DNA of 63,990 bases, counting the filler, from Rhizaria sp. SCN 62-66 (taxonomy: Eukaryota): the NCBI GenBank assembly GCA_001724265.1. It is 4 parts of 4 records of this genome, joined end to end, with 100 filler letters (N's around TTAATTAATTAA, not from the genome) between each part and the next. Parts side by side here need not be neighbours in the genome. Positions count along the whole stretch, not along the records: positions 1 to 25,866 come from MEDY01000495.1; positions 25,967 to 41,601 come from MEDY01000496.1; positions 41,702 to 56,757 come from MEDY01000497.1; 1 more part is not named here. One strand, written 5' to 3'. The translations under genes and the position numbers were made by a program. Every line of letters begins with the position of its first letter. Within the stretch, counting starts at the first letter, position 1. The notes under the pieces are model-generated. The model saw nothing but the letters and a program-made list of their open reading frames with translations. It did no database searches and was not told the DNA's origin. Below, piece by piece: positions 1 to 63,990 of this stretch.

Positions 1-1
1 C

Positions 2-352
2 GTCAACATCCCCATCATCGCCCTCTGCGACGCTGATGCCCCCCTCCGCTGCGTCGACATCGCCATCCCCTGCAACAACAAGTCCAAGCAGTCCATCGCT
101 CTCGTCTACTGGCTCCTGGCCCGTGAGGTGCTCCGCATGCGCGGCGCCATCTCCCGCTCCGAGCCCTGGGAGGTCATGATCGACCTCTTCATGCACCGTG
201 ACCTTGAGGAGATCGCCAAGGAGGCTGAGGCTTCCGCTGCCTCCAAGGAGGCTGCTGAGGCCCCCGTTGCCGAGGCCGCTGTCGCTGCTGAGACCGCCGA
301 CTTCGCCTCCACCGGTGCCACCAACTGGGACCAGCCCGCCACTGCCTTCTAA
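2..352 (+). CDS. RPSA: 40S ribosomal protein SA (uS2), 3' part (5' truncated by window)
   Basis: Frame from nt 2 reads [48 protein letters not shown]...[12 protein letters not shown], the conserved eukaryotic uS2 C-terminal half. Strong C-ending codon bias; TAA stop at 350-352. Confidence 0.97.
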
Positions 353-895
353 ATGCCTAAGTACTACACGTAAAATGACAAAGCATTTGAGTCGACAGGT
401 ATAATACACGACGACTATTCAAACTCGACAATTTTTCTCGCTGTCCCACCAATTCGTCTTGCTTCGACTGTTTATACTGAAATAGTATTGTTAAATGATG
501 AGTTGCAAGCGTATGGAGATGACGATACTGGAGTCACACTTTGGTTTTTCACTTGTCTAAACCTTCAAATGGCTTATCTGCTTGAAGTAAATACATTTTG
601 CTTCGTTCGACCACAACTCGAATGAGGATGGTGCTGGCAACCCTTTGATTGGCGCTACGCAATACATAGCTAGAGGACTGGTTCGTCCGTCTATGACGAT
701 TTACGTGCGACAACAGATATGTATGCCGTGTTTCCTATTTGGCCCCAAATTAGTTGATTCCCGCTTTTCGTTATTCATTCTCTAACCGCATTCTTTTCCC
801 ACACTCTTCTCGATAGGTTCCTTCCCGTCACTTCCACCTTTCTCATAAGGCCACAGAGCTTTGCTGTCCCCAAGTCCTTTTCTCTTTAGAACCTC

Positions 896-2152
896 ATGTC
901 GGTACGTTTCTTTTGAATCTGTTCACACGTTTTACTTTGCTATATCTTTCTATTGTACTTCACACACTTAATCACTCTTCCCCTCAACGGTCTCACCCTT
1001 CTCCTTAATCCCACGCAGTCTCAGGAGGGCCGTTCCTTCAAGCCGCGCGCGGACGCCGACACCCGCGGCGCGATCCGCGAGGGCCGCAGCGCGCTGGCGC
1101 TGGGCGATTTTATCCAACGCAGCCAGAACCGCTACGACGACTCTACCAAGCGCGAGTGGCAATTCAAGGAGCGCGGCGCAGTGCACCGCAGCTACGCGCG
1201 CACACTGCGCCGCGAGGGTCTCTCGGACGCGGCCCGGGCGCGCGATACGGCGCTGGGCAAGAACGCGCCGCAGGTGTCGCGCGAGGTCGACTACTCTGCG
1301 ATGCTGACGGAGGAGGAAAAGGCGGAGCTGCGCGTGATGCGCGAGCTCCAGCGCGAGCGCAACCTCGCCCGCAAGCGCCGCGCGGACGACCTGCGCGCGG
1401 GGCTCATCTCGCCCGACGAGCGCGACGGCGCCGACGCCGCGTTTAACTCGGAGCGCAGCTGGGAGCAGGCCGCCGCCGCCGCCGCGCTCAAACGCGCGCG
1501 CGCGCTCGACGGCGTCAAGGTCACTGAGTATGACGACAGCGACAACACCACCAACAACAGCAACAAGAAGAACAGCGGCGCTAGCGACACCCAGAGCCCG
1601 AGCCAGGGCCAGGGCAAGGGCGGGGACGACTCCGACCTGCTGGGCCGCGTGAGCGTGTACACACAGGCGGAGCGCGACGCGCACCGCGCCTCCAAGCCCA
1701 AGACCCTCTTCGACCAGTACGTCCGCGGCCGCGAAGCAAACGCGATTCTCAGTCACAGCCATCTCGTAGCAGGGCGTATCATTAGCACACTCTATTATGT
1801 CTGAACAACACATTTTCAACGCTAATGTATTCCTATTTTCTTTCTCTCCCTTATCTTTTCCCTCAGCGCACGCGTGGAGCGCGAGAGGCGGCAGGCCGAG
1901 TTCGAAGCGCGCGTTGCGGCGCGCGAGGCCGAGTCGCAGTCCAAGGGCGCCAACGCGCGGCAGCGCGAGGTGCGCCGCGGGCGGCTGGGCGTCAAGAACC
2001 AGAAGGGGCAGCCGGTGCTCAAGGGGCTCATCATGAACACGTACGACAAGTTGCTTAAGATGACCGGCGGCGCGGGCTCTGGCGCCGCCGACAGCGTGCG
2101 CAGCATGCAGATCGCCAAGTCCGTCGCCGGCAGCAAGCAGCACCGCCGCTGA
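896..2152 (+). CDS. TAP26/CCDC59/FYV7-like rRNA-processing protein; exons 896-901, 1019-1716, 1867-2152
   Basis: Two GTACGT...CAG introns (902-1018, 1717-1866) join the ORF-track pieces in frame. N-terminal F..K..V..SYARTLRREG and C-terminal KNQKGQPVL...LL motifs resemble TAP26/Fyv7. TGA stop. Confidence 0.65.
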
Positions 2153-2558
2153 GACTCTGCAGCACTGCCATGCGCTGTGCAGCAGCTGCGCTGTGTAACT
2201 GCGCTGTGTAGCTGCGCGGTCGGTGCTGTCTTGCGTGCTGCCTATGCGACAACCGTCGCCGTGCGCAGCCGTGCGCGAGTGGTGGACGCGCGAGTAGTGA
2301 TATTTTCGATGCTGAAAGCCTGCTGTGCGGTGTTTGAAATATAACAAAATATGCGACATATTTTGTTATATTTCAGTGGTGTATGAGGCCAATCTGACAG
2401 GGTCAGCTGCTTGACATATCATTTCAATCCAAGAGCTTATTTTGTTCAATCATTGTCACTGGAAAGAGATGATAATAAGTACGTACACTGTACGTACTTT
2501 TATTTTTTTGTTATTACGAACCAATACAGATGCGACTACATTACAGATCGAGATCCGC

Positions 2559-3356
2559 TCACAGAGCATCCGCATCGAACTCGCTGGCATCGAACTCGCT
2601 GGTGTTTGCGCCGCTCGCTCTGCTTCCATCGTCCGGCGCGTTGTTGTGCCACTGCCCATCTGTAACGGTGCCGTCGGCCGCGGTCAGCGTGCCGCTGCCG
2701 TGACGCTTGTGCTCGTGCCATTTGCCGTCGTACACGGCACCGTCAGCGTAGCGCATGCGGCCGCGGCCGTGGCGCATGCGTTCGCTGTTGACCTCGCCCG
2801 TGTACTCGCCACCGTCGGTGAAGCGTAGCGTGGCGACGCCCACCGCGCTCCCGCTCTTGAACGTGCCTTCGAGCTCGCGGCGACTGAGCGAATCATCGGC
2901 AGGGAACGTGTACTTGCCCGCGCCGATGGGCAGCGCCAGACGGTTCTGTCCTTCATACACAGCGCCTCTGTCGTAGTGGATGATGACATAGCCCTCAAGC
3001 TTTGACTGAACCCACTCGCCCTCCATCACCGCGCCCGCGCGCGAGCTCGTGAGCTTGCCCCAGCCGTGGCGCAGGCCGTGGGCCCACTCGCCTTCATACA
3101 CATGTCCCGCCTTGTCGTCGCGCGACGTGCCGTGGACCCAACGCCGGCCCTCACGGAATGATCCTGTGTAGACCTCGTGCTGCGACACCGACTCGACCCC
3201 TTCGCCGTGATACTTTCCACCAAGCCAAGAGCCAGAGTAGAGTTCGAAGCCCTTGGAGTCGCGAAGCGTGCCCACGCCTTCTGGCTGCCCGTTTACCAAT
3301 GTTCCTGTGTAAAGGTGGCCAAGATTCTAGTGGTCCACAGCTTCAATGGATGCCAT
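2559..3356 (-). CDS. MORN-repeat protein (ATG 3356 requires reading through TAG 3327-3329, or that TAG is an intron acceptor)
   Basis: Repeated YxGxWxxGxxHGxG units (YSGSWLGGKYHGEG, YEGEWAHGLRHGWG, YDGKWHEHKRHGSG). TGA stop. The 5' end is uncertain. Confidence 0.85.
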
Positions 3357-3999
3357 TATGTTAGATGTGGTTTCTGGAAGACATTATGATACATGAATAA
3401 ATAAAGAGATGGCACAGTACTTGCGAGTGATTAGAATTCACGACAAAATCATATTTTGTGTTGTAATTACAGTAATGAGTAAGATGGCTGTACATTCATG
3501 CTAGCCTGGAGGTAACGAAGGAGGCAAGCCCTTTTGGTGTGTTTTCTGTGTGGTAAGGCGACAAATGCACACAACACTGAAAGGTCCGAAGTTGCATTTA
3601 AATATTTGACATCAAAAAATACCTAAATAACTAACTAGTTCAGAGCTGCCGCAGTAGTTTGCACCAGGATGCACATGATACCCAAAGCTGGCGACCTTCT
3701 GTTCGTCACACCACAAAAAGCTCGCAACAGTGATCACGCACAAACTGGATGGATTGTGCTCAAAATACGCCTGTTTCCAGGACCATGGCGATCATTATCG
3801 GAGTTGTGGCGATATCGTGACTGAATTAAATTAGAGCAAATAATTTATTAATGATCAAAGACTTAAGTACGAGGCGTCTTCATAAATCATATTTCATCTG
3901 GTTGCTTCATTCAGCACGTACCGTGCCGATCGCTCTTAGTACTATGGCGAGCGGTGAAGCAATTGTCATTTTTAAATGATGTTGCAATAAAACCATTCT

Positions 4000-6900
4000 T
4001 TAATTATCGGTTGTGCCATCATCCTTCTCGTGGTGTGCATGACTCTCAACTTCTGCCTCTGTAGCATCAGCTTCTGCAGTCTCGACATTCTCAGCTTCAA
4101 CCTCAGCCTCAGCTTCCGACTCAGTCTCTGCCTCCGCCTCCGCGTCGGTGACGGCTTCCGCGTCCGTGGCGTCCGTGACGGCCGAGTAGTCGGCCGTGGC
4201 GTCGGTACTTGCGCACGCACGCGCGCTGGCGCTGGCCCCGGGCGCGGAGCCCGAGCGCCTCACCGCGCCGCTGGCCTGCGTGTCGGCGTCGGCATCGGCG
4301 TCGGCGCCATCGACGGCGAGCGGCGCGTAGCGCACCTGCTCCTCGGTGACCTCGAAGTCAAGTCGCGCCTCTTGTGCCGACTCAGCAACCATCCACTGCA
4401 CGGCGGGCGCGACCGCGAGCCAGTGCGCGCGTGTGAAGGCCTCGAGCGCGCGGCCCTGGGCGACGACCCAGCGCACCTGCCGGCACGCGCGCGGCTCCGT
4501 CGCCGCAGCCAGCGCCTCGCCCAGCGGCCGGTCGCCCAGCACAAAGGCCGATAGCGGCGTCTGCGTGATCACGGGACATCCGCCGTCGCCCAGCAGCGGC
4601 GCCAGCGGGGCGGCCGCGACGGACGCCGCAGCGGCGGCCTCGGCGGCGGCGACCACGGCCTCGGCGGCGGCGGCGTTGGCGGACGCCGTGTCGTTGTCGT
4701 CGTCGCCGCCCGCGCCGGCCCCGTCGCCGCGCGCGGCCAACTTGCTGGCGGCCGCGTTGGCGGCAGCCGCGGCCTCGAGCGTGGTGCCCGTGTTGTCGGC
4801 CGCGCGCTGCAGCAGCAGCTGCTGCTGGAAGTCGAGCTGTTGCTGCTGACGGCGCGCCTTCTCGGCCGCGGCAGCGAGCGCGTCGGCAACGTCGCCGCCC
4901 ATCGGCAGCGCGCCCCGCGCCGCGCGCGCGCGCATCAGCGACGGGTACGTGCGCGCCACGCTGCCCGCGGCGGCGCCGCCCACGGTCACGGCGGTCGCCG
5001 CCGCGCGCAGCGCCGTCGTCACCGAGAGCGCACACCCACGCGAGCAAGACATGCAGGGCTGCACGATGCGCGCGCCCGCGGCCGCGCGCTGCAGCGACTG
5101 CGCGCGCGACAGCCGCGTGCCGCCGGGCGCAGCAGCCGAAGAGGACGCGGAGCCCCAGACGAGGCAGACCTGCTTGCGCAGCGCGGCGAGCGCGCGGGTG
5201 CCAATGAGTGGCTCGAGCGGGCCGCCGCGGCGCAGGTGGCGGCGCGTGAGGCGCGGCAGCGGCGTCGCGACGGCGGCGCGGCGCACCTCGACGTTGGCGT
5301 CCTCGCTGCGCTCGCGCACCAGGTGCACCAGCGCCGAGTAGACCGACTGGCCCGACGATAGCCCGCCCGTGGCGACGGCGGCGGCGACGGCGCGTGCGCG
5401 GCCCGACGTCGGGGCGGAGCCCGCGAGCAGAGCGGCGGGCACGCGGTGGTGATGCTGCGGCTGCATCGGGTCGTCGGCCCAGCCCCAGGCGTAACCCGAG
5501 ACCGCGGCCAGCGCGAGCGCGGCGGCGTCGACAGGCCGTGCCGTCGCCGTGATCACCAGCGGCGGCGGCATCGGCGCCGCGGAGCCCGCAGCCGCGGCCG
5601 ACGTGGGCGAGGCCGACGCCGACGCGGCCGCGGTGCGCGCGGTGACGGCGGCGGCGGCGACGGCGGCGGCGAGCGCGCACGAGGGCGAGCGCAGCCCCAG
5701 CAGCCGCGCCGCGCCGCCCGTGCGCAGAGCCATGGTGGACTCAAGCGTGGCGAGCGCGGTGGCCGCGGCGTCGTCGTCCTCGTCGCCTAGCGGCAGCGCG
5801 GTCGGCGAGGCCATCGAGGCCGCGGCGACCGCGGCGGGGCCGGCGGCGGTGGCCGCGGCAGCGTAAGGATCAGCCGGCAGAGACGACGGCAGCGGCGGCG
5901 CGGGCAAGCGCGGCGCGCGCGAGAAGAGCAGGCTCAGCAGCGCCAGGACCTCGGGACGCGACGCCGCCACGGGCGCCGGCGGCAGCACGGGCAGGCGCGC
6001 TGCGACGGACGCGGGCGCGGGCGCGGAACGCAGCGTAAACTCGCTGTCGCTCTCGCTGTCGCTGTCGCCGAGGTCCGCGGACCCGCCGGACAGCCGCGCG
6101 CGGGCGGCGACGCCGCGGGAGCGCTTCTGCTGTTGCTGCGGCGAGAGCGGGGAGCGCGGCGAGATGCCACATGCGCAGCGGCACGCGCACGTGCACACAG
6201 CAACGACGTCAGCGTCCTCGCCAGCTCCGGTGCCGCAATCCTCGTCTTCGTCGTCATCGCTTCCGACAAAGTCGTCGTCGTCGACATCGGCCTCGTACTC
6301 CGACGAGGTGGGCGACTCGTCATCTCTGCTCGTCACGGCGTCACCGCGCGCGCGCACGCCGCGGCGCGACGCGCGCGGCGCGGGCCGCAGCACGTCAGCC
6401 AGTAGCCGCAGCACCGCGGCCGCGGCCTGCACGGCGTGCAGACGCACCGACGCGGCGGCCGCGGGCGCGATGGGGGACACGCTCGCCGCCGCCGCCGCAG
6501 CAGTCGCGGCGGCAGCGGCGGCCGCGTGCGTGGGGTACATGGCGCCGTGGCTCGTGGTGAGCTTGGCGGCCGCGGGGGCGAGCGCGCGCGCGAAGGCCTG
6601 CGCCACTGCCGCAGGCGGCGGCGGCGCGGCAAAGGCGGGCGCGAGCGCGGTGCCGGCGCGCGCGAGCATGACGACCTGCGGGAAAAGCAGCGCGAGGTAC
6701 ACGTCGTGGCCGACCCAGCGCGGCGCCGCGGCGGCAATGGACAGCAGTAGCGTCAGCGTGCCGGGCATCGGCGCGCGCGAGGACGGCGGCAGCAGCGCGG
6801 CGGCCACGGCCGCGGGCGACGGCAGCAGCTCCAGCGGCTCTGCCGACGCCGCCGAGGCGAGCACGGGCGAGGCCATCATGGCGGCGAGCGACTGCGGCGA

Positions 6901-9452
6901 CGGCGGGCCCTCGGCCACCACGACCTCGGGGGCGCCGGGCGCGATGACCGAGAGGTCGGCCAGCGTTACGGCCGTCGTGGGGCCCACGGTGAGCGGGACG
7001 AGCCCGCGCGTGGCGGCGTCCTTGCTCGCGCCGCTCGTGCTCACGGCCGAGCTGTGGCTGCGCGAGTTGGCGCGCTCGCGCCCGCCCGTGGCGCCCACCG
7101 CGGCGGCCGCGGCGGCCACGAGCGCGGCGGCGTCGCTGTCGGCCGCAACCGAGAGCGACATGGCGCGCGAGCGCGAGTGCGAGCGCGATAGCGCGGGCGT
7201 GATGTCGTGCACCGTGCTGCGGCGCTCGCGCAGCCCGTCGACCGAGATGCGGCCCGGCGACTGCGACGACGGCGAGTCGAGCTCCGTCTCATCCGCCGCC
7301 GCGGGCGCCACCAGCGGCACGCCCGCCATGAGCGCCAGCGCGCCGGCCAGCACCAGCCACGCGCCGCTCGGCGCCAGGTTCGTCGCCTCCGCGGCGGCAG
7401 CGTCCGCGGCCGCAGCGGCAGCGGCCGCAGCAGCAGAGTCGCCGGCCGCAGCAGCAGCAGTTGCGACAGCGGCGGCGGCCGCAGCGGCGGCGTTCGCGTC
7501 GCGCGCGCGCTGGCGCGAGTCCTCTGCGACGGCCTCGAGCACGGCGGGCACGTGGATCGCCGTCTCGACCGACACGCGGCGCACGGGGTCGCTCAGCAGC
7601 GTGACCACAAGCCGCGCGACGAGCTCCAGCGGGTCCAGCGCGGCGCGCACAGTCGCGATTCCGCCCATGAAGCCGCCGTTAGCAGTCACGGCGGCGGCGC
7701 CGGCGGCGTCGCCCGCGGCCGCGGCCGCAACGACGGGCATGCGCGCGCCGGGCAGCTGCGTGCGCGCGCCCAGCGCGGCTGCGGCGAGCAGCGGCAGCTG
7801 GCGCGCGATGATCACGCGCTCGCGCCACTGGCCCGCGGCCGCGACGGGCCGCTGAGACTGCGCGGCCGCGGCCACGCACGCGCGCGCACGCGCCCGCAGC
7901 AGTGCGCGCGGTGAGTACTCCCGCGGCGTCGCGCCGGCGTCGGCGCCGGAGGCGGGCGAGGGCGGCGAGTCGGGCGCGCTGTCCGCGGCGGGCACGGGTG
8001 CGACGGGCGACGGCGCCGCCTCGGGCTCCTGCTCGGACTCGCCATCGCTGCCGATGGCCGTCACACCCAGGAACGCCGACACTGGCAGCGTCTCGATCGT
8101 GTCCTCGGCCGCAGCCGCAGCGGCCGCGGCGGCCGCAGGCGCGGGCGCGGGCGGGTACGCGGTGTCGGCGTCTGCGCCGGCGCGCGGGCCGAGCCACATG
8201 TGCGCGTAGCAGCGGTGGCGCCAGAGCGCGCCGGGCACCGTCACGCAGTCGCCCGCGAACACCGCGGCGCCGGCCGCCGCGGGTGCAGCGGGGGGCTCTG
8301 CCGTCGCGGCGGCCACGCGGCCCGGGAAGAGCGGGAGCGGCGCGAGCAGCGTGCGCGTGAGCGCGGCAAGCGAGAGCGCGGGCAGCACGTAGCCGTCGTT
8401 GAGGTCGACGCCGACGCTCGCGGCTACGGCGGCGGCAGCGATGACGCCTGTCGAGCTCAGCGCCGTCTGTGCCGCCGCCGCCGTCGTGGCGTCAACAGCG
8501 GCACCGAGCCCAAGCGGCTTGACTTCGGCGTCGGCCGTCGCGGCGACGATGTCGGCCAGCACACCCAGCAGCACGCCGCGGCCGTGCTCGGTGCCGGGCG
8601 GCAGCGTCAGCAGCAGCTGCCCGACGGCGCCCAGCGCGCGGCGGCGGCCGGGCGAGCCGGCGGGCTCGGCGACCAGCGCTGTGAGCGTGGGTGCAAGCAC
8701 GAGCGCGGGCGCGAAGAAAGGCGACAGCAGCCCCGCCACGGCGGGCATGGAGCCCAGTAGCGCGTGCCGCAGCGGCGGGTGCGGTGCTGAGGCCAGCAGC
8801 CGGTGCAGCGGCAGTACGGGGTGCAGCGACAGCCACGTGTGGTAGAGCGACGACAGCACCTGCAGCGACGCGCCGGGCGCCGCGGCCACGCCACCCGCGC
8901 CGCACGCCTGCTGCGCCGCGTCGCGCGCCGCGGCCTCGGGCGCCGCGGCCGCGGCCGCCGCCGCTACAGCGTGCGCGTGCGCCGCGCGCATCACGTGCGC
9001 GAGCGCGACGACATGCCGCGGCTGCGCCTCGCGAGCGCCCGCGAGCCCCAGCACCGCGACCGCGCGCCGCGCCCACGGCAGCAGCACGCGGTGCACCTCT
9101 GCGCGCGCGTCAGGTGCACCGATGGACAATGCAGCCGCGGCGACGGGCTGCGCGAGCGGCGCGAGGCCCAGGCGCGCGGCGGCGGCGGCGGGCGCGGCGG
9201 CAGCGTCGGTGACGGCCCACCACTGCGGCGGCAGCGCCAGCGGCACGGGCGCGGCCGTCAGCGGCGCAAGCACGTGCGTCACGCCGGTCCCGTGCCCGGT
9301 CGCCACGTTGGTAGTGGTCGCAGCGGTCGCGGCTGTCGAGGCGGCGGTCGTCGCCGCAGGGTCGGGCAGGTCGTCGTCCTCGTGGTCGCTCTCGCACGCG
9401 AATACGGCCCCCGCAGCGCGCGCGTCGACGTCGCCGACGTCGCCGTCGCCGA

Positions 9453-9484
<32 letters not shown>

Positions 9485-12400
9485 CAACCAACCGCAGCGG
9501 CCGCCGCGTGAGTAGCGTTGACGCGCGTGCCTGCGATGGCCGCGGCGAGCGCGTCGGCAAAGGCCGCGTCGGCGCACATGGCGTCGAGTGCGGCCTGCGC
9601 GGCTGCGGCGACGGCGTCGGCGCCCGCAGCCTCGGCGGCAACGACCGAGGCCGTGGCGGCGCGCACGTGCGTCTGCTGCGCGTAGACGGGGTGCCAGAGC
9701 AGGCGCGCGAGCGGGCCCGTGAGCGTGTGCGCCACGCCCTCGAGCGCGGTCCACTCGGGCCCCACCAGCGTCGCGCCCAACGTGCGCGGCGCCGGCAGCA
9801 CCGGCGCCGTGGGCGGCACGCCCGGCGCGCCGACGAGGCCCGCCGAGAGCAGCGCTGCGGGCGACGCCGCCAGCGCCTCCGCCGGCAGCGCCAGCGGCGC
9901 GGGGGCCGCAGTCGCTGTGGCTGCGGGGGCACCGGCAGCAGCGGCGGCGGGCGCAGGCACGGGCACGGTCACGGAGATGGGGACCGCGGTCATGAGGACC
10001 GCAGGCGGGCCCGCGGCGGCGCTGAGCAGCGCGTCGAGGAACGCGGCCGTGACGGCGCCGGCTTCGGACGCGGCGTGGGGCTTGTGCTTGTCGGCGTGCG
10101 CCTCTGCGCCAGCGGCGGCGGTGGCCGCGGCGGCCGCGGCGGCCTCGGAAGACAGTCCCGCGAGCGCGGCGGGCAGCGCGCCCATGGGGGCGGCGGCGGC
10201 GGCGCGGCGCAGCAGTGTGGCCGCCACGGCGCCGAGCCCGCAGGCAGCACGCCCGCGCCCGCTGGTGCGCCCGCGGCGGCGGCGGCGGCCTCGGCGCAGA
10301 AGCGCGCCAGCGGGGAGCGCGCGAGCACGGCGGGCAGCGTGACGGCGGGCAGCCCGCGCAGCGCGAGGCGGCCCTTGACAGTTACCGACGCGGGCCCGCG
10401 GCGAGACGCAGACGCGTCGCCGGCGCCGTCATCGTTGGTGTCGCTAGACTTGGTCTCGGCGAGCTTCGAGGTGATAGTGAGGGGCACGGACACGGCGGCA
10501 GCCTTGCGGCCGCGGCCCAGCCCGCCGTCGCGGCTGCGGCCGGCGCCGTGGCCCGCCGCGAAGGATGCCACGCTCGTCGTGGGCGCCGCGGCGGGCGCGC
10601 CGGCAAGCGTGACGGCGGCCAGCAGCGCCCGCTGGCCGTGGTCACGCCCGCCAAAGCTTGCGCCGACGCAGGCAGCGGCGCCGCGGCGGCCGCGGTCGAG
10701 AGCGCGGCGGCGGAGGCGTCGCCGGCGGAGCGCGGGCGCGCGGGCGAGGCCTGCTGCGAGGACGCGGCGGAGCTGGGCGAGGCGAGCCCGATTACGGCGA
10801 GGTGCTGCTGCTGCTGCGCGACCGAGCGCGACTGCGAGTAGAGTGGCGCCTGGCCCAGCTGCGTCGGCGACAGGATCAGTAGCGATAGCAGCCGCGCGGG
10901 CGGCGCGTACCACACCGGCCGCGCCCAGCACTGCACCGGGACCGGGGCCGCGGCGCTGGTGTCAGCCTCGACCACGCCGCTCTCGGACTCGCCGCTCGCC
11001 GCCGCGGCCGCACTCGCGCTGTCGCCCGCAGGAGCAGCATCCTGTTGCTGGTCGTGGTCGTAGTCCTGGTCGAGCTCGGGCTCCTCGCCCTCTTCGAGCC
11101 CGATGACGGCGACCGGGTCGGGCTCGTCGCCCTCGGCGTCCTCGGGCGGGGACGCGAACACCACGTGCGGCAGCTCGCCCACGCCCGCGGCGCCGACCCA
11201 CCGCGCGGGGTCCTCGCACAGCGTCTCGACGGACCGCAGCAGCTGTCCGCGCGCGACGCGCGGCGCCACCACGCGGCCCATCGCGGCCACCGCGCCCAGG
11301 CACGTCTGCCGCACCTGCCACACCGGGTCCGCGCACAGACGCAGGAAGAAGGGCAGCAGCTTCCGCGCAGTCGCCGCGCGAAGGCTGCTCACCGTCACCA
11401 CGGGCGCCGCCGGCGCCTCGGGCACGGGCTCCACAACCTCAGCCTTCGCAGCCTCGGTCTCCACCTTCACAGTCTCAGTTTTGGCAGTCTCAGCTTTGGC
11501 CGTCTCGACAGCTTCAGCCTTTGTAGCAGTTGCGTCGCTGTCAGATGCGAGCTGAACTGCGACGTCAGCGGGCGCTGCGACAGGCTCTGTGCTCGCGTCG
11601 GCGAGAGCGTTCGCGTCGGCGCTGGCCTTGGACTCAGCCTCGGTGCCGGCCTCAGTCTCGGCCTCAACCTTGGCCTCCGCCTTGGCCTCTGTCTCGGGCT
11701 CAGTTTCCGTCTCAGTTTCCGTCTCAGTCTCTGTCTCCGTATCCGTGTCGGTCGCCTCGCCGCGAGCAGCCTTGGCCTGAGCCGCAGCGTCCGCGGCGGC
11801 CTCCGCCGCCGCCTGTTGCTGCGCCGCGACGACGGCTTTGCCGGCGGCGACCACGGCCTCCGCGGCCTTGGCCTCAGCCTCGGCGCGCGCCTCCTCAGCC
11901 GCGGCGCGGGCCCTCGCAGCGGCGGCGCGAGCGGCCGCGGCGCCGCCGGCGCGCGGACGGGGCGGCATCTCGATGCTGGTGGTGACGGCCGCGGCGGCGG
12001 CGACGGAGATGGGACCGAAGCACGCGGCCGCGCCCCAGCGCACCTGCATTACGGGGTCGTCCGCGAAGGCGACTAGCTCGGCCGAGAGCAGCGACGCGCA
12101 CAACGAGGGGTCCAGCGACGGCGCGATGCCGCGCAGCGTCGACAGCGCCGACACGCGCACGTCCTCGGGCGCGGCGTGCGCCAGCGGCAGCAGCTGAGGC
12201 AGCAGTAGGTCCGACACGAGCGTCGTCGCCGTGGGGTGCGTCGCCGCGCCGTGCGCGCGCGTGAAGGCCGGATCCAGCAGCTGCGCGGGCGGCCGCGGCG
12301 GCGGCGGCAGGCGCGCCATCGCGATGGCGGCGTCGCGCGCGCGCTCACGGATCTGTGGGCAGCGGTCCGCCAGCAGCATCACCAGCACTGGCAGCACGTG

Positions 12401-15346
12401 GTCCGCCACCAGCGCCATCGACGAAAGCCGCAGCGGCGGGTGCGCGGCGGCGGCGACGGCGGCGGCCGAGCCGGGGCCCGCATGCTCGGGCGCGCCCACA
12501 GCGACGGCGGCCGAGCCCGCGGAAGATTGCGTGAGCGACTGTGGCGAAGGCACCGCGAGCGCGCCCGCGGAGGAGGCCGATGAGCCGGAGAGCGAGACCG
12601 ACAGCGCACCGTGCGCGGGCGCCAGCGAGGCCATCTCCTCGCCCCCCGCGGCGCCCGCGAACAGGCCCTTGCCGGACGCCCGGCGCGGGCTCGCGCTCGG
12701 CGTGCTCACTGCGCTGCCACTGCCGTTGTTGCTGCCGGAGACGCTGGCCGCAGGGCCCACGCCCGCCGCGCCCGCGGGCAGCAGCAGCGAGACGGTGTTG
12801 CCGCCACTATTACCGCTGCCCGTGTCGCCCGCGCTGGCGCTGCCGCCACCATCCTTGGCCGCGGGCGCCGTGACCGTCACCGAGGGCGTGCCCGCGACGG
12901 CCGCGGCGCCCGGGGACGCCGAGTTGGCTGCGGACGAGGCCGCAGCGGTGCGCGACGAGGGCGACGGCGAGCGCGAGCGCGAGCGCAGGCCGAAGAGTCG
13001 GCGCCAGCCCGATCGCTTGGTGTTCTTGCTCGCGGCGGGCGCGGCGGCGTCTGCGTCGTGGTGCTCAGGCTCGGGCTCGTGTCCGTGCTCGTCGTCGCCC
13101 GCGCCCGCTGCGTGGTCCGCGCCGTCGACCGTGGAGCTCGACGCCGCCGTGTCAGTGTCGTCGCCCGCCGTCGCCACGGAGCTCCCGCGGTGCCCGCGCA
13201 CCGAGGCGCCGCTCGCGCCGTCGCCGTCGCCGCTCGTCGACACGCTCGCGCCGCCCGCGCCAGGCCCGTCGCCGTCGCCGGTCGTGTCGTTCGCCGCGGC
13301 GGCGGCGGCGGCGGCGGCCTCCGCGGCGGCCTCTGCCTCGGCGGCGGCCGCTGCGGCAATGGCAGCCGCGGCGGCGGCCTCTGCCTCCGCGGCCGCGGCG
13401 GCCTCTGCGACGGCGCGCGCGGCGTGCACTGCGGCCTTCTTGCGCCAGCGCCGCGCCGTGGTGATGCGGCGCACGCAGTCACGCTCCCAGCCGCGGCCGC
13501 GCGCGCCGCCGTCGCGGTCCGCCGCCGCCAGCAGCCCCTGCAGCTGCGCCTGCGCGCCGGCCTCCTCGCCTGCCACCGTCGCCGCCGCGCGCACGGCGGC
13601 CTCGGCGGCCGCGGCCTGCGCGTCGGCGTACGCGCCCAGGTCCGCGCCGAAGGAAAAACCCGACCGGACGCGCCCTGGCAGCGCCGTGAGCGCGCCCGCG
13701 CTGGCGCTCGAAGCGAAGCCCGCGCTGTGGCGGCTGCGGCCGAAGCGGGCGCCGGTCGAAAGAGAGAGCGCGCCCACGCTCGCGACCGTCGGCAGGTCGC
13801 CGCCGCTCTCGGAAATGTCGCCCAGCGCACCGCTGCCGCTGCTGCTGCTGTTGCTGCTGTTGCTGTTGCTGCTGGTGGCGTCGCTGGCGCTGCTACTGCT
13901 GCTGTCGAGCGGCGGCAGACTAACTGAGGTCACCAGCGCGCCGGGCACAGCGCCCTCTTCGGCCGCCGCAGCCTTGGCCGCAGCGGCGGCCTCTGCGGCG
14001 GCCATGAGCTCGGCTGCGGGCACTGGCGGCGCCTCGAAGGCGGCGCGGTACGCGGCCGCCGCGGCCTCGGTCGCCGCCGCCGCCGCGGCCACTGCGTCCT
14101 CGCCCTCGCCGCTCGCGCCCGCTAGCCCCGCCTCAGCGGCAGTACCAGTGGCAGCGGCAGCGGCAGCGGCGGCAGCGGCGAGAGCTAGCGAGTTGCGACG
14201 CGAGCTGGAGCGGCTCCGCAGGACCACCTGCACTGGCCGCGCCTTGCAGCCCGCGTCGCCGCCCGCGGCGGAGCCCACGCCCGTGCCGCCCGCCGCGCCC
14301 GCGCCCGAGGCCGAGCCGGAGCCCGAGCCGGAGCCCGAGCCGGCGCCGGCGCCAGCGGAGCCCGCGCCCGCAGCCGGGGACGCCGGCGCGGAGGCCGCTG
14401 TGGCGTACAGCCCGGCGCCTGCGGCCGCCGCGTCGCCGCCCGCGGCCGCCGCAGCGGTCGTTACGCTCAGCCACGGCCGCACCGGCTTCGCGGGGGTCGC
14501 GGCTGCGGCTGCGGCTGCGGCTGCGGCTGCCGCTGCGGCTGCGGCAGCCGCGGCTGCGGCATCCTGCGCCGAGGACTTCCAGAGAAAGCTGCGGCGCTTG
14601 AGCGCCGGGGAGGCCGCGGCGGCGACGGCGGCTTGCGCGGCGGTCTCGGCGGCGGCCATGGCGGCGGCGGAGCCGGGCGGCGGTGCGGTGAGCGTGGCCA
14701 TGGACAGGTTGTAACCGAGCAGCCCCTTGTGCATCTCGTCGTCGTCGACCTCGATGGCGCCCTCGGTGACGAGCAAGTGCGCCAGCGCGGGCAGCTGCTG
14801 CACCAGCACCATGCGCACCGCGATCAGCGAGTCGCGCGCGATGTCGCGCAGCAGCGGCAGCAGGCGCGCCGCCGTCGCCGATGGGCCCACCTCCTTGGCC
14901 GTCGCCAGCAGCCGCGACACGAAGACGAGCCGCCGGAAGTCGTCCGCAAACGGAATCTCGTCGCGCGCGTCCGCGGCCGCCGCGCTGGCCGCGTGCGGGG
15001 ACGCCGCGCCCGCCGCGCCGCCCGCCGCGCCAGCGCCGGTGCCGGCGGCGGAGGACGAGGACGACGGGGACGTGAGGGCCGAAGCCACGCCGCCGGGGCC
15101 TGCGCCGGCGCCCGCGGAGAGCCCGCCGGGGCCCGCGGGCGCGGGGGTGCCCGGGAGGTAGGCCGTGGCGGAGGCAGGGCGCGCGCGTGTGTAGAGGATG
15201 AAGCGTTCGAGCGCGGCAATGTGCTCGGGAATCGCCAGTTCTGCAGCGGTGCGGCCGCGGGCCAGAGAGCCCGGGGCGCCGCCGCCGCCGCCGCCACCGC
15301 CGCCGCCGGACGCCACGGGACTGGCGGCACCGCCGGAGCGCGACAT
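4000..15346 (-). CDS. Giant HEAT-repeat protein, PP4 regulatory subunit 1 (PP4R1)/PP2A-A-like, about 3780 aa, with two apparent 1-nt frameshifts near 10630 and 10240
   Basis: HEAT units LLPLLRDIARDSLIAVR, VLPVLVMLLADRCPQIR, FADDPVMQVR, LLPFFLRLCADPVWQVR, LCEDPARWV, WRERV, LLSDPVRRV and SEDANVEVR are spread over three successive frames (15346-10382, 10931-9990, 10227-4000) and separated by Ala-rich inserts. TAA stop. Confidence 0.7.
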
Positions 15347-16433
15347 GGGGACGCGGGGGAGCGCGAAACGCGCGGGTGAGCCGCGGAGCGGGGGTGAGCG
15401 CGCGCGCGGAGAGTGTTGTGGCGGGGGAAAAGAGCCGAAGTTGGGGTGGGCTCCGACAGAAGAAAAAAGAGTTGCTGCGCGGAAACAAACGAGGTAAAAG
15501 ATACAGAGAGAGTATACGTAATTTCGATGAGACGTGATTCGGTAGCAAAGTCATGTCAGTTGAAATATGCCTTTGTTTCGGTGATATGTGGACCCGAAAT
15601 GACGACAGCGTGACTCTAAGTCAGATGTGGGGATGTTTCCTGCGTCTCACAGGGGAACCAGGAAGTAGCCATAAGCATCCTAGGAGAATTATGCGATATA
15701 TGTGCATGACATAGAGTGGTGTTGCACCGTCCGGAGATCACACCGCACTCGCCCGGCCCGTGGACCCGCGCTTTTGTGCGTGAGGAGGCGTGAGGCGGGG
15801 CGGCGTTGAGTCCCCACAATTGAGGGTAAATATCTTCCAAGACGTTTAATTTATAGGCCCAAACCACACACCCGCAAATATTTCTGCCCACGTTCTCACT
15901 AATAAAACTGTTATATCGAGCCAGACGTAGAGCGAAGGTGGGCTTGAACGTTGATTAGTCCGTATTTCGACAAGTCGAGTGAGACTGAGTGAGTGAAGGT
16001 AGTGTCGGTCGGCCAAGTTCGTAAAAATGTCACCCGAATTCTACTTTCGACGGCTGGCAGTGTGTTGGAGGGCCCACGTAGCAATATTGTCTCCACGTTC
16101 TCTGCCTTAACTGCTCGTCGGCTCGATTTCGGAACGTGATATCAGCACAGAAACAGAGGCTTTGTAATAGAATATCGTGCATATGTGACCTGTGACGATG
16201 AGATAACTCTGTGGTATTCGTCGCAAAAACGAGGGGGTTGTTGCGGTCAACGCAGAGCCGTAGTCTCCTTACTAGCGTGCGCCGAGCTCGTCCTGGCCTC
16301 ATGCTCTAAGTACGATATAGTATGCTGCCCATTGTTGCCATACTTTCTCACATTCCTCTCTGTGGTGCCGTCCTACGCCCTCTTTTTCATCTCCCTGCAA
16401 CTTCTTTGCCCCTCGGTCAGTCCCTTTCTCCGT

Positions 16434-19400
16434 ATGAGCAACCGCGTCCAGCCGCCCGCCGAGGTCGAGCCGCCTCCTCCACCTTCGGCTCCTCCCCTGG
16501 GCTACTACGACTCCGTGCCCTTGCCCGCCGCGCCCCCGCGCAAGCCCAAGCGCGACCACACGACGCGCCGGCGCGTCCTTTACGGCGTCGGGCTCTTCTT
16601 CCTCAGCTGCGTCGTCGTGCTCTGGGTCTCGTCCTCGGTGCTCGTGCAGTCGATCGTCGAGGAGTTCGACCGCCCCACGATGCTCACGCTTATCGCCACT
16701 TCCACCTTCTCCTGCTACCTTGTCGTCTACCAGATCCAACAGTGCTGCATCCGCCGGCGCAAGGCGCGCAAGCTCGCCAAGCTCGCCGCGCGCTTCAACG
16801 CCACCGTCGGCGCCGACGGCAACGCCGGGCTCGCCGCGCTTTCAGGCAACGGCGGCGGCAACGGCGGCGCCGCGCTGAGCAGCTCGAGCAGCTCCGACTA
16901 CGAGGACGAGGAGGAGGAGGAGCCGGAGATGTCTGTGCGCGCGCACGCCAAGGCGGCGATGCTGCTCGCGCCCATGTGGTTCGGCATGAACTACCTCTTC
17001 AACGTCGCGCTGGGGCTCACCTCGGTGGCCTCGAACACGATCCTGTGCACCACCTCGGGCCTCTGGGTGATCCTTATCTCTGTGTGCTTCCTCGGCGCGA
17101 AGCTGCGGCTGATGCCCACGCTGGCCATCCTGTGCACGCTCGGCGGCGCCATCCTCGTGGCTTTCAACACGCCACCGCCGCCCGCCGACGCGGGGCCCGG
17201 CGCCAAGCACTCGTACACGGGCGACCTGCTCTCGCTCGCCTCGGCCGTCATCTACGCTTTCTACTCGCTTATCATGGAGACGCTGCTGGGCGAGGCCGAG
17301 CCGCCCGCGCCGTCGCCCTCGGCCGCCGCCGACGCCGCCATCGATGCCGCGCTGGCCGCGGCTGCCGCCGCCGCGGGTTACGGCGGCACGCGCTCGCGCC
17401 AGGGCTCGATCACGCGGCTCTCCTCGCGCTCGCGCATGGGTTCGCTCTCGCGCCCCGGCTCGCTGACCGACATGCGCTCTTCGTCGCTGCTCACGGCGGC
17501 CGCGGCGGCGGGCCCCGACCTCATCATCGCGGGCGTCGCCGTCACGGTCTCGGCGCCGCTCGCGCCCGCTGTGCTGGCGCCGTCGACGGGGCTGGGCAAC
17601 CTGGCCTTTGACTCGCACGGGGCCCTCTTCCCCGAGGGGCTTGTCACGCCGCCGCCGCCACCCGGCGTGCCCAGCGAGACCACCATCTCGCTGCTCGGAC
17701 CGCCGCTTATCATCGCCAACGCCGCCGACGCCATGGGACTCGGCGCACAGGACCGCGACCACGACGGCGCCCTTCTGGACGGCGACGCCGCGGGTGCCTC
17801 AGCCACCGCGGCCGCGCTCGCGCGCACCACCCCGCCTCCCTCGCTCGCTGGCTCTGCGGCTTTGACTGTAGGCGGCGGCGGCGGCGGCGCGTCGTCGTCC
17901 CTCGCCGCCGCGGCGGGCTCACCTGGGCGCAAGGCCGGCAGCCAGGCGTTGATGGCGTCGCCGCCGTCGTCGTACGGCTCCTTCGGTCACAGCGATCGCG
18001 ATCGTGACGGCGCCTCGCTCGCGGCCGCCGCGTCGACGCTGCCGCCCAGCTCCAGCGCCGGCGCCGCGTCCTCGCTGGGCGGGCTGGCCGCGCCGCCCTC
18101 GGTCTCCCTGGCCTCGGTGCCGCGCCTCGCGGGCCCCCGGTCGGCGAGACCCTACGGCGGCGCTGACGGCGAGGCCGACGGCGAGGGTGCCGGCTGCGGC
18201 GACGAGGCCGAGGCCGACCTCCTCGGCGGCGGCGGCAGCAGCGGCAGCGGCGTCTGCGGCGGCAAGCGCGATCCCGCTGCGCCCGGGTGCTGCGCGGGCG
18301 GCTTCGGAGCCTGGTTTAAGCGGCTGATGACGCGCGCGCCGGGGCGCGTGAACATGTTCCTCGTCTTCGGCTTTCTGGGCGTGTTCAACATGGCCATCGC
18401 GCTGCCGCTGGTCATCGCATTTCACCTCTCGGGCCACGAGGTGCTCTTCATGCCGTCCAAGCGCACGATCCTGCTCATGGTGCTCAACGGCACCGTCGGC
18501 ACCACGCTGTCGGACTTTATGTGGGCGCAGGGCCTGCTGCTGACGTCGCCGCTTGTAGCCACGGTCTCGCTCACGCTCACCATTCCCGTCGCCATGACGT
18601 CGGACTGGTTCCTCCACGACACGCACTTCAACTACCTCTACTTCTGCGGCGCGTTGGGCGTCGTCGTCGGCTTTGTGCTCGTGAACATCAAGACTGAGCC
18701 CGCCGCCTCGGTGCCCGCCATCCCCGTCGTCGTCGACAAGCTCACCGGTGAGATCACGGTCCAGCTGCCCCACGAGTACCTGCACCGGGCGCAGTCGCTC
18801 GCACAGCAGGCGCACGCCGCGCACCACGGCTCCAGCGGCGGCGTCGGCGGGTCCATGGTGCAGCACCGCGAGGCGCGGGCGGGGTCCGCCACCAACACTG
18901 CTGCCTCAGCCGTGGCCTCTGCCGCCGCGCACGCCGCGCTTGCCGCCGCCCACAGCTCTGCGCATGACGCCCAGGCCGCCGCCGCCGCCGCCGCCGCCGC
19001 TGCTGCTGCCGCTGCGACGATGCGTCACCGTGCGACCGCGACGCGCAAGGGCGGGTACCAGCAGTTCGCGACCGACGACGAGGACGACGACGAGGCCGGC
19101 GCAGGCTACGGCGGCTACGGCGACGACGAGGCCGACGGCGCGCGCTACCAGCTCGACGATGACGACGACGATGACGACGACGGCGGGCGCAATGGGAAGC
19201 TTAGCGGCAGCTACAGTTCCGTGGGCGGCATCGGGCTCGGTAAAGGCGCGCGCGCGCGCGTGACGCCGAGCATCGCGATCACGAGCGCGGGCGCGGCGGC
19301 GGCGCAGGCACAGGCCGCCAAGCCGCTGCAGACGCCATCGCAGGCGCAGGCGCAGGCGAGCGCGGCGGCGGCGCAGGCCGGCACGCTGAGCACGGGCGAC

Positions 19401-19496
19401 TTGGAGGCCGCAGACGCGGGGCTGCTGCGCTCCTACAGCAACGCCAACCTCGATCATGGTCCTAGATCCGCCAACAGCGCAGCGCCCAGCATGTAA
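16434..19496 (+). CDS. SLC35F5/Thi74-like drug-metabolite (EamA/DMT) transporter with large cytoplasmic insertions
   Basis: About 10 hydrophobic segments; motifs LWVSSS, FDRPTMLT, WFGMNYLFN..LGLTSVASNTIL.TTSG, GDLLSLASAVIYAFYS, GTTLSDFMW..LLTSPLVATVSLTLTIP. ATG at 16434 follows a pyrimidine-rich leader. TAA stop. Confidence 0.88.
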   Translation: MSNRVQPPAEVEPPPPPSAPPLGYYDSVPLPAAPPRKPKRDHTTRRRVLYGVGLFFLSCVVVLWVSSSVLVQSIVEEFDRPTMLTLIATSTFSCYLVVYQIQQCCIRRRKARKLAKLAARFNATVGADGNAGLAALSGNGGGNGGAALSSSSSSDYEDEEEEEPEMSVRAHAKAAMLLAPMWFGMNYLFNVALGLTSVASNTILCTTSGLWVILISVCFLGAKLRLMPTLAILCTLGGAILVAFNTPPPPADAGPGAKHSYTGDLLSLASAVIYAFYSLIMETLLGEAEPPAPSPSAAADAAIDAALAAAAAAAGYGGTRSRQGSITRLSSRSRMGSLSRPGSLTDMRSSSLLTAAAAAGPDLIIAGVAVTVSAPLAPAVLAPSTGLGNLAFDSHGALFPEGLVTPPPPPGVPSETTISLLGPPLIIANAADAMGLGAQDRDHDGALLDGDAAGASATAAALARTTPPPSLAGSAALTVGGGGGGASSSLAAAAGSPGRKAGSQALMASPPSSYGSFGHSDRDRDGASLAAAASTLPPSSSAGAASSLGGLAAPPSVSLASVPRLAGPRSARPYGGADGEADGEGAGCGDEAEADLLGGGGSSGSGVCGGKRDPAAPGCCAGGFGAWFKRLMTRAPGRVNMFLVFGFLGVFNMAIALPLVIAFHLSGHEVLFMPSKRTILLMVLNGTVGTTLSDFMWAQGLLLTSPLVATVSLTLTIPVAMTSDWFLHDTHFNYLYFCGALGVVVGFVLVNIKTEPAASVPAIPVVVDKLTGEITVQLPHEYLHRAQSLAQQAHAAHHGSSGGVGGSMVQHREARAGSATNTAASAVASAAAHAALAAAHSSAHDAQAAAAAAAAAAAAAATMRHRATATRKGGYQQFATDDEDDDEAGAGYGGYGDDEADGARYQLDDDDDDDDDGGRNGKLSGSYSSVGGIGLGKGARARVTPSIAITSAGAAAAQAQAAKPLQTPSQAQAQASAAAAQAGTLSTGDLEAADAGLLRSYSNANLDHGPRSANSAAPSM

Positions 19497-20578
19497 GCTT
19501 GCCGCGCGCGCTGTGCTAATACGGCCGCGCTCACTTCGACTGGCTGAGCGCGCGATCGATCGCTTGGTTTCAACTCACGGTCACATTTTGACCGTTGTAC
19601 ACACAGTTAGACTCAACAGTCTTTTTGTTTTTATTCTCTTTTATCTTTCACTACCACTACCCCCACCCACGTACTAGTGCGCTCCCTGCGCATTCCGCAC
19701 GGCCGAACCCAGCCTCCTCTCTCGCGCTCGGCTCGCACAGTCTGTTGAGAGGGCTGGCTGTCCACGACGTTGCTGTGCAACACGAATCACGTTGGATTTT
19801 TGTTCTTTTTCGCGTTGCTTTTCCTTGTTAATCGTTTCTTTATAGTTTGTTCACTTTGATTGCCTGTGAATACTTCTTTCATTTTCTTCGTTTGGCGTTT
19901 TCCGACAAATGCCTGCTCGTTTGCTTGTTCGTTTCTTTTTATGTTTTGTTTATTAACTGTCCCTTCTGTTTATTGCTTCCCGTTGACCGCTGCTCGCAGT
20001 CCCCCGACTCCGGCTCTGCTTTGCGTCTCGCCGCCGCCGCCGCCGCTGCCTTCCTTGTTGCTGTCTGCCGCTGCCGGTGCTGCTGTAGCTGTTGCTGCGC
20101 GCCCCTCCGCGTCTCCTCCCACAATCATCCCACCGTTTTCCTCCAATCAACCCTCCATGCCCTGCGCTTTCACACAGCGACACACACACACACCCAGACA
20201 CCGCACGCCTCACTGCCCTGCGCGGCCGTCGGGCATACCATCGTTCGTATGTCCCGTGCCGCACTGCACCGCAGTGTGTCTCCCTGTCTGTGTCTGCGTA
20301 TTTGTGTCCGTAGCGCAGTGTGCTGCCTTCGCCTGCACGTGCTCTATTTTCTATTGTGCGCGGGCGTTTGGCGCACACTGGTGCCGCACTGCTGCTCTGC
20401 TTATTTATGTTGTTGTCAACGTAGTCGTTGTTGCTGCTGTATCGTCCGTCCGCTGACATTGTGTCGTCAGTGTGTTACCAGTGTATTGTCAGTGCATTGC
20501 CAGCACACCGCGCCGGCCGGGACCGGGGTCCGTCCCCAGCCTCTCCCGCCTCGCTTACCCAGGCACCCGCACCGTCCC

Positions 20579-20617
20579 ACACACGCACACACACACACAC
20601 ACACACGCACACACGCA
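20579..20617. repeat. Imperfect (CA)n microsatellite in the region between two convergent genes
   Basis: acacacgcacacacacacacacacacacgcacacacgca. Confidence 0.8.
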
Positions 20618-21080
20618 GTCCAACGGCAAACAACGACGCCGCTGTCACTGCACACACACAGCACACGCATAGCGCGCGCACAGCGCCACCCGCAACAACA
20701 GCATCGCGACGCGGCGGCGATCTGTGTGCGACAGAGAGACATTGACTGCGGCTGCGCTGTGTCGCGACTGCAGCACGCGCGTCAAACGTTCTATCAGGGG
20801 TTGGGGTGTGCGGGAGAGAGAGGCGCGGAGGCGTGCACTCGGCAAAGCAGGGCGATGCAGCGCGGCGTGACACGCCAGCTGCGAGGCCCATTGCTGTCAT
20901 ATTATCTAGAAAATACACATATCACTAACTATTATGTCTACATTGAGCTGTTCTTTCTCGTATCCGTATCACGATTGCTAATGTATCAAGAGTTATCATT
21001 GTATTTTCTGGCCCGGAGTCGGCCCATCATTGCGAGCTTAAAACACTTATTCATTGCTGCGAATAAAAGCGACACAATAT

Positions 21081-21918
21081 TCAAGCCGCACTCTCCTTCG
21101 CGTCCGTCTTAGCAGCATTGCCGTCGTCACTGTTGCCGTCGCCGTCGCCGTCGCTGTCACTGTCGGCCATGTTCAGCGCCCCCGCCCGCGCGCGCTCCTC
21201 GGCATCGCGCGCCTGCAGCTCCTCCGCTCGCGCGCGCTCGAGCGCTTGGGCCTCGGCGCGCGCCTCAAGCCGCAGCAGCCGCTCGTCGTCCTCGTCGCGG
21301 AAGCCGTAGTACTCGGCGTCGGCGACCTTGGCCAGCTCGCCGCGCTTGCGCCTCGGCGCCTCAGCCTCGCGCCGCTCGAAGAGCTCGCGCACGCCGGGTA
21401 GGTCCTTAGCGGCGCCGAAGTACAGGTAGCCCTCGGTGCCCAGCGCGCGCCGGCCGTCCTGGTCCACCACGCGCGCGGCGGCGCCCGCGGCGGCGTGGTC
21501 GGGCCCGCCGAGCGCGCGGATCTGCGCCTCCCAATGCGTCTTCTCGCGGAGGCGCTTGTTGATGGCGTCGTTGAGGTCGCGGATTCGGAACTCGCCCAGC
21601 CCGGCGTTCTGGATCGCAGCCACGTCGCGGGAGATCTCGCGGATCACCTGCCGCCGCCAGCGCTCGCACTCGTCCACGTCGGTGCACTCCGAGGCCAGGT
21701 GCGGGCGCCGCTGCGACGCCGCCGGGTTCGCCTTCTCCTCCTGGTTCTTCAGGAAGAGGTTCAGCAAGTCTGTAAGCGTACAAGGGGAATCGCACAATAT
21801 TGAGTCAAAACAGGAGTGGATTCGAAGTGAGCGGTGTTTTAGTGTCAGAGGATGGATATCATTGCGTGGTTTCGTTCGGTGGCGACGTACTGTTAGCCTT
21901 TTCTTGGTTACGGGCCAT
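21081..21918 (-). CDS. ISY1: Pre-mRNA splicing factor ISY1; exons 21918-21891 and 21769-21081
   Basis: MARNQEKAN start, GTACGT...TACAG intron, then RRPHLASEC...CERWRRQVIREIS...IQNAGLGEFRIRDLNDAINKRLREKTHWE..I..LGGP..GYLYFGAAKDLPGVRELF. TGA stop. Confidence 0.96.
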
Positions 21919-22672
21919 TGACCTTGCTGCGAGGTGCGAAGTTGGGTGGGCGCAACACGGGTGTACAGAAAGAAGAACGAGGAAATTACAAAATTGTTAA
22001 GTGATTAAGAAAATAAAAAGTGATATTAATACACAAGAGCGTCATGATGTGTTATAAAACCGTATTTGGAGAGCTGGGTATGAGTCCGAATGTTGTTGTC
22101 CGTTGAGGCAGAGGTAGACCAGCAGTGCTAGGAAAAGTCGAACAAAAAAGAGGATAGTTTGCGCGACAGGAATCGTCGAAGAAACGTGTTCAAAGAAATC
22201 CGAATAATATATCACGGTTTCAATTCGGTCATCTTTTTAGACAATATGACTTGGTCAGGTTCGAAAGTTACATGCGATATTCGATGGCCCACTTTGACTT
22301 CGGTTCTGCTGTGTGGCCGGCTGCATGTTGGATCTGTGGTCTAGGTTTCTTTTCATGTACCACACTTTAGGAAACGACGATGTATTAGTATGCTTGCCGT
22401 TGTACCGTATATGCGACTGTGTAGAATCCAGATATCGTGCCAAACGCTCTCCAGACCTCGTAAAATCATGTCTATATCTCGAAATTACTTTGTCCTATCA
22501 CGTACTCGAGTCTAGACCCACCTATCTCCGACGACATATATCTCACGTATACTAAAAGCGATTGAAACAAAACTTACAAATCAACAACCAAACTGTGTTA
22601 TGTATCTGTTTTCTATAGGTTTAGCTTTAACCGCGTTTGTTTACCTCTTCCGAGCCAGAACATCCTTGACCA

Positions 22673-23587
22673 ATGCTGTCGCAGCTGCGCTTCACCGCCC
22701 GCGGCGCCCACGTACTGCGCCCCACGCTGCGCCCGCTGCTCCCCTTCTCCTCGCCTCTGCTTACGGCCCCCGCGCGACGCTACTACCCTGCCGAGCTGGC
22801 TGACATTGGCGGCGACACCCGGCCCCGTCGCAGCTCCAACAGCAACAGCAGAGGCTACCACACTGTGGGCATGGGCCTCGACATGGCCGGCGACTATGGC
22901 CACAGCTACGGCCACGGCCACGGCGGCGACAGCGGCGGCGCGCCGAGGTGGCGCGCGACGACGATCCTGGCGGTGCGCAAGGCGGGCCGCGTGGTGGTCA
23001 TCGGCGACGGCCAGGTCTCGCTGGGTGCGAGCGTGGTCAAGCCCAACGCGCGCAAGGTGCGCCGCATCGGCGGCGGCGCCGTTGTCGTTGGCTTCGCGGG
23101 CGCCACGGCCGACGCGTTCACGCTACTGGAGCGGCTCGAGGCCAAGGTCGATGAGTTCCCCGGCCAGTTACTGCGCGCGGGCGTTGAGACGGCGAAGCTG
23201 TGGCGCACGGACAAGTACCTCAAGCACCTGGAGGCGATGCTCATCGCGGCCGACGAACACGTGTCGATCTGTCTCACGGGCAACGGCGACGTTATCGAGC
23301 CGCACGACGGGCTGCTTGCCATCGGCTCGGGCGGCAACTACGCGCTTGCCGCGGCGCGCGCGCTGGTGGACGTGCCGGGGCAGGACGCGCTGGCGATCGC
23401 GCGCAAGGCCATGGGCGTCGCGGCCGACATGTGCGTCTACACCAACCACAACTGGGTCATCGAGGAGATCGAGATCACGGCCAAGGCCCGGGGCGAGAGC
23501 GAGGAGGCCGCCAAGGAGGGCGACGTGCTGAGCAAGGGCGGCGCCGAGGGCGCTAGCAAGGACGGCGGCGCGGCCGAGAACAAGTGA
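22673..23587 (+). CDS. hslV: Mitochondrial ATP-dependent protease subunit HslV (ClpQ) with about 95-aa presequence
   Basis: Mature N-terminus TTILAVRK (Thr at 22958), [44 protein letters not shown]. Arg/Leu/Ser-rich N-terminal leader. TGA stop. Confidence 0.96.
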
Positions 23588-24080
23588 GCGCACAGTGAGG
23601 TGTTCAAGTTGCGATGATACGGGCCAGTCGTTTTAAGTAAGGCTCAGCGAGTGATAGTGGCAATGTTTAAGTCAAATACACAAGTATATCAATAGAGATG
23701 AAGTAGTGCAGTGTAGTTGTTAGTTACTCACAAAAAATAAGAACGTGCGCAGATATAGCTGCATGTGAAGTTGCTTTGTCACATAATATCCTTTATGTGG
23801 TGGGCTGTGATCAAAGCAAGGTGTTTGAAAATTGTTATTTTCAAGATCGCACAACTCATTGATATTTCCGTTAGGCAAGATTTCCGCCAAGTGTGACATT
23901 AAACACTGTGACTTGCACATGATCTCTTTATTATTCACTCTAACACTCACGTCAACACTCAATATCTCAATCCCCCAACAGTGGTAGCCAAGAAGGCAAT
24001 TTGGTCACGTTTCTCTGACACACCCATTGCCAAAAGCCGGAACCCCGCACTCACGCTCTCTGTGAGCCCACCACACGCCG

Positions 24081-25866
24081 ATGCAACAGCCCCCGTTGTA
24101 CCCGTTTGCGCCGTCCACGCCCCCGCGCCCGCCGGTGCCCCGCTCGGCGTCGGCATCATCGTCGTCGTCGACTGTGCCGCTGTCGGCGCATCTCGCCGCC
24201 TCGCCCTCCTACGCCTCCGCGCGCTCCGGCCCGCTGGCCGGCTACAACGCCGGCGACACGCTCGCGATTGGCGCTGGCATGCTCTCGCTGTCCGCGCTGT
24301 TCCCCGACCCCTGGTCCGTCCCGCTCTCCTCACTCCTGTCATCGCTGCAGCACGCAACGGCCGCATCCGCGTCCTCAGCGTCTTTGAGCAGCGGCTCCGC
24401 GCCGCCCAGCGCCCGCGCGCGCGTCCCCACGCCCGTGGCCGAGGGCCCCGGCTCTGCGGCCGCTGGCGGTGGCGCTGGCGCGGGCACGGGACTGTCGTCC
24501 GAGGCGGACTGGCTGGCGTGGGAAGGCGGGCACCTGCTCGACGCGCTCGCGCGCCTGGCTCTCGCGCGCCACCTTGACTCCGAGCGCGTGTCATTCGCGC
24601 TCGCCACGCCCCCGCACCCGCCCGCGCCCGCGGCCCTCGCGGGCTCCGGCACCAGGGTCAGCAGAGCCGGCGCTGCTGCCTCGTCCGCCGCTGCCTTGAG
24701 CGCCACTGCCTCGGCTAGTCCGTCGGCGCGGTGGCCGGTGTTCCCCGCGTCGGCGCTGGCCCGCGAGCGCGCGCTTGAGACGCTGCGCGTGGCCCAGGAG
24801 GACACGCTGCTGGAGCAGCTGTACCTTGCCGCGCTCACCGCACCCGGCCACGCGCTGCCTGCCGCCGTCGCCGCGCACGTCGCCGCGCCCTCGCCGCTCG
24901 CGCTCCCCGCGCTCGGCGGCAGCCATAATACGGGGGCGGGCGCGACGCACGACGAGCTGTGGGTGCAGGCACTGCGCACCGCGAGCTCAGGGCTGCCGCG
25001 CCCACCCGCCGCGCTGCTGCCTGCGGGCTACAGCGCGCCCCCACACGGCGCCAACCCGGGCCCCGCCGTCGTCGCCGCCGCCGCCGCCGCCGCCGCTGCC
25101 GCAGCCGCAGCCGCAACAGGGACCGCCGTTGCGGTGGCAGGCTCGGGCGCGGTGGCGGCGGCGTACTCGCCGGCAGCGCGGCTGCCCGCCAGCGCGCCGC
25201 CGCTGCTGCAGCCCGTCGGCGACTGGGCTGACCCCGCCGCGCTCGACGCCCTCCGCGCGCCGGCAGCCACGGCCGCCAAACAGCCCCGAGAGCATGGGCC
25301 GCAGGCTGGCGCTGCGGTGGAGCCGCGGTGGGCGCCGCTGGCGTCGCGCGCGGACCTGCGTCCGCTGGAGTCCCGGCTCTCCGCCGCCGCTGCCAGCGCA
25401 GCCGTGGACAGTGGCCGTGGCAGCGGCAGTGGCGGCGGTGTGGCGTGGGGCGGGATCGACGTGTACGAGGCCGCGGCGGGGCACGTGCTGGCCTCGGAGC
25501 AGGCCTTCCTGCGCGCGATGATTACAGCCGCGCGCGTGCAGCCGGGCGCGCCCGCCGCGGCGGCTTTCTCGCTTGTGCTAGGCAACGTCACGCGCGCGCG
25601 CCAGCGCTACGCCGCCGTGCTCGCCGCGCTTGCCCGCGCCACCGAGCCTGAGAGCACGGAAGACTCGGGCAGAAGCGGCGCCGACAGCGCGGCCGGGGGC
25701 GGCGGTACTGGCGGCGACGTGGCCGGGACAGATGGCGGCAGCAGCGACAGCGCGGAGGTGCCGTCGCGGCTGCCGCAGCTGCGCCAGCGCCACGCCGCGA
25801 GCGTGCTCCAGCGGGCCGCGCGCGCATTCATCTTCCGCCTCCGCTGCGCGCGCGCCGCCGCGGCCC
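24081..25866 (+). CDS. Ala-rich hypothetical protein with an IQ-like motif near the truncated 3' end
   Basis: Open frame from ATG 24081 to the contig end with genome-typical GC3 codon use. AASVLQRAARAFIFRLR resembles an IQ motif. Confidence 0.6.
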
Positions 25867-25966
25867 NNNNNNNNNNNNNNNNNNNNNNNNNNNNNNNNNN
25901 NNNNNNNNNNTTAATTAATTAANNNNNNNNNNNNNNNNNNNNNNNNNNNNNNNNNNNNNNNNNNNN
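25867..25966. other. Artificial contig linker (N44-TTAATTAATTAA-N44)
   Basis: Identical 100-nt spacer with six-frame stops occurs three times in the window. Confidence 0.98.
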
Positions 25967-26276
25967 GTCCTCAGTGACTGAGTTATGATCGTGTGAGTTG
26001 TGATGACTTATGCGATAGTTCATTTTTGTTCGTGTGAGTTATAGTCCGCTCCCCCCCATACTACTGTATGCTTAGTGGTTGATTGGCGATGTGAGCAGGT
26101 CAATAGATAATATGGTGTTATCGATGTGATTTCCCGGTCGCTGCACCAGGCAGTAAAATTGGGATATGCACATACCCAAAGCTAGAAGTCCAAGTTGCTC
26201 TTCCAAACGACTGTCCGATTAGCTTTAGTTCGGTTCAAGTGTGTTAAGTTAAAGCGCGCAACAAAAACAGCACCGT

Positions 26277-27693
26277 TTACTCGTCCTTCTTGGCAGCCTT
26301 GGCGGCCTCCGCAGCGGCCTTAGCGGCGGCAGCCTCGGCCTTGGCGGCGGCTTCATGACCCTTCTCGTTCTTGTAGTCGAAGTTGAGCGTGAGACGGAGA
26401 CGTTCGTGGATCGCGAACGCAATGGCCATCGACGGAATCACTTTGAGCAGGCACGCGTTCAGGCCGCGGTACAGGCCGCGCACGCCTGCATAGAGAACAA
26501 CACACCAAAGACAACAGCCAAGAGAAAATGTGAAGTGAGTTGAGACTAATGAAAATTAATTGATGCGGCAGCATATACGTTAAAATCATACAGAGCTTAT
26601 CGAGAGGTTACATAAGATGCTTGTAAAATAGTACCTTCGGTCTTGATGGTGACCCGAACGCAGTCGAGCGCGCCGTTGACCGGAGCCATGTCGGCCGACA
26701 GCATCGACTTGCCGACACCCTGTAGCTGCACACGGCGGCGCACAACATCTGTCGGGTACGTGATCAGCGCGGCCACGCCACCCGACACGCCGCCCAGAGC
26801 AAGGTTCACCACCGTGAACGACGGGTCGTCGCGCGGGGGCAGGAAGCGGTGCTTGAGCGTGTCGAACACGAAGAAGTTGATCGCGCTAGTTTAGTGAAAA
26901 ACAATTATGAATTGAGAAACATAAAGACCAGTGAGAATTTAATGCGTGAAATTGTTGTCTCAATAGTGCTACTTGCAGCTTCGATCTCATGAACCAAGTT
27001 AGAACAACTTTCATTAAAAATCATAGACTTCATATCATGAAAAGAACAGTGAAGAGATAGCGTGACCTACATGTAGGGCGTGATGCCTGCGAGTGTGGCA
27101 ACGCAGCCGCGGAAGAGCCCACGCATGCCATCGGCCTTGTGGATGGCCTTCATGGTGCCCCAGATGCCGTTGAACTGTCCGTGGTTGGTCTGTACGGTGA
27201 GGTAACTCCGCACGATATCAAGCGGGTAACAAATGAGCGACGATGTCGACCCCGCCAGCGCGCCCGCAGCCAGAGTCCACATCGGCGTCAGCTTCTCGCC
27301 GCCGCCGCCACCCCCGGCGGCCGCGACCGTGCCCGCGCGCGGCGCCTCGCAGGCCGAGGGCACGAGGCGCGTGAGGGCAACCTTGTACATGTCGAAGAAG
27401 AGGAACTGCAGCGCGGCGTTGGGTGCGATGCGCGCGACGTTGGTGCCGTTGCCCTTGAACAGGCCGCGCCAGCCTTCGGACTTGTACATGTGGCGCAGCC
27501 CGGAGACAATGCCGTTGTACTCAGGGTTCTTCTTGGACTGGATTTGCTGCATCACCTTGAGGCGCTCGAGGGGCGACGTCGCCGACCGGGAAACGGCGCC
27601 CGCGATAGCGCCGGACAGGCCGTTGATCGTCGTCTTCCACGCCGACTCAAGCCACGTGGACTCCTTGGAGGCGGAGGTGCGGGCGGTGGACAT
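26277..27693 (-). CDS. Mitochondrial carrier (SLC25; adenine-nucleotide/CoA carrier-like); exons 27693-27071, 26885-26635, 26485-26277
   Basis: Three PX[DE]XX[KR] signatures (PLERLK, PLDIVR, PTDVVRRR), plus GLFKGNGTNVARIAP and GLYRG. GT-AG introns restore the frame (PYI|AINF; TEG|VRG). TAA stop. Confidence 0.93.
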
Positions 27694-28204
27694 CGCGCTA
27701 CGACGGTCTGTTGTGGCGATAAGTCAACAGAGCGTGAGCCGAGGCAGGACACGGGGCGCGACGGACATAGGGGGGAGCAGAGGTGGCAAAAATGTGAGTG
27801 CGCAAGTGAAACTAAAGCCGCAAGAAGTGAAAAAAATTATGGTATAATAAAAAGGTAAATTCTCATTGGTGGTACCGTAGTTAACGCTATAGACGGATTG
27901 TGCATAACACATTCAATTCTTGCGCAAAGCCACTTCGAGTGACCGTGGCTTCAGGACGGCGAGAGTGGCCATTTTGCGGCGTGCGAGGCTCGCTTTTTGA
28001 ACGTTAATATCCTTGCATAGTTAGACTGTGCACGAGTGTGAATGGCCTTAATAAGGACCCCGTTGCGCCGGTTATCTATTTCGTTTCTGAAATGCGCTTT
28101 AAATTCGCGTTTACGCTGTAAAAATTCCCAATCCTATTTGCATGTCGAATCTCACCCTCCCCAAACCTCTTCACTTCCTGTTCCATCATCAGGCGCAGAG
28201 TCGA

Positions 28205-31200
28205 ATGTCCGAGTACCCCGCGTCCTTGCTCGGCGAGAGCGGCGAAGCTGCGGGTTACATTCCCATGCAGCTGGACCAGCGCGGTGCCACGTTCCTGGAG
28301 GCGTGCGGCATCCCTTACACAGGCATCCGCTACTGCCCCGACCGCGACACTTCAGACAAGACGACCGCGGCCGCGGCGGCTGCGTCGGGCCAGCCCGTGC
28401 CCAAGACGCGCGCCTTTGTCGAGCGCGCCAACGTGCAGTAGCACTACATCGTCAAGACTCTCGTGTTCTGCGACTCAAAGCAGACGCAGGCGTTCGTGGT
28501 GCTGATGCACGGCGACTGCCGCGTTGATATGAAGAGCCTCGGCAGGCAGATCGGCGTCCCCAAGATAGTCCAGGCGCCCATCGAGATGGCTCAGGAATGG
28601 TCCGGCTACATCATGGGCGGCACCTCGCCCTTCGGCCTTGCGCGCCCCATGCAGGTTCACATCGAGAAGTCCATCCTCGACCTTCCGCACAAGATCATCA
28701 TCAACGCCGGCCGCCACGACTCGTACTTGCTCATGGAGCCCAAGGACATAGCGCGCGCATTCACCACCGAAGCCGCCGTCGCCGCGGGTTTCCCCCAGAT
28801 CAAGGTCGTCCAGTGCGGTAAGGAGCGTCCCCCGCCCGCCCCCCTCGGCGGCGGCTCTGATGCCGCTGCCACGGCCGCTGCCGCTGCTGCAGCGGGCTCG
28901 CCCGCTGCTGACGCCACCGGCGCTGCGAGCCCCATCTCTCCGTCAACTGGCACGAAGCGTCTGGTGACCGGCCCTGCCCCCGCGCCCGTGGCGCCCTCTC
29001 TGGCCGCTCTTCAGGCCGCCGCGGCCTCAGCCGAGCTGCCCGCCTCCGCGACCACCGCGCAGCACATCGTCGACGCCCTCGACACCGCGCTCGCCGAGCT
29101 CGAGGTCCTCACTTCCATGTACCCGCAGAACAACGTCCACCCTGACGCCGCCAGCGCGAGTGCGAGTGCCAGTGCGGAGTTGGACCTGCGGGTGGAGCCG
29201 GCGACGCTCGTGGTGGACCTCACTGCGGCGCGCGCCAAGCTCGCTGCCGCTGCCAAGCGCAAGGAGCCCCTCCGCACACATAACCCCGCTGCGCTCGGTC
29301 TGCCCGCCTTCATCCTCACCGTGCGCGACACTGCGGCCGAAGGCACGGGCTTTGCGCTGGCGCTCACGGCCCCGGCCGGTTACCCGCTGCTGCCGCTGTC
29401 GGTGACGCCGTTTGTCCCCGGAGAGGCCACCGCGCGCCCCGGCCTGCGCGTGCTCGCCGCGGAACTCGACGCTGAGGCCGGCCGCTGCGCCGCGGCGCGC
29501 GCCGAGGCCGCTTACGCCGTTGTTGAGCTTGCTAAAACGAGCTTCGGCCCCACGGTCGCTAACTACAAGAACGGTGCGAGCGCTGCCGCAACCACGGCCG
29601 CCGCCGCCGCCGCCGCTGCCGCTGCGCCGGTAGTCGTGCTTCCCGGCCGCGGCGCATCCGCCGCTGCGGGCGCCGCCGTGGCCGCGGGCGCGATGCGTTC
29701 GACCGTGCGCGCGCCTGAGTCTGCCTCGACTGGCGACGGGCTGCTGCAACCGGGCCCGCTGACCAAGCCCACGGGCGAGCTGGCCGTGTTCAAGCCGACG
29801 CTGAGCACCGCCGCGGCCGCCGGCGAGGGCCCCTCGCAGTCGCAGCTAGTCGGCGCGGGCGTGCGTTGTCTCGCGACGAACCGCGCCACTGTGGCCGACG
29901 ACGACTCAGACTTCCGGTCGACGTATGTCCCATTGTTAGGCCGCCTCGTTGTGGGCGAGAAGGGCCGGCCGAAGGAAGTGGCGGAGCTGTCGTCACCCAT
30001 GACCGCGATTGCGCCCGGCGCCGCGATCCGGTGGCTGGGCAAGCCCAAGAGTCAGATCCGCCTCGGCTTCGTCGGGCTGCCCAATGTTGGCAAGAGCTCG
30101 CTGTTCAACCTCGTGTCGGGCATGCAGGTACGCGCTATCGAGAGCAACAATGACGGCCATGGCAACAACACGAGCAAGAGCAACGGTCGCATGGCCACTG
30201 ATGCTGTATCGACTGCGAAGGCTGCTGCTTCAAGCATCGGTGCTGCAATCAGCGGCGCTGTGACTGCCGCCGTGCTGCCGCTGCAACAATCGCAGCCGTT
30301 GTCCGTATCAACAGTCCTCGCCTCGCTCATGTATGTTGTCGCGTCATTGATGTCATGTAGTCTATTCCTTAACATGAACATATCACACACTGTTTGGTTT
30401 CATATTGTTTTTCATGTTTACCCACAACGTTAACAATCTCTCCTCTGCTCATGTTCTTTGCTTTCACAACATCTCGTGTTTAGGTCCTGGCGGAAAACTA
30501 CGCTTTCTGCACCATCGACCCCAACGAGGCGCGTGTGCCTGTCCGCGACGACCGCGTCGAGCGCGTTGCGCGCTGCTTCCGCACTGGCTCCAACGCCAAC
30601 TCTGGCAGCAGCAACAGCGGCAGCAGCGGCAACAGCAGTCACAACACCGCGGTTGGAACCGTGCACGACGCAGCCTCGTCCGCAGCCCACCAGCAGGCCC
30701 CGCCGAGTAACTGCACGTTCGCGTCCGTGGACGTCATTGACATCGCGGGGCTTGTCAAGGGCGCTTCGCTGGGCCGCGGCCTTGGCAACGCGTTCCTGCA
30801 CCACATTTCCACCGTGCACGTGATCTTCCAGGTTGTGCGCGCCTTCGATGACTTGGAGGTGGTGCATGTTGAGGGCGCGCTGGATCCTGTGCGCGACATC
30901 GAGATCATCACGGCCGAGCTCATTGCCAAAGACACCGAGGAGATGTGCAAGCGCATCGAGCGCGCGGCGGGCAAGTTGTACCGCTCCATGGTGCAGTCGC
31001 AGGGCAAGGAGCTGCGCCGCGAGTTGGCCATCCTGCTCAAGGCGTACGAGTGGCTCGTCGCGGGCCGCTGCCTGCGCCACTGCGCGTGGACCGAGCCCGA
31101 GCACGCGTACCTGTCGACGCTGCAGATGTGGACGTCGAAGCCGACGTGCTTCTTGGTCAACATGTCTGCGCGCGACTATGCCGACGCCGTCCAGCGCTCG

Positions 31201-32262
31201 GAGCAGTGCGCACGCGTGCAGGCCTGGGTGGACGCCAACTCGCCGGACTCGGCCGTGGTCCCTATCAGCGTCCGGTTCGAGCAGGCCGCGCTGCAGTGCC
31301 CGCCCGAGGCCAAGCGCGAGTTTGTGATTGACGTCGCCGAGCGTATGGCTGCCGTCGCCGCAGAGTCCGCGGCCGCGCGTGTCCGGGCTGAGGCTATCGC
31401 CGCTGAGCGCGCTGCGAGCAAGGACAAGAAGGACAAGAAAGATAAAGGCGACAAGAAGGACAAGAAGGAGGGCGGCAGCAGCAGCAGTCGCAGCGCCAGT
31501 CGCACCGGCAGCCGCAAGAGCTCCGACAAGGACAAGGACGCCGACAAGAGGGACAAGAAGGACAAGAAGGACTCCAAAGACAACAACAAGGGTCCTGAAG
31601 GCTCTTCTAGCAGCGCGAGCTCTGCGCAGTCCACCGACCCCGAGTGCGGCGGCGCGAGCGAGAGCGAGAACGGCATCCCCACGGCGGTGCCCGTCGTGCG
31701 CATGACTGAGGTCGTCGCCCTCGCGCGCGGCGAGCGCCCCACCGCGGCCGCAGACGCAACGGTGCAGAGCGCGTGGGCGCGCGCCGTGTGGTCTTGTGCG
31801 CTCGGTGCTGTGTGGCAAGAACGCACCGACAGCGGTGCCGCGGCGGCCGACCCGTCACACGCCGCCGCCGCGGGTGCGGTGGGCAACGCAGTGAGCGCGG
31901 ACTGCGAGCCAGCGCGCGGTCGCGTGGGGCTCCAACCGCGCGAGACGAGCGCGCTGCACTTGCTGATCCAGGCCGGGTACCGCGCGTGCGATATGGTGCG
32001 CGTGTACCTTATTGGGGAGGACTCGCACGTCAAGGCCGCGTTTGTGCGCCGCGGAACGCCCGCCGGACAGGTGTCGGGGCTGTTGCACCACGAAAACCCC
32101 GACCGGTGCACCGCAGTCCAGGTCTACCCGTGGGACGCGTTCGTCGCGCAAGGCTACGCGCTGGACGCGATGCGCAAAAATAACACGCGTCTAATCAAGA
32201 CCAAGGCATATGAGGTCCAGGAGGGCGACATTCTGAGCTTTACGCTGAAGCCCGCCGCGTAA
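28205..32262 (+). CDS. YbaK-type aminoacyl-tRNA deacylase + RWD + OLA1/YchF-like OBG-family NTPase fusion; exons 28205-30127 and 30484-32262; contains in-frame TAG at 28439-28441
   Basis: YbaK: KTLV, GYIMGGTSPFG, INAGR. RWD: ELEVLTSMYP...LTAPAGYP. YchF: GFVGLPNVGKSSLFN, AENYAFCTIDPN, DIAGLVKGASLGRGLGNAFLHHI, VVRAF, VHVEGALDPVRDIEII..EL, YEVQEGDIL. TAA stop. Confidence 0.88.
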
Positions 32263-32723
32263 GCTGTGTTTCGCGACACAGTACGCACTGTGCACGGGCA
32301 GCGAGCGCTGCGGAAAACTGACTGATAACTTGATTCCGTTTATTTTTAAGCTCATTTATTGTTCTTTCACGAGTTGTACCTGCTGGATTTGCTTGGTTTT
32401 TGCTCATAACAAGATTATATGCGACTGAACCTGTCCTGAACTAAATTATGCTCTCCTTGTGGGCTGCCCCGTCTTGTCGACGTGCTTGCTGCTTGTAGGT
32501 GGAGAAGAAGGAGATAAAAACGGCGTGCCAGGTTCTGAGGACTCCATACATTAACCTGTCTTTGATGAAGTATGACTGACATGTTGCTTACAACTTTGAA
32601 TACGTTTTTATATATCTCACGAATTCGTTTATTCCGCTAAACAACCTCAGTCTTTGCAAGCCTAGAGGACCCCTTGCGATTGCGTCTTCACCGCTTCCGT
32701 TCGGGCGAGTAGCGCTTGATAGA

Positions 32724-35700
32724 ATGCGCGCCAGACGTAGGACGCTTGGCTCAATACTAGCCAACATTCTGAAATTCCTGCTTCTTGTTGTGCTTTGCTG
32801 TGCGGCGACTGTCTCCGCCCGTGGCTATTGTCGCAACACGGGGGACATCGAGGTATCGCACGTTGTTCCTCCCGAGTTTTACCCGATGACTCCCGTCGTC
32901 AATTTTACAATCTATGGATGTGGGCTCAACTACGTCGACTATTTGCGCATCGATAAGTCTTCGCTGACGATTGTAAACCGCACAGCTATCCTGATAAACG
33001 TCAATATGGTCCACCAATTGACCATCCGCGATACAACGGCGCTCGACTTGATCCTCTTCACTATTGCCGACCCATTCTTACCCCGTCGGACGCTTATCTT
33101 CCCGAGACTGATCACCGCCATCGTCCCGCGCTTTACAGGCTTTTTTCCGCAGTATCTGCCCACGAACCCGTCGCTCGCATACGGCTTCGCGACCTTCACC
33201 TACGTTATCCCGGACCGCACGTACTCATTTCTGCTCTGTAACACCGATTTCCGCACCGACATCAGCGAAGCCACAACGACGTGGCTGCGCTTCACCTACC
33301 GCGGGGTCAACACCACCGTGCATTCGTGCAACGTGACGCTGCTCGAGCACACCCTCGACGGCATCGTGAGCATCATCGGCACCGACGAATTCACCTCGCC
33401 TAAGATGCTCGCGCCCGCGGCGACGCTGGTCACGTTAGTCCAGCCCACGCTGCTGTTCGAGCGCGTGCTCACGTCGCTCAACATCTTCGGCCAGGGCCTC
33501 ACAGATGTAATCAAGATCACTGTGGGCGAGTTCCCCTGCTCCATCGTCACCCGCGACGACGCACTCGTGACCTGCCAGGTGACCTTTTGCCCGCGCGATC
33601 AAGTCCCCGTGTGCGTGTTTGGCACGCGCGACGTCACGCTGCTCATGCCCGGCAACTTTCGCGTGCTCACCGCCGTTACCGTCTTCTCCACGACCTGGCA
33701 GTCGCCTTTCGGCCCCACAGCGTTCAACCCCGCGTTGGACGAACCGACGCGCTTATACATGGCAGAGGCCGCGTATACTGCTTCCTACCCGCCGCACGTC
33801 GAGGCGCCCGGGCTCCCGTTCATGCCCACAGTGCTGCAGCACACGCACCCGCACCGCGCGCCGCCCGCGTGGCTCGACTACCTCTACCGCGTCGACTTTG
33901 TCCCGGGAACCTTTGCCCCGCGCATCCCATTCGAGGTGTACTGGGGCGATCTGCGGCTGTTGCTCATGCAGCTTGACTCGCTTGGTTTCGCGGTTATTAT
34001 CCCGCGCTGCGAGTACCCCACTTCCGCCGGCGTTCCGCAGCCTCAGACCCACGGCTACAGCTACAGCTACAACTACAACGACATCCACGGCAACGGTCAC
34101 AGCCACCGCGACGGCGACGGTGACAGCGACGGTGACAGCGACGGTGATGGTGTGCCGCCGCCGCAGCAGCAGCAGCAGCAGCAACAGCGCGTGTCCGAGA
34201 ACGGCCTGTACTGCCCGGGCGGTCAGATCGCGACGCTGCGCGTCCAGGCCACTGGCGGACTCCCGCTGCCGGCGTGGCTGCCCGCCGCGGCCTCGAGCGG
34301 CCATATCGTGCGCGTGACCAGTTCGGAAACGACGACGGAGCTGTACCCTGCGCTGCTACACCAGGTCATTCCGCGCACGCTCGAATGCGGCGACGCGATA
34401 GATCTGCAGTTGCGCATCCACGGCGTGCTGCCCGCGCGCGTTGAGACTGCGATCCTGGCCTCGGACCTCGCAGCGCAGGCGTTGCGCCGTGCATTGCTCC
34501 GCCGCGGCGTCAACGACGTTCCTCCACGCACGCCGCGCAATACCACTGCGGGCGGATACGACGGTGAGGTTGATTACGAGGAGCACGAAGACGACGTGCT
34601 GCCGCGCATCGCGATCGTGCAAGCGGTCGCGATGCTGACGGCGCTCGCCGATAAGCACAAGCTTGAGGTTCACACTAACAGCAGCCTCAGCTTAAACCAG
34701 GCGCCGTTAACTGCCGCTCACGTGGCACGTCTTGCCACTCTGCTCCCGGCGCTGTTCCCCGGCCAGCTCGGCACCACCGCCGCTGCATTGGCTTTCATGC
34801 ACGATGACGTCACCGCACACGCTAACGGCGAGACCGCGAGCATTAGCGGCCGAATGAACGCTGCGGCAGTTTCCGCGCTGTCAACGCGCGTGGCCGCTGT
34901 GCGCGCCGCCCTGGGCGAGCCGCTGGGCCTGATGCGCGCACCGATCAACGCGCTGCCCCATACAATGTTCCGCTTCTCGCTCATGGTGGCGGACACGAGC
35001 GACAGCGCGCACTGTCTGCCGGGCGCGTACGACGCCTTTGTCGTCGACGAAGCGGGCGCTGCGGTGGAAACGCTCTACGACGCGGCCGCGCGGCGCGTGC
35101 AGGTGCGCCACAACCCGTTTCCCGGTGCACAGTTTGCGCTTGTGTGGTTGTGGCCGCTGCCCAGCAGCGTGGCTGCGCGGGCGGCGCTGGGCGAGGAAGT
35201 GGTGCAGCTGCTGCGGCAGGTCATGGGGTTGGCCAACGACACGACGCGCGTGGTCGTGCAGAGGATTGACGCCGAAGCCAACATCATCCACGTCGGGCTG
35301 CTGCCGTCGCACCGGCGCGCGCAGCCCACGACGTCGATCCTCGTCGCGCTTATTGCAGAGATGGTCGAGGACGAGACCTCTTTACTGCGCCGAACGTTCC
35401 CCGCGATCGACCCTTCGCTGCACGTCACCGTGCCGGAGCTTTGGCGCTGCCCGCCGCGCAGTGAGCCCGACACGAGTCTGGTGTACGAGTATAAGATCGA
35501 CTGCTCGCCGCCCGACGAGCCCGCGCAAGGGTACAGGCCGCTGGTTTGGCTCGCTGCCGCCGCCGGCGCGATGCTCGCTGTGCTGTTGCTCTCCGTCATT
35601 GTCTACTGCTGCGGCTGCTCGTGCTGCCGCTGCTGCGGGCTGCGCGCGACCTGCGGGCGTGTCTGCTGCTGCGGCGGCCGCTGGCGCGCGGCGGGCGACG

Positions 35701-35804
35701 GTGCGGGGGATGACTCTGTGGGCGCGGGCGCGCGCTGGTTCTCGTGCTGCTGCCGCGCCGACAAGCCGCCGCAAGAGGAGTTTTATTACTATGGACTGCA
35801 GTGA
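32724..35804 (+). CDS. Type I membrane/surface protein with signal peptide, IPT/TIG-like beta repeats, C-terminal TM helix and Cys-rich tail
   Basis: Hydrophobic N-terminus (FLLLVVLCCAATVSA); FTIYGCGL and LNIFGQGL..ITVGEFPC IPT-like motifs; several N-X-T sites; TM LVWLAAAAGAMLAVLLLSVIVY followed by CCGCSCCRCC. TGA stop. Confidence 0.7.
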   Translation: MRARRRTLGSILANILKFLLLVVLCCAATVSARGYCRNTGDIEVSHVVPPEFYPMTPVVNFTIYGCGLNYVDYLRIDKSSLTIVNRTAILINVNMVHQLTIRDTTALDLILFTIADPFLPRRTLIFPRLITAIVPRFTGFFPQYLPTNPSLAYGFATFTYVIPDRTYSFLLCNTDFRTDISEATTTWLRFTYRGVNTTVHSCNVTLLEHTLDGIVSIIGTDEFTSPKMLAPAATLVTLVQPTLLFERVLTSLNIFGQGLTDVIKITVGEFPCSIVTRDDALVTCQVTFCPRDQVPVCVFGTRDVTLLMPGNFRVLTAVTVFSTTWQSPFGPTAFNPALDEPTRLYMAEAAYTASYPPHVEAPGLPFMPTVLQHTHPHRAPPAWLDYLYRVDFVPGTFAPRIPFEVYWGDLRLLLMQLDSLGFAVIIPRCEYPTSAGVPQPQTHGYSYSYNYNDIHGNGHSHRDGDGDSDGDSDGDGVPPPQQQQQQQQRVSENGLYCPGGQIATLRVQATGGLPLPAWLPAAASSGHIVRVTSSETTTELYPALLHQVIPRTLECGDAIDLQLRIHGVLPARVETAILASDLAAQALRRALLRRGVNDVPPRTPRNTTAGGYDGEVDYEEHEDDVLPRIAIVQAVAMLTALADKHKLEVHTNSSLSLNQAPLTAAHVARLATLLPALFPGQLGTTAAALAFMHDDVTAHANGETASISGRMNAAAVSALSTRVAAVRAALGEPLGLMRAPINALPHTMFRFSLMVADTSDSAHCLPGAYDAFVVDEAGAAVETLYDAAARRVQVRHNPFPGAQFALVWLWPLPSSVAARAALGEEVVQLLRQVMGLANDTTRVVVQRIDAEANIIHVGLLPSHRRAQPTTSILVALIAEMVEDETSLLRRTFPAIDPSLHVTVPELWRCPPRSEPDTSLVYEYKIDCSPPDEPAQGYRPLVWLAAAAGAMLAVLLLSVIVYCCGCSCCRCCGLRATCGRVCCCGGRWRAAGDGAGDDSVGAGARWFSCCCRADKPPQEEFYYYGLQ

Positions 35805-36285
35805 GATGTTTGTCCTAGAAGTCGCAGACTGCTGGTTATGGCTTATCTGTGAATATCTTTAGAGCTAAGAAACCGTTTGATTTGGCAATGCTTCTTATTT
35901 TATTACAAGCTCATGCGCGAATTGCATGTACTTTTCATATTGCTACCTAGGAATCACGTACTTGTTTAACGTTAATTTATGATTCACAATACTTTAGTTT
36001 AAATGAAGGGTAAACTAATTTTGCTCGCACTGCCACACTAGTCTTCGAATTACATTTCCGTGACATGAAATACGGATCACGAAAAACAACCATTCATACA
36101 TTAGGATTTTAACATCATAACCTTATTACTATCCTTAAACTGGAATGTACGACGTGTTTTATTAGTCCGTTCAACGCTGGGCCTCGCATTAGGAGTACGA
36201 TTGTGTTTCTAGGTAAGCTGCGGAGACAAACACCGTCTTGTGCAGTACACGATGAAGTCACGACCATGACACGCTCAGTCCGTGC

Positions 36286-38718
36286 TCAGCGACGCCCCTT
36301 GCCCTTCTTGCGTCCCTTGCCGCCGTCGTCGCTGTCGCTGCCGGTCGTATTCTGCTGCTGTTGCTGCTTGTTGCCCTGTGCGCGCTTCTGCGCCTGCGCA
36401 ATACGTTGCTCGAGCTCCTGCTTGGCCTTGCCGCTGACGGCCTGCCCCATCGCCAGCTTCACCTGCGTCTTGCGCAGCCGCAGTGCGTCTGCGCGCGCCG
36501 CCGCCAGCTCCGCGGCCTTCTTGGCTGCCGCAGCTTCCTTGGCGTTCAAGGGTGCAGCCCCAGGCGCAGCGCCGGCGTCGGGTGTGGCAGCGCCAGTCGC
36601 CACGGGGGGGGCGGATTGCTTGAGGAGAGTCTCCTCGACCTTAGTGCGCAGACGGCGCAACTGCTTTGGGTTCAGCTTCTTGCCCGCTGACTGGCGCACC
36701 ACCTCCGCCTGCACGCGTGCCTCAAAACCATCATCGTCGCCGTCGCCGTCGCCGTCGCCATCATCTTCTTCCTCCTCCTCTTCGTCGTCGTTGTCATCGT
36801 CATCAGAAACAGGAGCAGGCTTACCCTTGCTCTTGGCGCTAGCGGCGGCCTTTGCAGCCTCAGCAGCCTTTGCATCCTTGGCGGCCTGGCCAGGAGACGT
36901 GATGTGGGTCTTCTGCAAGCGCCGCTGCAGCAGTGCGACATAGTGCGCGCGCTCAGCTGAAGTCAGTTTGCCGCTCTTGATGCGCTCCGCAATCGTCGTC
37001 AGAGACACATTCTCTGCTTCATCGTCGTCCTCATCCTCGTCTTCAAGCTCATCCTCATCCTCGTCCTCGTCAAAGTCTTCGTCATCATCTTCCTCCTCGC
37101 CGTCGTCAGCAGCAGCAGCTGAGGCAGAAGCAGCAGCGCCCTTCGCGGCCCCGCTTTCCTTGGCAACCGCAGCTGCAGCCTCGCGCATCTGCCGCTCTTC
37201 CTCCAACAGCTCCTGCTGCATGCGCTGCCGCACCTCGGCCACGCGCGCCTTGTGCTTCTTCGTCTGTCCGTGTTGTTCCCACTGCGCCTCGGACCGGAAC
37301 GAGCTGCGGCACGCCTCGCACACAAACGCCACGACCTCCTCGTCTTCCTCTTCGCTCTCACCGTACTGTTCGATGTGCAGCCGCCGCGCTTCTTCCGCGT
37401 CCGCCTCGGCGGCCTCCTTCGCCGCCGCCCGCGCCGCGCGCTTGGCCTCGGCCGCCTCGGCCGCGCGCGCCGCCGCGACGGCAGCGCGCGCGTCGCGCAG
37501 CGCCTGCTCCTCGCGCTGAACGCGGGCCCACCGCGGGTCGCGCCGCTGCAGCGTGGCGACAAGGCGCCGCACGGTCTCGTTGAACTCGCGCTTGGCGGCG
37601 CCTCGCTGCTTGGCGTTGATAGTGTCGATCTGGCGCCGCTCAGCGCGGTTGCCGCCGTCGTGCACGTCGTACTTGTCGTGCCACGCAAACGAACGCCGCG
37701 TCTGGAAACCTTGCCATGCGGCGTAAAAGGCGCGCACCGCCGCGCCGCCGCTGCGGGACGTGCCGAAGCCAGGCAGACGGCGCAGAAGCTCGGCGACCTG
37801 TGGGCCCGCGCCAGTCGCGAAGCTGGAGTTAGTCTTGGCGGAGTCCTTCTGCTGCTGTTGCTGCTGCTGTTGCTGGGGATTGGGCTGGGGAGTGCGGTGC
37901 GGGAGCGGCGAGCTGGGCGTGGACACGTCGTCGTCGATGTCGTCAACGCCGCCAGTACTGTAGGAGTTACTACTACTGTTGCCGTAGCCAGGGTCGTCAT
38001 CGATATCGTCGACGCCGCCACTAGACGAGCTTGCGGTCGCGTCAGTGGACTGCTTGTTGCTGCTAGAAGAGCCGTCGTTCTCAGCTTCGGCGGCGTCCGC
38101 GGCGGCTTCGAACGCGGCGGCAGCGGAGTCGAAGTCAGCGTCGCTGAGCGACAGCGCAAGCTCCAGCCCCTCGAGTGACACAATCGTGCGGAACACGCGC
38201 CGAAACACGGCGAAAAAGCCGCCGGGGCCGTCGCCCAGGCCAGAAAACGCCGTCACGGAGAAGTACGCCATCAGGTTGATTCCGTCCGGGTGGTCGTCGG
38301 GCTCACCGCTGCCGCCGCTGGCGGCGCCGCGCGCGCGCCCGCGCAGGAGCGCCTCGCGGTGCGAGTTGTACCACGCGCGCTCCTGTGGGTCTGAGAGAAC
38401 CTCGTACGCCTCTTGTACGCGCTTGAAGAGCTCAGCAGCGTTCTCCTCGTTGTTCTGAAGATGGAAGTGGGGGCAATGACAATGGCAGTGAAGATTGGCG
38501 TGAGAAACTAGAGCAGATTTCGGGGTTGTTAGGGCAAGAAACTATACGGTCTGGCCATAGTAAGAGCACGCGAGAACGATTTAACTTACATGGTTGCGAT
38601 CAGGGTGGTGCTGAAAGGCAAGCTTGCGGTAGGCGCGGCGAATCTCGTCGTCGTCAGCCTTGAGGGTCACGCCCAGCACCGCGTAGTGGCACTGCGGCGC
38701 GCTGGGATCAGCGCTCAT
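36286..38718 (-). CDS. DNAJC21: DnaJ homolog subfamily C member 21 (Jjj1-like; J domain + C2H2 zinc finger); exons 38718-38590 and 38454-36286
   Basis: CHYAVLGV...[20 protein letters not shown]...TTCAG intron, [46 protein letters not shown]...[33 protein letters not shown] stop. Confidence 0.93.
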
Positions 38719-40004
38719 TCACTAAAGAAAAAAGGAACGCAAGTGGGCGCAATGTGTTATTGAGCGAAAAACATGTCAAAAAAAGATCAATTCAGATGTT
38801 AGAGTCAGCGTTTATGTCATTTACTCAAGCTGAAAAGCACGGACGATGCATCCAACCTCTGCTTGACTACGAATTGTTGCAGCCTCACTAGCTTCACAAT
38901 CAACGCATATAGATAAAAGAATCAATGGAAGTATATATATTGCATAGAGGGGTGTGACGTTGCGCTAGGAAAAACTATAACGGACGTGGAGGTCCTTTAT
39001 ATATGATTGCGCTACGCGGTTGTATGGAGTCTCCAAGTCCACCACAAACGCATTCTGAGTGCAACATACATCTGAAAAATGCGTGCGTTTGGCACAAATA
39101 CAAGATAATTTGACAAATTGAACGTAACACAAGAAGAAAAAGCTGTATTCGTTGCAACATATCTTGCTCAATTCGTGTCAAGGTCTCCTGAAAAAAAAAA
39201 CCTTTGCTTGCTTCGTGTTACGCACATTGACGGACAGCGCGCCGACGCCCGACTTAACACTAAATTAAGATCAACAGAACTCGACTAGACTAACTCCCCC
39301 TGCCAGATACACAAACTACACATACGAACGCGCGACATACCGACCCGACTGATTAAAAGAAACGAAAAGAATACAAATAAGCGATGGAACGATGAAAAAC
39401 GAACTCTGGTGTAAGAACCACGAGTGATACGTACAATAAAGCTGCCTAATCATCCATGAAATACCAAACGGAAACAAAGTGAAAGCGAAAAACGCAATGT
39501 GTGCTTAAAAAGAGAGCGATGAGCACACTTAGTTGTGAGAAAACAAGGCACACACAAGCAACGAGAGCATGGGAAAAGAAACGCACAAAAATGAAAGAAG
39601 CAAAACTAAACTGACTGGATAGAAGGACATACAACGGCAATGACTGCGACTACGACGTGCGGGCAAATCATACAGACACACTCCACACGGACCAGCAAGG
39701 CTACAAGACACGCTATGTCACAGGAAGTGTGTAACTCAGAACAAGGCACCAAAAAAGTGGGGAGCAAACACGAACGATACGAAAAGGCTTTGTGGTGTCA
39801 ACAAACAACATATTCAGCTAATATGTTGACACAGTGCGCGACTCTTCGTAAACAACATGCAAAATATTGCGTGAGCTGCTTGACGCAAGCTTAATAATGC
39901 TTATGTGCTGGCCATGTTCGTGGTTGTGGTCATTGTGATACGGCTGAAGTTAAAGAATACGCATTACGATAACGTGACGAGAGTCGTCGGAGACATGTGC
40001 ATGT

Positions 40005-41601
40005 TTACGCGGACTTGGCGGCGGCAAACTTCTCGACCCCATCGACGCCTGCAAGCTTCGCAGTCATCTCGTCAAGGTACGCGTCAACACGGCGGGTGCC
40101 GAGCGAGCGAATGAAGGCAAGCATACCGTCGCAGAGCAGATAGTCAATCGACACGCAGCCGGAGCGAACGAAGAGCGCGATCGGCGCGGCGAGCATCTTA
40201 AGCAGGTTGGGGCAGTCCTCAGAGTCGTCGCAGATGCGCGCGTAGAGCATACGGACAGCGAACTGAACAGCGTTGTTGGACAGCACCTTCTCGTCGATTA
40301 GCAGGCTCCAGGCGGTCATGAGGATCTCGATCGTCTCCTGCAGATTGGTGCCGGAGAGCGCGACCGCGAGAGGCGCCGTAATGGCCGTGAACATGAGCAC
40401 GTCGCGGTCGCCCGTGAGCGCAAGCTTGGCGATGCGAGCCTTAAGCTCGTTGGTCTCACGGCCAGCGCGGTACTCGTTGAAGATGGACTTCATCTCCTCA
40501 ACGACCTCCTGAGGCACATGGTCCTCGATGTCAAAATACTCGGTCGTGAAGTCGTCGACACGCAACGACAGCGCCGCGCCAGAGTCCGCGCCCGCCTCGG
40601 CCTCAGCATCAGCCTCAGCCTCGCCCTCGGGCACGGGCTCGTCGTCGTCGTCAGAGGGAATGGGCGCGGCCTCCTCGACCTCGTCGTCGTCATCGGAGAT
40701 CAGCGCAGCAAAGCCACCGCTATGGGCACCAGAGCGCTTCGTCTCCTTGGGCGCCGGCGCGGGCTTGCGCACGGGCTGCTGCTTGATCGGCGCACTCGCG
40801 GCCGCCGCGCCGCCGCGGCCCTTGGTCTGGTTGCCGCGGCCACGGTCCTTGCTGGCGCGGTCGTTGACGCTCGTCCACTCGTCCTCCTTCTTGGCGCTGT
40901 CCTTGCCGCGCATGCTGCCGGGAGCGGCGCCGCTGGCCTTGCCGCCGCGGCCGGCACCGGCCGCGCCGCGGTGGCTGCCGGTCGCAGCACCAGTCGCGGG
41001 AACAGAGGCAGAGCCCAAGGAGGTTGACGAAGACGAGGAAGACGAGGAAGACGACGACGCAGCGGCACCAGCAGCGCCGGCGCGCGAGTAGCGGTCGCCG
41101 CTGGCGACAGGCTGCGCCGCGGGGGTGGGCGCAGGCGCAGAGACTGCAGCGCCAGAGACGCGCGGGACCCAGTTGTTGCGCGCGAGCATGACGACGTCGA
41201 CGATGGCGAAGCGGATACGCGAGCTCAGGCGGTCAGTGTCACGGATGGAACTCAGCCTGCCACTGGGGGTTTTTGGCTTCGGTGTAGAGGCGGCCCGTGG
41301 TGGTGAGGAAACGGCACAGACCCTCCATGGCGTCCTCGATGATCATCTGATCCTCGGCGGGCTGCCAGTTGGTCTCTCCGGCCTGGGGCACGCCGAGCGA
41401 CGTGGCGGTCGTGAACAGAGTGGTGATGCAGATGCGCACGACGTTGGCGGCCAGCACGTTGCGGCACAGGAAGAGCTCACCGACGAAACGCATCAGGTTG
41501 AGGAAGCGGCGACGCGACAGCAGCAGCTTAGCAGTGGCGTCGGCATCGTTGGCCGCGGCCTCGGTCTCCTCCTTGGTGGGGAACTTGTACTCGCTGAACT
41601 T
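40005..41601 (-). CDS. eIF4G-like protein, 3' part (end of MIF4G + MA3-like domain); frame break near 41250
   Basis: RRRFLNLMRFVGELF, EGLCRFLTTTG and LSSRIRF..VDVV.L..NNWVPR (MIF4G end); MKSIFNEY...DDSEDCP (MA3-like). TAA stop; 5' end lost at the linker. Confidence 0.85.
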
Positions 41602-41701
41602 NNNNNNNNNNNNNNNNNNNNNNNNNNNNNNNNNNNNNNNNNNNNTTAATTAATTAANNNNNNNNNNNNNNNNNNNNNNNNNNNNNNNNNNNNNNNNNNN
41701 N
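41602..41701. other. Artificial contig linker
   Basis: N44-TTAATTAATTAA-N44. Confidence 0.98.
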
Positions 41702-41703
41702 AT

Positions 41704-42666
41704 AAGGAGGCTCTGGAGACTGAACTAGCGAAGATTAAAGCAGATGAATAGGCTAAGGCAAAGGCAGTGGAGGAGGAGGAGGCTCGACGTCGAGATGCGC
41801 GGTGGGTCACTTTATTGGAGTCTTCTGAATGGGAGGCCGAGTTTGACGTGCACATTGCGTGTGCTCTCGAGGAAAGCGGCTACCCGCGACGGATCGAAAT
41901 TTATGGGGAAGCGCTTCCAGCCCCTGTGCGCAAACTTGGCGCGCCATCGTTTGCGGTACTTAGTGCGCCGCAAAAAAAGGCGCGTGATCGCATCTTGTCT
42001 TACTCAGCATCAACTCTAAAGACAACATCCCATTCGGATTTAGTAATGAAGGCCCGGTTTCGTGACCCTCACGCGCAAACAAATGTGGATTACCGCATGG
42101 TAATTCGGCTTGATGATGCAAAGTTTCCCGCAAACGCCGCCCATTTTTGCGTCGCTGCGAGTACCTACGCCTTGGGCAACTTAGTGCACCAATGTTTTGT
42201 GCCACCTGGTCGGACTGCAGCAACAATGCCTTTTGTCACGCTCTACCACCATGATTCTAAAGTGTTATGCAACCAAAAGCCTGTAATGCTGCCTGACGCG
42301 GACATCGTATACGGAGAATATACAGCACCTGATGATGAAGAGGGCCTGATCTATCCAGTCGGCTCAGTGCTCGTATATCCGCGCTGCATGATACCTTCTC
42401 GATCTACCAGGTGTTCGCATGACACACCTGTATTCATCGTCTTTAAGCCCTGCGTAGCGAGTCTCCTGCGCGGTGCAGTGCCAGTCGGTCGCGTGATGTC
42501 GTGCGTGAGGGGGACAACAGCGACGAAAGCAGACAACAGTAGCGTGCCATTCGATGATGCTGTGTTGCGCTGTTTTGAGCACTACTGCGGGAGTGGGGAG
42601 TGTGATAAGGATGCGAGCACGTACTCCTATTGCGACTTCGATAAATTTATGGGACGAATCAAATGA
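41704..42666 (+). CDS. 5'-truncated protein: coiled coil then divergent cyclophilin-like domain; in-frame TAG at 41749-41751
   Basis: KEALETELAKIKADE*AKAKAVEEEEARRR continues into the 299-aa ORF. RMVIRLDDAKFPANAAHF and VPVGRVMS loosely match cyclophilin RIVIEL...P.TAENF and VVFGRV. TGA stop. Confidence 0.55.
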
Positions 42667-42826
42667 TCTGTTTTGAAGCGTTTTGATGTCAATTACTCTG
42701 TGAAGTGTTGGGTAAGCATTTACATAAACAAGAAAATTTTGCAATATTTACGAGCCTATCTTTTATTCGTTTTTTCATGGTGAGATGTAGGTCGCTTCCT
42801 CTCACTGCGTCATACGCAGCGCCGAG

Positions 42827-43822
42827 TTAGTTGTCACATTCGCCGGTGGTCTTCTCGCCACCGTTGTTGTCGTTAACGCTATTTTTGGAAGCAGTATCAA
42901 TGTTGTTGCAATCGTTGTCGTTGGCGTAGTTGTCATCATGAGTCATCGTAGAATCAATTATGGCCGGTGTAATGGCCGATACGACGGGTGCAGTCAATGA
43001 AGGCTGCGGACTGCAAGGCGCGTGTTGTTGCACTGGTCGCAAAGTCCTGTGGGGATATTGCTGCTGAATTTGTGGCTGTGGCGGGGCATGTGACAACGGG
43101 AGCTGATGCAGGTCTCGTCTTCCAAACGGTTGCGGTTGCAGCACGTTCTCATGTGATATCCGGGAAGCTGCAGACGTCACAAACGTGGGAGCTGCGCTCT
43201 GCGTAAGAACCGAGATTGAGACATTCTTACGTGGCTGCAATGGCACCTGTGACTGCCGACCGCTGTGAGCGTCACGGCCTGTACTAGTATGAGTTGAGAC
43301 TCGGTGAGACGAGACTGGGTGAGACTAGAGCAGAGACAGCTTGTGTGGTCACCGCGGAAAAAGCACAAAAGGTTCTGCGGACTGAGCCAAACCATACGGC
43401 GACAAGTATTGTTGAGCGCAGAAAACCGACACGGGGCTGCGAGGGGGATGCAAGTAGTACAGAGGAGGCACGGCGAGCGGGCTTGAGAACGCAAGCGTTA
43501 TGAAGTTCGCGTCCGACTCTTAAGCTGCGCACAACAAAAGCAGATTTGGATTTAAATGTAAGCGCATCACGCGTGAGGCCACATTTCTTTTACGGCAAAT
43601 ACAAGTAGATTGATATGCTTCGTCGGTCATGCTCCATACTGCAAACTTATGTTTCGATCGTCCTAGCGAGCGAGATGGACGGTGCAAGAGCCTATGCATA
43701 AAGCAGAGCAAAAGAACAACAGTGTGAAAAACAGGAAACTTACGTTTCATCGAGATATGAGGTTGTTGTGAGGTGGGATGGTGTACAGATGGCTCATGTT
43801 GTGAGGAGATCATCCTCGTCAT
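42827..43822 (-). CDS. Possible multi-exon hypothetical gene (Q/P/N-rich last exon about 43325-42827)
   Basis: Open low-complexity frame preceded by a pyrimidine-rich CTCTAG acceptor-like site; upstream ATG ORF with a GTAAGT donor near 43743. Exon structure not resolved. Confidence 0.3.
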
Positions 43823-44560
43823 TTTAGGGAAGCCTAGTTCATGTCACCCACAAGAGAAACTGTCTGTCGCAAGAACATAGAACTATGCGAAATAGAGCAC
43901 AGTATGCAGTACATTGTGGATGTTTATGTAAATGGGAACTACGGTTCGCTGACTACGAATCGTCGTCCTGAGAGCGTCACGTCCGCGAACACTAGCCACA
44001 CTCAGTTATAATTCGGAACCAATGGGAACTATAAGTGATCTCATACATAACGCGTGTATGTTGTTTGCTTGTTTCTGAACAAAACATAGTGATTTATGGA
44101 TACATGTACATCATAAAATATTACATCTGTTGAATAACATTGATGACAACTATCAATGACAGTTGTCATCATTGGTGTCATCATCAGTCCGTGAACTGCT
44201 GTAGTACCAGCGAGTAAGTTTTACTAGATGGTTAGAAGAGGAAAGAAAATTACAGCGTGTTGCGACCATCATTGGCCATGTGCTGTCATGTGGCAGACGA
44301 CGGCAAAATCTTCAAACAGAACATGTTCGTAATTAGATAAAGAAGCGGTGTGCTGAAGCAAATGATACAAGCCCGTCAGCAGCTGTACGTAGATGTCGAG
44401 GCTTCGTTCAAAATAAAACTATCGTTAAGACAAATTTATCAAAAACATCGTCGAAGACTGAATTACTCACAGTTCGTAAGTGCACAATGTGCAATGCAGT
44501 TTGATAGACGCATGTCGCAATTTGTTCGCGGCTTGTTCACAGTTTGTTTGCAGCAGGCAC

Positions 44561-45488
44561 TCAGTGCGCGACAAAGGCCCTGACTGCGGCGCTGAGATCC
44601 GGATGCGAAGACTTGCGCACATTCACGCGCAAGTGCAAGAACTCGTGCAAATCCACCGTCACAGCCACCACGGCGTCGGGATCAAGCACACGAAGCGCGC
44701 CGCCAGTACTCGCGAGCAGTGCCTGTTGTTGCGCCTGTGTCAGCTGCGCCTGCGCGTGAGCGTGCGGGTCCGGCCCCGGCGACGGCGACATCGACACCGG
44801 CGCCGCAGTCGCAGCAGCAGCAGCAGCCGCGGACGCGGACGCCGCAGCCGCCGCAGCCGCCGCAGCCGCAGCAGCCTGGCCCTGGCCCTGGCCCTGGCCC
44901 TGATGCGACTGGGGCCCGCCGCCGCTCTGCCCCGCACTGCTCAGCGCGGCGTCAGCCTCGGCGGCGGCGATACGTGCGGCGAGCGCGACGGTGGCGCTTG
45001 TAGTGCCGAGAACCGACACTGCGCGGTCATACGAGTACAGAGAACCCTTGGTGTCAACGAGAGAAGTGGCACGGTGCATGGTCTGCGCGTCGAAAACAAC
45101 GCCGAAACGGCCGCGAGGGGCCGGGCGCGCCATCAGCGGGTTCAGCGACGCCGCCGCCAACGCAGCAGCTGGCGATGACAACGACGACGCCGATGACAAC
45201 GATGACGATGAGGACGAGGACTGCTGGTTGCCAGCGGAGGCCGCAGCAGCGACGGCGGCCGCAGCGGCCGCGGCAACGGCGGCGCTCACACACGACTCAA
45301 CACTGTCAGCCGCAGGCGCGTTTCCTGTCGTAGTCGCAGCTCTGGCGGCAGTAGTCCCGGGGGGGCTCGCTGCCGCAGTTGCGGCGGCGCTGTCGGAAGA
45401 GTCGCCCGTGGTGGCACCAGCGGCACTGGGACCGGCGCTGGCGGTCTCAGGCGTGCCCTGGTTGCCGGCAACGCCGGCGTCCTCGGCC

Positions 45489-45520
<32 letters not shown>

Positions 45521-48481
45521 CGTGGCCGCAGTGACGGCGCGCTTATTCACCGCGCCGCGCGTCTTGGCCGCAGGCGGCTGCAGCACGTCCAGCCCCGACA
45601 GCCCGGCGCCGGCGTAGCTCCCCGCCGCGCGCGCGGGGGCGGCGCCGGTGCCCGTCGCGGGCGGGGCGGGCAGTCCCAGTCCGGCAGCGGCGGCCGCGGC
45701 GGCGGCGCCGGGGCCGGCGGCCGCGAGCAACCACGCCGGCGCGCGCGCGGGGGCGGGGAACCTCTGCAGCAGCGCCTGCGCCTGCGCCACAAGCAGCGCG
45801 GGCGCGCGAGGGGAGAACGCCCACATCAACGCCTGTGCGAGCGCGTCGCTGTGTGCTTCGACCGCGGCGGCGTTGATCGCTGCGAGCGCGGGCGCGGCGA
45901 CGGCGGCGGACGCGGCGGCGGCGGCGGCGGCGGCCGCAGCGGCGGAGGCGAACACGGCCGTCGCGGCAGTCGCAGCGGCCACGGCGACGGAAGGGGCGAC
46001 TGAGGGCGCGGCGGCCACGGCTGCGGCGATCGCCGCGGCAGAGGGGGTCGGGATCACGCCAGCGAGCCCCGCGGGCGTCGCAGGAGCAGATGCGGGCTGC
46101 GGCGTCTGCGCTGCTGAGCTCTGCTGCTGTTGCTGGCCGCTAGCATGATGACCGTGACCGTGACCATGAGTGTGGTTCTGAAGGCTCTGGTGTGCAGCGG
46201 CGTGGGCCGCAGGAGTGACCGTAGGCGGGGTGACCGTGGGCGGGGTGACCGTGGGCACCAGGGAATACCACATCGCGGCCTTCGCCTGCACGACAACGAC
46301 GCCGATGAGCGCGAGCGAGATGTACTGCGGCCGCAGCAGCGACGGCGCGCACAGAGCCGACACGGGGACGCCCCCGCGCGCCGCTGCAGCCGCAGCCGCC
46401 GCGGCCTCCTCTCTGCCGGCCTCGGCGACGCTCTCGAGCTCCTCCGTGGCGTCTACTGCCCCAACAACAACAGCTGCAGCAGAAGCATCAGAAGCGGCAG
46501 TGGTGGCGGCGGCGGCGGCGGCAGTGGGGGGGAGTAGCCCGCCCCAGGCCGTGGCGTCGTGGGCGGGCAACTGCGCAGACAACAACGCTAAGTCAAAGCT
46601 CACGTCACGCACATACCGGCCCACGCCGCCGGCACCGATATTGCACGCAGTGGGATAATTCACTGGTACTGACGACTGTGAGTCGGCCGGTGACGCAGTC
46701 GCTGATGATGCTGCGTTTGTAGCACTCGACACAGTCTCAGTCCCAGCCGTAGCAGCAGCAGCAGCAGCAGGAGAAGGAGCAGCGGCGGTGGCAGCAGCGG
46801 CGGCATCGCTGTTGCTCGCCGTCGCAGCCGCGACAGCAGAGGAGGGATTCTGCGACTGCTGCTGTTGTGGTTGCTGCGATGACTTGATGTCGGTTCGCCA
46901 ACCGTGCCTGTCCGCATCGGACCGGCCAAAGTGGAACGGCGTGACGAACGGCGACGGCCCTACGAGTTCGAACGCGTGGTACGTGACGACGGTGCTCTCG
47001 ACCCACGCCAGCGCGCGGTGCTGGCACAGCACGGGCGTCCACGCCACGGCGTACCACGACCGCGTGCGGTCAACGCCGGCCAGCGTCAGCGAGGCCAGCC
47101 GCGGGTGCTGGGCGCAGAGCAGCGCGGCCTGCTGGGCCAGGGGGCGGCGCTGGTGAGGCGGCTGCCACTCACTGAAGTCCACCAGAAGCTTCGGGACACC
47201 GCTGCCGCTGCCGCTGCCAATGCCAGTGGTAGAGCTAGAGCTCGATGAGCTCGAGCTAGAACTGGCGTTGACTGAACGAGAAGTGGAGCTTGTACTGTTG
47301 CTCGCATTCGCGTTCAGACTCGCGTTCACACTCGTGTTCGCGGTCGCACTCGCGTTGTTGGCAGAACTGTTCGCGGTGTTGGAGCTAGAAGTCGATGCAG
47401 AGTGCACAGTGGTCGTCGCATGGGCTTGCACAGCAGCAGCAGCACCAGCAGCAACACCAGCAGCAGAAGAGCCAGCAGCAGCACCAGTAGTCGTAGCGTT
47501 GCTGATCGCTGCGGCATCGTGCACACCGGCGTTGTCAGCCGCGTAAATCTGCATAGCCGAGAGTGTAGGAGTAAAATAGTACTGTTCGCAGCCGCAGCCG
47601 ATAGCACCGCCAGATCCGCCGCCGCCGCCCGCCGCCGCCGCCGCCACCACGGCCTCCACTGCGTCTGCTCCTGCGCCACCTAAACTCACGCCGCAGGCCT
47701 CAGCCTCACCAGTACTAGACTGCGCGCCAAAAGGAGACAGAAACCCGCCGAGTGCGGCCGAGGCGGCGGCCACGGCGGCGGGGCCCGGGTCAGAGCGGTG
47801 GTCCGAGGGCGGCTCCACGGGGGTTAAGAGGGGGACGGCGTGGCCACAGGGCTCGTCGTAAAAGGCCCAGAGTGCAGATAAAGGCGTGTCGGACTGGTAG
47901 GGGTCAATGGCCACGCGCGGCGGGCACAGGGAGCCGCCGGGGTACGGCGCCGCAGTGGAGCTGCCAAAGGCAGAAGGTGAGCCAAAGCCAGAGCTTGAGT
48001 TTGCAGAGCTAGAGCTGGTATTAATAGAGGCCGGGGGAAGCGAAGGGCCGTGGTGGTGGTTCTGCGGCGCCGCTGCCGCTAAAGCGGCAGGATCCTTCTG
48101 CTCGGGCTCCTGCAGGGTCGCGTCGCTCGCAGCGGAAAGCGCGGCGAGCGCCGTCATAGCATCCTGCTGCTGTTGTGCGAGCTTCTGGCGCAGCAACAGA
48201 GCGCCGACCACGCGCTGCTCGTACACGGCCTCAGCTGCAATTGCGGAGGCAACGGAGGCCGGGCGCAAAGGCAGCTGCACGGGGCCCGCGGCGGCAGCGA
48301 CAACCGAGCCCGCGGGGGCGAGCGCGGAGGCGTCGAATGCGGGCGTAAGTGTGTGAAGCAAACGAGTGAGGTTGGCGTTGGGGCGCAGGCGCGGGACGGC
48401 CAGCGCGGCCGAAGAAGCCGACGAAGCGGTCGAGACCTGCGGCGCGCACAGCAGGTCCACTTTGGCGTTGTTGTGGAACAT
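44561..48481 (-). CDS. DUF789-domain protein with long Ala/Ser insertions
   Basis: NLTRLLHTLTP, LSALWAFYDEP..G..VPL, QYYFTPTLSAMQIY and FSEWQPPHQRRPL...HPRLASLTLAGVD..RSWYAVAWTP match the DUF789 motif order. TGA stop. Confidence 0.8.
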
Positions 48482-49101
48482 CGCGGGCCGGGCGGGGGCG
48501 CGGACCGGGGCGGCGCGGCGACAAAGAGGTGTTGGAAACGGGACTTGGAAGGGACAGTGAAAGACCGAGTGCGGTTACTTGATCAGGGTACCTACACGTA
48601 GAAATCAATTATGGAAGTGAACGCATCGTAGAAAGATAAATTAGCATAGATTGTAAACCATATCATGATGACAGCTTCGCTGAATCTCATAGTGGACTAT
48701 ATGATCCCCTTCAAAAAGTGGAGTCCGGCCTTGACACAAGAGACTGAGTCTCGATGATAAACCGAAGCTAGCAGGCCAAGCCAGAGGCGACTGGGAATAC
48801 AATAAGCAGATAAGGTACAAAAAAAGTCAGACTACTTCAAAAGACTGCTGAACTCCTGCACTTGCGAGAGACGCAGTCACAGTAGAAGGCGTTCAACGAC
48901 GTCGATCGGCCGGGCTCTCGAGATCGTCTTCGACCGGTCTGCAAACGCGCGTCAAGTCTGCCGGCGCCTTCAGGTTGACTTCTCCGTGTGATATCAATAT
49001 AGTTCATATATTATTGCATGTGGGTAAATAATCAAGTTTTTTATATAGGATATTTGAAAATATCTTTTAAAGAATGCGATTTTGAGTCGCAGTCTCTTCC
49101 T

Positions 49102-52100
49102 TTACAATAAATAGCGTTTGAGGTCCATCTCGACCTCGTCCTCTTCCTCCTCCCACTCGAAGTCAACATCCTCCAGCAGCGGATTCAGCTCACGAGCCAC
49201 CCACACTGCATCCACCAGCGCGTAGACCCACACGCCGTCCGCGGGCCCGCGCCGCGCCGTTTCTTCGGCCTCTGCCGCGGTCATTGTCTCCAGGGACTCA
49301 GTTGATGGCCGCGCGGGACTTAACCCGGCCGCCCAGGGCCGCGCGCGCACTTCCGCCCGCGCGGCCGCAGCAGCATCGCCGGGCCCCGCAAGCGCACATA
49401 GCTCACGCCACTCCTCCGCGGCGCGCGCCACGAGCGCGGGCGCGTGGAAACTCAGCCGCTCGAGCGCGGCACCCACCACAGTCTGCAGCCGGCGCGCGCC
49501 GATGTCGTCCTCTCCGTGGCCCTGGTTGTGCGCCGTCCCGCCGTGTGAGCGCGCCGCGGAGTGGTGCTGCGGGGATACAGAGAGCAGAGGTGCGGCGCCC
49601 AAGGCTTCGCGGGCGCGCGCGGCGTCGCGCTGGCGGCGCGCGTGCGAGAGCCGGCGCGGGCGGTACATCGGCGAGGTCCACGCGCGCCACGGGTCACTCT
49701 CCTCGCTGGACTGCGCCGCCGAAACGGCTGAGTCAGCAGAAGTCGTAGCAGTGGCAGTCGCATCGGTCCCGTTCGTAGCTGTGCAGTCGCTCTTGTTCGC
49801 TTGCGACGATGAAGACATAGATAGAGATGAGTCGGCTGTGGCTGCCCACGCGCCCTTAGCTGCGAGCGCGGTCTCCGCGGCGGCCTCATCCTCCTCCGCC
49901 GCCGCGTCAGCCGCGTCAGCCTCGGCCTCTGCCTCCGGATCGCGTCCGTTGAGCCCCACCGCGGCCTCCGCCAGCGCGCGCGCCGCGCCCGCAGTCGCCT
50001 CGAGCGCGATGCCCTCAGAGCGCAGCAGCGCCGCATGCTGCCGCAGCAGCGCGCGCTCGCCGGCGACCAACACGCGCGCCAGCGCGGCGGGGCCCAACGG
50101 GGACAGGTCCGCACGCAGCGGGAGACGGCCACGCAGTTCGGGCAACAGGTCCTCGGGCCGCGAAACGTGAAACGCGCCCGCGGCAACGAAGAGCACGTGC
50201 GTCGTGTCCACAGGGCCGGCCGAGGTCTTAACGGTTGTACCTTCCAGCAGGGTCAGAAGCTCCTTCTGAACGCCCTCACCTTTGGCCCCCAGCGCGCCCG
50301 CCCCGGTCACAATACTCCCGTCGCCGTTTGACACCGAGCCGGGTGCAGGCGCGTACTGCTGCTGTTGCTGCAACAAACGGCGGCGGCGACGCGCAGCAGC
50401 GGCGCGCACCGCCTCGCTCGCGCCCGCTGTATCTGCGTTAGTTCCAGCCTCCTTGGTGCGGCGCGAGAGCAGTGCACTCTTGCGGGCCCGCCGCGCCGCC
50501 GTGGCCGCCGCCGACGCCGACGCAACGGCGCCGCCGACGCCGCCCGCGCGCGCGGCGGAGCGCCCGGGGCGCGCGAGCTTATCGACCTCGTCGAGGAACA
50601 CCACGCCCGCGCTCGCGGCGGCGCGCGCGGCGACGGCGTCGAGCAGCGCGCGGGACAGGGGCGCGGGCGGCTGCGGATGCACCGCGGCCGCGGGTGCGAG
50701 CGCAGGCGCGGGCAGCGGGGCGGCGGCGGCGGCGGCGGCGTGCGGCGCGGCGACCGAGGCGGGGATGGCCCACCGGTGCGCGAGGGAGTGCCGCAGACGG
50801 GCCAGAGCGGCGGCGGCGGACACGCGGGAGCGCGGGCCGGGGGCGGCCGCCGCGGCGGCGACTGCCAGCGCTGCTGAAGGATCAAGCGGGGGCATGCCGG
50901 CGCCGTGACTGCCGCCGCTGATGCCGCTATGTGCAGTGCCGCCGATGCTGTTGTGGCTGCCGTGGTGCGAAGGCGCGACGCCGAGGCCGAGGGAAGCCAG
51001 AGAGGAGCGCAACAGCGGGGACGTCCCCGCGCCGCTCGCCCTGAATGAGCCGGGCGACGACGACGATAACATAGACGATGACGATGACGAAGAAAGCGAC
51101 GATTGCGACAAGGCAGATGACGATGACAGATTAGACAGCTCACTGAACGCAGTGCCCGCGATAGGCACCAGTGAAGAGGTCTCGCCGCGGTTGAAGGCGA
51201 CAGAGTCCGATCCAAGAGTGTACTGGCCAGACGCGGCGTGACTTTGAGTCAACGCGGCCTGACTTTGCGTCAGCAGACGGGCCTCGTAAGCGGGGTCAGC
51301 GTCATCGTCTTGGTAACCGCCGCCGCCGCCGCCACCGCCGCCACCGCCGCCGTGAACAGAGTCGTTGCCCCCGCCTAAGATGCCGCCCAACAGCGACGCG
51401 AGCGGCACCTGCATCGCCCCACCGCCCCCGCCGCGCCCGCCGCCGCCAAGGACGAGCGCGCCGCCCGGTGCGGCGGGGCCGGCGGTTGCAAGCGCGTGGG
51501 CCAGCCCCAGCGCGTCGGGCGGCGGCGGCGGCAGGGCGAGGTCGAGAGAGCACAGCAGCAGCGGCAGCGGCGCGGGCGCGGCCGGCAGTGCAAGGGTTAG
51601 CGAGGCCGTCGCGGCAGTGGCGGCGGCGAAGGCGGCGGCGGTCGCGGCCAACGAGGGCGCTCCGGGCAGCCACGCAGCGAGACTGGCGCCGTAGCCGCTC
51701 AACTCGTTATCCTAATCCTGATCGCGATCATCGCTGCGACTGGGCCGAGTGGTGGTGGGGACGCTCTCCGACGCAGACACGGGGGCGGCAGCATCTGCGT
51801 CCGCACTCTTGTTCGCAGCAACAGAGGCAGTGCCCGCGTTGATACTGTTGTCGGGCTCGATCGGGGCGACCTCGATGACAACAGAGCCGAAGATCGAGCC
51901 AGACAGCCCACTCACCCCGCCGCCGCCGCTGCTTTCACTGTCAACAGTGTGGTTCATAGACCCGGCAAGCGGGGAGTCACGCGCGCCAGGCAGCGCAGGC
52001 AACAAGTCCCAGCTCGATCCCATGGCAGTTGAAGCAGATGCTGCGTCCACAACGGTGGAGTTCGACGGCATCGCGGTGGTGTAGCCCACAGGAGAGCCCC

Positions 52101-54189
52101 TGCCGCCGCGGTGGTTGTTGCCTGGAACGACCGTGTAGGCCGCCACACGCTGTCCCCTCGCAGTACTGGCCGCAGACTCACTCTTCCCCTTGTTGGCCAG
52201 CGCACTCGCACTGACGTTCGGAGGTGCGGTCAGAGACGCGGGTTGATTCAGCGTCGGGGACTGAGCAAGCAGTGCGCGCCAGAGCGCAACACCGGCCACA
52301 AGCGGGGGCGCGGCGGCCACGGCAGCGCGCTGCGCAGCGAGCGCGGCTGCGGCGGCCACGGCGGCCACGCGAGCGGACTCGGCCGCGGCGGCAGCAGCAG
52401 CGGCGGCGGGCGAGAGCGACAGCGCAGGAGGCTGCACCGCCGTCACCGCAGTGTACGCAGCAGCGCCAGGCAGCGCGCTAGCGACAGCAAAGCTTGAGGA
52501 AGCAGCATTCGCAACGTTACTGCAACTGCCACTCTTGTTTTCAGTGTGAGAAGCCCAGAGATCAGTGAAAGGCAGGAGCATTTCGCCGAGTAATAAGCGC
52601 TCAACCTCGTCATCCCCCGCAACCCCATTGCCGCCCTCTGTCGCCGCCGCAGCTGCCGCACAAGAAGTGACCGTGAGTCCCGTAGGGAAGAAGTTAAGCC
52701 GCGTGTCCGGATGCGCCAGCAAAGCGCGTTCGTACGCAGCCCGCGCATGCGCCTCGTCGCCAGTCGCGCCAAAAGCAGCAGCACTTGAGTCACCCAAAGA
52801 CGAAGCACCGGCAGTCGTCGCGGCAGTGGGTAGGCCGAAGGACGCGGCCAGCGCTGCGGCGTCCGCAGCGGCGACAGCGCGCGCCGCAGCTTCATACCGC
52901 GCCACCGCGTCGCCAAGCGTCTCTGCGACAGCGGCACTGATCTCCACGGCGTCGTGCTCAACACTCTGCTGTGTTACGGTCGACTGCGCAGTGGCAACAG
53001 CGGAGGCAGTTTGCGCAGCGGAGATAGCGGCGATCGCGGCGTCGACGCGCGCGAGCGGTGTCTTGGCCGCAGCGGCCGCAGCAGCAGAGAGAAACGCCTC
53101 CGCGGCCGCTAGCGCCTCAGCCACCTGCGCTGAGGCCGCCGTGACCGCCCGCACGGATGCGACGGCGACGGCCATCTCAGCACCACGCCGTTCGGCGCAG
53201 GCAGCGCGGCGGCACACGCGCGCGGGGGCCGGCGCGGGCACCGTAGTAACACGGTTAAAGCTCGATGCAGCGGGAGAGCTGGAGTGGCCGGTGGCGGCGG
53301 CGAGCGCGGCGGGAGCAGCGGCGGCGGCGGGCTCCATGCTCGGCGGCCGCGCGGGGCCCTGCATGACAGCGCGCGGCAGCGGCAACAACACAGGCCCGGA
53401 CGCACCCACAGCGGACGCGCTCGCGGTCAACGGCGCGGCGCTGGGCGACTGAGCGGAGGAGCAAGTAGGGCAGCGACAGTTGCTCTGCGCGAGCGCACGG
53501 CGGCGCACCGCTGCTTGCGCGACGAGAGCGCGCGCGTCGTTCGCCAAGTCGTCGACGAGAGTGCTAAGGTCTGTGCCGACCATGCCGACCTCGGTGAACC
53601 GCGTGGCCTCGGCGGCGGCGAAGGGCGCGCGCGAGAGCGGCGGAATCCACCCAGGGTGCGACAGCGGCGCTGTGAGATATGGTGCAGTCGCTACGGAGAG
53701 CGCGCGGGCCGCGGCGGCCGCGGGGGCGCGCAGAGCGGCCGCGGTGGGCAGAGCGGGGGCCGCAGCAACAACGGCCGAGGCGGCGGCCTTGACCAGCGCG
53801 GTCTTGCCGCTGCCGGTGGGACCCGTGAGCAGGATTCCGGCCGCGGCGGCGGGCGCGGCGGCGCGGCGCAAAGCGGGGTCTGAGACGGCTAAGCGGCGCG
53901 CGCGGGCGCGGAGCGCGACGGCGAGAGCGCGCTTGGTCGCAGGGTGGCCAACAATAGTGCGCGACATGGCCTGCACCAGCGCGCGCGGCGAGGGCGTCGA
54001 TGACAGCGGTAGCGGCGCGGCGGAGAGCTCGAAAGACGGGCAAGACATCGACGGAGAGGCTGAGGATGCAGTCGGGAGCGCAGAGAGGCCGCGGTGCGAG
54101 GTCGTCGCCGTCACCGTCACCGTCAGCGCAGAACGCGCTGCGGCGGAGACGGCGCGCCTGCTGTGAAGGTGCGAGAGCGCGCGGAACAT
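49102..54189 (-). CDS. hslU: Mitochondrial HslU (ClpY) AAA+ ATPase, 1695 codons when read through in-frame TAG 51712-51714
   Basis: Before the TAG: presequence, PRALV..IVG..KRALAVALR, Walker A GPTGSGKT, EATRFTEVGMVG. After it: Walker B GVVFLDEVDK, GEGVQKELL.LLEG, HVLFVAAGAFH..PEDLLPELRGRLP, DIGARRL, C-terminal DLKRYLL. Both halves are in the same frame. TAA stop. Confidence 0.9.
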
Positions 54190-54492
54190 GGCCGGCGAAC
54201 GTTATTCAGAAAGAGGTTGGTCGGGGCTATGGGTTGGAGTCGAGGAGAGAAGCAGCGGTGAGGAAGATGAGTATAACATCACAGTCGATCCGTCGTTGGC
54301 AATTTCGATTCATAATATAACTAATCCACAAAACCTTATCAACTATACTTTAAAATCACTGCTATACACGAGCGTAGTATGTGATTCCATTCTGGTTCGT
54401 TTTGCTGACGAGCAGTATCGTGCCTTGCAACTCGTATCTGTGCTCATCCCACTTCCCTGCATTCGTCCCTGTCTTCCACACATTGTTTTCAG

Positions 54493-56757
54493 ATGAGTGT
54501 AGCGCACCATACGATTGGTCCGCTAGCCGCGCCCACCACGGCGCATGCCAGCGCGGTGCTGTCGGCGTCTTCGTCGTCCTCGCGCCTCCTGCCCTCGTCA
54601 CTGCTGCCTTCCTTGTCCTCACAGTCCCACAGCTCGCACTCGCACTCGCAGCTTCCGCTGAGCAGCGAGGCCGCTGCCGCCGCCGTGGTCGCCGCCGCTG
54701 ACGCCGAGAACATGCGTTTCCTGCAGGCGCTCACCTCCGACGACGACGCCTACCTGCGCTCTCTGATGCAGCTGGCCGACGCCGAACTGCACCAGCAGCC
54801 CGCAGTGCTGGCTGCCGCCGCCGCCGCCGCACAGGCGCGCGTCGAGGAGCACGCCGTGCGCAACTATCGCGTCTTCGTCGCTTCCTCCGACGCCGTCGCT
54901 GCCGCAGCCGCAGCCGCGGCTTCGCTCGCAGGCTCCTCCTCGGCCGCCGCCGCGCTCGCCGCCGCCGCCGCTGGCTCTGCGCGCGCCGCCACCGCCGCCT
55001 CGGCCGTCTGCCGCGCGCGCCGCACGCGCCTCGCCGCGCTCACAGCCGCGCGCGCGCGCGTTGAGGGCGTGTTTGCGGCGGCCTCCTGCGCCGCGCTGTG
55101 CGCAGACGCCGGGCTGCTCGCGGAAGCGTTGGCAACGCTTGCGGAGGCCGAGTCCGTCGCCGCGGCCGCTCGGTCACGGATCCGCAAGCGCCTTGCATCG
55201 CGCTCTAGCGGCAGCGGCAGCAACAACAGCGGTGCACTGGTGGAGCGCGAGAGCTACATCAATGAGAACAATAACGACGACAATGGCGATGACGACGACG
55301 ATGATGATGATGACGATGGTGATGACGGCGATGACGCCAGTGAGGGCGGGCGCGCTGAGGAGTCTGCGCTCGTCGCAGTTCTTGCCACCACAGTCGCCGG
55401 CTCGCGCGCGCGCATTACTCGCCAGCTGCTGCAAGCATTAGTCGACCCTCTGCCGACGCTCCTACTCGCACGCGCGCGTAAACACCAGTCATCGTCCGCC
55501 TCAGCCTCAGCTGCAGCTGCAGCCGCGGCCGCGGCCTCGTCGTCGTCGTCTTTCGCGCTCCCCACGTCTGCCAGCGGCGGCAGCGACGCCGGCGCTGCCG
55601 CGGACTCGAGCAGCGGCGGCAACGGCAACGACTCTGGTCGTGGCACTGAAAGCGCGCCTGCGACCGTGGCCGAGCTCCTCGCCACCTACGCCGCCGCCGT
55701 CGCCGCCGCCGCGGGCGCTGGCGCGGGCGCGGGCGCGGGCTCCGACGCTGCGGGCCCCGCCGCGGCCGCCGTGGCCGCCGCGGCCGCCAGCGCCGCCGCC
55801 GCGCCAGTCTCGGTCGCCCTGCTGCCCGCTGCGCCCGCTGCGGCCGCACAGCAGTCGCTACTGCTGACTCTCGCGCTCGCGCTGGGCCCCGGTGCCGCTA
55901 GCGCGGGCTCTTCCGCGCCAGCCGCTCTCGCCGCGGCCACGTCAGCTAACGGCAACGGCGGTGACGGTAACGCTTTGTGTGCGGCCGCCGCCGCCGAGGC
56001 CGCGCGGGTGCGCGCTGCACTGCCGCACCTGGCCCGTCTCCTCGCCGCCAGCAACGCCAACACCGGCGCTAGCGCTGTCACAGCTGCCGGCAACGCGCTC
56101 TTGTCGTCCGCCTTTGCGTCCACTGCGTCTGCTGCGTCTGCTGCGACTACCACGGCGACTGCGACCGCGAATCCAGAGGCTGCCGCGCGACTGCGTGCGC
56201 TGTACATTGACTCGCGCGCCGTTGCCGCAGGGCTCTACACCCGCGCCTTGCCGTTGCGCGCGCTGCTGCTGCGTCTAGCGCGCGTGCTCGCACTCGCGCC
56301 ACTGCCGGCACTGCAGCGGTCCGCTCCCGTCTCAGCTCCCGCCGGCTTACCTAGTAACGGCAATGAGGTGACGCCGCTCGACGCCGGTGAGCTGCTTACA
56401 GTCACCCCGCCGCGCCGCTTGCCCGCTGCGGCCGCACGCTTACTCTTAGCCGCTGCCGCCGAAGCCGCCGCCGCGAGCGTGGAGGCCGCTGTCGCCGCGC
56501 CCCGCGACGCTGCCTCGTCTGACAGCAACAACAATACCAACTACAGCAACGACGCAGACGCGGCGACCGCGGCCGCTTCCTCGGCGAATGCGACTGCGAC
56601 CGCTGATTGGTACCTCGCCGCCGCCCCCGCGCCCCCCGTGCAAGCAGCGGCTTCAGCCCTCGGCGCGAGTGCCCGGCGGCGGCGGCGGCGCGCGGCGCGG
56701 CGCGGCGGCCGGCTGGCGGGCGCGCCGGCGTCACTGCGCACGCTGGCCCGCGCCGCG
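54493..56757 (+). CDS. COG8/Dor1-like protein, 3' truncated, Ala-rich
   Basis: AYLRSLMQL...L.QQPAVL......VEEHAVRNYRVFV resembles the COG8 N-terminus; later RQLLQAL.DPLP and RLRALYIDSR. Open to the contig end. Confidence 0.65.
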
Positions 56758-56857
56758 NNNNNNNNNNNNNNNNNNNNNNNNNNNNNNNNNNNNNNNNNNN
56801 NTTAATTAATTAANNNNNNNNNNNNNNNNNNNNNNNNNNNNNNNNNNNNNNNNNNNN
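56758..56857. other. Artificial contig linker
   Basis: N44-TTAATTAATTAA-N44. Confidence 0.98.
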
Positions 56858-56981
56858 TGCAATCTGATCTGATTTTCGTCTGTATCTTCATCAATTCTTC
56901 TCTGATCTCTCTCGTTCTTTCTCTGATACTCTCCACTGCTCTTCCTCTTTGTAAAGGTCAGTGACCTGAAGAAATTTAATA

Positions 56982-57662
56982 TCAAGGACCAACCCTACGG
57001 CAAAAGTCTGTAAATCCTCCCGAGATAGGCGAGTCATATGTAATTCCTTCGCATCCACTGTTATTTACATCCACACACATAATCAAGAAAATGAGCAAAA
57101 GGTAATAGCGCACGTCAAGTCCGCGGCGGAATTTTTGATATAAAAAGTTAAGCAAATACTTCACTGTCCTTGATATCGTGTCAGGATGGCAGAAGAACAC
57201 AAATGGACCTTCCTGTATGTAGCGGTGAGGAAAAGACAAACGCCACAGGAGCATGCACAAAGCTGGGACGGCTCCAACCCGTCCGCCATTTGGTAGCCTG
57301 ATTCGCTCAGGAATTTCGAAAGCATGCACCAGCTGGGTGATGACATCAGCGGGAAAGCTTACGAGAACGCCAGTGTCAATAAAAATTGTTCGTGACTCAC
57401 AGTACTACGACACGACCATGATGGCGTCATGCGCGCAGGAAAAGCTGAGCTGAGCATACCGAAACAAAGACACCGCTCTTTCACCGATGGCTTGTATGGA
57501 AAACTCTCCAACGGGGCGTACAATATGCGGCCTAATGCGACCATCTTGACGTTGTGCTAGTAATAAAGCGGCAGCGGCGGCGATGAGCCGTTGTGCACGG
57601 ATGCGGCGCTGTTGACGTGCCTCATCGAGTTCCTCCAGCGCGCGATCGAAGCGCCGCTGCAT
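56982..57662 (-). mobile_element. PIF/Harbinger-like (DDE_Tnp_4-associated) transposase N-terminal fragment with intron 57459-57358; probably degenerate
   Basis: The spliced reading SLFRFPADVITQLVHAFEIP...G....ALCMLLWRLSFPHRY....F......ISR matches the FRF...ALC.LL.RL.YP.R HTH region of these transposases. No DDE core is visible before the contig end. Confidence 0.55.
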
Positions 57663-60600
57663 TCGCCTACTTCGCAAGAAACCTGTGTCAGGACCATTGC
57701 ATAATTATTAATAGTACCGTAAATGAGTGTGTCAAAATGATTTTGTCACGATCCTTGAGCGGCTGATGGAGTGGCGACTGGACCGCAGAAATATATTTTA
57801 CAGTTTTTTTTAGCAGAATCAAGCAGATCCTACAAATTTGGTTGAAATTGGGCTAAAAATCGACCGATATTTCGCAGGTCCTCTAACTTTACGTATATTT
57901 CATGGTTATTGGTGCCTATGAGGAGTCCAAAGGGCATTGGGAACGTGTTGGGTTGATTTGTCAAGGATCTGTTTCGCATCTGTAACGCATCTTGCGCGTC
58001 ATTGAGGAATGCGTAGCGGCATCTCGTCGATCCTTCAAGAATGCACATGATCTGTCAAGAGATCATCATGACGACGTCAAGATCTTCAAGATCGTCAAGG
58101 AGTGACTTCCCTTTTAGCCTTTATACCCTCGATCTTGGCCCTTGCCATTTCTCTAGTTTGTTCTTTTCTCCGATTGGATCGATTTAGTAGGCGAAGCCTT
58201 TCTATTGGTTCGATCTGATTCTTTCCTTTCCCTTGGCGTGGCGTTTTCCTTTGCGCCCGCTGATTTCTCTTTTCCCCGTCCGTGTCAATACAGGTTTTTG
58301 GTTCAGTGGACCTTTCCTGCGTCCCACATAAATTCGTTGCTGACTACCTCGGAGTCAACAGCGGGGCCAATAATGTTTTTCTCTGGCTATTCTTTCATTT
58401 TGTTGTGGCCATGGTGGAATTGCAATCAGTTTGAACGAATTTTTGGCCGCGGCGCGGCGCAAGTGTTTTCCCATTCGCTGCGCTCGCCAGTGGCGTCGGC
58501 CTAGCAATTTTACCCGTACGCACTTTTCGGGTAGCGCTTTTCATGGAGCAACCCTGTGGCAGTACGCGCTCGCAACGACGCACTTGCCTCGGCCAAGCAG
58601 GATCTGGCGCGCGCGTCGGCAGCGGTCTTCACGTCGGCGTCGCCCATGAACCTTGTGGCAGCGAAGGAGGGCGCAGCGTGCGTCCACGTTGTGCGATTGC
58701 AAGAATATGTTGTCCATTTTATTAGTCTGCGCTTGCGTCGGTCGCGCGCCCTCGAGCAAGGCAACGTACCCGCGGGAGTAGTTTGACTCTCCCCTGTGGA
58801 AGGCGGTCAAGAACCCAGCCGCCGTCGCGCAGCGCTGCACGCGGCATTTCGTAGAGCTATTTGCCGAGGTCACCGTCGTTGGCCTATTCGGCAACGTGCT
58901 TCTTGATAATCACATCCGCGCGACCTCCACGAGGCAGCAAGGGAGGCGCTCGCTCGACGCTTTACTCTCCTCGAGCTTAACGCGCTGCCGCGGGGCGTCT
59001 TTGACACGGCTTTCTGCCCCGACGAGTTAATGTGTCACTTTTATTGCAAAATTGGGGCTGCTGATGTTTGCCACTCGCTGCGCTGTGGCACGCTTCCCAT
59101 ATGTATGGCGGAATCTGTGGGTCGCTTATCCCCAAGGCCGACCGCGACCCGAGGCACAAATCGTCATGGCGCCTCTTTACGCTTCTCAACAGCAACCGCT
59201 TTTGTTTTTAATTGGGTTGCGAGGCATATATGGCAAACGCGCCCTCAACACGACCTCTGACCACGCCGCCGACGCTGCTCGCCACGTTCTGCTTCAAGAT
59301 CTTGACAGTGCCAAGACTTTTTACATTTTTTTTGAGGTATGGCTAGTTGCGCTACGCCCTATGTATAGTGGGTGAGTCTTTTATTGGGTTGTTGTGTTTT
59401 GTTTTTTGCGCATCTTGAGGTCGACGGCGGCATCTTGTGTGCGGTTCTGTCGTTCATGATTGGGGTGTCAGCGTTTCGGTATTGTGTCAGCATTGGCTTT
59501 CAATCCGGTCATCGTTTCATGTTGGGTGTGTCAGCATTACACAAGATGGTCTGTGATGGTCTGTGATTGCATCAGGTCTTGCATGATTTTACTCGTTTCT
59601 TTTGTACGGGCGGGCTTCTGCGGCCCCCTTCTGGTGCATAGCATCCAATGTATTGTTTTAAAACTTATTATAGGAAACGCGAATGACGTCAAAGAGTGGT
59701 TTCCTGGAATATTCTTGTTGATATTGATCCTTCTGTACAATTAGTCGACGACGTTTGACCAGGCCGCGTGTCTTTGGCTACTAAAGCGAAACACAAGACT
59801 GATAGCCCAATATATGTTTGAACCACGAATAAAAAGTGAGCTCATTTAAAAGTTGGGATCCAGAGAAATTTTGATTCTGCTGTGAACAGCCTTTTCTAAT
59901 CAATCAACGCAGCTATTCTTGGCGCGCCCCACAAAATTTGCGACTTTTCCCAGAGCAAATAATATCACTCGATCGGTCCATTTAGTGTCTAGGTATTGCG
60001 CAAATGCGAGCGCATTTGAAAGCTGGAAAAAGGAGTAATCCTCGTTTCGCCCTGATGGGTCTACTGAAATCGAACATCATTGTCTTTCCTGGGCGCGCTT
60101 CACAAATGTGGCGACTTTACTCGCGGCGAGCTTTTCAGTATTGCTGCTCAATATAATTCCTTGACCGAGACAAAGAACGAGCGCATTTAAAGGCCGGGCT
60201 GCCTGAGAAAAATCCACTCTGCCGCGACGGGTCGTATGCTCCGTGCGCATAGGAATCGGTACTTTTGCGAGCGCGCTTCTCAAATGGTGCGAGTCTGCAC
60301 AAAATGTTCATTCCATACTTGTCACACATATTTTTGTCTATGCGTAGGTGTGGCGCGAGCCAATGGTGCGCATGGGTTGTCAAGCAAAAAAGGCGCTGCT
60401 TTGAAACGTTGCTGTCGGAGCGGATCTGTCGTGAATCGGTCGAGCCATGTCCATCCACGGAGCATCGCAAATAAATAACCTCAGAGGACAAGTGAAATAG
60501 CTGAAAGTATCACAAACGGTCGCGCTTTGCTCTATACTTTGAGCGGTGTCAGCCGGCATCTCCATGGCATCGCATGATCGCCACGATCAGCGGGCAGACC

Positions 60601-61031
60601 GGCGGGCGGCAATGGCTCGTCGATCATCGCGCGCACAACATGCCCCACAAAACCGCGCTCAAGAATTAACCCGCTCGCCAAAGACTATGCGTTTAAATAG
60701 CAAAAGCTTGCGAGCGCGTCAGCCTCTCACGGCCGCAGCCGCCGGCGCGCCGCCCGGATCGGCGCACGAACCGACACGAGCCGGTGCTAATCCACAAGGC
60801 CGCTGCTTACCATAACCTTCTGAGCTCTCTGTAGAGAAATAGAAAAAAATGTTTTGAACTCGATGCCGCACGGCATCATGCCTCGCCTCACCCGTCAGTC
60901 AGCGCGAGTTGGCAGGGGGCGGGAAAATTGGCGGGTTGGGTCACATCGCATGCGTTTTTATTGAGGTCAATCGGACAACCTACGAGTGGCCGAGGACAAC
61001 CAATCATTGGCAATCAAACGGCAACCCCCTG

Positions 61032-61132
61032 GCGCCTGGCTTGGCAAAATGCGCATTTGCGCATATTCACAGCCCTGCCACAGCTACTATCAAAGTTGCG
61101 CCTGGCTTGGCAAACCGCGCATTTGCGCATAT
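61032..61132. repeat. Imperfect direct repeat, about 35 bp x 2
   Basis: gcgcctggcttggcaaaatgcgcatttgcgcatat at about 61032 and gcgcctggcttggcaaaccgcgcatttgcgcatat at about 61098. Confidence 0.75.
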
Positions 61133-61274
61133 GGAGGGGGGGGGTGTCCACCATGAAAATACCTTATAGGGGTGCAGAATGTCCTCTTTTAGCAGCGGGG
61201 TTGGGACCATTCTTCTGAAACTCTCATCCCACCAAACAACCGCCCTCCAGAAGCTATGGTATGTATTCTAAACA

Positions 61275-63112
61275 CTACATTTCGACAGGAAGACAAAGAA
61301 CAAACTGAACAGCATCTTGAAGAAATTTTGGAATCTTGGTGAGCGTTTTGTTATCATTTCGGAGATAACTTTGGGAAGTGAATGACCGATAAATATCCGG
61401 TGGTACGACAAAAACGATCTTGGGAGCACTGACATAGTTCTTAAATGGAGTGATATGCGCAGACTTCAAGGGATGATGCTGGGAAACCGTCATCTGGAGA
61501 AGATAGTCCGGCGGTATAATGGAATCAAAAGCAGCAAAGGTAGCGATTCTTGGACGATAATATACCGTGTTGCTCTTGAAGGATACGTGCGCGACGTCTT
61601 CAAAGTACTGTTGCTTGCGGGGAGGTAAAATAACTTCTTCCTCAGAGTCGGTGGAAAGATTGCGCATTCTAAAATTCCCTCCTGCACATAATCTCGAATG
61701 AGCATACTGTTCAAAGAGTTGGCCACGCAATCCTGCCAACCGCCCTTCGCCCACAGCACCGTTGATAAACGAGATTGTTTCTACTCGCTCGCTTGTCAGA
61801 AAAAGGTCGAGCATCATCTCCGCAACGTATTTGGACGCAAACTCCACATGGGTATCAACGTAGCCTTTTTCGACCTTAAGGTGAAGCAGCGTATGCGACA
61901 AGTCGTCCTGGCCGTTAATTTCTCCAATACTAGCCTTACAGGAAGATAGGTTGCAGCTACCAGCAGCTGCCCGGAGCTTTCCCTTAAGTGCCTCATCCGT
62001 GAAATCGAGAGCCATTTGCAACACCATGCGAGGGATGCCTCCCCACATGCCAAACAGCCTCATCACACGAGCGTAATCAAGCGACTGGTAGAGCACGGCC
62101 CAACACAGACGAATCTCATCAAATGACCAAACGGGCATACAGTACTTAAAGGTACCCGGTTGCTTCAGATACTCATGGTAGACATGCTTACGTGGCGAGG
62201 TCACGATGACCGTACGGGCTTCGAATTCGCCAACTGCGTGAGCGTCGGCAATGTGCCACGTCTTGGGGTCATTCAGTTCGGTTTCAAAATCAAAAGCGTT
62301 AACAGATCCTAAGAGGCACGAGCCATCCGGACGCAGAAGGTAGCGCTTCCCCAAAAATAATCCGGACTTGTGGCCAGGGTCGGGCGGTTCGTAGACAACT
62401 GTGCAACCAGAAAGTCGAGCGCGCCAGAGAAGATACACTACAAACAACGTTTTGCCAATGCCAGGATTGCCGGTGAGAACAAACCGCGGAGCGACCGAAC
62501 TATACGGCAGGACAGTCTCGGCGAACAAACCATATAAATCTACGTAGCACTGACGGATGTATAGAGTAGAACCCAGGCGGCGACGTCCTAGAAGCCAGGT
62601 GCCATTCTTCATTTCAAGGAAAGTGTTCTTGGGTACTACGGTTGCGACTTGTCGTTCATCATTCTCGGGAGAAGTCGAAGCGCTATCCAGATGAAACCAA
62701 AATTGTGCTAGGGCTGTGTCATCTGGAGCGGCAGTGGATGGTGGCGGCGAAGCCAAGATTGTCACCTGCAGCGGATTTGTTATGCTGGTTTTTGGAGAGC
62801 TTATTTCCTGACCATAAGCAACTTCGTCATCATCATCCGTTGCTCCAAATAGCTTGAGCTGCGGGCAGGAACAAAGTGGAGAAAGCGGCAGACAGTTAGC
62901 GAAACCAAGCAACGTCAGCAAAAAACGGTCAAAAGTGCGCGCGAAAGAATGCGTACGTGGATGTTGGTGGTGCCGGGCTTTTTGCCGTCGCCAAAACAGT
63001 TTTCGTTAATGAACCTGCGGACATGCGCCCAAGTTACGTTTGACGGAAAATCAGCGTTGTCAGGTGTGTCGTTCAGTGTCCAGTACACGCGAACTTGCTC
63101 CTCGGCGCTCAT
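61275..63112 (-). CDS. Crinkler/RHS-type protein: N-terminal header + P-loop NTPase + restriction-endonuclease-like domain; exons 63112-62957 and 62858-61275
   Basis: GTACGC...CGCAG intron gives ..NIH|LKLF...NPLQV header; LYIRQCY; Walker A LTGNPGIGKT; TSP; YCMPVWSFDEI; WGGIPR; RGQLFEQYAH; YYRP...FAAFDS...QMTVSQHHP; QFVL end. Apparent stop is TAG. Confidence 0.85.
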
Positions 63113-63990
63113 CGTCGGACGCGGGGCAAGGGAAAGCGAAAATGACGTTCCCGCCGCCGGTAATCGAGACGATAATTTTAGAGACGTTTTCTTTCTTCAC
63201 GTTCATCAGTGCATCGCAGATCGGTGACGACGAGTCAGTTGCATGCCCGAGTCGAAGTATGGCGTTCGCTTTTTCCACATGCACAACGGTTTGGCTTGAC
63301 GTTCCTTTCTTCGCGTTATGAGGCTTTTAGCAGCGGATCGGTGACTTCATCTACGCAGCGATCCAACTCGATGTCGCTGGTGTCAGCGTTACTCCAGCGC
63401 ACCGCTGGCAGCTAGCCCTGGGGCCCAGCCGCTAAACTGTCTCGCCACTCTTCGCGCTTTTGCGGTCTTCATGTGGTCGAAGATGCAAAGGCACGGTCTA
63501 CCGTTTGATGATGCGGCGGGTGGCGTTGCCTGGGGCCACTCGTGTTGGACTGAATTTAAATGATTTTCGCCAGCTTTTTGTCTCTGTGCACGGCCACGCG
63601 CGCAAGCAAAGGGGGCCCACGTTGGTGCCAGCGTGCGGAGTGTGTGGTCTGACGTTTCAGCAGGGCGGACATCATTGTTGAGTGTTCACGGTTTCATCGA
63701 TGGCTGGAAAGTGGTGAAAAGTGACTCCACAGAATGCGCACGCGAACGGTGCTCTACGCTGAGCGGCAGCGAGCCTTGGTGGAGAGGGTTCGGGAAGCGC
63801 ATTCCCTCTTTGGCGAGGAAAATGACTGTTACTATGGAAGCTCCCCGCTCGCTCGCACTAAGCGCGTCCAACATCATTCGCTGGACATTCTCGCCGCAAA
63901 GTACAAACAACTGCACGTATCTGCGAGCCAGTTAAGCAACATGCACCAGTATGATTCTCTTTTGCGTTAGTTTGTTCAATTAGATATTTT

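Follow-up and report, generated by a model that had tools for sequence, protein, structure and literature searches.

The window, by which we mean the whole stretch of 63,990 nucleotides that was analysed, consists of four metagenome contigs (positions 1-25866, 25967-41601, 41702-56757 and 56858-63990) joined by runs of N and a 12-base linker. The DNA was taken from a metagenome bin and not from an isolate genome; the organism is an uncultured, GC-rich microbial eukaryote from wastewater-type or bioreactor metagenomes, where it recurs. Its genes have long exons, and their introns are few and canonical. The two genes of most concern here, the gene ends that were located and four in-frame TAG codons are listed in Table 1.

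Table 1. Genes, in-frame TAG codons and gene ends in the window
Feature	Position	Strand	Remarks
YbaK-OLA1 gene	28205..32262	+	YbaK domain, Ala-rich linker, YchF/OLA1-like GTPase; one intron; TAA end
HslU gene	49102..54189	-	ATG 54189-54187, TAA 49104-49102
In-frame TAG, YbaK/tRNA_edit domain	28439..28441	+	residue 113 of ORF 28103-30433
In-frame TAG, HslU insert	51712..51714	-	residue 830 of 1699-codon frame; GAT CAG GAT TAG GAT
In-frame TAG, coiled-coil-like stretch	41749..41751	+	16 codons from contig edge; ORF continues to TGA 42664-66; weak
In-frame TAG, MORN-repeat gene	3327..3329	-	codon 10 after ATG 3356-3354; TGA 2561-2559; weak
Gene end TAA	350..352	+	ribosomal protein SA/uS2 C-terminus
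Gene end TGA	2150..2152	+	gene 917-2152, in-frame AT-rich intron ending ~1866
Gene end TGA	2559..2561	-	MORN
Gene end TAA	4000..4002	-	giant Ala-rich gene
Gene end TAA	19494..19496	+	EamA/SLC35F-like
Gene end TGA	21081..21083	-	Isy1
Gene end TGA	23585..23587	+	HslV
Gene end TAA	26277..26279	-	mitochondrial-carrier-like; name from sequence pattern alone
Gene end TAA	32260..32262	+	YbaK-OLA1
Gene end TGA	35802..35804	+	TIG-domain gene
Gene end TGA	36286..36288	-	DnaJ/zuotin-homology/zinc-finger gene; intron 38589-38455
Gene end TAA	40005..40007	-	weak MA3 match
Gene end TGA	42664..42666	+	coiled-coil ORF
Gene end TGA	44561..44563	-	DUF789 gene
Gene end TAA	49102..49104	-	HslU
Possible counter-example, TAG end	61275..61277	-	low-GC3 P-loop ORF 61275-63005, contig 4

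All four TAGs reported by the first-pass annotation are present and in frame. Its description of them as lying in otherwise intact genes is well borne out for YbaK and HslU and much less so for the MORN gene and the coiled-coil ORF. Two of the sites are strong, and one of these, in the YbaK domain, falls in a conserved column; none of the other three TAGs does. The Pfam tRNA_edit match spans the YbaK TAG (residues 98-218, profile positions 3-122 of 123, E = 4.2e-20), and homology and frame pass it uninterrupted, residue for residue. On the 5' side, 78 codons align independently with a eukaryotic homolog (P0005, E = 1e-11) and the codon usage of the ORF is gene-like (0.27 per codon, with genes at 0.2-0.38); on the 3' side, 663 codons stay open. 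GC around the TAG is 0.65, versus about 0.50 in the measured OLA1 intron, and no intron signal is seen there. The column aligned with the TAG holds Glu in 40 of 42 homologs (43 matches minus P0004, a fragment from the same organism), V in one and I in one, and Gln in none. Gln had been the amino acid favoured at first pass, a preference that this column does not support; around the other three TAGs the context is acidic or polar, as compatible with Glu as with Gln.

The HslU gene carries its TAG in an insert of about 950 residues that separates the Walker A part from the Walker B part. Residues 71-243 of the frame match HslU 4-127, and residues 1190-1589 match 232-402 (PDB 7mhb_A, E = 1.1e-45), so that Walker A lies 5' of the TAG, and Walker B, the sensor region and the conserved C-terminus lie 3' of it. 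The frame is open for 829 codons 5' and 869 codons 3' of the TAG, and the codon-usage frame is identical on both sides. The half 3' of the TAG shows 47% identity to a relative (P0052), with long identical motifs and a common C-terminus, ...KRYLL. A library-wide search with the 301 residues around the TAG returned a single match, the organism's own call for the N-terminal part, and no relative over the insert; a homolog search with the C-terminal part gave two matches among 8000 scored candidates and was swamped by low-complexity words. The HslV and HslU proteins of this organism are of mitochondrial type, and an intact HslV partner gene was found in the same bin as HslU.

Other sequences have the same TAG in YbaK and gene calls that stop at the TAG in HslU. 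A 1215-nt contig from a run of a different study (X3) covers 27381-28595, including the YbaK TAG, with no differences and no gaps; L001, a JGI metagenome contig, matches at 100% identity across 1156 nt, the TAG among them. Two gene calls (P0004 and P0177) begin just 3' of this codon. For HslU, three gene calls from other assemblies (P0174, P0175 and P0176, whose longest contigs measure 39703, 15076 and 2247 nt) all stop at ...SRSDDRDQD, the residue directly before the TAG. Longer contigs are present in other assemblies, where gene calls lie on contigs of as much as 39.7, 40.9 and 68.4 kb. Among the bases listed, mismatches to the window numbered 4 of 11,443 in X3 and 2 of 8,395 in a further run, X4 (0.02-0.035%), with no indels listed; joints whose sides were short (20-24 letters) and of low complexity were ignored in this comparison. 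Sequencing error can be ruled out as the source of the YbaK and HslU TAGs.

The two remaining sites lie close to an end of their frames. Given the local non-coding composition, a run of 15 codons would be free of stops by chance with probability 0.42 at the coiled-coil site, and a run of 9 codons with probability 0.59 at the MORN site. The MORN TAG is probably a sense codon; it is possibly a 3' splice site instead (...CACTAG|), with no pyrimidine tract before it. As sense codons within genes, these two TAGs are only suggestive.

Fifteen gene ends were located on contigs 1-3, and our recount agrees with the earlier one: seven TAA, eight TGA and no TAG. Zero TAG ends in 15 has P = 0.013 if the TAG baseline is 25% and p = 0.21 if it is about 10%, and with so small a sample a code in which TAG ends about 10% of genes is compatible with the count. 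With the standard code, the P-loop ORF of contig 4, the only clear ORF there, has TAG as its stop; reading through that TAG would extend the ORF by 17 codons, beyond another TAG and as far as a TGA. A TAG-terminated ORF at 19832-21112 was rejected as a gene end, its translation being junk.

That TAG is the only internal stop was also claimed at first pass. We found no TAA or TGA in the sense frame within genes of the window; those seen in frame fell in an AT-rich intron (1802-1825), beyond the two points at which the giant gene changes frame, or in antisense frames. This absence is partly circular because the genes were delimited by TAA and TGA. With the codon usage of this genome, about 66% of random nonsense changes at a single base would yield TAG, GAG to TAG being the most frequent of them (553 GAG codons), so that the occurrence of TAG at four of four in-frame stops has p = 0.19, and the pattern, taken alone, is not significant. 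In a census of 18 gene segments (in which about 31 OLA1-intron codons, 30128-30220, are included), TAG accounted for 4 of 14,493 codons, about 0.03%, or about 0.6% of Glu codons if TAG is Glu.

Several introns could be read directly. The OLA1 intron (30128-30483) is 356 nt long with about 50% GC and runs GTACGC...TTTAG, and the intron of the DnaJ gene is 135 nt long. Intron starts were GTAAGT, GTACGC or GTAGGT, and a pyrimidine tract preceded the final AG wherever the acceptor was read. Three further TAGs whose reading as sense would merge ORFs were rejected as sense codons: the one at 30481-83 is the 3' splice site of the OLA1 intron, that at 38542-44 lies inside the DnaJ-gene intron, and that at 27064-66 belongs to a splice donor, GTAGGT. 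Contigs from a polyA metatranscriptome (X6) match exons in four of the genes on contig 2, namely YbaK-OLA1, TIG, DnaJ/zuotin and MA3. Because canonical GT-AG introns are present, it is reasonable to speak of a nuclear code, as the first-pass annotation did, with the reservation that the DNA is a metagenome bin.

The placement of the organism was approached through HslV, Isy1 and the ribosomal protein SA (RPSA) fragment, and these comparisons gave no placement as ciliate or non-ciliate. Named matches in the HslV sequence search were alphaproteobacterial, and no taxon placement was reached from them; in the Atlas, the nearest clusters were eukaryotic HslV, with Chlorophyta and Bacillariophyta commonest, which we take as a lead only. 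The HslV of one relative, P0056, is 84% identical. The Atlas search with Isy1 was uninformative on taxon, and many of the top ribosomal SA/uS2 entries in PDB gave the RPSA fragment similar scores, about 113-117 bits, with no placement resulting. Contig scans with P0174 and P0177 as queries found no relative. The tRNA scan of the 64-kb window returned no tRNA genes of any kind, the Rfam scan of the window no families, and eRF1 was not among the genes identified in it.

Taken as a whole, the evidence makes it probable that UAG is a rare sense codon in this organism, likely one for Glu, and that UAA and UGA are its stops. The two robust sites, the DNA from other assemblies and the absence of TAG from 15 gene ends uphold this part of the first-pass annotation, and the TAG end on contig 4 detracts from it. 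In the mechanism that we propose, UAG would be decoded as an amino acid in a GC-rich, intron-bearing eukaryote, while UAA and UGA would terminate. The amino acid would most likely be glutamate. Decoding would presumably fall to a tRNA whose anticodon, CUA, differs by a single base from that of tRNA-Glu(CUC), and efficient action on UAG would have been lost from the release factor. We infer the translation of TAG, the tRNA, the change in the release factor and the view that TAG never serves as a stop. The rarity of TAG is in keeping with a reassignment that is recent or little used.

The alternative that fares best, though we regard it as unlikely, is that UAG has a dual meaning that depends on context, terminating some genes and being read through efficiently inside others by an abundant suppressor tRNA or a near-cognate tRNA, which would be short of full reassignment. 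The low frequency of in-frame TAG agrees with this, as do the stop of the contig 4 ORF at TAG and the room that 15 gene ends leave for a minority of TAG ends; codons with both stop and sense roles have been described in ciliates and Blastocrithidia. Set against it are the lack of TAG at any gene end on contigs 1-3 and the structure of HslU, in which the TAG separates Walker A from Walker B and both halves are needed in one chain, so that readthrough would have to be efficient.

It is less likely still that the code is standard and that the TAGs are genuine nonsense mutations fixed in the population, leaving pseudogenes or truncated proteins. The mutational bias described above would favour TAG, and the YbaK TAG stands at a Glu column, just where a GAG to TAG change would put it. 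However, two to four random nonsense changes in the 18 gene segments imply about 85-170 substitutions (0.2-0.39%), and yet the 663 and 869 codons downstream of the two strong TAGs are open, the half of HslU 3' of the TAG is still conserved, and the TAG-bearing genes show no accompanying frameshifts or further stops. The same TAG is moreover seen in runs from different studies, and such mutations would leave the absence of TAG from the 15 gene ends unexplained.

Removal or alteration of the TAGs before translation, by unrecognised introns or by RNA editing, seems to us very improbable. Introns do exist, the three ORF-merging TAGs are intronic and the MORN TAG can be read as an acceptor; among the RNA contigs listed (X6, X7), none lies over 28439 or any other TAG, an absence of cover that is not evidence. 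The YbaK and HslU TAGs are, however, embedded in coding sequence of 65-70% GC without intron signals like those of the measured introns, YbaK homology and frame continue through the TAG, and no pyrimidine tract precedes the MORN TAG. Finally, error in sequencing or assembly of the window contigs, which a metagenome source and the two unexplained frame changes in the giant gene (near 10640 and 10240) might bring to mind, can be dismissed almost entirely for the two strong sites in view of the identical YbaK TAG in another study and in L001, the HslU calls of other assemblies that stop at the same residue, and the very low divergence, without listed indels, between independent runs.

The organism may have an undescribed nuclear code, in which UAG means Glu while UAA and UGA terminate, in a wastewater eukaryote at an early stage, with UAG gone from gene ends and making up about 0.03% of codons, a snapshot of codon capture in progress; we put forward this fuller reading tentatively, as a possibility that falls a little short of an even chance. 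To our knowledge, such a code is absent from the NCBI tables, and a literature search (articles without supplements) returned no report of the organism or of a code with UAG alone as Glu. Few codes give UAG and UAA different meanings, and each tests how eRF1 discriminates UAG from UAA and how suppressor tRNAs become fixed. If true, this would be a non-ciliate, GC-rich case in which sense UAG is very rare, and so an early stage of reassignment, which theory predicts (codon capture versus ambiguous intermediate) and which has seldom been observed. There is also a practical consequence: HslU and YbaK-OLA1 are stored as pieces (P0174-P0177 and P0004), and annotations of such metagenome bins would be systematically truncated because standard-code gene callers cut genes at TAG.

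Among known systems, peritrich ciliates read UAR as Glu. Trypanosomatids have almost no cis-spliced introns, unlike the DNA studied here, in which several canonical GT-AG introns occur. Another reassignment of UAG alone, likewise obtained from mined metagenome and public genome data, involves a different amino acid and a UAG that is widespread as sense; UAA is the preferred stop there, whereas TAA and TGA are about equally used here. The closest parallels in form are Rhizaria sp. exLh, in which UAG is Leu, and Iotanema spirale, in which it is Gln; they were supported by in-frame UAG at conserved columns (204 in-frame UAG in 126 genes in Iotanema) and by the lack of UAG among 71 and 119 gene ends (PMC5304391). 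As in those two, UAG alone would be sense here and UAA and UGA would end genes, on the same types of evidence; unlike in those two, where UAG is common and read as Leu or Gln, UAG is scarce and its one informative column is Glu, and our organism is known from a GC-rich metagenome bin with its taxonomy unplaced. In the ciliate Oligohymenophorea sp. PL0344, described with UAA as Lys, UAG as Glu, UGA as the only stop and suppressor tRNA genes found (PMC10553269), UAG is glutamic acid, as proposed here, and uncoupled from UAA, but UAA is itself reassigned, whereas here it ends 7 of 15 genes. Blastocrithidia nonstop reads UAR as Glu and UGA as Trp, with UAA also a stop; our reading shares with it UAG as Glu, which a cognate tRNA decodes there, and differs in that UAA and UGA are reassigned as well in Blastocrithidia (PMC12153298).

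Four TAG codons lie in frame within genes of this stretch, as the first-pass annotation had claimed, and we conclude that UAG is likely read as a sense codon, probably for Glu, while UAA and UGA stay stops. The four contigs, 63,990 bases in all with their joints of N runs and a 12-base linker, are listed with the other features in the table below. In contigs 1-3 the exons are long and GC-rich (GC3 about 0.75-0.9), intergenic DNA has about 40-50% GC, and the introns are few and canonical, the single measured one having about 50% GC. The genes found include the C-terminus of ribosomal protein SA, MORN, EamA, Isy1, HslV, YbaK-OLA1, a TIG-domain gene, DnaJ/zuotin, DUF789 and HslU. Between 27900 and 32400, 0.65-1.00 of the sampled words were present in four runs from three studies; one run carries no label, and the other three are labelled as metagenomes from bioreactors or wastewater. 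The DNA therefore represents an uncultured eukaryote's bin rather than the genome of an isolate. In the giant Ala-rich gene the codon-usage frame shifts near 10640 and again near 10240, two changes within 400 nt of GC-rich DNA that has no intron-like AT-rich stretch. Indel errors, true frameshifts or short introns of an atypical kind could each account for them.

Features of the joined contigs, and protein calls of the same organism from other assemblies
Feature	Position (strand)	Length	Source	Detail
Contig 1	1-25866			
Contig 2	25967-41601			
Contig 3	41702-56757			
Contig 4	56858-63990			
In-frame intron	end at about 1866			
MORN TAG	3327-29 (-)			codon 10 after ATG
Giant gene	4000-15550 (-)			
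HslV	22670-23587 (+)			
YbaK-OLA1 gene	28205-32262 (+)			
YbaK TAG	28439-41 (+)			ORF residue 113
Intron	30128-30483			GTACGC...TTTAG, YchF/OLA1 part of YbaK gene
Intron	38589-38455			GTAAGT...CAG, DnaJ/zuotin-homology gene
Coiled-coil TAG	41749-51 (+)			16 codons from contig edge
HslU	49102-54189 (-)	1699-codon frame		
HslU TAG	51712-14 (-)			residue 830
Contig 4 ORF	56982-57704 (-)			in-frame TAG 57405-07
Splice donor				GTAGGT, carrier-like gene
P0174		825 aa	Logan + ENA, contigs up to 39,703 nt	ends ...SRSDDRDQD, residue before HslU TAG
P0175		778 aa	15,076 nt	ends ...SRSDDRDQD, residue before HslU TAG
P0176		244 aa	2,247 nt	ends ...SRSDDRDQD, residue before HslU TAG
P0177		656 aa	contigs up to 40,935 nt	starts nine codons past YbaK TAG
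P0004		219 aa		starts nine codons past YbaK TAG

The YbaK TAG falls inside a conserved domain: ORF residues 98-218 match positions 3-122/123 of Pfam tRNA_edit (E 4.2e-20). Upstream of the TAG, the 78 codons that begin with the ATG at 28205 have gene-like codon usage and align by themselves to residues 46-120 of the eukaryotic homolog P0005 (E 1e-11), a segment that directly precedes its ...NEHEIVKTL. This gene fuses a YbaK/ProX-type tRNA-editing domain and a YchF/OLA1-like GTPase in a single reading frame. An Ala-rich linker, about 440 residues long, joins the two; exon 1 closes with the G1 motif, and exon 2 encodes the YchF C-domain.

The HslU frame is conserved on both sides of its TAG. In the match to HslU (PDB 7mhb_A, E 1.1e-45), residues 71-243 correspond to positions 4-127, including Walker A, and residues 1190-1589 to positions 232-402, including Walker B and the sensor region. 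The gene ends at the family's conserved C-terminus, common to the relative P0052, and in a codon-usage scan the frame stays constant over 52680-51120, on both sides of the TAG. The TAG itself lies in the repeat GAT CAG GAT TAG GAT, within an insert of about 950 residues at the I domain position. This insert is largely low-complexity; HslU of the relative P0053 likewise carries a low-complexity insert between Walker A and Walker B. The N-terminus of HslV is extended by about 95 residues, which presumably serve in targeting.

At these two strong sites the TAGs are genuine DNA, and sequencing or assembly error is hardly credible as their origin. A 1215-nt contig from X3, a sequencing run of a study other than the likely source, reproduces 27381-28595 letter for letter and without gaps, and L001, a JGI metagenome locus of 1156 nt, matches 27381-28536 at 100% identity, YbaK TAG included; L001 and the X3 contig begin at the same base, so L001 may not be independent of X3. 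Protein calls from other assemblies stop just before the HslU TAG or start shortly after the YbaK TAG. The last eight residues of P0004, from another assembly of 28466-29080, diverge from the window in a tail that resembles read-through into a sequencing adapter, and its contig is apparently a raw assembly end.

Splicing or editing that hides the TAGs is very improbable. Around the YbaK TAG, where local GC is 0.65, no intron signal was found. The MORN TAG could alternatively be a 3' splice site; it is not preceded by the pyrimidine tract of the intron acceptors examined. MORN and coiled-coil are weak sites, as open stretches of such length arise with p 0.59 and 0.42, respectively, under local non-coding composition.

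The TAGs might also be true premature stops, which we regard as improbable. Under this genome's codon usage 66% of single-base stop-creating changes yield TAG, mainly from GAG (553), TCG (408) and CAG (361), so four TAGs with no TAA or TGA have p 0.19 under random mutation; the only-TAG pattern is a weaker argument than first thought. Had four nonsense changes arisen at random, about 170 substitutions (0.39%) would be expected across the 43.5 kb of coding sequence. Over contig 2, to which the comparison applies, X3 shows 4 differences from the window in 11,443 listed bases and X4, a second run, shows 2 in 8,395, with no indels. The nonsense codons occur in 2-4 of 18 gene segments, otherwise intact, and the two that have family matches are conserved on either side of the TAG. 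The case for a sense TAG rests on intact genes, recurrence across assemblies and studies, and the gene ends.

All 15 gene ends located on contigs 1-3 are TAA (7) or TGA (8), the same count as annotated before; the absence of TAG has p 0.013 if 25% of genes would otherwise end in TAG, and 0.21 if 10%. Besides the two strong cases and one carrier exon, no coding-like ORF of contigs 1-3 ends in TAG. The carrier-exon TAG was rejected as a gene end, being part of a splice donor, as were the TAGs at 30481 and 38542 as sense codons, both being intronic, and ORF 19832-21112, which also stops at TAG, as a gene. In-frame TAA or TGA was seen only in introns, past the two giant-gene frame changes or on antisense frames, in line with the earlier claim of no internal ones; their absence is circular in part, since TAA and TGA also served to define the gene limits. 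Past the gene ends, 14 genes have a further in-frame stop within 60 codons, and the first of these is always TAA or TGA; TAG turns up in three genes, each time as a later stop 36-52 codons on (raw counts).

Contig 4 has a GC of about 0.51 and lacks GC3-rich genes. Its P-loop NTPase-like ORF of 576 codons (GC3 0.50; weak nSTAND3 match, E 0.029) stops at TAG; if it were read through, another TAG follows 7 codons on and a TGA 17 codons on. A second ORF there, joined across an in-frame TAG, is putatively transposase-like by eye. Contig 4 may have been wrongly binned, or may represent a mobile-element region.

Which amino acid is inserted was judged from 42 of 43 YbaK homolog matches; the one omitted, P0004, is this organism's own fragment and begins after the TAG. 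The TAG column holds Glu in 40 (P0005 among them), Val in one and Ile in one, followed by His in 41 of 42 and then invariant K-T-L. Gln, preferred by the first-pass annotation, is absent from this column. A sense reading of TAG held up as likely, with Glu better supported than Gln. The remaining contexts (DRDQD_DNE, KADE_AKAKAVEEEE, AVDH_NLG) fit Glu or Gln; Glu is favoured from a single informative alignment column. Derivation of the TAG from GAG agrees with a neutral change, if TAG means Glu, and less well with plain nonsense mutation.

Mechanistically, UAG would be read, probably as Glu, by a tRNA(CUA), with termination at UAG weakened, perhaps by a change in eRF1, while UAA and UGA would keep their stop function and the reassignment would presumably be complete. 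A dual-meaning or read-through UAG is the least improbable alternative, though unlikely; Walker A and Walker B flank the HslU TAG on opposite sides and the HslV partner is intact, so efficient decoding is needed. Sense TAG makes up 4 of 14,493 codons (0.6% of Glu codons, if Glu), a rarity which suggests that the reassignment is recent or weakly used.

UAG-only reassignments are described in Rhizaria sp. exLh, where UAG is Leu, and in Iotanema spirale, where it is Gln (PMC5304391), as well as in phyllopharyngean ciliates (Leu, Gln) (PMC11687900). UAG=Glu is described alongside UAA=Lys in a ciliate (PMC10553269) and alongside UAA=Glu in Blastocrithidia (PMC12153298). A literature search, with supplementary material outside its reach, found no code in which UAG is Glu and both UAA and UGA are stops. 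On a very small sample, the window resembles the published UAG-only cases at the sequence level, with in-frame UAG inside conserved genes and none at the 15 gene ends of contigs 1-3.

Follow-up and report, generated by a model that had tools for sequence, protein, structure and literature searches.

Does a single eukaryotic gene join a YbaK-like deacylase domain, an RWD domain and a YchF/OLA1-like NTPase in one polypeptide, and what might such a protein do? The question is raised by a locus of Rhizaria sp. SCN 62-66, which we analysed within a 63,990-nucleotide stretch of DNA, filler included (hereafter the window). We are highly confident that the locus constitutes a single nuclear gene, from an uncultured eukaryote with GC-rich DNA and few introns, and that it encodes a 1233-aa cytosolic protein of a conserved YbaK-RWD-YchF paralogue family, whose NTPase part comprises a G domain, a helical domain, a charged insert and a TGS domain.

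Gene structure

The gene spans 28205-32262 on the plus strand, from an ATG at 28205 to a TAA that ends at 32262, and its product is 1233 aa long. These are exactly the coordinates given in the original prediction, which had also described one reading frame with one intron; the gene model agrees and adds an in-frame TAG at codon 79. The features of the gene are listed below.

28205..30127, plus strand: exon 1, 641 codons, encoding the YbaK domain, the RWD-like domain, an Ala-rich linker and the YchF P-loop
28394..28756, plus strand: YbaK / aminoacyl-tRNA trans-editing domain, aa 64-184 (Pfam range), from PF04073 (tRNA_edit), TIGR00011 and phmmer to 1dbu
28439..28441, plus strand: in-frame TAG, codon 79, apparently sense, occupying exactly one alignment column
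29033..29575, plus strand: RWD-like domain, aa 277-457, with an additional helix between strands 1 and 2, from profile, AF2 model, Foldseek and orthologue Pfam matches
30062..30121, plus strand: YchF G1/P-loop GLPNVGKSS, aa 620-639, last part of exon 1, from PF01926, aligned to OLA1 5ee0 residues 17-47
30128..30483, plus strand: intron, 356 nt, GT-AG, phase 0, GTACGC...TTTAG
30484..32259, plus strand: exon 2, 592 codons
30490..31329, plus strand: YchF G domain (switch I, G3, G4 variant NMSA) and inserted helical domain, from phmmer to 1ni3/2ohf and TIGR00092
31420..31590, plus strand: Lys/Asp-rich low-complexity core of an insert of ~200 aa between G domain and TGS, matched in position by charged inserts of L001 and P0008
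31945..32259, plus strand: C-terminal TGS-like YchF_C domain, divergent, from PF06071 and phmmer
32260..32262, plus strand: stop codon TAA, end of the ORF, with GC dropping to 0.45 downstream and homologues ending within a few residues

The start Met and the N-terminus of exon 1 could be aligned with those of P0003 and P0008, and P0003 covered aa 1-641 at 53% identity. The intron was placed according to the frame change between two ORFs and to its GC content (0.50), which is lower than that of exon 1 (0.70) and exon 2 (0.67); GC3 of the two exons was 0.84 and 0.855, respectively, and the GC content of the flanking intergenic DNA was 0.45-0.48. At the spliced junction SGMQ is followed by VLAENYAFCTIDPN, and this join is gap-free against the intronless orthologues (SGLQVPAENYPFCTIKPN in L001 and SGLRVPAENYPFCTIDPN in P0009). 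The relative P0003 also has V-R after SGMQ, as the window protein does.

Among the contigs of four sequencing runs, none contained the spliced joint 30127->30484, and an X3 contig (library kind not on record) was unspliced across 29878-31325. Five pieces of a polyA metatranscriptome run, X1, matched exon 1 and the region spanning the stop codon with zero differences; polyA libraries of this kind can contain DNA, and the pieces are read as a hint of expression only. The intron was mostly without cover in X1, a lack that proves nothing. Other joints listed in the runs were disregarded, as their sides of 20-28 letters lay within low-complexity repeats. Automatic gene callers broke the locus into pieces (P0005, P0153 and P0206).

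In-frame TAG and genetic code

The TAG at codon 79 is apparently read as sense. Its column in the alignment is occupied by E in five of seven homologues and by Q in the other two, and GC3 is high on either side of position 28439 (0.88 and 0.90), the only value used from a GC3-based scan for in-frame stops in which antisense frames of GC-rich genes act as a confounder. The ORF call P0005, terminated by this TAG, was present on 6 contigs from three source collections. Furthermore, a second gene in the window, HslU-like, has its Walker A part connected to the C-terminal AAA part only if TAG is read as sense.

Scans of the window for tRNA genes and against Rfam each returned 0 hits, so neither a suppressor tRNA nor a taxon marker was found there. 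Two other readings of TAG codons were rejected. Placing the codon-79 TAG inside a tiny 9-nt intron (GTGCAGTAG) would give an intron too short for the spliceosome and would remove three homologue-aligned residues, and the TAG that closes a mitochondrial-carrier ORF sits within a GTAGGT 5' splice site and was not taken as a sense codon. The title of the original prediction made no mention of the in-frame TAG, the decoding of which is required for production of the protein.

The extra interest that had been attached to the locus on account of an apparently altered code was not upheld: read with the standard code, two of the orthologues, L001 (1151 aa) and P0008 (1395 aa), show no interruption. 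Because these two have no in-frame stops, the fusion is not restricted to organisms in which TAG is a sense codon.

The YbaK domain

The predicted YbaK-like domain was recovered by PF04073 (E = 3.3e-20; 72.9 bits, cutoff 25.5), which places it in the YbaK / INS-like superfamily. In the phmmer alignment, K84 is matched to K46 of H. influenzae YbaK (1dbu), a residue whose role is described in the literature, and GYIMGGTSPFG is matched to GYLVGGISPLG. Both the K84-type Lys and the GY..GG.S.FG motif were invariant in 7/7 family sequences. Judged from its sequence, the YbaK domain looks active.

The family profile matched bacterial Cys-tRNA(Pro) deacylases with E-values of about 1e-43 to 1e-45 and 37-49% identity over the whole domain. 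In the profile search with A1, bacterial YbaK was dominant, and 119 of the 120 matches listed were PF04073-only proteins of 149-178 aa. The score for TIGR00011, the Cys-tRNA(Pro) deacylase equivalog, was 86.7 bits (E = 1.3e-24), under the cutoff of 153.25, and for this reason Cys-tRNA(Pro) is a substrate that we infer. The domain is thus like bacterial YbaK (Cys-tRNA(Pro)/Cys-tRNA(Cys) deacylase; 1dbu, 2dxa) in its PF04073 fold family, its K46-aligned Lys and its GY..GG.SP.G loop, but it differs in that subthreshold score and in the family-specific motifs PKT and LMHGD. Moreover, bacterial YbaK is a free-standing protein of ~160 aa, whereas here it makes up the N-terminal part of a eukaryotic protein of 1233 aa.

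The RWD-like domain

RWD domains are marked by an N-terminal E..E.L..(I/V/M)(Y/F) helix and a YP...P loop. The RWD-like region carries ELEVLTSMY and GYP, and the E, the Y and one downstream P are invariant in alignment A2, the spacing of the P being variable. The RWD domain of the original prediction stands on a profile match, a fold search and Pfam matches in two orthologues, but not on a Pfam call in the window protein itself, where PF05773 gave no match at E<=0.1. PF05773 exceeded its cutoff of 22.8 bits in P0009 (32.9 bits) and P0212 (27.4 bits), and had no match at E<=0.01 in L001, P0008, P0003, P0010 and P0162. A family profile built from 7 sequences and searched against the PDB matched 2dax, the RWD domain of RWDD2B (E = 6.5e-5). 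The AF2 model of the region, of moderate confidence (pLDDT 65), has the alpha-beta(4)-alpha-alpha fold of solved RWD domains, with the topology H-E-(H)-E-E-E-H-H. When searched with Foldseek, this model retrieved RWD domains at ranks 1-4 and 6, namely 2daw (E = 5e-4), 2dax (E = 1.2e-3), 7e2m, 2day and 2yz0, with TM values of 0.45-0.61.

The YchF/OLA1-type NTPase

The full YchF/OLA1-like NTPase that had been predicted is indeed complete, with its P-loop in exon 1 and the remainder in exon 2. Residues 74-280 of exon 2 matched 1ni3 and 2ohf by phmmer (E = 1.7e-52 and 8.7e-49, respectively). TIGR00092 on exon 2 alone gave 215 bits (E = 1.7e-63) against a cutoff of 279.2, the scored part being without the G1 motif and including the 200-aa insert. 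On the NCBI thresholds, neither the YbaK nor the YchF part scores as an equivalog. The G1, switch I and G3 motifs are preserved, and alignment to 1ni3 and 2ohf extends to the helical and TGS domains. For the C-terminal YchF_C/TGS domain, the third phmmer domain covered aa 488-588 of exon 2 against 2ohf and 1ni3. PF06071 scored 25.9 bits in the window protein, just under the cutoff of 27, which was passed by the orthologues L001 (61.7 bits), P0008 (48.3 bits) and P0162 (41.9 bits).

The G4 motif NxxE is associated with the ATP preference of YchF/OLA1. The window protein has NMSA at this site, compared with NMSE in S. pombe and NLSE in human, and thus departs from NxxE. Changes in G4 give ATPase activity according to the available part of one paper (PMC8629797). 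On its motifs, the YchF-type NTPase looks active.

Eukaryotic OLA1 gave the YchF part higher scores (168-182 bits) than bacterial YchF did (about 102-136 bits) and is the closer of the two. In the unrooted tree, all five RWD-linked YchFs lay on one side of a branch (SH-aLRT 99), apart from the 45 canonical OLA1/YchF rows, and they did not group with canonical eukaryotic OLA1. As placed by this tree, the RWD-linked YchF is a distinct paralogue with a clade of its own. It resembles YchF/OLA1 of known structure (2ohf, 1ni3 and 5ee0, and 8kie on the ribosome) in its domain make-up, a helical domain being inserted into the G domain and a TGS-like domain lying at the C-terminus. On the other hand, it differs from them in its separate clade, in NMSA for NxxE, in its switch II region (HHISTVHVIFQVVRAFDD), in divergent TGS motifs, in the charged insert of ~200 aa before the TGS, and in the N-terminal fusion to RWD and YbaK.

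Conservation and novelty of the architecture

The YbaK domain, the RWD-like domain and the YchF P-loop share the same ORF, all within exon 1. In L001, which is intronless, every part lies in one uninterrupted standard-code ORF (1172 codons from stop to stop); P0008 has the same domain order in one uninterrupted standard-code ORF, and P0009 has PF04073, PF05773 and PF01926 together on one protein. Since orthologues from metagenomes keep this order, some of them in one ORF, the locus encodes a single conserved polypeptide and not two neighbouring genes, and the three-domain architecture that had been predicted is real. From comparison of these predicted proteins, the fusion is conserved across several divergent uncultured eukaryotes.

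Searches of the full-text literature found no paper describing a YbaK-RWD-YchF architecture and no named protein that has it, and the original prediction likewise knew of no characterised protein with this architecture. The arrangement is an undescribed combination of known domains. A word-index search for longer relatives found no such relative in 8000 candidates, Ala-rich words having probably flooded the results, and the ESM Atlas gave no useful match for P0009 or for aa 1-520 of L001.

Three known systems bring comparable parts together. In yeast, Gir2/DFRP2 and Rbg2/DRG2 pair an RWD domain with a TGS-bearing Obg-family NTPase, as two proteins located on stalled or collided ribosomes with Gcn1, as described in the accessible portion of PMC8629797. 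Here, by contrast, a single chain carries both, and its NTPase belongs to the YchF subfamily rather than DRG; no DFRP, HTH or S5D2L Pfam domain was found in the window protein or its orthologues. The likeness is a functional analogy only and not DRG-DFRP membership. GCN2, too, has an RWD domain alongside a tRNA-binding module related to aminoacyl-tRNA synthetases and a ribosome-associating part, but the present protein has no kinase domain, and its tRNA module has the YbaK editing fold instead of a HisRS-like one. Finally, the pth-ychF operon of E. coli and other enterobacteria links YchF to a tRNA-ester hydrolase (PMC8779481, available in part). That is a bacterial operon of separate proteins with Pth (PF01195), whereas YbaK is the partner here and the fusion is eukaryotic. 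A giant HEAT-repeat gene at 4003-15550 on the minus strand of the window was considered as GCN1 and dropped, its sole PDB match being a weak one to PP2A-A.

Possible function and alternatives

The domain fusion hints at joint action of its parts at the ribosome. Our preferred reading, which is tentative and falls somewhat short of an even call, is that the protein would be a ribosome-proximal hydrolase of tRNA esters. The ribosome-docked tRNA-editing factor of the original prediction is plausible given the known properties of the individual domains. The YchF-type NTPase, together with the charged insert, would hold the protein at the ribosome, and the RWD domain would dock to a partner in the GCN1 / stalled-ribosome network, like the RWD domains of Gir2 and GCN2. 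The N-terminal YbaK domain, on a long flexible Ala-rich tether, would then hydrolyse the ester bond of wrongly charged tRNA near the ribosome, the substrate suggested by the nearest family being Cys-tRNA(Pro). Ribosome binding, the RWD partner, the substrate and a coupling of NTP hydrolysis to deacylation are all elements that we infer. In the parts of the cited papers that were available, YchF binds 50S at uL14, bL19 and H62 and helps to split ribosomes that have stalled (PMC11814078), the Gir2 RWD touches Gcn1 and its Obg-family partner Rbg2 adjoins the A site (PMC8629797), and E. coli ychF lies in one operon with pth, for another tRNA-ester hydrolase (PMC8779481). As a whole, gene structure and function together, we regard this as the best explanation and as evenly balanced between right and wrong.

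The same observations on YchF could instead point to a rescue hydrolase, in which the YchF paralogue would bind or split stalled ribosomes and the tethered YbaK-fold domain would cleave trapped aminoacyl- or peptidyl-tRNA, making the protein a fused eukaryotic counterpart of pth-ychF. The operon precedent (PMC8779481), the ribosome splitting (PMC11814078) and the work of RWD proteins at collided ribosomes via Gcn1 (PMC8629797), each as far as the available text goes, are consistent with this. One database ORF, P0251, combines a partial Pth domain with a full YchF, but it covers 118/183 Pth profile positions on a 2.7-kb contig and may be an assembly or frameshift artefact. Against a rescue role, the YbaK-fold domain is nearest to Cys-tRNA(Pro) deacylases, and YbaK-family enzymes are not known to act on peptidyl-tRNA, their known substrates being aminoacyl-tRNA; we consider this alternative unlikely.

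Bacterial YbaK acts with ProRS and tRNA(Pro) off the ribosome, and the YbaK domain might likewise trans-edit Cys-tRNA(Pro) in solution or on ProRS, with RWD-YchF regulating or stabilising it (e.g., under stress or by redox) and no docking to the ribosome. Many non-ribosomal partners of YchF/OLA1 have been reported in sources available in part. However, the YchF helical domain that contacts 50S is kept and aligns well (PMC11814078, in its available part), and the RWD fusion and conserved charged insert point to the ribosome; we consider off-ribosome editing quite improbable.

A GCN2-like tRNA sensor, in which YbaK would mainly bind tRNA 3' ends as the HisRS-like domain of GCN2 does, RWD would dock GCN1 and the NTPase would be the output, would fit the parallel with GCN2 in all three kinds of module, and the GCN2 RWD structures 7e2m and 2yz0 were among the fold-search matches. 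The invariance of the catalytic-type Lys and the substrate-loop motif in 7/7 sequences fits an active enzyme better than a pseudo-enzyme, and a sensor is very doubtful. Lastly, a misjoining of two neighbouring genes, a TAG-killed pseudogene or a mis-assembly, as the in-frame TAG, the lack of a spliced RNA contig in four runs and the split gene calls could suggest, is highly improbable given the ORF shared by the YchF P-loop with YbaK and RWD, the identical domain order in single ORFs elsewhere, the high GC3 on both sides of the TAG, the HslU-like gene that also requires TAG as sense, and the same arrangement on separate contig sets, which may share one sample.

Implications

Returning to the ribosome-proximal hydrolase, its most far-reaching form is a long shot: a new eukaryotic stalled-ribosome factor whose one chain would unite a Gir2-type RWD and an Obg-family NTPase, apart in yeast and on the A-site side, with a hydrolase that would strip the aminoacyl or peptidyl group off tRNA on or at the stalled ribosome. 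Such a natural 'Rosetta stone' would then give the YchF/OLA1 ATPase a role alongside tRNA-ester hydrolases across all domains of life, with pth-ychF as a comparable pairing.

No cytosolic enzyme that clears Cys-tRNA(Pro) is known from most eukaryotes. A YbaK domain tethered to a ribosome-binding NTPase would put proofreading of charged tRNA beside the ribosome. The intronless, standard-code L001 offers an easy construct for functional tests. YchF/OLA1 is universally conserved, and its molecular job is still debated. The YbaK-RWD-YchF fusion recalls pth-ychF in bacteria as well as the Gir2-Rbg2-Gcn1 complex of yeast. Being natural and conserved, this link to a tRNA-ester hydrolase and an RWD domain suggests in a concrete, testable way which partners YchF/OLA1 may have.

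Gene structure and composition

On the plus strand, 28205-32262 holds two long open frames that differ in phase. Since GTACGC directly follows 30127 and TTTAG directly precedes 30484, the two are predicted to be joined by an intron, giving a gene whose limits are exactly those of the original prediction.

28205-30127, plus strand: first frame (exon 1), from the ATG at 28205 and passing through an in-frame TAG at 28439-28441
30128-30483, plus strand: phase-0 GT-AG intron of 356 nt
30484-32262, plus strand: second frame (exon 2), ending with the TAA at 32260-32262

Base composition agrees with this two-exon, one-intron model: GC is 0.70 and 0.67 in the exons (GC3 0.84 and 0.855), 0.50 in the intron and 0.45-0.48 in the flanking intergenic DNA. 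The spliced product would comprise 1233 residues (641 + 592). No spliced RNA for this gene was seen in the contigs of four sequencing runs.

Elsewhere in the window, which contains 264 N, the ORF of a zuotin-like gene (36289-38541, minus strand; ZUO1 homology domain and C2H2 fingers) contains only the C-terminal half of the J domain, and an upstream intron is therefore likely. Two adjoining giant ORFs at 4003-15550 (minus strand; 2142 and 1722 codons, GC 77-79%) are probably one gene of ~3800 aa. They gave a single HEAT-repeat match, and their sole PDB match, PP2A-A, was weak.

Domains of the fusion protein

The N-terminal part is a YbaK domain (Pfam tRNA_edit, aa 64-184, E 3.3e-20), which also matched NCBIfam YbaK_EbsC (E 1.3e-24) with 86.7 bits, under the equivalog cutoff of 153.25. 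Its nearest relatives are bacterial YbaK proteins (37-49% identity), and its best match among solved structures is Haemophilus influenzae YbaK (1dbu). In that alignment K84 of the window protein corresponds to K46, a residue important for catalysis, and GYIMGGTSPFG to GYLVGGISPLG. The YbaK fold is thus apparently active.

Exon 2 matched the YchF profile TIGR00092 (E 1.7e-63) with 215 bits (cutoff 279.2), and it aligns to Schizosaccharomyces pombe YchF (1ni3) and human OLA1 (2ohf) in three pieces, namely switch I, the G domain plus helical domain, and TGS. An insert of ~200 residues with a Lys/Asp-rich core sits between the G and TGS domains, and the TGS domain is divergent (PF06071, 25.9 bits, slightly below the cutoff of 27). 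The G4 motif reads NMSA, whereas it is NMSE in S. pombe YchF and NLSE in human OLA1. By bit score, eukaryotic OLA1 is a closer match for the NTPase than bacterial YchF is. The NTPase appears to be active and of YchF type, and it includes both a helical and a TGS domain.

The middle segment received no Pfam RWD call in the window protein. A profile of seven family sequences, however, matched human C21orf6/RWDD2B in its RWD domain (2dax, E 6.5e-5); the matching profile positions, 276-449, coincide exactly with this segment. Residues 277-457 were modelled with AlphaFold2 from a 7-row alignment, and the model, of moderate quality (mean pLDDT 65, pTM 0.61), runs from a helix through four strands to two further helices, with an additional helix following strand 1. 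In a Foldseek search of the PDB, the RWD domains 2daw (E 5e-4) and 2dax (1.2e-3) ranked first, followed by those of GCN2 and RNF25, with TM-scores of 0.45-0.61 for the RWD matches; E2 and UFC1 folds ranked far below (E>1). When the aligned segment of the orthologues was scored, P0009 (32.9 bits) and P0212 (27.4 bits) exceeded Pfam's threshold for RWD and five others missed it. Given the profile match, the modelled fold and these two Pfam calls, we accept the middle domain of the family as RWD-like. The three-domain architecture originally proposed is borne out, with moderate support for RWD in the window's own copy.

One polypeptide and its relatives

The YchF P-loop, found by Pfam at aa 620-639, lies within exon 1. 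As it shares an ORF with YbaK and RWD, the fusion is independent of the intron. When 1.84 billion representative proteins were searched exhaustively with phmmer, 499 matched at E<=0.001, of which the best 150 were considered. Among these, eight sequences were read, and Pfam identified P0106 and P0137 as unrelated YbaK fusions; the remaining matches listed cover the YbaK range only, as judged by coordinates and lengths. A second search gave 265 matches, and among the best 120 listed PF05773 occurred in two and PF04073 in one, neither being found in NCBI- or UniRef-named rows. In a metagenome-contig scan, the RWD-linker and YchF parts were also matched in only one of the 80 loci kept (L001).

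Relatives of the fusion protein (P, database proteins; L, metagenome-contig locus)
P0003, 653 aa: 53% identity across the whole of exon 1; V-R after SGMQ, like the window, which fits an intron at the same site
P0008, 1395 aa: YbaK, RWD-like segment, YchF and TGS in one ORF
P0009, 804 aa: PF04073, PF05773 and PF01926 on one protein
P0010, 504 aa: YbaK and RWD-like segment
P0162, 622 aa (second search): RWD-like segment and full YchF; YbaK part absent or cut off
P0212 (second search): RWD and start of YchF
L001, 217-kb contig: whole protein in a single uninterrupted ORF, 1151 aa from Met

The window's splice junction aligns gap-free to the intronless forms, so the YbaK–RWD–YchF protein is a conserved single polypeptide. 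The proposed fusion on one chain therefore holds, both from the position of the P-loop and from L001 and P0008, which carry all parts uninterrupted. All of these relatives derive from metagenome or run assemblies, and their source annotations are 'Cys-tRNA(Pro) deacylase', 'hypothetical protein' or none.

A quick maximum-likelihood tree was inferred for 50 YchF regions, comprising the 5 RWD-linked ones and 45 hand-chosen from the other 119 rows listed in the second search (18 named, 27 unnamed); the rest, including the internally duplicated P0160 and P0161, were left out. In this unrooted tree, without bootstrap values and with canonical OLA1s of ~395 aa outside the sample, all five RWD-linked YchFs were grouped on one side by a branch of SH-aLRT 99. 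The window's nearest neighbour was L001 (52% identity over 359 columns). The RWD-linked sequences probably form a separate YchF paralogue. Among the papers listed by full-text searches of the literature, none brings YbaK and RWD together or reports a YbaK-YchF fusion. The component families are all known; for the three-domain combination and the putative paralogue we found no published description in that literature.

P0227, an OLA1-like protein of a different GC-rich eukaryote, has an apparent Hint/intein-like insert (PF05203, precomputed) directly after the P-loop. P0251, a 564-aa ORF, combines a partial peptidyl-tRNA hydrolase domain (118/183 profile positions) with a complete YchF; this could be a genuine fusion, or else an artefact stemming from the pth-ychF operon.

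In-frame TAG codons

The in-frame TAG of exon 1 is codon 79, a single alignment column in which five homologues have E and two have Q. The database protein P0005 is an ORF call ending at this TAG, on record for 6 contigs from three source collections. A second case is an HslU/ClpX-like AAA+ gene (49105-54201, minus strand; 1699 codons), in which ~1000 Ala/Ser-rich low-complexity residues and one in-frame TAG (51709-51711, minus strand; DRDQD-TAG-DNE) separate a Walker A part (aa 123-144) from an AAA_2 part (aa 1197-1361), so that TAG readthrough is required to link them. TAA or TGA terminates 16 of the 21 long ORFs examined. An apparent TAG stop in a mitochondrial-carrier gene (27067-27723, minus strand) was rejected, as it is part of the GTAGGT 5' splice site of an AT-rich GT-AG intron (26886-27063, minus strand; GTAGGT...CTAG), after which the frame picks up as ...PY I AINFFVFDTLK. 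By alignment, TAG at 28439-28441 and 51709-51711 (minus strand) seems to be a sense codon for E or Q. Reassignment of TAG only is known in a few protists (PMC5304391, PMC11687900); here it would be in a GC-rich non-ciliate eukaryote. The added interest once attached to the altered code is not supported, since L001 and P0008 lack in-frame stops and the fusion protein is thus no special feature of changed-code organisms.

Proposed function

The YbaK, RWD-like and YchF parts are connected by long low-complexity tethers and kept together as one chain. On collided ribosomes, the RWD domain of Gir2 touches Gcn1, and Rbg2, the Obg-family partner of Gir2, is placed next to the A site; GCN2 binds Gcn1 through its own RWD (PMC8629797). 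Enterobacteria transcribe ychF together with pth, which encodes peptidyl-tRNA hydrolase (PMC8779481). A rescue hydrolase whose target is trapped tRNA is an unlikely alternative for the fusion protein; an enzyme editing tRNA off the ribosome is somewhat less probable still, and a tRNA sensor is improbable. We favour a ribosome-docked tRNA-editing factor, as originally proposed. The RWD-YchF part would deliver the protein to ribosomes that may be paused or collided, where the tethered YbaK domain would hydrolyse a tRNA ester; its substrate would most likely be an aminoacyl-tRNA that is mischarged, for example Cys-tRNA(Pro).

Follow-up and report, generated by a model that had tools for sequence, protein, structure and literature searches.

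Nuclear genetic codes nearly always reassign UAG and UAA as a pair, and the reassignments known to us that concern UAG alone are few, all of them well established. As far as the portions of the published account considered here go, the rhizarian exLh reads UAG as leucine and Iotanema spirale reads it as glutamine, UAA still being a stop in both (PMC5304391). The same portions count 384 in-frame UAG codons in 71 genes of exLh, terminated by 56 UAA and 15 UGA (PMC5304391). Among the ciliates, comparable sections of two reports describe codes in which UAG stands for glutamate and UAA for lysine (PMC10553269), as well as UAG reassignments in phyllopharyngeans (PMC11687900). A premature UAG can also be corrected by A-to-I editing, as occurs in 71 pseudogenes and in PUK1 of Fusarium graminearum according to the sections available of the corresponding studies (PMC10776026, PMC4817773). 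In the literature searched, supplements aside, we found no code variant described for activated-sludge eukaryotes and nothing relevant on alternative-code eukaryotic genomes from bioreactor metagenomes.

The locus described here belongs to a window (the whole stretch of DNA analysed, 63,990 nucleotides) in which three 100-nt linkers, each made of 44 N, TTAATTAATTAA and 44 N, at 25867-25966, 41602-41701 and 56758-56857, join four or more contigs from one bin into a pseudomolecule. On the forward strand, positions 28433-28465 read GTG CAG TAG CAC TAC ATC GTC AAG ACT CTC GTG. The TAG at 28439-28441 (+) is codon 79 counted from the ATG at 28205 and lies inside a YbaK-type domain, and the AAG at 28454-28456 (+), the fifth codon 3' of it, encodes the conserved lysine of the KTL motif, exactly as the preliminary description had read this stretch. 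In-frame ATGs are found at 28142, which the gene callers took as the start (P0005), and at 28205. The frame is open over 28103-28441 and again over 28442-30430, giving 776 open codons when the TAG is taken as sense, and this TAG is the single stop in the otherwise open frame of the gene. The first in-frame ATG 3' of the TAG is located at 28505-28507 (the methionine of VLMHGD), beyond KTLV, so a start there would indeed drop the motif, as had been noted from the sequence.

The TAG interrupts the first domain of a fusion gene in which a YbaK-type domain, an Ala-rich linker of about 400 aa and a YchF/OLA1-like ATPase follow one another. The first exon (28205-30127, +) comprises the YbaK-type domain, the linker and the start of the P-loop GLPNVGKSSLFN, with the metagenomic protein P0003 aligning over residues 1-640. 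The second exon (30484-32262, +) encodes the rest of the ATPase, including a YchF-GTPase_C match over residues 513-587 of 592, and ends in a TAA at 32260-32262. Both Pfam matches to the ATPase fall just under their cut-offs (MMR_HSR1, 21.4 bits against 21.9; YchF-GTPase_C, 25.9 against 27); the YchF/OLA1 P-loop G1 GLPNVGKSSLFN is present, and P0008 and P0009, two orthologues without the intron, have the same fusion architecture. No Pfam family was matched in the linker, which may resemble an RWD domain, and no published YbaK-YchF fusion was found in the literature searched, supplements aside.

The match to Pfam tRNA_edit (PF04073) extends over residues 64-184 (28394-28756, +) and spans the TAG; with an X at this codon it reaches 72.9 bits (E 3.1e-20), where the cut-off is 25.5, and covers positions 3-122 of the 123 of the profile. 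The structure of YbaK (PDB 1dbu) aligns to residues 73-189, the KTL lysine falling on that of 1dbu, and in tblastn searches the alignments of bacterial YbaK genes to P0003 begin at residue 24, in one case at residue 5. The codons upstream of the TAG are therefore homologous to the N-terminus of YbaK, in line with the earlier statement that the 78 codons preceding the TAG are part of this domain. The window protein keeps all eight of the nearly invariant columns in an alignment of 148 homologues, and the nearly invariant residues G134, Y135, G138, G139, P142 and F143 are all present, as is the GG-SPFG segment. The KTL lysine (K84), which we take to be the catalytic residue, is a lysine in 122 of the 128 homologues that fill this column. 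By its PF04073 match, the window protein is thus predicted to carry a domain of the editing type. It shares the Pfam domain, the KTL lysine and the GG-SPFG segment with bacterial YbaK, the Cys-tRNA(Pro) deacylase (1dbu), and reaches at most 57% identity with the YbaK genes of Burkholderiales over approximately 95-110 residues; unlike bacterial YbaK, the window copy forms the N-terminal domain of a eukaryotic YchF/OLA1-like fusion and is broken by a TAG.

Homologues indicate which residue would be expected at this codon. At the TAG column, 121 of the 148 best representative homologues have a residue, and glutamate is the commonest (67), followed by proline (19), leucine (10), alanine (6), glutamine (4), valine (3) and lysine (2), with 10 others; these frequencies had been proposed as a check on the initial reading. 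The six orthologues (P0003 and P0006-P0010), all metagenomic and 28-67% identical within the YbaK domain, align without gaps around the TAG and present glutamate in four cases and glutamine in two, followed by an invariant histidine. In the wider searches, a scan of genome contigs for matches to P0003 retrieved bacterial YbaK genes only, a metagenome scan for the fusion gene recovered only the organism's own 1156-bp contig, with the contig of P0003 absent, and a scan of viral contigs gave zero matches.

The preliminary description had named a base-calling error and a micro-intron as the two findings that would overturn it, and neither holds. The 1156-bp JGI metagenome contig (L001) is 100% identical to positions 27381-28536 of the window, TAG included, and a DNA contig of run X3, which belongs to another study than the window's likely source, covers 27381-28595 with zero differences. 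The 99-aa N-terminal ORF that ends at the TAG (P0005) occurs on six contigs from JGI/IMG, Logan and ENA, and the ORF beginning just 3' of it (P0153) on three database contigs; some of these assemblies may share reads and are then not all independent, while the X3 and X1 runs come from separate studies. Because the TAG recurs in this way, a base-calling error is excluded, and TAG is the sole allele in every assembly seen so far. Among proteins of 352-1120 aa matching residues 1-210, none from the same species has a sense codon at this position, the only match being P0003 from another organism, and an intact allele is also absent among the top matches of the exhaustive protein search. The runs matching the window are bioreactor and wastewater metagenomes, and the populations sampled differ hardly at all in sequence. 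Four runs were compared, as contigs: the contig listed for X4 ends at 28345, and for the poly(A) RNA run X6 the pieces listed fall at 29069-29378 and in other genes, with no RNA contig over the TAG among them and no canonical intron joint among the listed matches of the four runs.

A micro-intron was considered since the nine nucleotides GTGCAGTAG (28433-28441) formally start with GT and end with AG. They resemble none of the four verified introns (two in a mitochondrial-carrier gene, one in a zuotin-like gene and one in the fusion gene), which measure 135-356 nt, have a GC content of 0.33-0.50 and end in 40 nt of which 65-75% are pyrimidines, and removal of the nine nucleotides would delete residues present in all six orthologues. 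Since these orthologues fill every flanking column, with glutamate or glutamine at the TAG column, a micro-intron is excluded. Taken together, a sequencing or assembly error and a micro-intron have hardly any probability left, and the TAG is a real, in-frame, non-intronic codon at a Glu/Gln column. The intron of the fusion gene itself (30128-30483, +; 356 nt, GTACGC...TTTAG) separates the P-loop from the AENYAFCTIDPN segment; P0008 and P0009, the orthologues that lack it, fix the exon junction, and P0003 runs into an intron at the same place. The earlier picture of AT-rich introns does not apply to the first 200 nt of this one, which have a GC content of 0.59. Elsewhere in the window, the TAGs at 27069-27067 and within 38589-38455 were set aside as intronic.

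A second in-frame TAG is found at 51712-51714 (-), on the third contig, and is the only one in an HslU-like gene (49105-54189, -) that ends in TAA; given the linkers, it stands on a different contig from the YbaK TAG. The Walker A half of this gene lies 5' and the Walker B/sensor half 3' of the TAG, the two being separated by a low-complexity insert of approximately 945 aa. HslU (7mhb, E 1.1e-45) aligns in five colinear segments (query residues 71-140, 188-243, 1190-1217, 1301-1419 and 1565-1589), with chain residues 4-127 upstream and 232-402 downstream of the TAG, on both sides of the I-domain position; an intact HslU-like ATPase therefore needs this TAG to be read or removed. ORFs ending exactly at it are present on five database contigs, and the HslV-like partner has an intact ORF. 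Neither the insert around the TAG (residues 640-1010) nor the C-terminal ATPase part (1185-1420) matched any protein of 934-2974 aa, so no HslU orthologue gives a residue opposite the TAG. Removal by an in-frame 204-nt intron (GTGAGT...TTAG, 51915-51712) is an unlikely solution: the candidate has a GC content of 0.63 and a pyrimidine content of 0.47, unlike the verified introns, and its codon score of 0.386 bits per codon exceeds the coding mean of 0.306, a comparison to be read with caution as a verified intron, that of OLA1, reaches 0.25 in one frame over its first 200 nt.

These two TAGs stand apart from all the other stops of the window. Of the 166 stops that, over six frames, are flanked on each side by 60 or more open codons, only those of YbaK and HslU had coding-like sequence on both flanks, with flank codon-usage scores of 29-32 (training mean 23, sd 11.6) and 10.8 for the next-best stop; the result was unchanged with both genes left out of the training set. 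Over 15 ORFs and 13,388 codons there are two in-frame TAGs, zero TAA and zero TGA, or approximately 1.5 TAG per 10,000 codons. For the 12 GC-rich genes, the presumed terminators are six TAA and six TGA, with no TAG, in a small sample where homology backs four of the 12 gene 3' ends (OLA1, HslU, carrier and HslV). TAG and TAA are equally common in the off-frames of the same genes (68 and 70). If codon usage is taken into account, TAG is the outcome of 66% of the possible one-step nonsense changes, and the fact that both stops are TAG therefore carries little weight. A third in-frame TAG may exist in a MORN-repeat gene at 3327-3329 (-), where an ATG at 3356-3354 is followed by nine codons, the TAG and the repeat ORF, in whose first 100 or so codons there is no ATG; alternatively, a 5' intron may finish with this TAG, an upstream exon being spliced at or near it. 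An ORF on the low-GC fourth contig (61278-63005, -) ends in TAG and has a codon usage unlike that of the other genes, while the ORF at 19832-21109, which also ends in TAG, is no gene, having a Cys/His/Thr-rich translation and no Pfam match. ARAGORN detected no tRNA gene in the window, and thus no suppressor tRNA, and there were no Rfam matches in it.

From these observations we infer, as the most likely reading, that ribosomes pass through UAG, together with the residue inserted and the mechanism. UAG would be decoded as sense in at least a fraction of cases, with glutamate as the best fit and glutamine second, while termination would fall to TAA and TGA. A UAG-reading tRNA, a release factor with poor UAG recognition or both would act throughout the organism, with no signal specific to the YbaK-YchF gene involved. 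We tentatively favour organism-wide translation of UAG in this uncultured, GC-rich wastewater eukaryote, at a probability a shade short of even, and hold somewhat less firmly to its specific form, an early-stage, UAG-only reassignment outside the ciliates to glutamate (or glutamine), with UAA and UGA kept as stops. The rarity of sense TAG, at approximately one in 7,000 codons, suggests a young or inefficient reassignment. As the analysis started from a finding selected for the first TAG, the independent evidence comes down to four points: the second TAG on another contig, the lack of TAG terminators, the Glu/Gln column, and the single lesion per gene with motifs kept. The HslU TAG on another contig and the count of 0/12 TAG terminators shift the odds towards decoding.

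The alternative that comes nearest is the standard code with two recent nonsense mutations, in YbaK and in HslU, fixed in a wastewater lineage, a rather doubtful explanation that still deserves serious weight. Under it the YbaK domain would be lost, leaving at best a truncated linker-YchF protein made from a downstream start. A single step is enough to produce this TAG, G-to-T from GAG or C-to-T from CAG, towards the stop that two thirds of one-step nonsense changes would create. In-frame TAG is very rare (2/13,388 codons), unlike in the known reassigned codes as far as the portions considered of the exLh account show (PMC5304391), and a readthrough signal is absent at the site. Since the sampled populations are nearly identical, one clonal lineage could hold both lesions, and fresh pseudogenes are plausible because HslU and a rare YbaK fusion are the kinds of genes often lost in evolution. 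The local data are equally compatible with the loss of a dispensable gene through a recent nonsense mutation. On the other hand, two disabling mutations would have to have arisen independently in a 64-kb stretch of about 15 genes, each of the two genes presents exactly one lesion, with neither a frameshift nor a second stop, all conserved motifs are kept on both sides of each TAG, no intact allele appears in any of the assemblies searched, the HslV-like partner is undamaged and TAG is absent from the 12 terminal stops of the GC-rich genes. The fusion gene has neither the several lesions nor the lost conserved residues by which a pseudogene is known, although a very recent pseudogene is plausible; it is intact in every other respect, and its TAG replaces a conserved Glu/Gln codon. 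By rough likelihoods, organism-wide UAG translation and a pair of recent nonsense mutations differ by no more than two- to threefold.

Two further explanations, gene-specific readthrough and RNA editing, appear much less probable. C is the leakiest +4 base after a stop in eukaryotes, and known readthrough contexts include CAR-YYA and CAR-NBA, the TMV type being UAG-CAR-YYA. The YbaK TAG is indeed followed by C, so a leaky UAG could give a 78-aa peptide together with the full fusion while termination remains otherwise normal. Its 3' context, CAC UAC, nevertheless fits neither of these motifs, and the downstream 122 nt fold like shuffled sequences (z -0.91 against -0.77 and -0.47 in controls). 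The HslU TAG has a different context (UAG-G; fold z +0.75), the stop is unconserved, with a sense codon in 6/6 orthologues, and it sits in the middle of a catalytic domain, where it has no obvious regulatory logic; gene-specific programmed readthrough is thus quite improbable. Restorative editing of the mRNA, for example A-to-I turning UAG into UGG (Trp) in the manner of filamentous ascomycetes during their sexual stage, is more improbable still. To our knowledge, this type of editing is known only in filamentous ascomycetes, and fungi lack HslU and HslV, for which this organism has similar genes. The minimum free energy fold, itself not significant, puts the UAG in a stem and not in a hairpin loop, and tryptophan is outside the eight commonest residues at the TAG column. 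What favours editing is the precedent of Fusarium graminearum, as reported in the available sections of those studies (PMC10776026, PMC4817773).

If organism-wide translation of UAG is true, a lineage with few sense UAG codons would represent an early intermediate, of the kind required by models of codon reassignment but seldom seen. Public wastewater data sets contain this organism repeatedly, and its code can therefore be tested with reads already available. If nonsense mutations are responsible instead, the two genes form an ordinary pair of fresh pseudogenes and a caution against inferring a code from single genes.

Compared with the known systems, programmed readthrough of the TMV type shares with this locus a UAG followed by C; it differs in that here there is no motif or downstream structure, and the TAG lies inside a catalytic domain instead of preceding a C-terminal extension. 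Ascomycete editing, insofar as the sections available describe it, is similar in that single genomic TAGs occur in otherwise intact genes that need a post-transcriptional fix, and dissimilar in that the lineage is apparently different and the product would be a tryptophan at a Glu/Gln column. The UAG-only nuclear codes, in the published portions considered, share with this locus a TAG at a conserved column, here of glutamate or glutamine. As in codes of the exLh and Iotanema type, judged from the same portions, UAG is the only in-frame stop codon, and UAA and UGA are the only putative terminators of the GC-rich genes (six TAA and six TGA here). Unlike in exLh, where those portions record hundreds of in-frame UAG codons in tens of genes, only two are found here in about 15 genes, in a GC-rich, intron-bearing wastewater eukaryote. 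If UAG is decoded, the system would work as in exLh, Iotanema and some ciliates, at a far lower use of the codon.

At least four contigs, arranged longest first, make up the window, which is a pseudomolecule: each junction (25867-25966, 41602-41701 and 56758-56857) consists of a six-frame-stop linker, 44 N + TTAATTAATTAA + 44 N. Therefore, the neighbourhood of genes across these three points is not physical. The apparent ends of the ORFs at 24066-25919 and 54409-56802 are TAA codons of the linker. At the position of the HslU I domain, the HslU-like gene (49105-54189, minus strand) carries a low-complexity stretch of about 945 aa that is rich in Ala and Ser, and an ORF of the proteasome family (HslV-like; 22670-23584, plus strand) is located on a different contig. 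On the low-GC fourth contig, an ORF of 576 codons (61278-63005, minus strand) contains a P-loop (GNPGIGKT), ends in TAG and retrieved no Pfam match. Its codon usage is far from that of the other genes (GC3 0.49), and it may be foreign, mobile, or derived from another organism within the bin.

In the zuotin-like gene, an intron of 135 nt (GTAAGT...TTCAG; 38455-38589, minus strand) interrupts the J domain past HPDRNH; its length is divisible by three, and it contains both TAA and TAG. Two giant ORFs on the minus strand, of 1722 codons (15550-10385) and 2142 codons (10428-4003), share 44 nt in different frames (region 10382-10428). The stop of the former is a TAA within GGTAAC, a possible splice donor, and the two ORFs could together represent a single gene of very large size that contains an intron or a change of frame. 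In the MORN-repeat gene (3327-3356, minus strand), nine codons separate an ATG, which has A at -3 and G at +4, from a TAG, and the repeats lie beyond this TAG. It either represents a third in-frame TAG, besides those of the HslU-like gene and the YbaK-YchF fusion, or marks where a 5' intron ends.

The fusion is a single gene (28205-32262, plus strand) encoding a YbaK domain, a linker of about 400 aa and a YchF/OLA1-like ATPase. The first 200 nt of its verified OLA1 intron (30128-30329, plus strand) are open in the frame of exon 1, with a GC content of 0.59 and a codon score of 0.25 bits per codon, which resembles that of coding sequence; this stretch could reflect retention of the intron or the recent intronisation of coding sequence. 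Our literature search found no description of a YbaK-YchF fusion. The same YbaK-linker-YchF architecture is present in three metagenome proteins, P0003, P0008 (1395 aa, intron-less) and P0009. The YbaK part is nearest to YbaK of Burkholderiales (identity up to 57%), a similarity hinting that this part may be of bacterial origin.

Follow-up and report, generated by a model that had tools for sequence, protein, structure and literature searches.

To our knowledge, UAG alone has been reassigned in the nuclear codes of only a few lineages. Codes in which UAG means glutamate include that of the peritrichs and, reportedly, that of a ciliate in which UAA and UAG have separate meanings. Outside the ciliates, UAG-only reassignments have been reported for the rhizarian exLh, in which UAG encodes leucine, and for Iotanema spirale, in which it encodes glutamine (PMC5304391). 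In exLh the codon is common, with 384 UAG in 71 genes, and the terminators reported for it are 56 UAA and 15 UGA (PMC5304391). Phyllopharyngean ciliates are described as reading UAG as leucine or glutamine and as preferring UAA for termination, and suppressor tRNAs have been identified in them (PMC11687900). In these two papers, the meanings given for UAG alone are Leu or Gln, not Glu (PMC5304391; PMC11687900). Glutamate is reported for Blastocrithidia nonstop, which reads UAR as Glu and UGA as Trp (PMC12153298), and the split ciliate code, with UAA and UAG coding for different amino acids, is described in PMC10553269. Our literature search found no non-ciliate that combines UAG=Glu with UAA and UGA as stops.

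The window analyzed here is a stretch of 63,990 nt made up of four contigs from the metagenomic bin of an uncultured eukaryote of wastewater bioreactors (Rhizaria sp. SCN 62-66, assembly GCA_001724265.1). The host genome is very GC-rich, with an exon GC3 of 0.75-0.9. Its genes are long and GC-rich and carry huge Ala-rich inserts, and its introns, such as those at 30128-30483 and 38456-38587, are AT-rich, 130-360 nt in length and bounded by GT..AG. Long GC-rich genes, AT-rich introns of this size and Ala-rich inserts are unlike ciliate macronuclear DNA. Contig 4 is lower in GC.

An HslU gene interrupted by one TAG had been predicted on the minus strand of contig 3, and the frame is as that prediction stated. 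Positions 51732-51700 read GAT GAT CGC GAT CAG GAT TAG GAT AAC GAG TTG, and the TAG, at 51714-51712, is codon 826 of 1,695 and the only one in the frame (Table 1). It divides an 825-codon ORF with an ATG start (51712..54189) from an 866-codon ORF in the same frame (49102..51702). This single stop compares with 24 and 41 in the two other minus-strand frames. Across 1,000 mononucleotide shuffles of the HslU sequence, the mean number of in-frame stops was 27.4 and the minimum 13. A frame this open is far from what chance would give, and no second lesion was found across the 1,695 codons. Contigs from a poly(A) RNA run (X5), which may not be free of DNA, map to each half of the gene, at 49234-50165, 51757-52012 and 53402-53687. 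None of the listed RNA contigs bridges the TAG, the nearest ending 43 nt away.

Table 1. Positions of the HslU gene and its motifs, of the HslV partner and of the in-frame TAG codons along the window.
Feature	Position	Strand	Remarks
HslU-type AAA+ ATPase gene	49102..54189	-	1,695 codons + TAA; presequence-like N-terminus
Walker A GPTGSGKT, residues 123-130	53800..53823	-	alignment to solved HslU
Pore-loop region TEVGMVGTD, residues 199-207	53569..53595	-	aligned to TEVGYVG of solved HslU
In-frame TAG, HslU gene	51712..51714	-	context D-D-R-D-Q-D-(TAG)-D-N-E-L
Walker B VVFLDEVDK, residues 1196-1204	50578..50604	-	alignment to solved HslU
Conserved block GVQKELLTLLEGT ... ELRGRLPLR ..., residues 1297-1415	49945..50301	-	vs solved HslU 257-375, 106.9 bits
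Sensor-2 region IGARRLQTV, residues 1563-1571	49477..49503	-	alignment to solved HslU
C-terminal tail DLKRYLL, residues 1689-1695	49105..49125	-	TAA then AT-rich sequence
HslV partner, intact	22670..23584	+	other contig, same bin; Thr1 at residue 97
Second in-frame TAG, codon 79, YbaK (tRNA_edit) gene	28439..28441	+	one alignment column
Probable in-frame TAG, MORN-repeat gene	3327..3329	-	codon 10 after ATG at 3356
Probable in-frame TAG, P0004 (family not recognised)	41749..41751	+	near cut 5' end

The protein is best explained as a mitochondrial-type HslU in which a very long disordered stretch stands in place of the I domain. The ten best matches among solved chains are all HslU (E-values of 1e-45 to 7.5e-38), and ClpX chains follow from 5e-14. 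With the hslU model TIGR00390 the protein reaches 189.6 bits, and with ClpX models 74.7-101.3 bits. The hslU score falls under the NCBIfam equivalog cut-off of 362.45 because the I domain is missing and inserts are present. The motif of the HslU pore loop is GYVG. A GYVG pore loop is absent here: the aligned segment is TEVGMVG, with a Met where the solved HslU chains carry Tyr (GMVG vs GYVG). The structure alignment places Walker A and the pore-loop region 5' of the TAG and Walker B, the sensor motifs and the tail 3' of it, all in one frame, as had been proposed. The blocks that align with bacterial and kinetoplastid HslU (solved structures such as 7mhb, 1g3i and 1e94; HslVU literature, PMC2277460 and PMC4106860) are Walker A and B, the segment 257-375, sensor-2 and the tail. 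Where bacterial and kinetoplastid HslU have an I domain of roughly 130 residues, the protein described here has a low-complexity insert of ~940 residues (roughly 240-1185), and the TAG falls inside it. No I-domain residues of the solved HslU chains aligned to query residues 240-1185. The other inserts measure about 47, 84 and 145 residues.

As in described HslVU systems, an HslV partner with its Thr1 is present. A presequence-like extension precedes Thr1, and the protein matches solved HslV with E=2.4e-56 and the model NF003964 with 252 bits, exceeding the cut-off of 137. Judged from sequence, the DLKRYLL tail and this partner are what would be expected of an HslU that activates HslV. A metagenome scan for HslU relatives returned 13 loci at 39-56% identity over the conserved domains only, and all 13 have normal short spacing and genes of normal length. 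The 240 residues around the TAG had no relatives among proteins of 132-420 residues, and the C-terminal part of HslU had none among proteins of 932-2,967 residues, each search covering the 8,000 candidates that shared most words. Low-complexity words probably swamped both searches.

A second firm case is found in a YbaK (tRNA_edit) gene. The Pfam YbaK match of this gene extends from profile positions 20-122 (65.5 bits) to 3-122 (72.6 bits) once its TAG is read through, and the TAG occupies one ungapped column in an alignment with 11 homologues. The closest relative (P0010; 67% identity) is likewise ungapped across the TAG. Two further in-frame TAGs are probable, which makes two firm and two probable internal TAGs within 64 kb. 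In the MORN-repeat gene, taking the TAG as a stop would move the start to the next Met and drop four MORN repeats. In P0004 the frame is open across the TAG, and no Met follows for ~100 codons. A codon model used to find stops flanked by coding sequence ranked the HslU and YbaK sites as its two best TAGs; the scan is unspecific because the antisense of GC-rich genes also scores as coding. Two other candidates were rejected. The TAG at 27069 in a mitochondrial carrier gene is not a sense codon and belongs to the intron donor AT/GTAGGT, and an ORF at 19832-21109 that ends in TAG is non-coding junk.

Taken together, the HslU TAG and the second TAG in the YbaK gene suggest that TAG encodes an amino acid in this organism. 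In-frame UAG is scarce, with 3-4 in about 14,200 codons of the window, and in-frame TAA was not found in these codons at all. On contigs 1-3, 14 genes are complete, of which 7 terminate with TAA, 7 with TGA and none with TAG. If TAG normally ended 20-30% of genes, such an absence would have a chance of about 0.04 to 0.007, and in this small sample it is only suggestive. Read with the standard code, P0003 on contig 4 stops at a TAG; otherwise it runs for 17 more codons to a TGA. The Atlas matches of P0003 are to Crinkler/RHS-like clusters from several phyla and give no placement of the organism.

Explanations that keep the standard code need to be set beside this reading. It is extremely improbable that the TAG reflects a mistake in sequencing or assembly or is altered by RNA editing. 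Depth is low for the contigs of this organism (~5-8), and the evidence from the runs is at the level of assembled contigs and covers the contig 3 region only. Even so, 51425-52185 is covered with 0 differences by DNA contigs from the further runs X2 and X3, whose figures coincide and which may represent a single data set. None of the runs has a different letter at 51712-51714. In addition, a protein collection holds three cluster members, from 5 contig records (Logan and ENA assemblies) that may all trace to related samples, and all of them end in ...DDRDQD. For the YbaK gene, the fragment ending at the TAG is found on 6 contigs from three sources. We know of no type of nuclear editing that converts UAG to a Glu or Gln codon. 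The HslU TAG is real DNA and not an assembly slip. The TAG might instead lie within a spliceosomal intron with a length that is a multiple of three, e.g., 51915-51712 (204 nt), a possibility that was raised with the original prediction and that we consider highly improbable. The organism does have GT..AG introns, a good donor, GTGAGT, is present at 51915-51910 (the sole one upstream) and would give an in-frame intron, and the TAG at 27069 did prove to be part of an intron donor. However, the four confirmed introns have an acceptor pyrimidine fraction of 0.68-0.78 and a GC of 0.33-0.49 over the upstream 100 nt, whereas the HslU TAG as an acceptor has 0.49 and 0.66, respectively, and no low-GC stretch occurs near the TAG within the gene. 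The X5 contig at 51757-52012 passes through the donor unspliced, and no minus-strand intron ends are found among the 15 joints listed of 139. For the YbaK TAG an intron is excluded, since that codon takes up a single column in an alignment free of gaps. In its acceptor pyrimidines, its GC and the unspliced RNA contig, the HslU TAG is not intron-like. It lies within one continuous coding frame, and the simplest reading is that of a translated codon.

A recent nonsense mutation would make this HslU copy a pseudogene or a truncated allele, perhaps one backed by another HslU paralogue. Both HslU1 and HslU2 are reported from eukaryotes that have HslVU (PMC4106860). Changes from CAG and from GAG to TAG are both single steps, and the site is within a dispensable-looking insert. 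In these GC3-rich genes 66% of the one-step nonsense paths lead to TAG, and the occurrence of TAG only thus does not itself exclude a nonsense mutation. We nevertheless regard this origin as unlikely, given that no further lesion is present in 1,695 codons and the motifs are all intact, and that a like TAG occurs in another conserved gene and probably in two others among about 17 genes, none of which is broken by a frameshift or by a TAA or TGA. The downstream half of HslU is also represented among the RNA-run contigs. Leaky or programmed readthrough, with near-cognate tRNAs giving some full-length protein under an otherwise standard code, would represent an ambiguous or early intermediate and is rather unlikely. 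The great rarity of in-frame UAG (3 in 14,199 codons) would suit it, as would P0003 if its TAG is a stop. The TAGs, however, lie in the middle of conserved proteins (codon 826 of 1,695 in HslU and codon 79 in YbaK), where low-level readthrough would waste most of the product, none of the 14 terminators is TAG, and the four downstream contexts (TAG GAT AAC, TAG CAC TAC, TAG GCT AAG and TAG AAT CTT) have no common motif. With these alternatives weighed, we consider that UAG is probably decoded as a sense codon.

The identity of the amino acid is a separate matter. The HslU site had been thought to point to glutamine and to be the best single clue, on the grounds of a GAT-NNN repeat with a duplicated hexamer. 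That argument did not hold. Tandem Repeats Finder (minimum score 30) found four arrays in 51500-51950, none of which overlaps 51700-51732. The site is an Asp-rich patch within a low-complexity insert that is not conserved, and the repeat is undetectable there. The change from CAG to TAG, put forward as a sign of Gln, is the classic nonsense change too, and GAG is likewise one step away. The D-x-D contexts in the proteins of the window hold E 11 times and Q three times, in favour of Glu. The HslU site itself cannot reveal the amino acid. The P0004 family (19 relatives) is uninformative on this point because its TAG lies in the variable N-terminal region.

The sole informative site is that in YbaK, and the homologues there make glutamate more likely than glutamine. 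The closest relative has Glu at the column, and the 11 aligned homologues have E in eight cases, Q in two and A in one. Among the 72 motif-bearing sequences of 150 matches the column holds E 54 times, L five, R four, and Q and P twice each, with A, Y, V, H and D once each. The expectation of UAG=Gln, a code of the NCBI table 15 type, finds Gln in 2/72 at this conserved site and Glu in 54/72. The column varies among distant homologues of solved structure, which have P, V, E and P. Glutamine appears disfavoured on this one YbaK column, at which two homologues carry Q. By our own estimate, given that UAG is a sense codon, glutamate is somewhat better than an even prospect and glutamine about half as probable, the other amino acids sharing what is left.

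If UAG is translated, the HslU gene would yield a single protein of 1,695 residues. UAA and UGA would stay terminators and UAG would be a rare sense codon, decoded by the ribosome, we infer, via a UAG-reading tRNA together with an altered release factor. A search for a suppressor tRNA gave no tRNA or Rfam match within the 64-kb window, and no eRF1 was seen in it. An undescribed nuclear code, with UAG as glutamate, UAA and UGA as stops and UAG still a very rare sense codon, is a tentative possibility drawn from one site in 64 kb. If true, it would be a new code variant, and a GC-rich lineage with a rare sense UAG would show codon capture at an early or mutation-limited stage.

The locus resembles exLh and Iotanema, as reported in PMC5304391, in that UAG stands in frame in conserved genes and in that UAA and UGA are the sole terminators, here among the 14 complete genes. 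It differs from exLh in the abundance of the codon, which is high there (384 in 71 genes) and low here, a point against the sense reading. The very GC-rich genome is a further difference. The meanings also differ, with Leu reported for exLh and Gln for Iotanema (PMC5304391) and Glu suggested by the one informative site here. What it has in common with the phyllopharyngean ciliates, as these are presented in PMC11687900, is the reassignment of UAG alone and a source in metagenomic or public assemblies, from which those cases were mined. With the known UAG=Glu codes it would share the meaning of UAG, if the YbaK site is a guide. Those codes also reassign UAA, whereas here UAA ends 7 of the 14 genes and is never found in frame. 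In the public protein collection, HslU and YbaK appear as partial proteins that stop or start at the TAG. Gene callers split the proteins of this organism at TAG, so the annotation of its proteome is wrong in every case where the standard code or table 11 was applied.

The TAG at 51714-51712 separates an 825-codon ORF from an 866-codon ORF in one frame of the minus strand, and read-through gives a product of 1,695 residues. The original prediction of an HslU gene split by one TAG was borne out, as was its motif layout, in which alignments place Walker A and the pore loop upstream and Walker B, IGARRL and the DLKRYLL tail downstream. HslU supplies the ten best solved-structure chains (E-values 1e-45 to 7.5e-38), with ClpX far behind. 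The best NCBIfam model is TIGR00390 (hslU), with 189.6 bits, below the equivalog cut-off of 362.45. About 940 residues (between 240 and 1185) have no alignment to solved HslU; this insert occupies the place of the I domain, and the TAG lies within it. All 13 related metagenome loci fetched have genes of ordinary length. The frame is open beyond chance: it has one stop, the other frames have 24 and 41, and 1,000 shuffles of the sequence averaged 27.4 and never fell below 13. The HslU pore loop (53569-53595, minus strand) reads GMVG vs. GYVG in the solved chains, with Met for the aromatic residue. HslV (22670-23584, plus strand) is intact, and its Thr1 is preceded by a 96-residue extension that looks like a presequence by eye. 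The HslU N-terminus is, also by eye, rich in Arg, Ser, Thr and Ala like the HslV extension. Both N-termini would be compatible with a mitochondrial location.

Motifs of the HslU product, further in-frame TAGs and confirmed introns
Feature	Position	Gene or product	Remark
Walker A	residues 123-130	HslU	before TAG; alignment to solved HslU
Pore-loop region	residues 199-207	HslU	before TAG; alignment to solved HslU
Walker B	residues 1196-1204	HslU	after TAG; alignment to solved HslU
Conserved HslU block	residues 1297-1415	HslU	after TAG
IGARRL	residues 1563-1571	HslU	after TAG
Tail DLKRYLL		HslU	after TAG
TAG, firm	28439-28441	gene beginning with YbaK/tRNA_edit domain	codon 79
TAG, probable	3329-3327	MORN-repeat gene	codon 10 after good ATG
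TAG, probable	41749-41751	P0004, unknown family	near cut 5′ end
Intron	30128-30483	YchF gene	GT..AG, vs. conserved protein
Intron	38587-38456	zuotin gene	GT..AG, vs. conserved protein
Introns (n = 2)		mitochondrial carrier gene	GT..AG, vs. conserved protein

The contigs of DNA runs X2 and X3 show no differences across 51425-52185 (their figures are identical, and they are possibly one data set), and none of the four runs compared has another letter at the TAG codon. The N-terminal HslU fragment forms a protein cluster of three members and five contig records (Logan and ENA), and all three members end in DDRDQD. An assembly slip is unlikely because the X2 and X3 contigs and the five contig records share the TAG (the records may all come from related samples), and it is hardly credible that error or editing accounts for it. 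It is also very unlikely that the TAG lies in an intron, the alternative that the original prediction had named. The sole candidate, from a GTGAGT donor at 51915 to the TAG as acceptor, spans 204 nt and keeps the frame, but the stretch before the TAG resembles intron ends in neither acceptor nor GC. Its pyrimidine fraction is 0.49 vs. 0.68-0.78 in the four confirmed introns, its upstream GC is 0.66 vs. 0.33-0.49, and no low-GC stretch lies nearby. Run X5 (poly(A) RNA) has a jointless contig at 51757-52012, which therefore passes through the donor unspliced. None of the 15 joints listed (of 139) has minus-strand intron ends; these joints have sides of 20-23 letters and most are present in the DNA runs too, as expected of low-complexity artefacts. 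No RNA contig among those listed for contig 3 bridges the TAG.

We scanned the frames of real genes with TAG treated as an open codon. An in-frame TAG at 27069 belongs to an intron donor and was rejected. No TAA or TGA interrupts a gene frame in the window. Across 17 coding stretches (14,199 codons) there are three TAG and no TAA or TGA, a count that alone is partly circular because the stretches are delimited by stops; the MORN TAG lies just beyond the stretch counted. In the YbaK gene, the Pfam match covers profile positions 20-122 (65.5 bits) and lengthens to 3-122 (72.6 bits) once the TAG is read through. P0010, a 653-residue relative with 67% identity found by exhaustive search, aligns without gaps over the TAG codon, which has GC-rich coding sequence on both sides and is not acceptor-like. 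The protein collection includes the window's own fragments of this gene, P0012 stopping at the TAG (6 contigs, three sources) and P0011 starting after it. Were the MORN TAG a stop, a start at the next Met would lose four repeats. The P0004 frame is open over its TAG and then runs for ~100 codons without a Met.

The YbaK gene is apparently a one-gene fusion (28205-32262, plus strand) that joins a YbaK editing domain, via an RWD-like middle, to a YchF/OLA1 GTPase, with an intron interrupting the G domain. This architecture is common to the relatives P0010, P0015 (1,395 aa) and P0027 (804 aa), and the P0010 sequence seemingly continues into an intron at the corresponding position. P0004 (41704-42666, plus strand) has a GC3 of 0.52, much below neighbouring genes, and the poly(A) RNA run gives it no cover. 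It belongs to a multi-copy family with a conserved core rich in Cys, His and Pro; the protein collection holds 19 relatives at 38-100% identity, and one of them carries a protein kinase domain.

The HslU site had been put forward as a clue to Gln within a GAT-NNN repeat. We detected no repeat, and the site, in an unconserved insert, does not serve as such a clue; the hexamer equally fits CAG>TAG nonsense or GAG>TAG. The reading around the TAG is DDRDQD before and DNEL after it (51732-51700, minus strand). This acidic context (D-Q-D-x-D-N-E) and the D-x-D contexts in window proteins (Glu 11, Gln 3) lean weakly to Glu. The YbaK TAG column, whose next residue is an invariant His, holds Glu in P0010, the nearest relative, and Glu 8, Gln 2 and Ala 1 in 11 aligned homologues. 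Among the 150 best hits, 72 bear the motif and have Glu 54, Leu 5, Arg 4, Gln 2, Pro 2 and one each of Ala, Tyr, Val, His and Asp (the other 78, fragments or divergent sequences without the motif, were dropped). The column is variable in distant solved homologues. If UAG is sense, this one informative site would make Glu somewhat probable as its meaning and Gln rather doubtful.

UAG is probably decoded as a sense codon. The YbaK TAG takes up a single alignment position in a conserved domain, different assemblies reproduce the TAGs, and TAG is missing among the terminators of the complete genes on contigs 1-3 (n = 14; TAA 7, TGA 7). The HslV partner is intact, and RNA-run contigs lie on both HslU halves. 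A mid-gene TAG occurs in two to four of ~17 genes and is their sole lesion, although that all lesions are TAG is weak evidence alone because 66% of one-step nonsense paths in window genes give TAG. Against a code change stand the small sample and the scarcity of UAG, which is far commoner in the UAG-sense organisms described in parts of PMC5304391. Weighed against the same observations, leaky readthrough, whether the code is standard or ambiguous, is unlikely, and a nonsense allele or pseudogene improbable. The original prediction thus finds partial support: the TAG is probably a sense codon, but the proposed clue to Gln does not stand, and the YbaK evidence points towards Glu.

One ORF was excluded from the terminator count; its TAA is trailed by GC-rich sequence and an overlapping ORF, and it may join its neighbour. 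A HEAT-repeat ORF of 1,722 codons (minus strand, 10340-10430 region) has its TAA at 10384-10382, followed by sequence of GC 0.83, and it overlaps with the next ORF (2,142 codons), which uses a different frame. Possibly both belong to a single gene of ~3,800 codons that has a short intron or a frameshift. On contig 4, a Crinkler/RHS-like P-loop gene (P0003, 61278-63005, minus strand), an ORF without a start Met, ends in TAG; if this is read, 17 more codons lead to a TGA. This contig (56858-63990) has lower GC (~0.40-0.61). It also holds a fragment (56982-57704, minus strand) with one in-frame TAG, which by eye we take to resemble the N-terminal region of Harbinger-type transposases. Contig 4 may be rich in repeats or wrongly binned.

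To our knowledge, UAG=Glu has been described only alongside a reassigned UAA. This is the case in the peritrich code and reportedly in one ciliate. Passages of PMC12153298 give the same combination for Blastocrithidia. Our literature searches brought up no organism outside the ciliates in which UAG alone is reassigned to Glu. PMC5304391 describes two lineages in which only UAG is reassigned while UAA and UGA still terminate: exLh, a rhizarian, with UAG=Leu, and Iotanema spirale, with UAG=Gln. PMC11687900 describes such a change for phyllopharyngean ciliates (UAG=Leu or Gln). In contrast to these, the YbaK site here favours Glu. Since UAG-only reassignment to Leu or Gln is already known, our case is at least a new lineage for a known sort of code change, and UAG=Glu, if it holds, would be a new code variant.

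The window consists of four artificially joined contigs, as seen from three spacers, each made of 44 N, TTAATTAATTAA and another 44 N (25867-25966, 41602-41701 and 56758-56857). The ORFs at 24066-25919 and 54409-56802 have apparent TAA ends at spacers and are really cut by contig ends. The HslU stretch occurs in sequencing runs of metagenomes from bioreactors, wastewater and activated sludge, and the window is therefore part of a binned metagenomic genome. The Isy1 ORF (21084-22004, minus strand) has its first Met at codon 279 and a Pfam match from profile position 12, and its first exon must therefore be sought upstream, behind an intron. The source is eukaryotic, judging by its exons of very high GC (GC3 ~0.75-0.9), its AT-rich introns and intergenic regions, and four GT..AG introns read directly against conserved proteins. 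The window's proteins carry long inserts rich in Ala, Ser and Gly.
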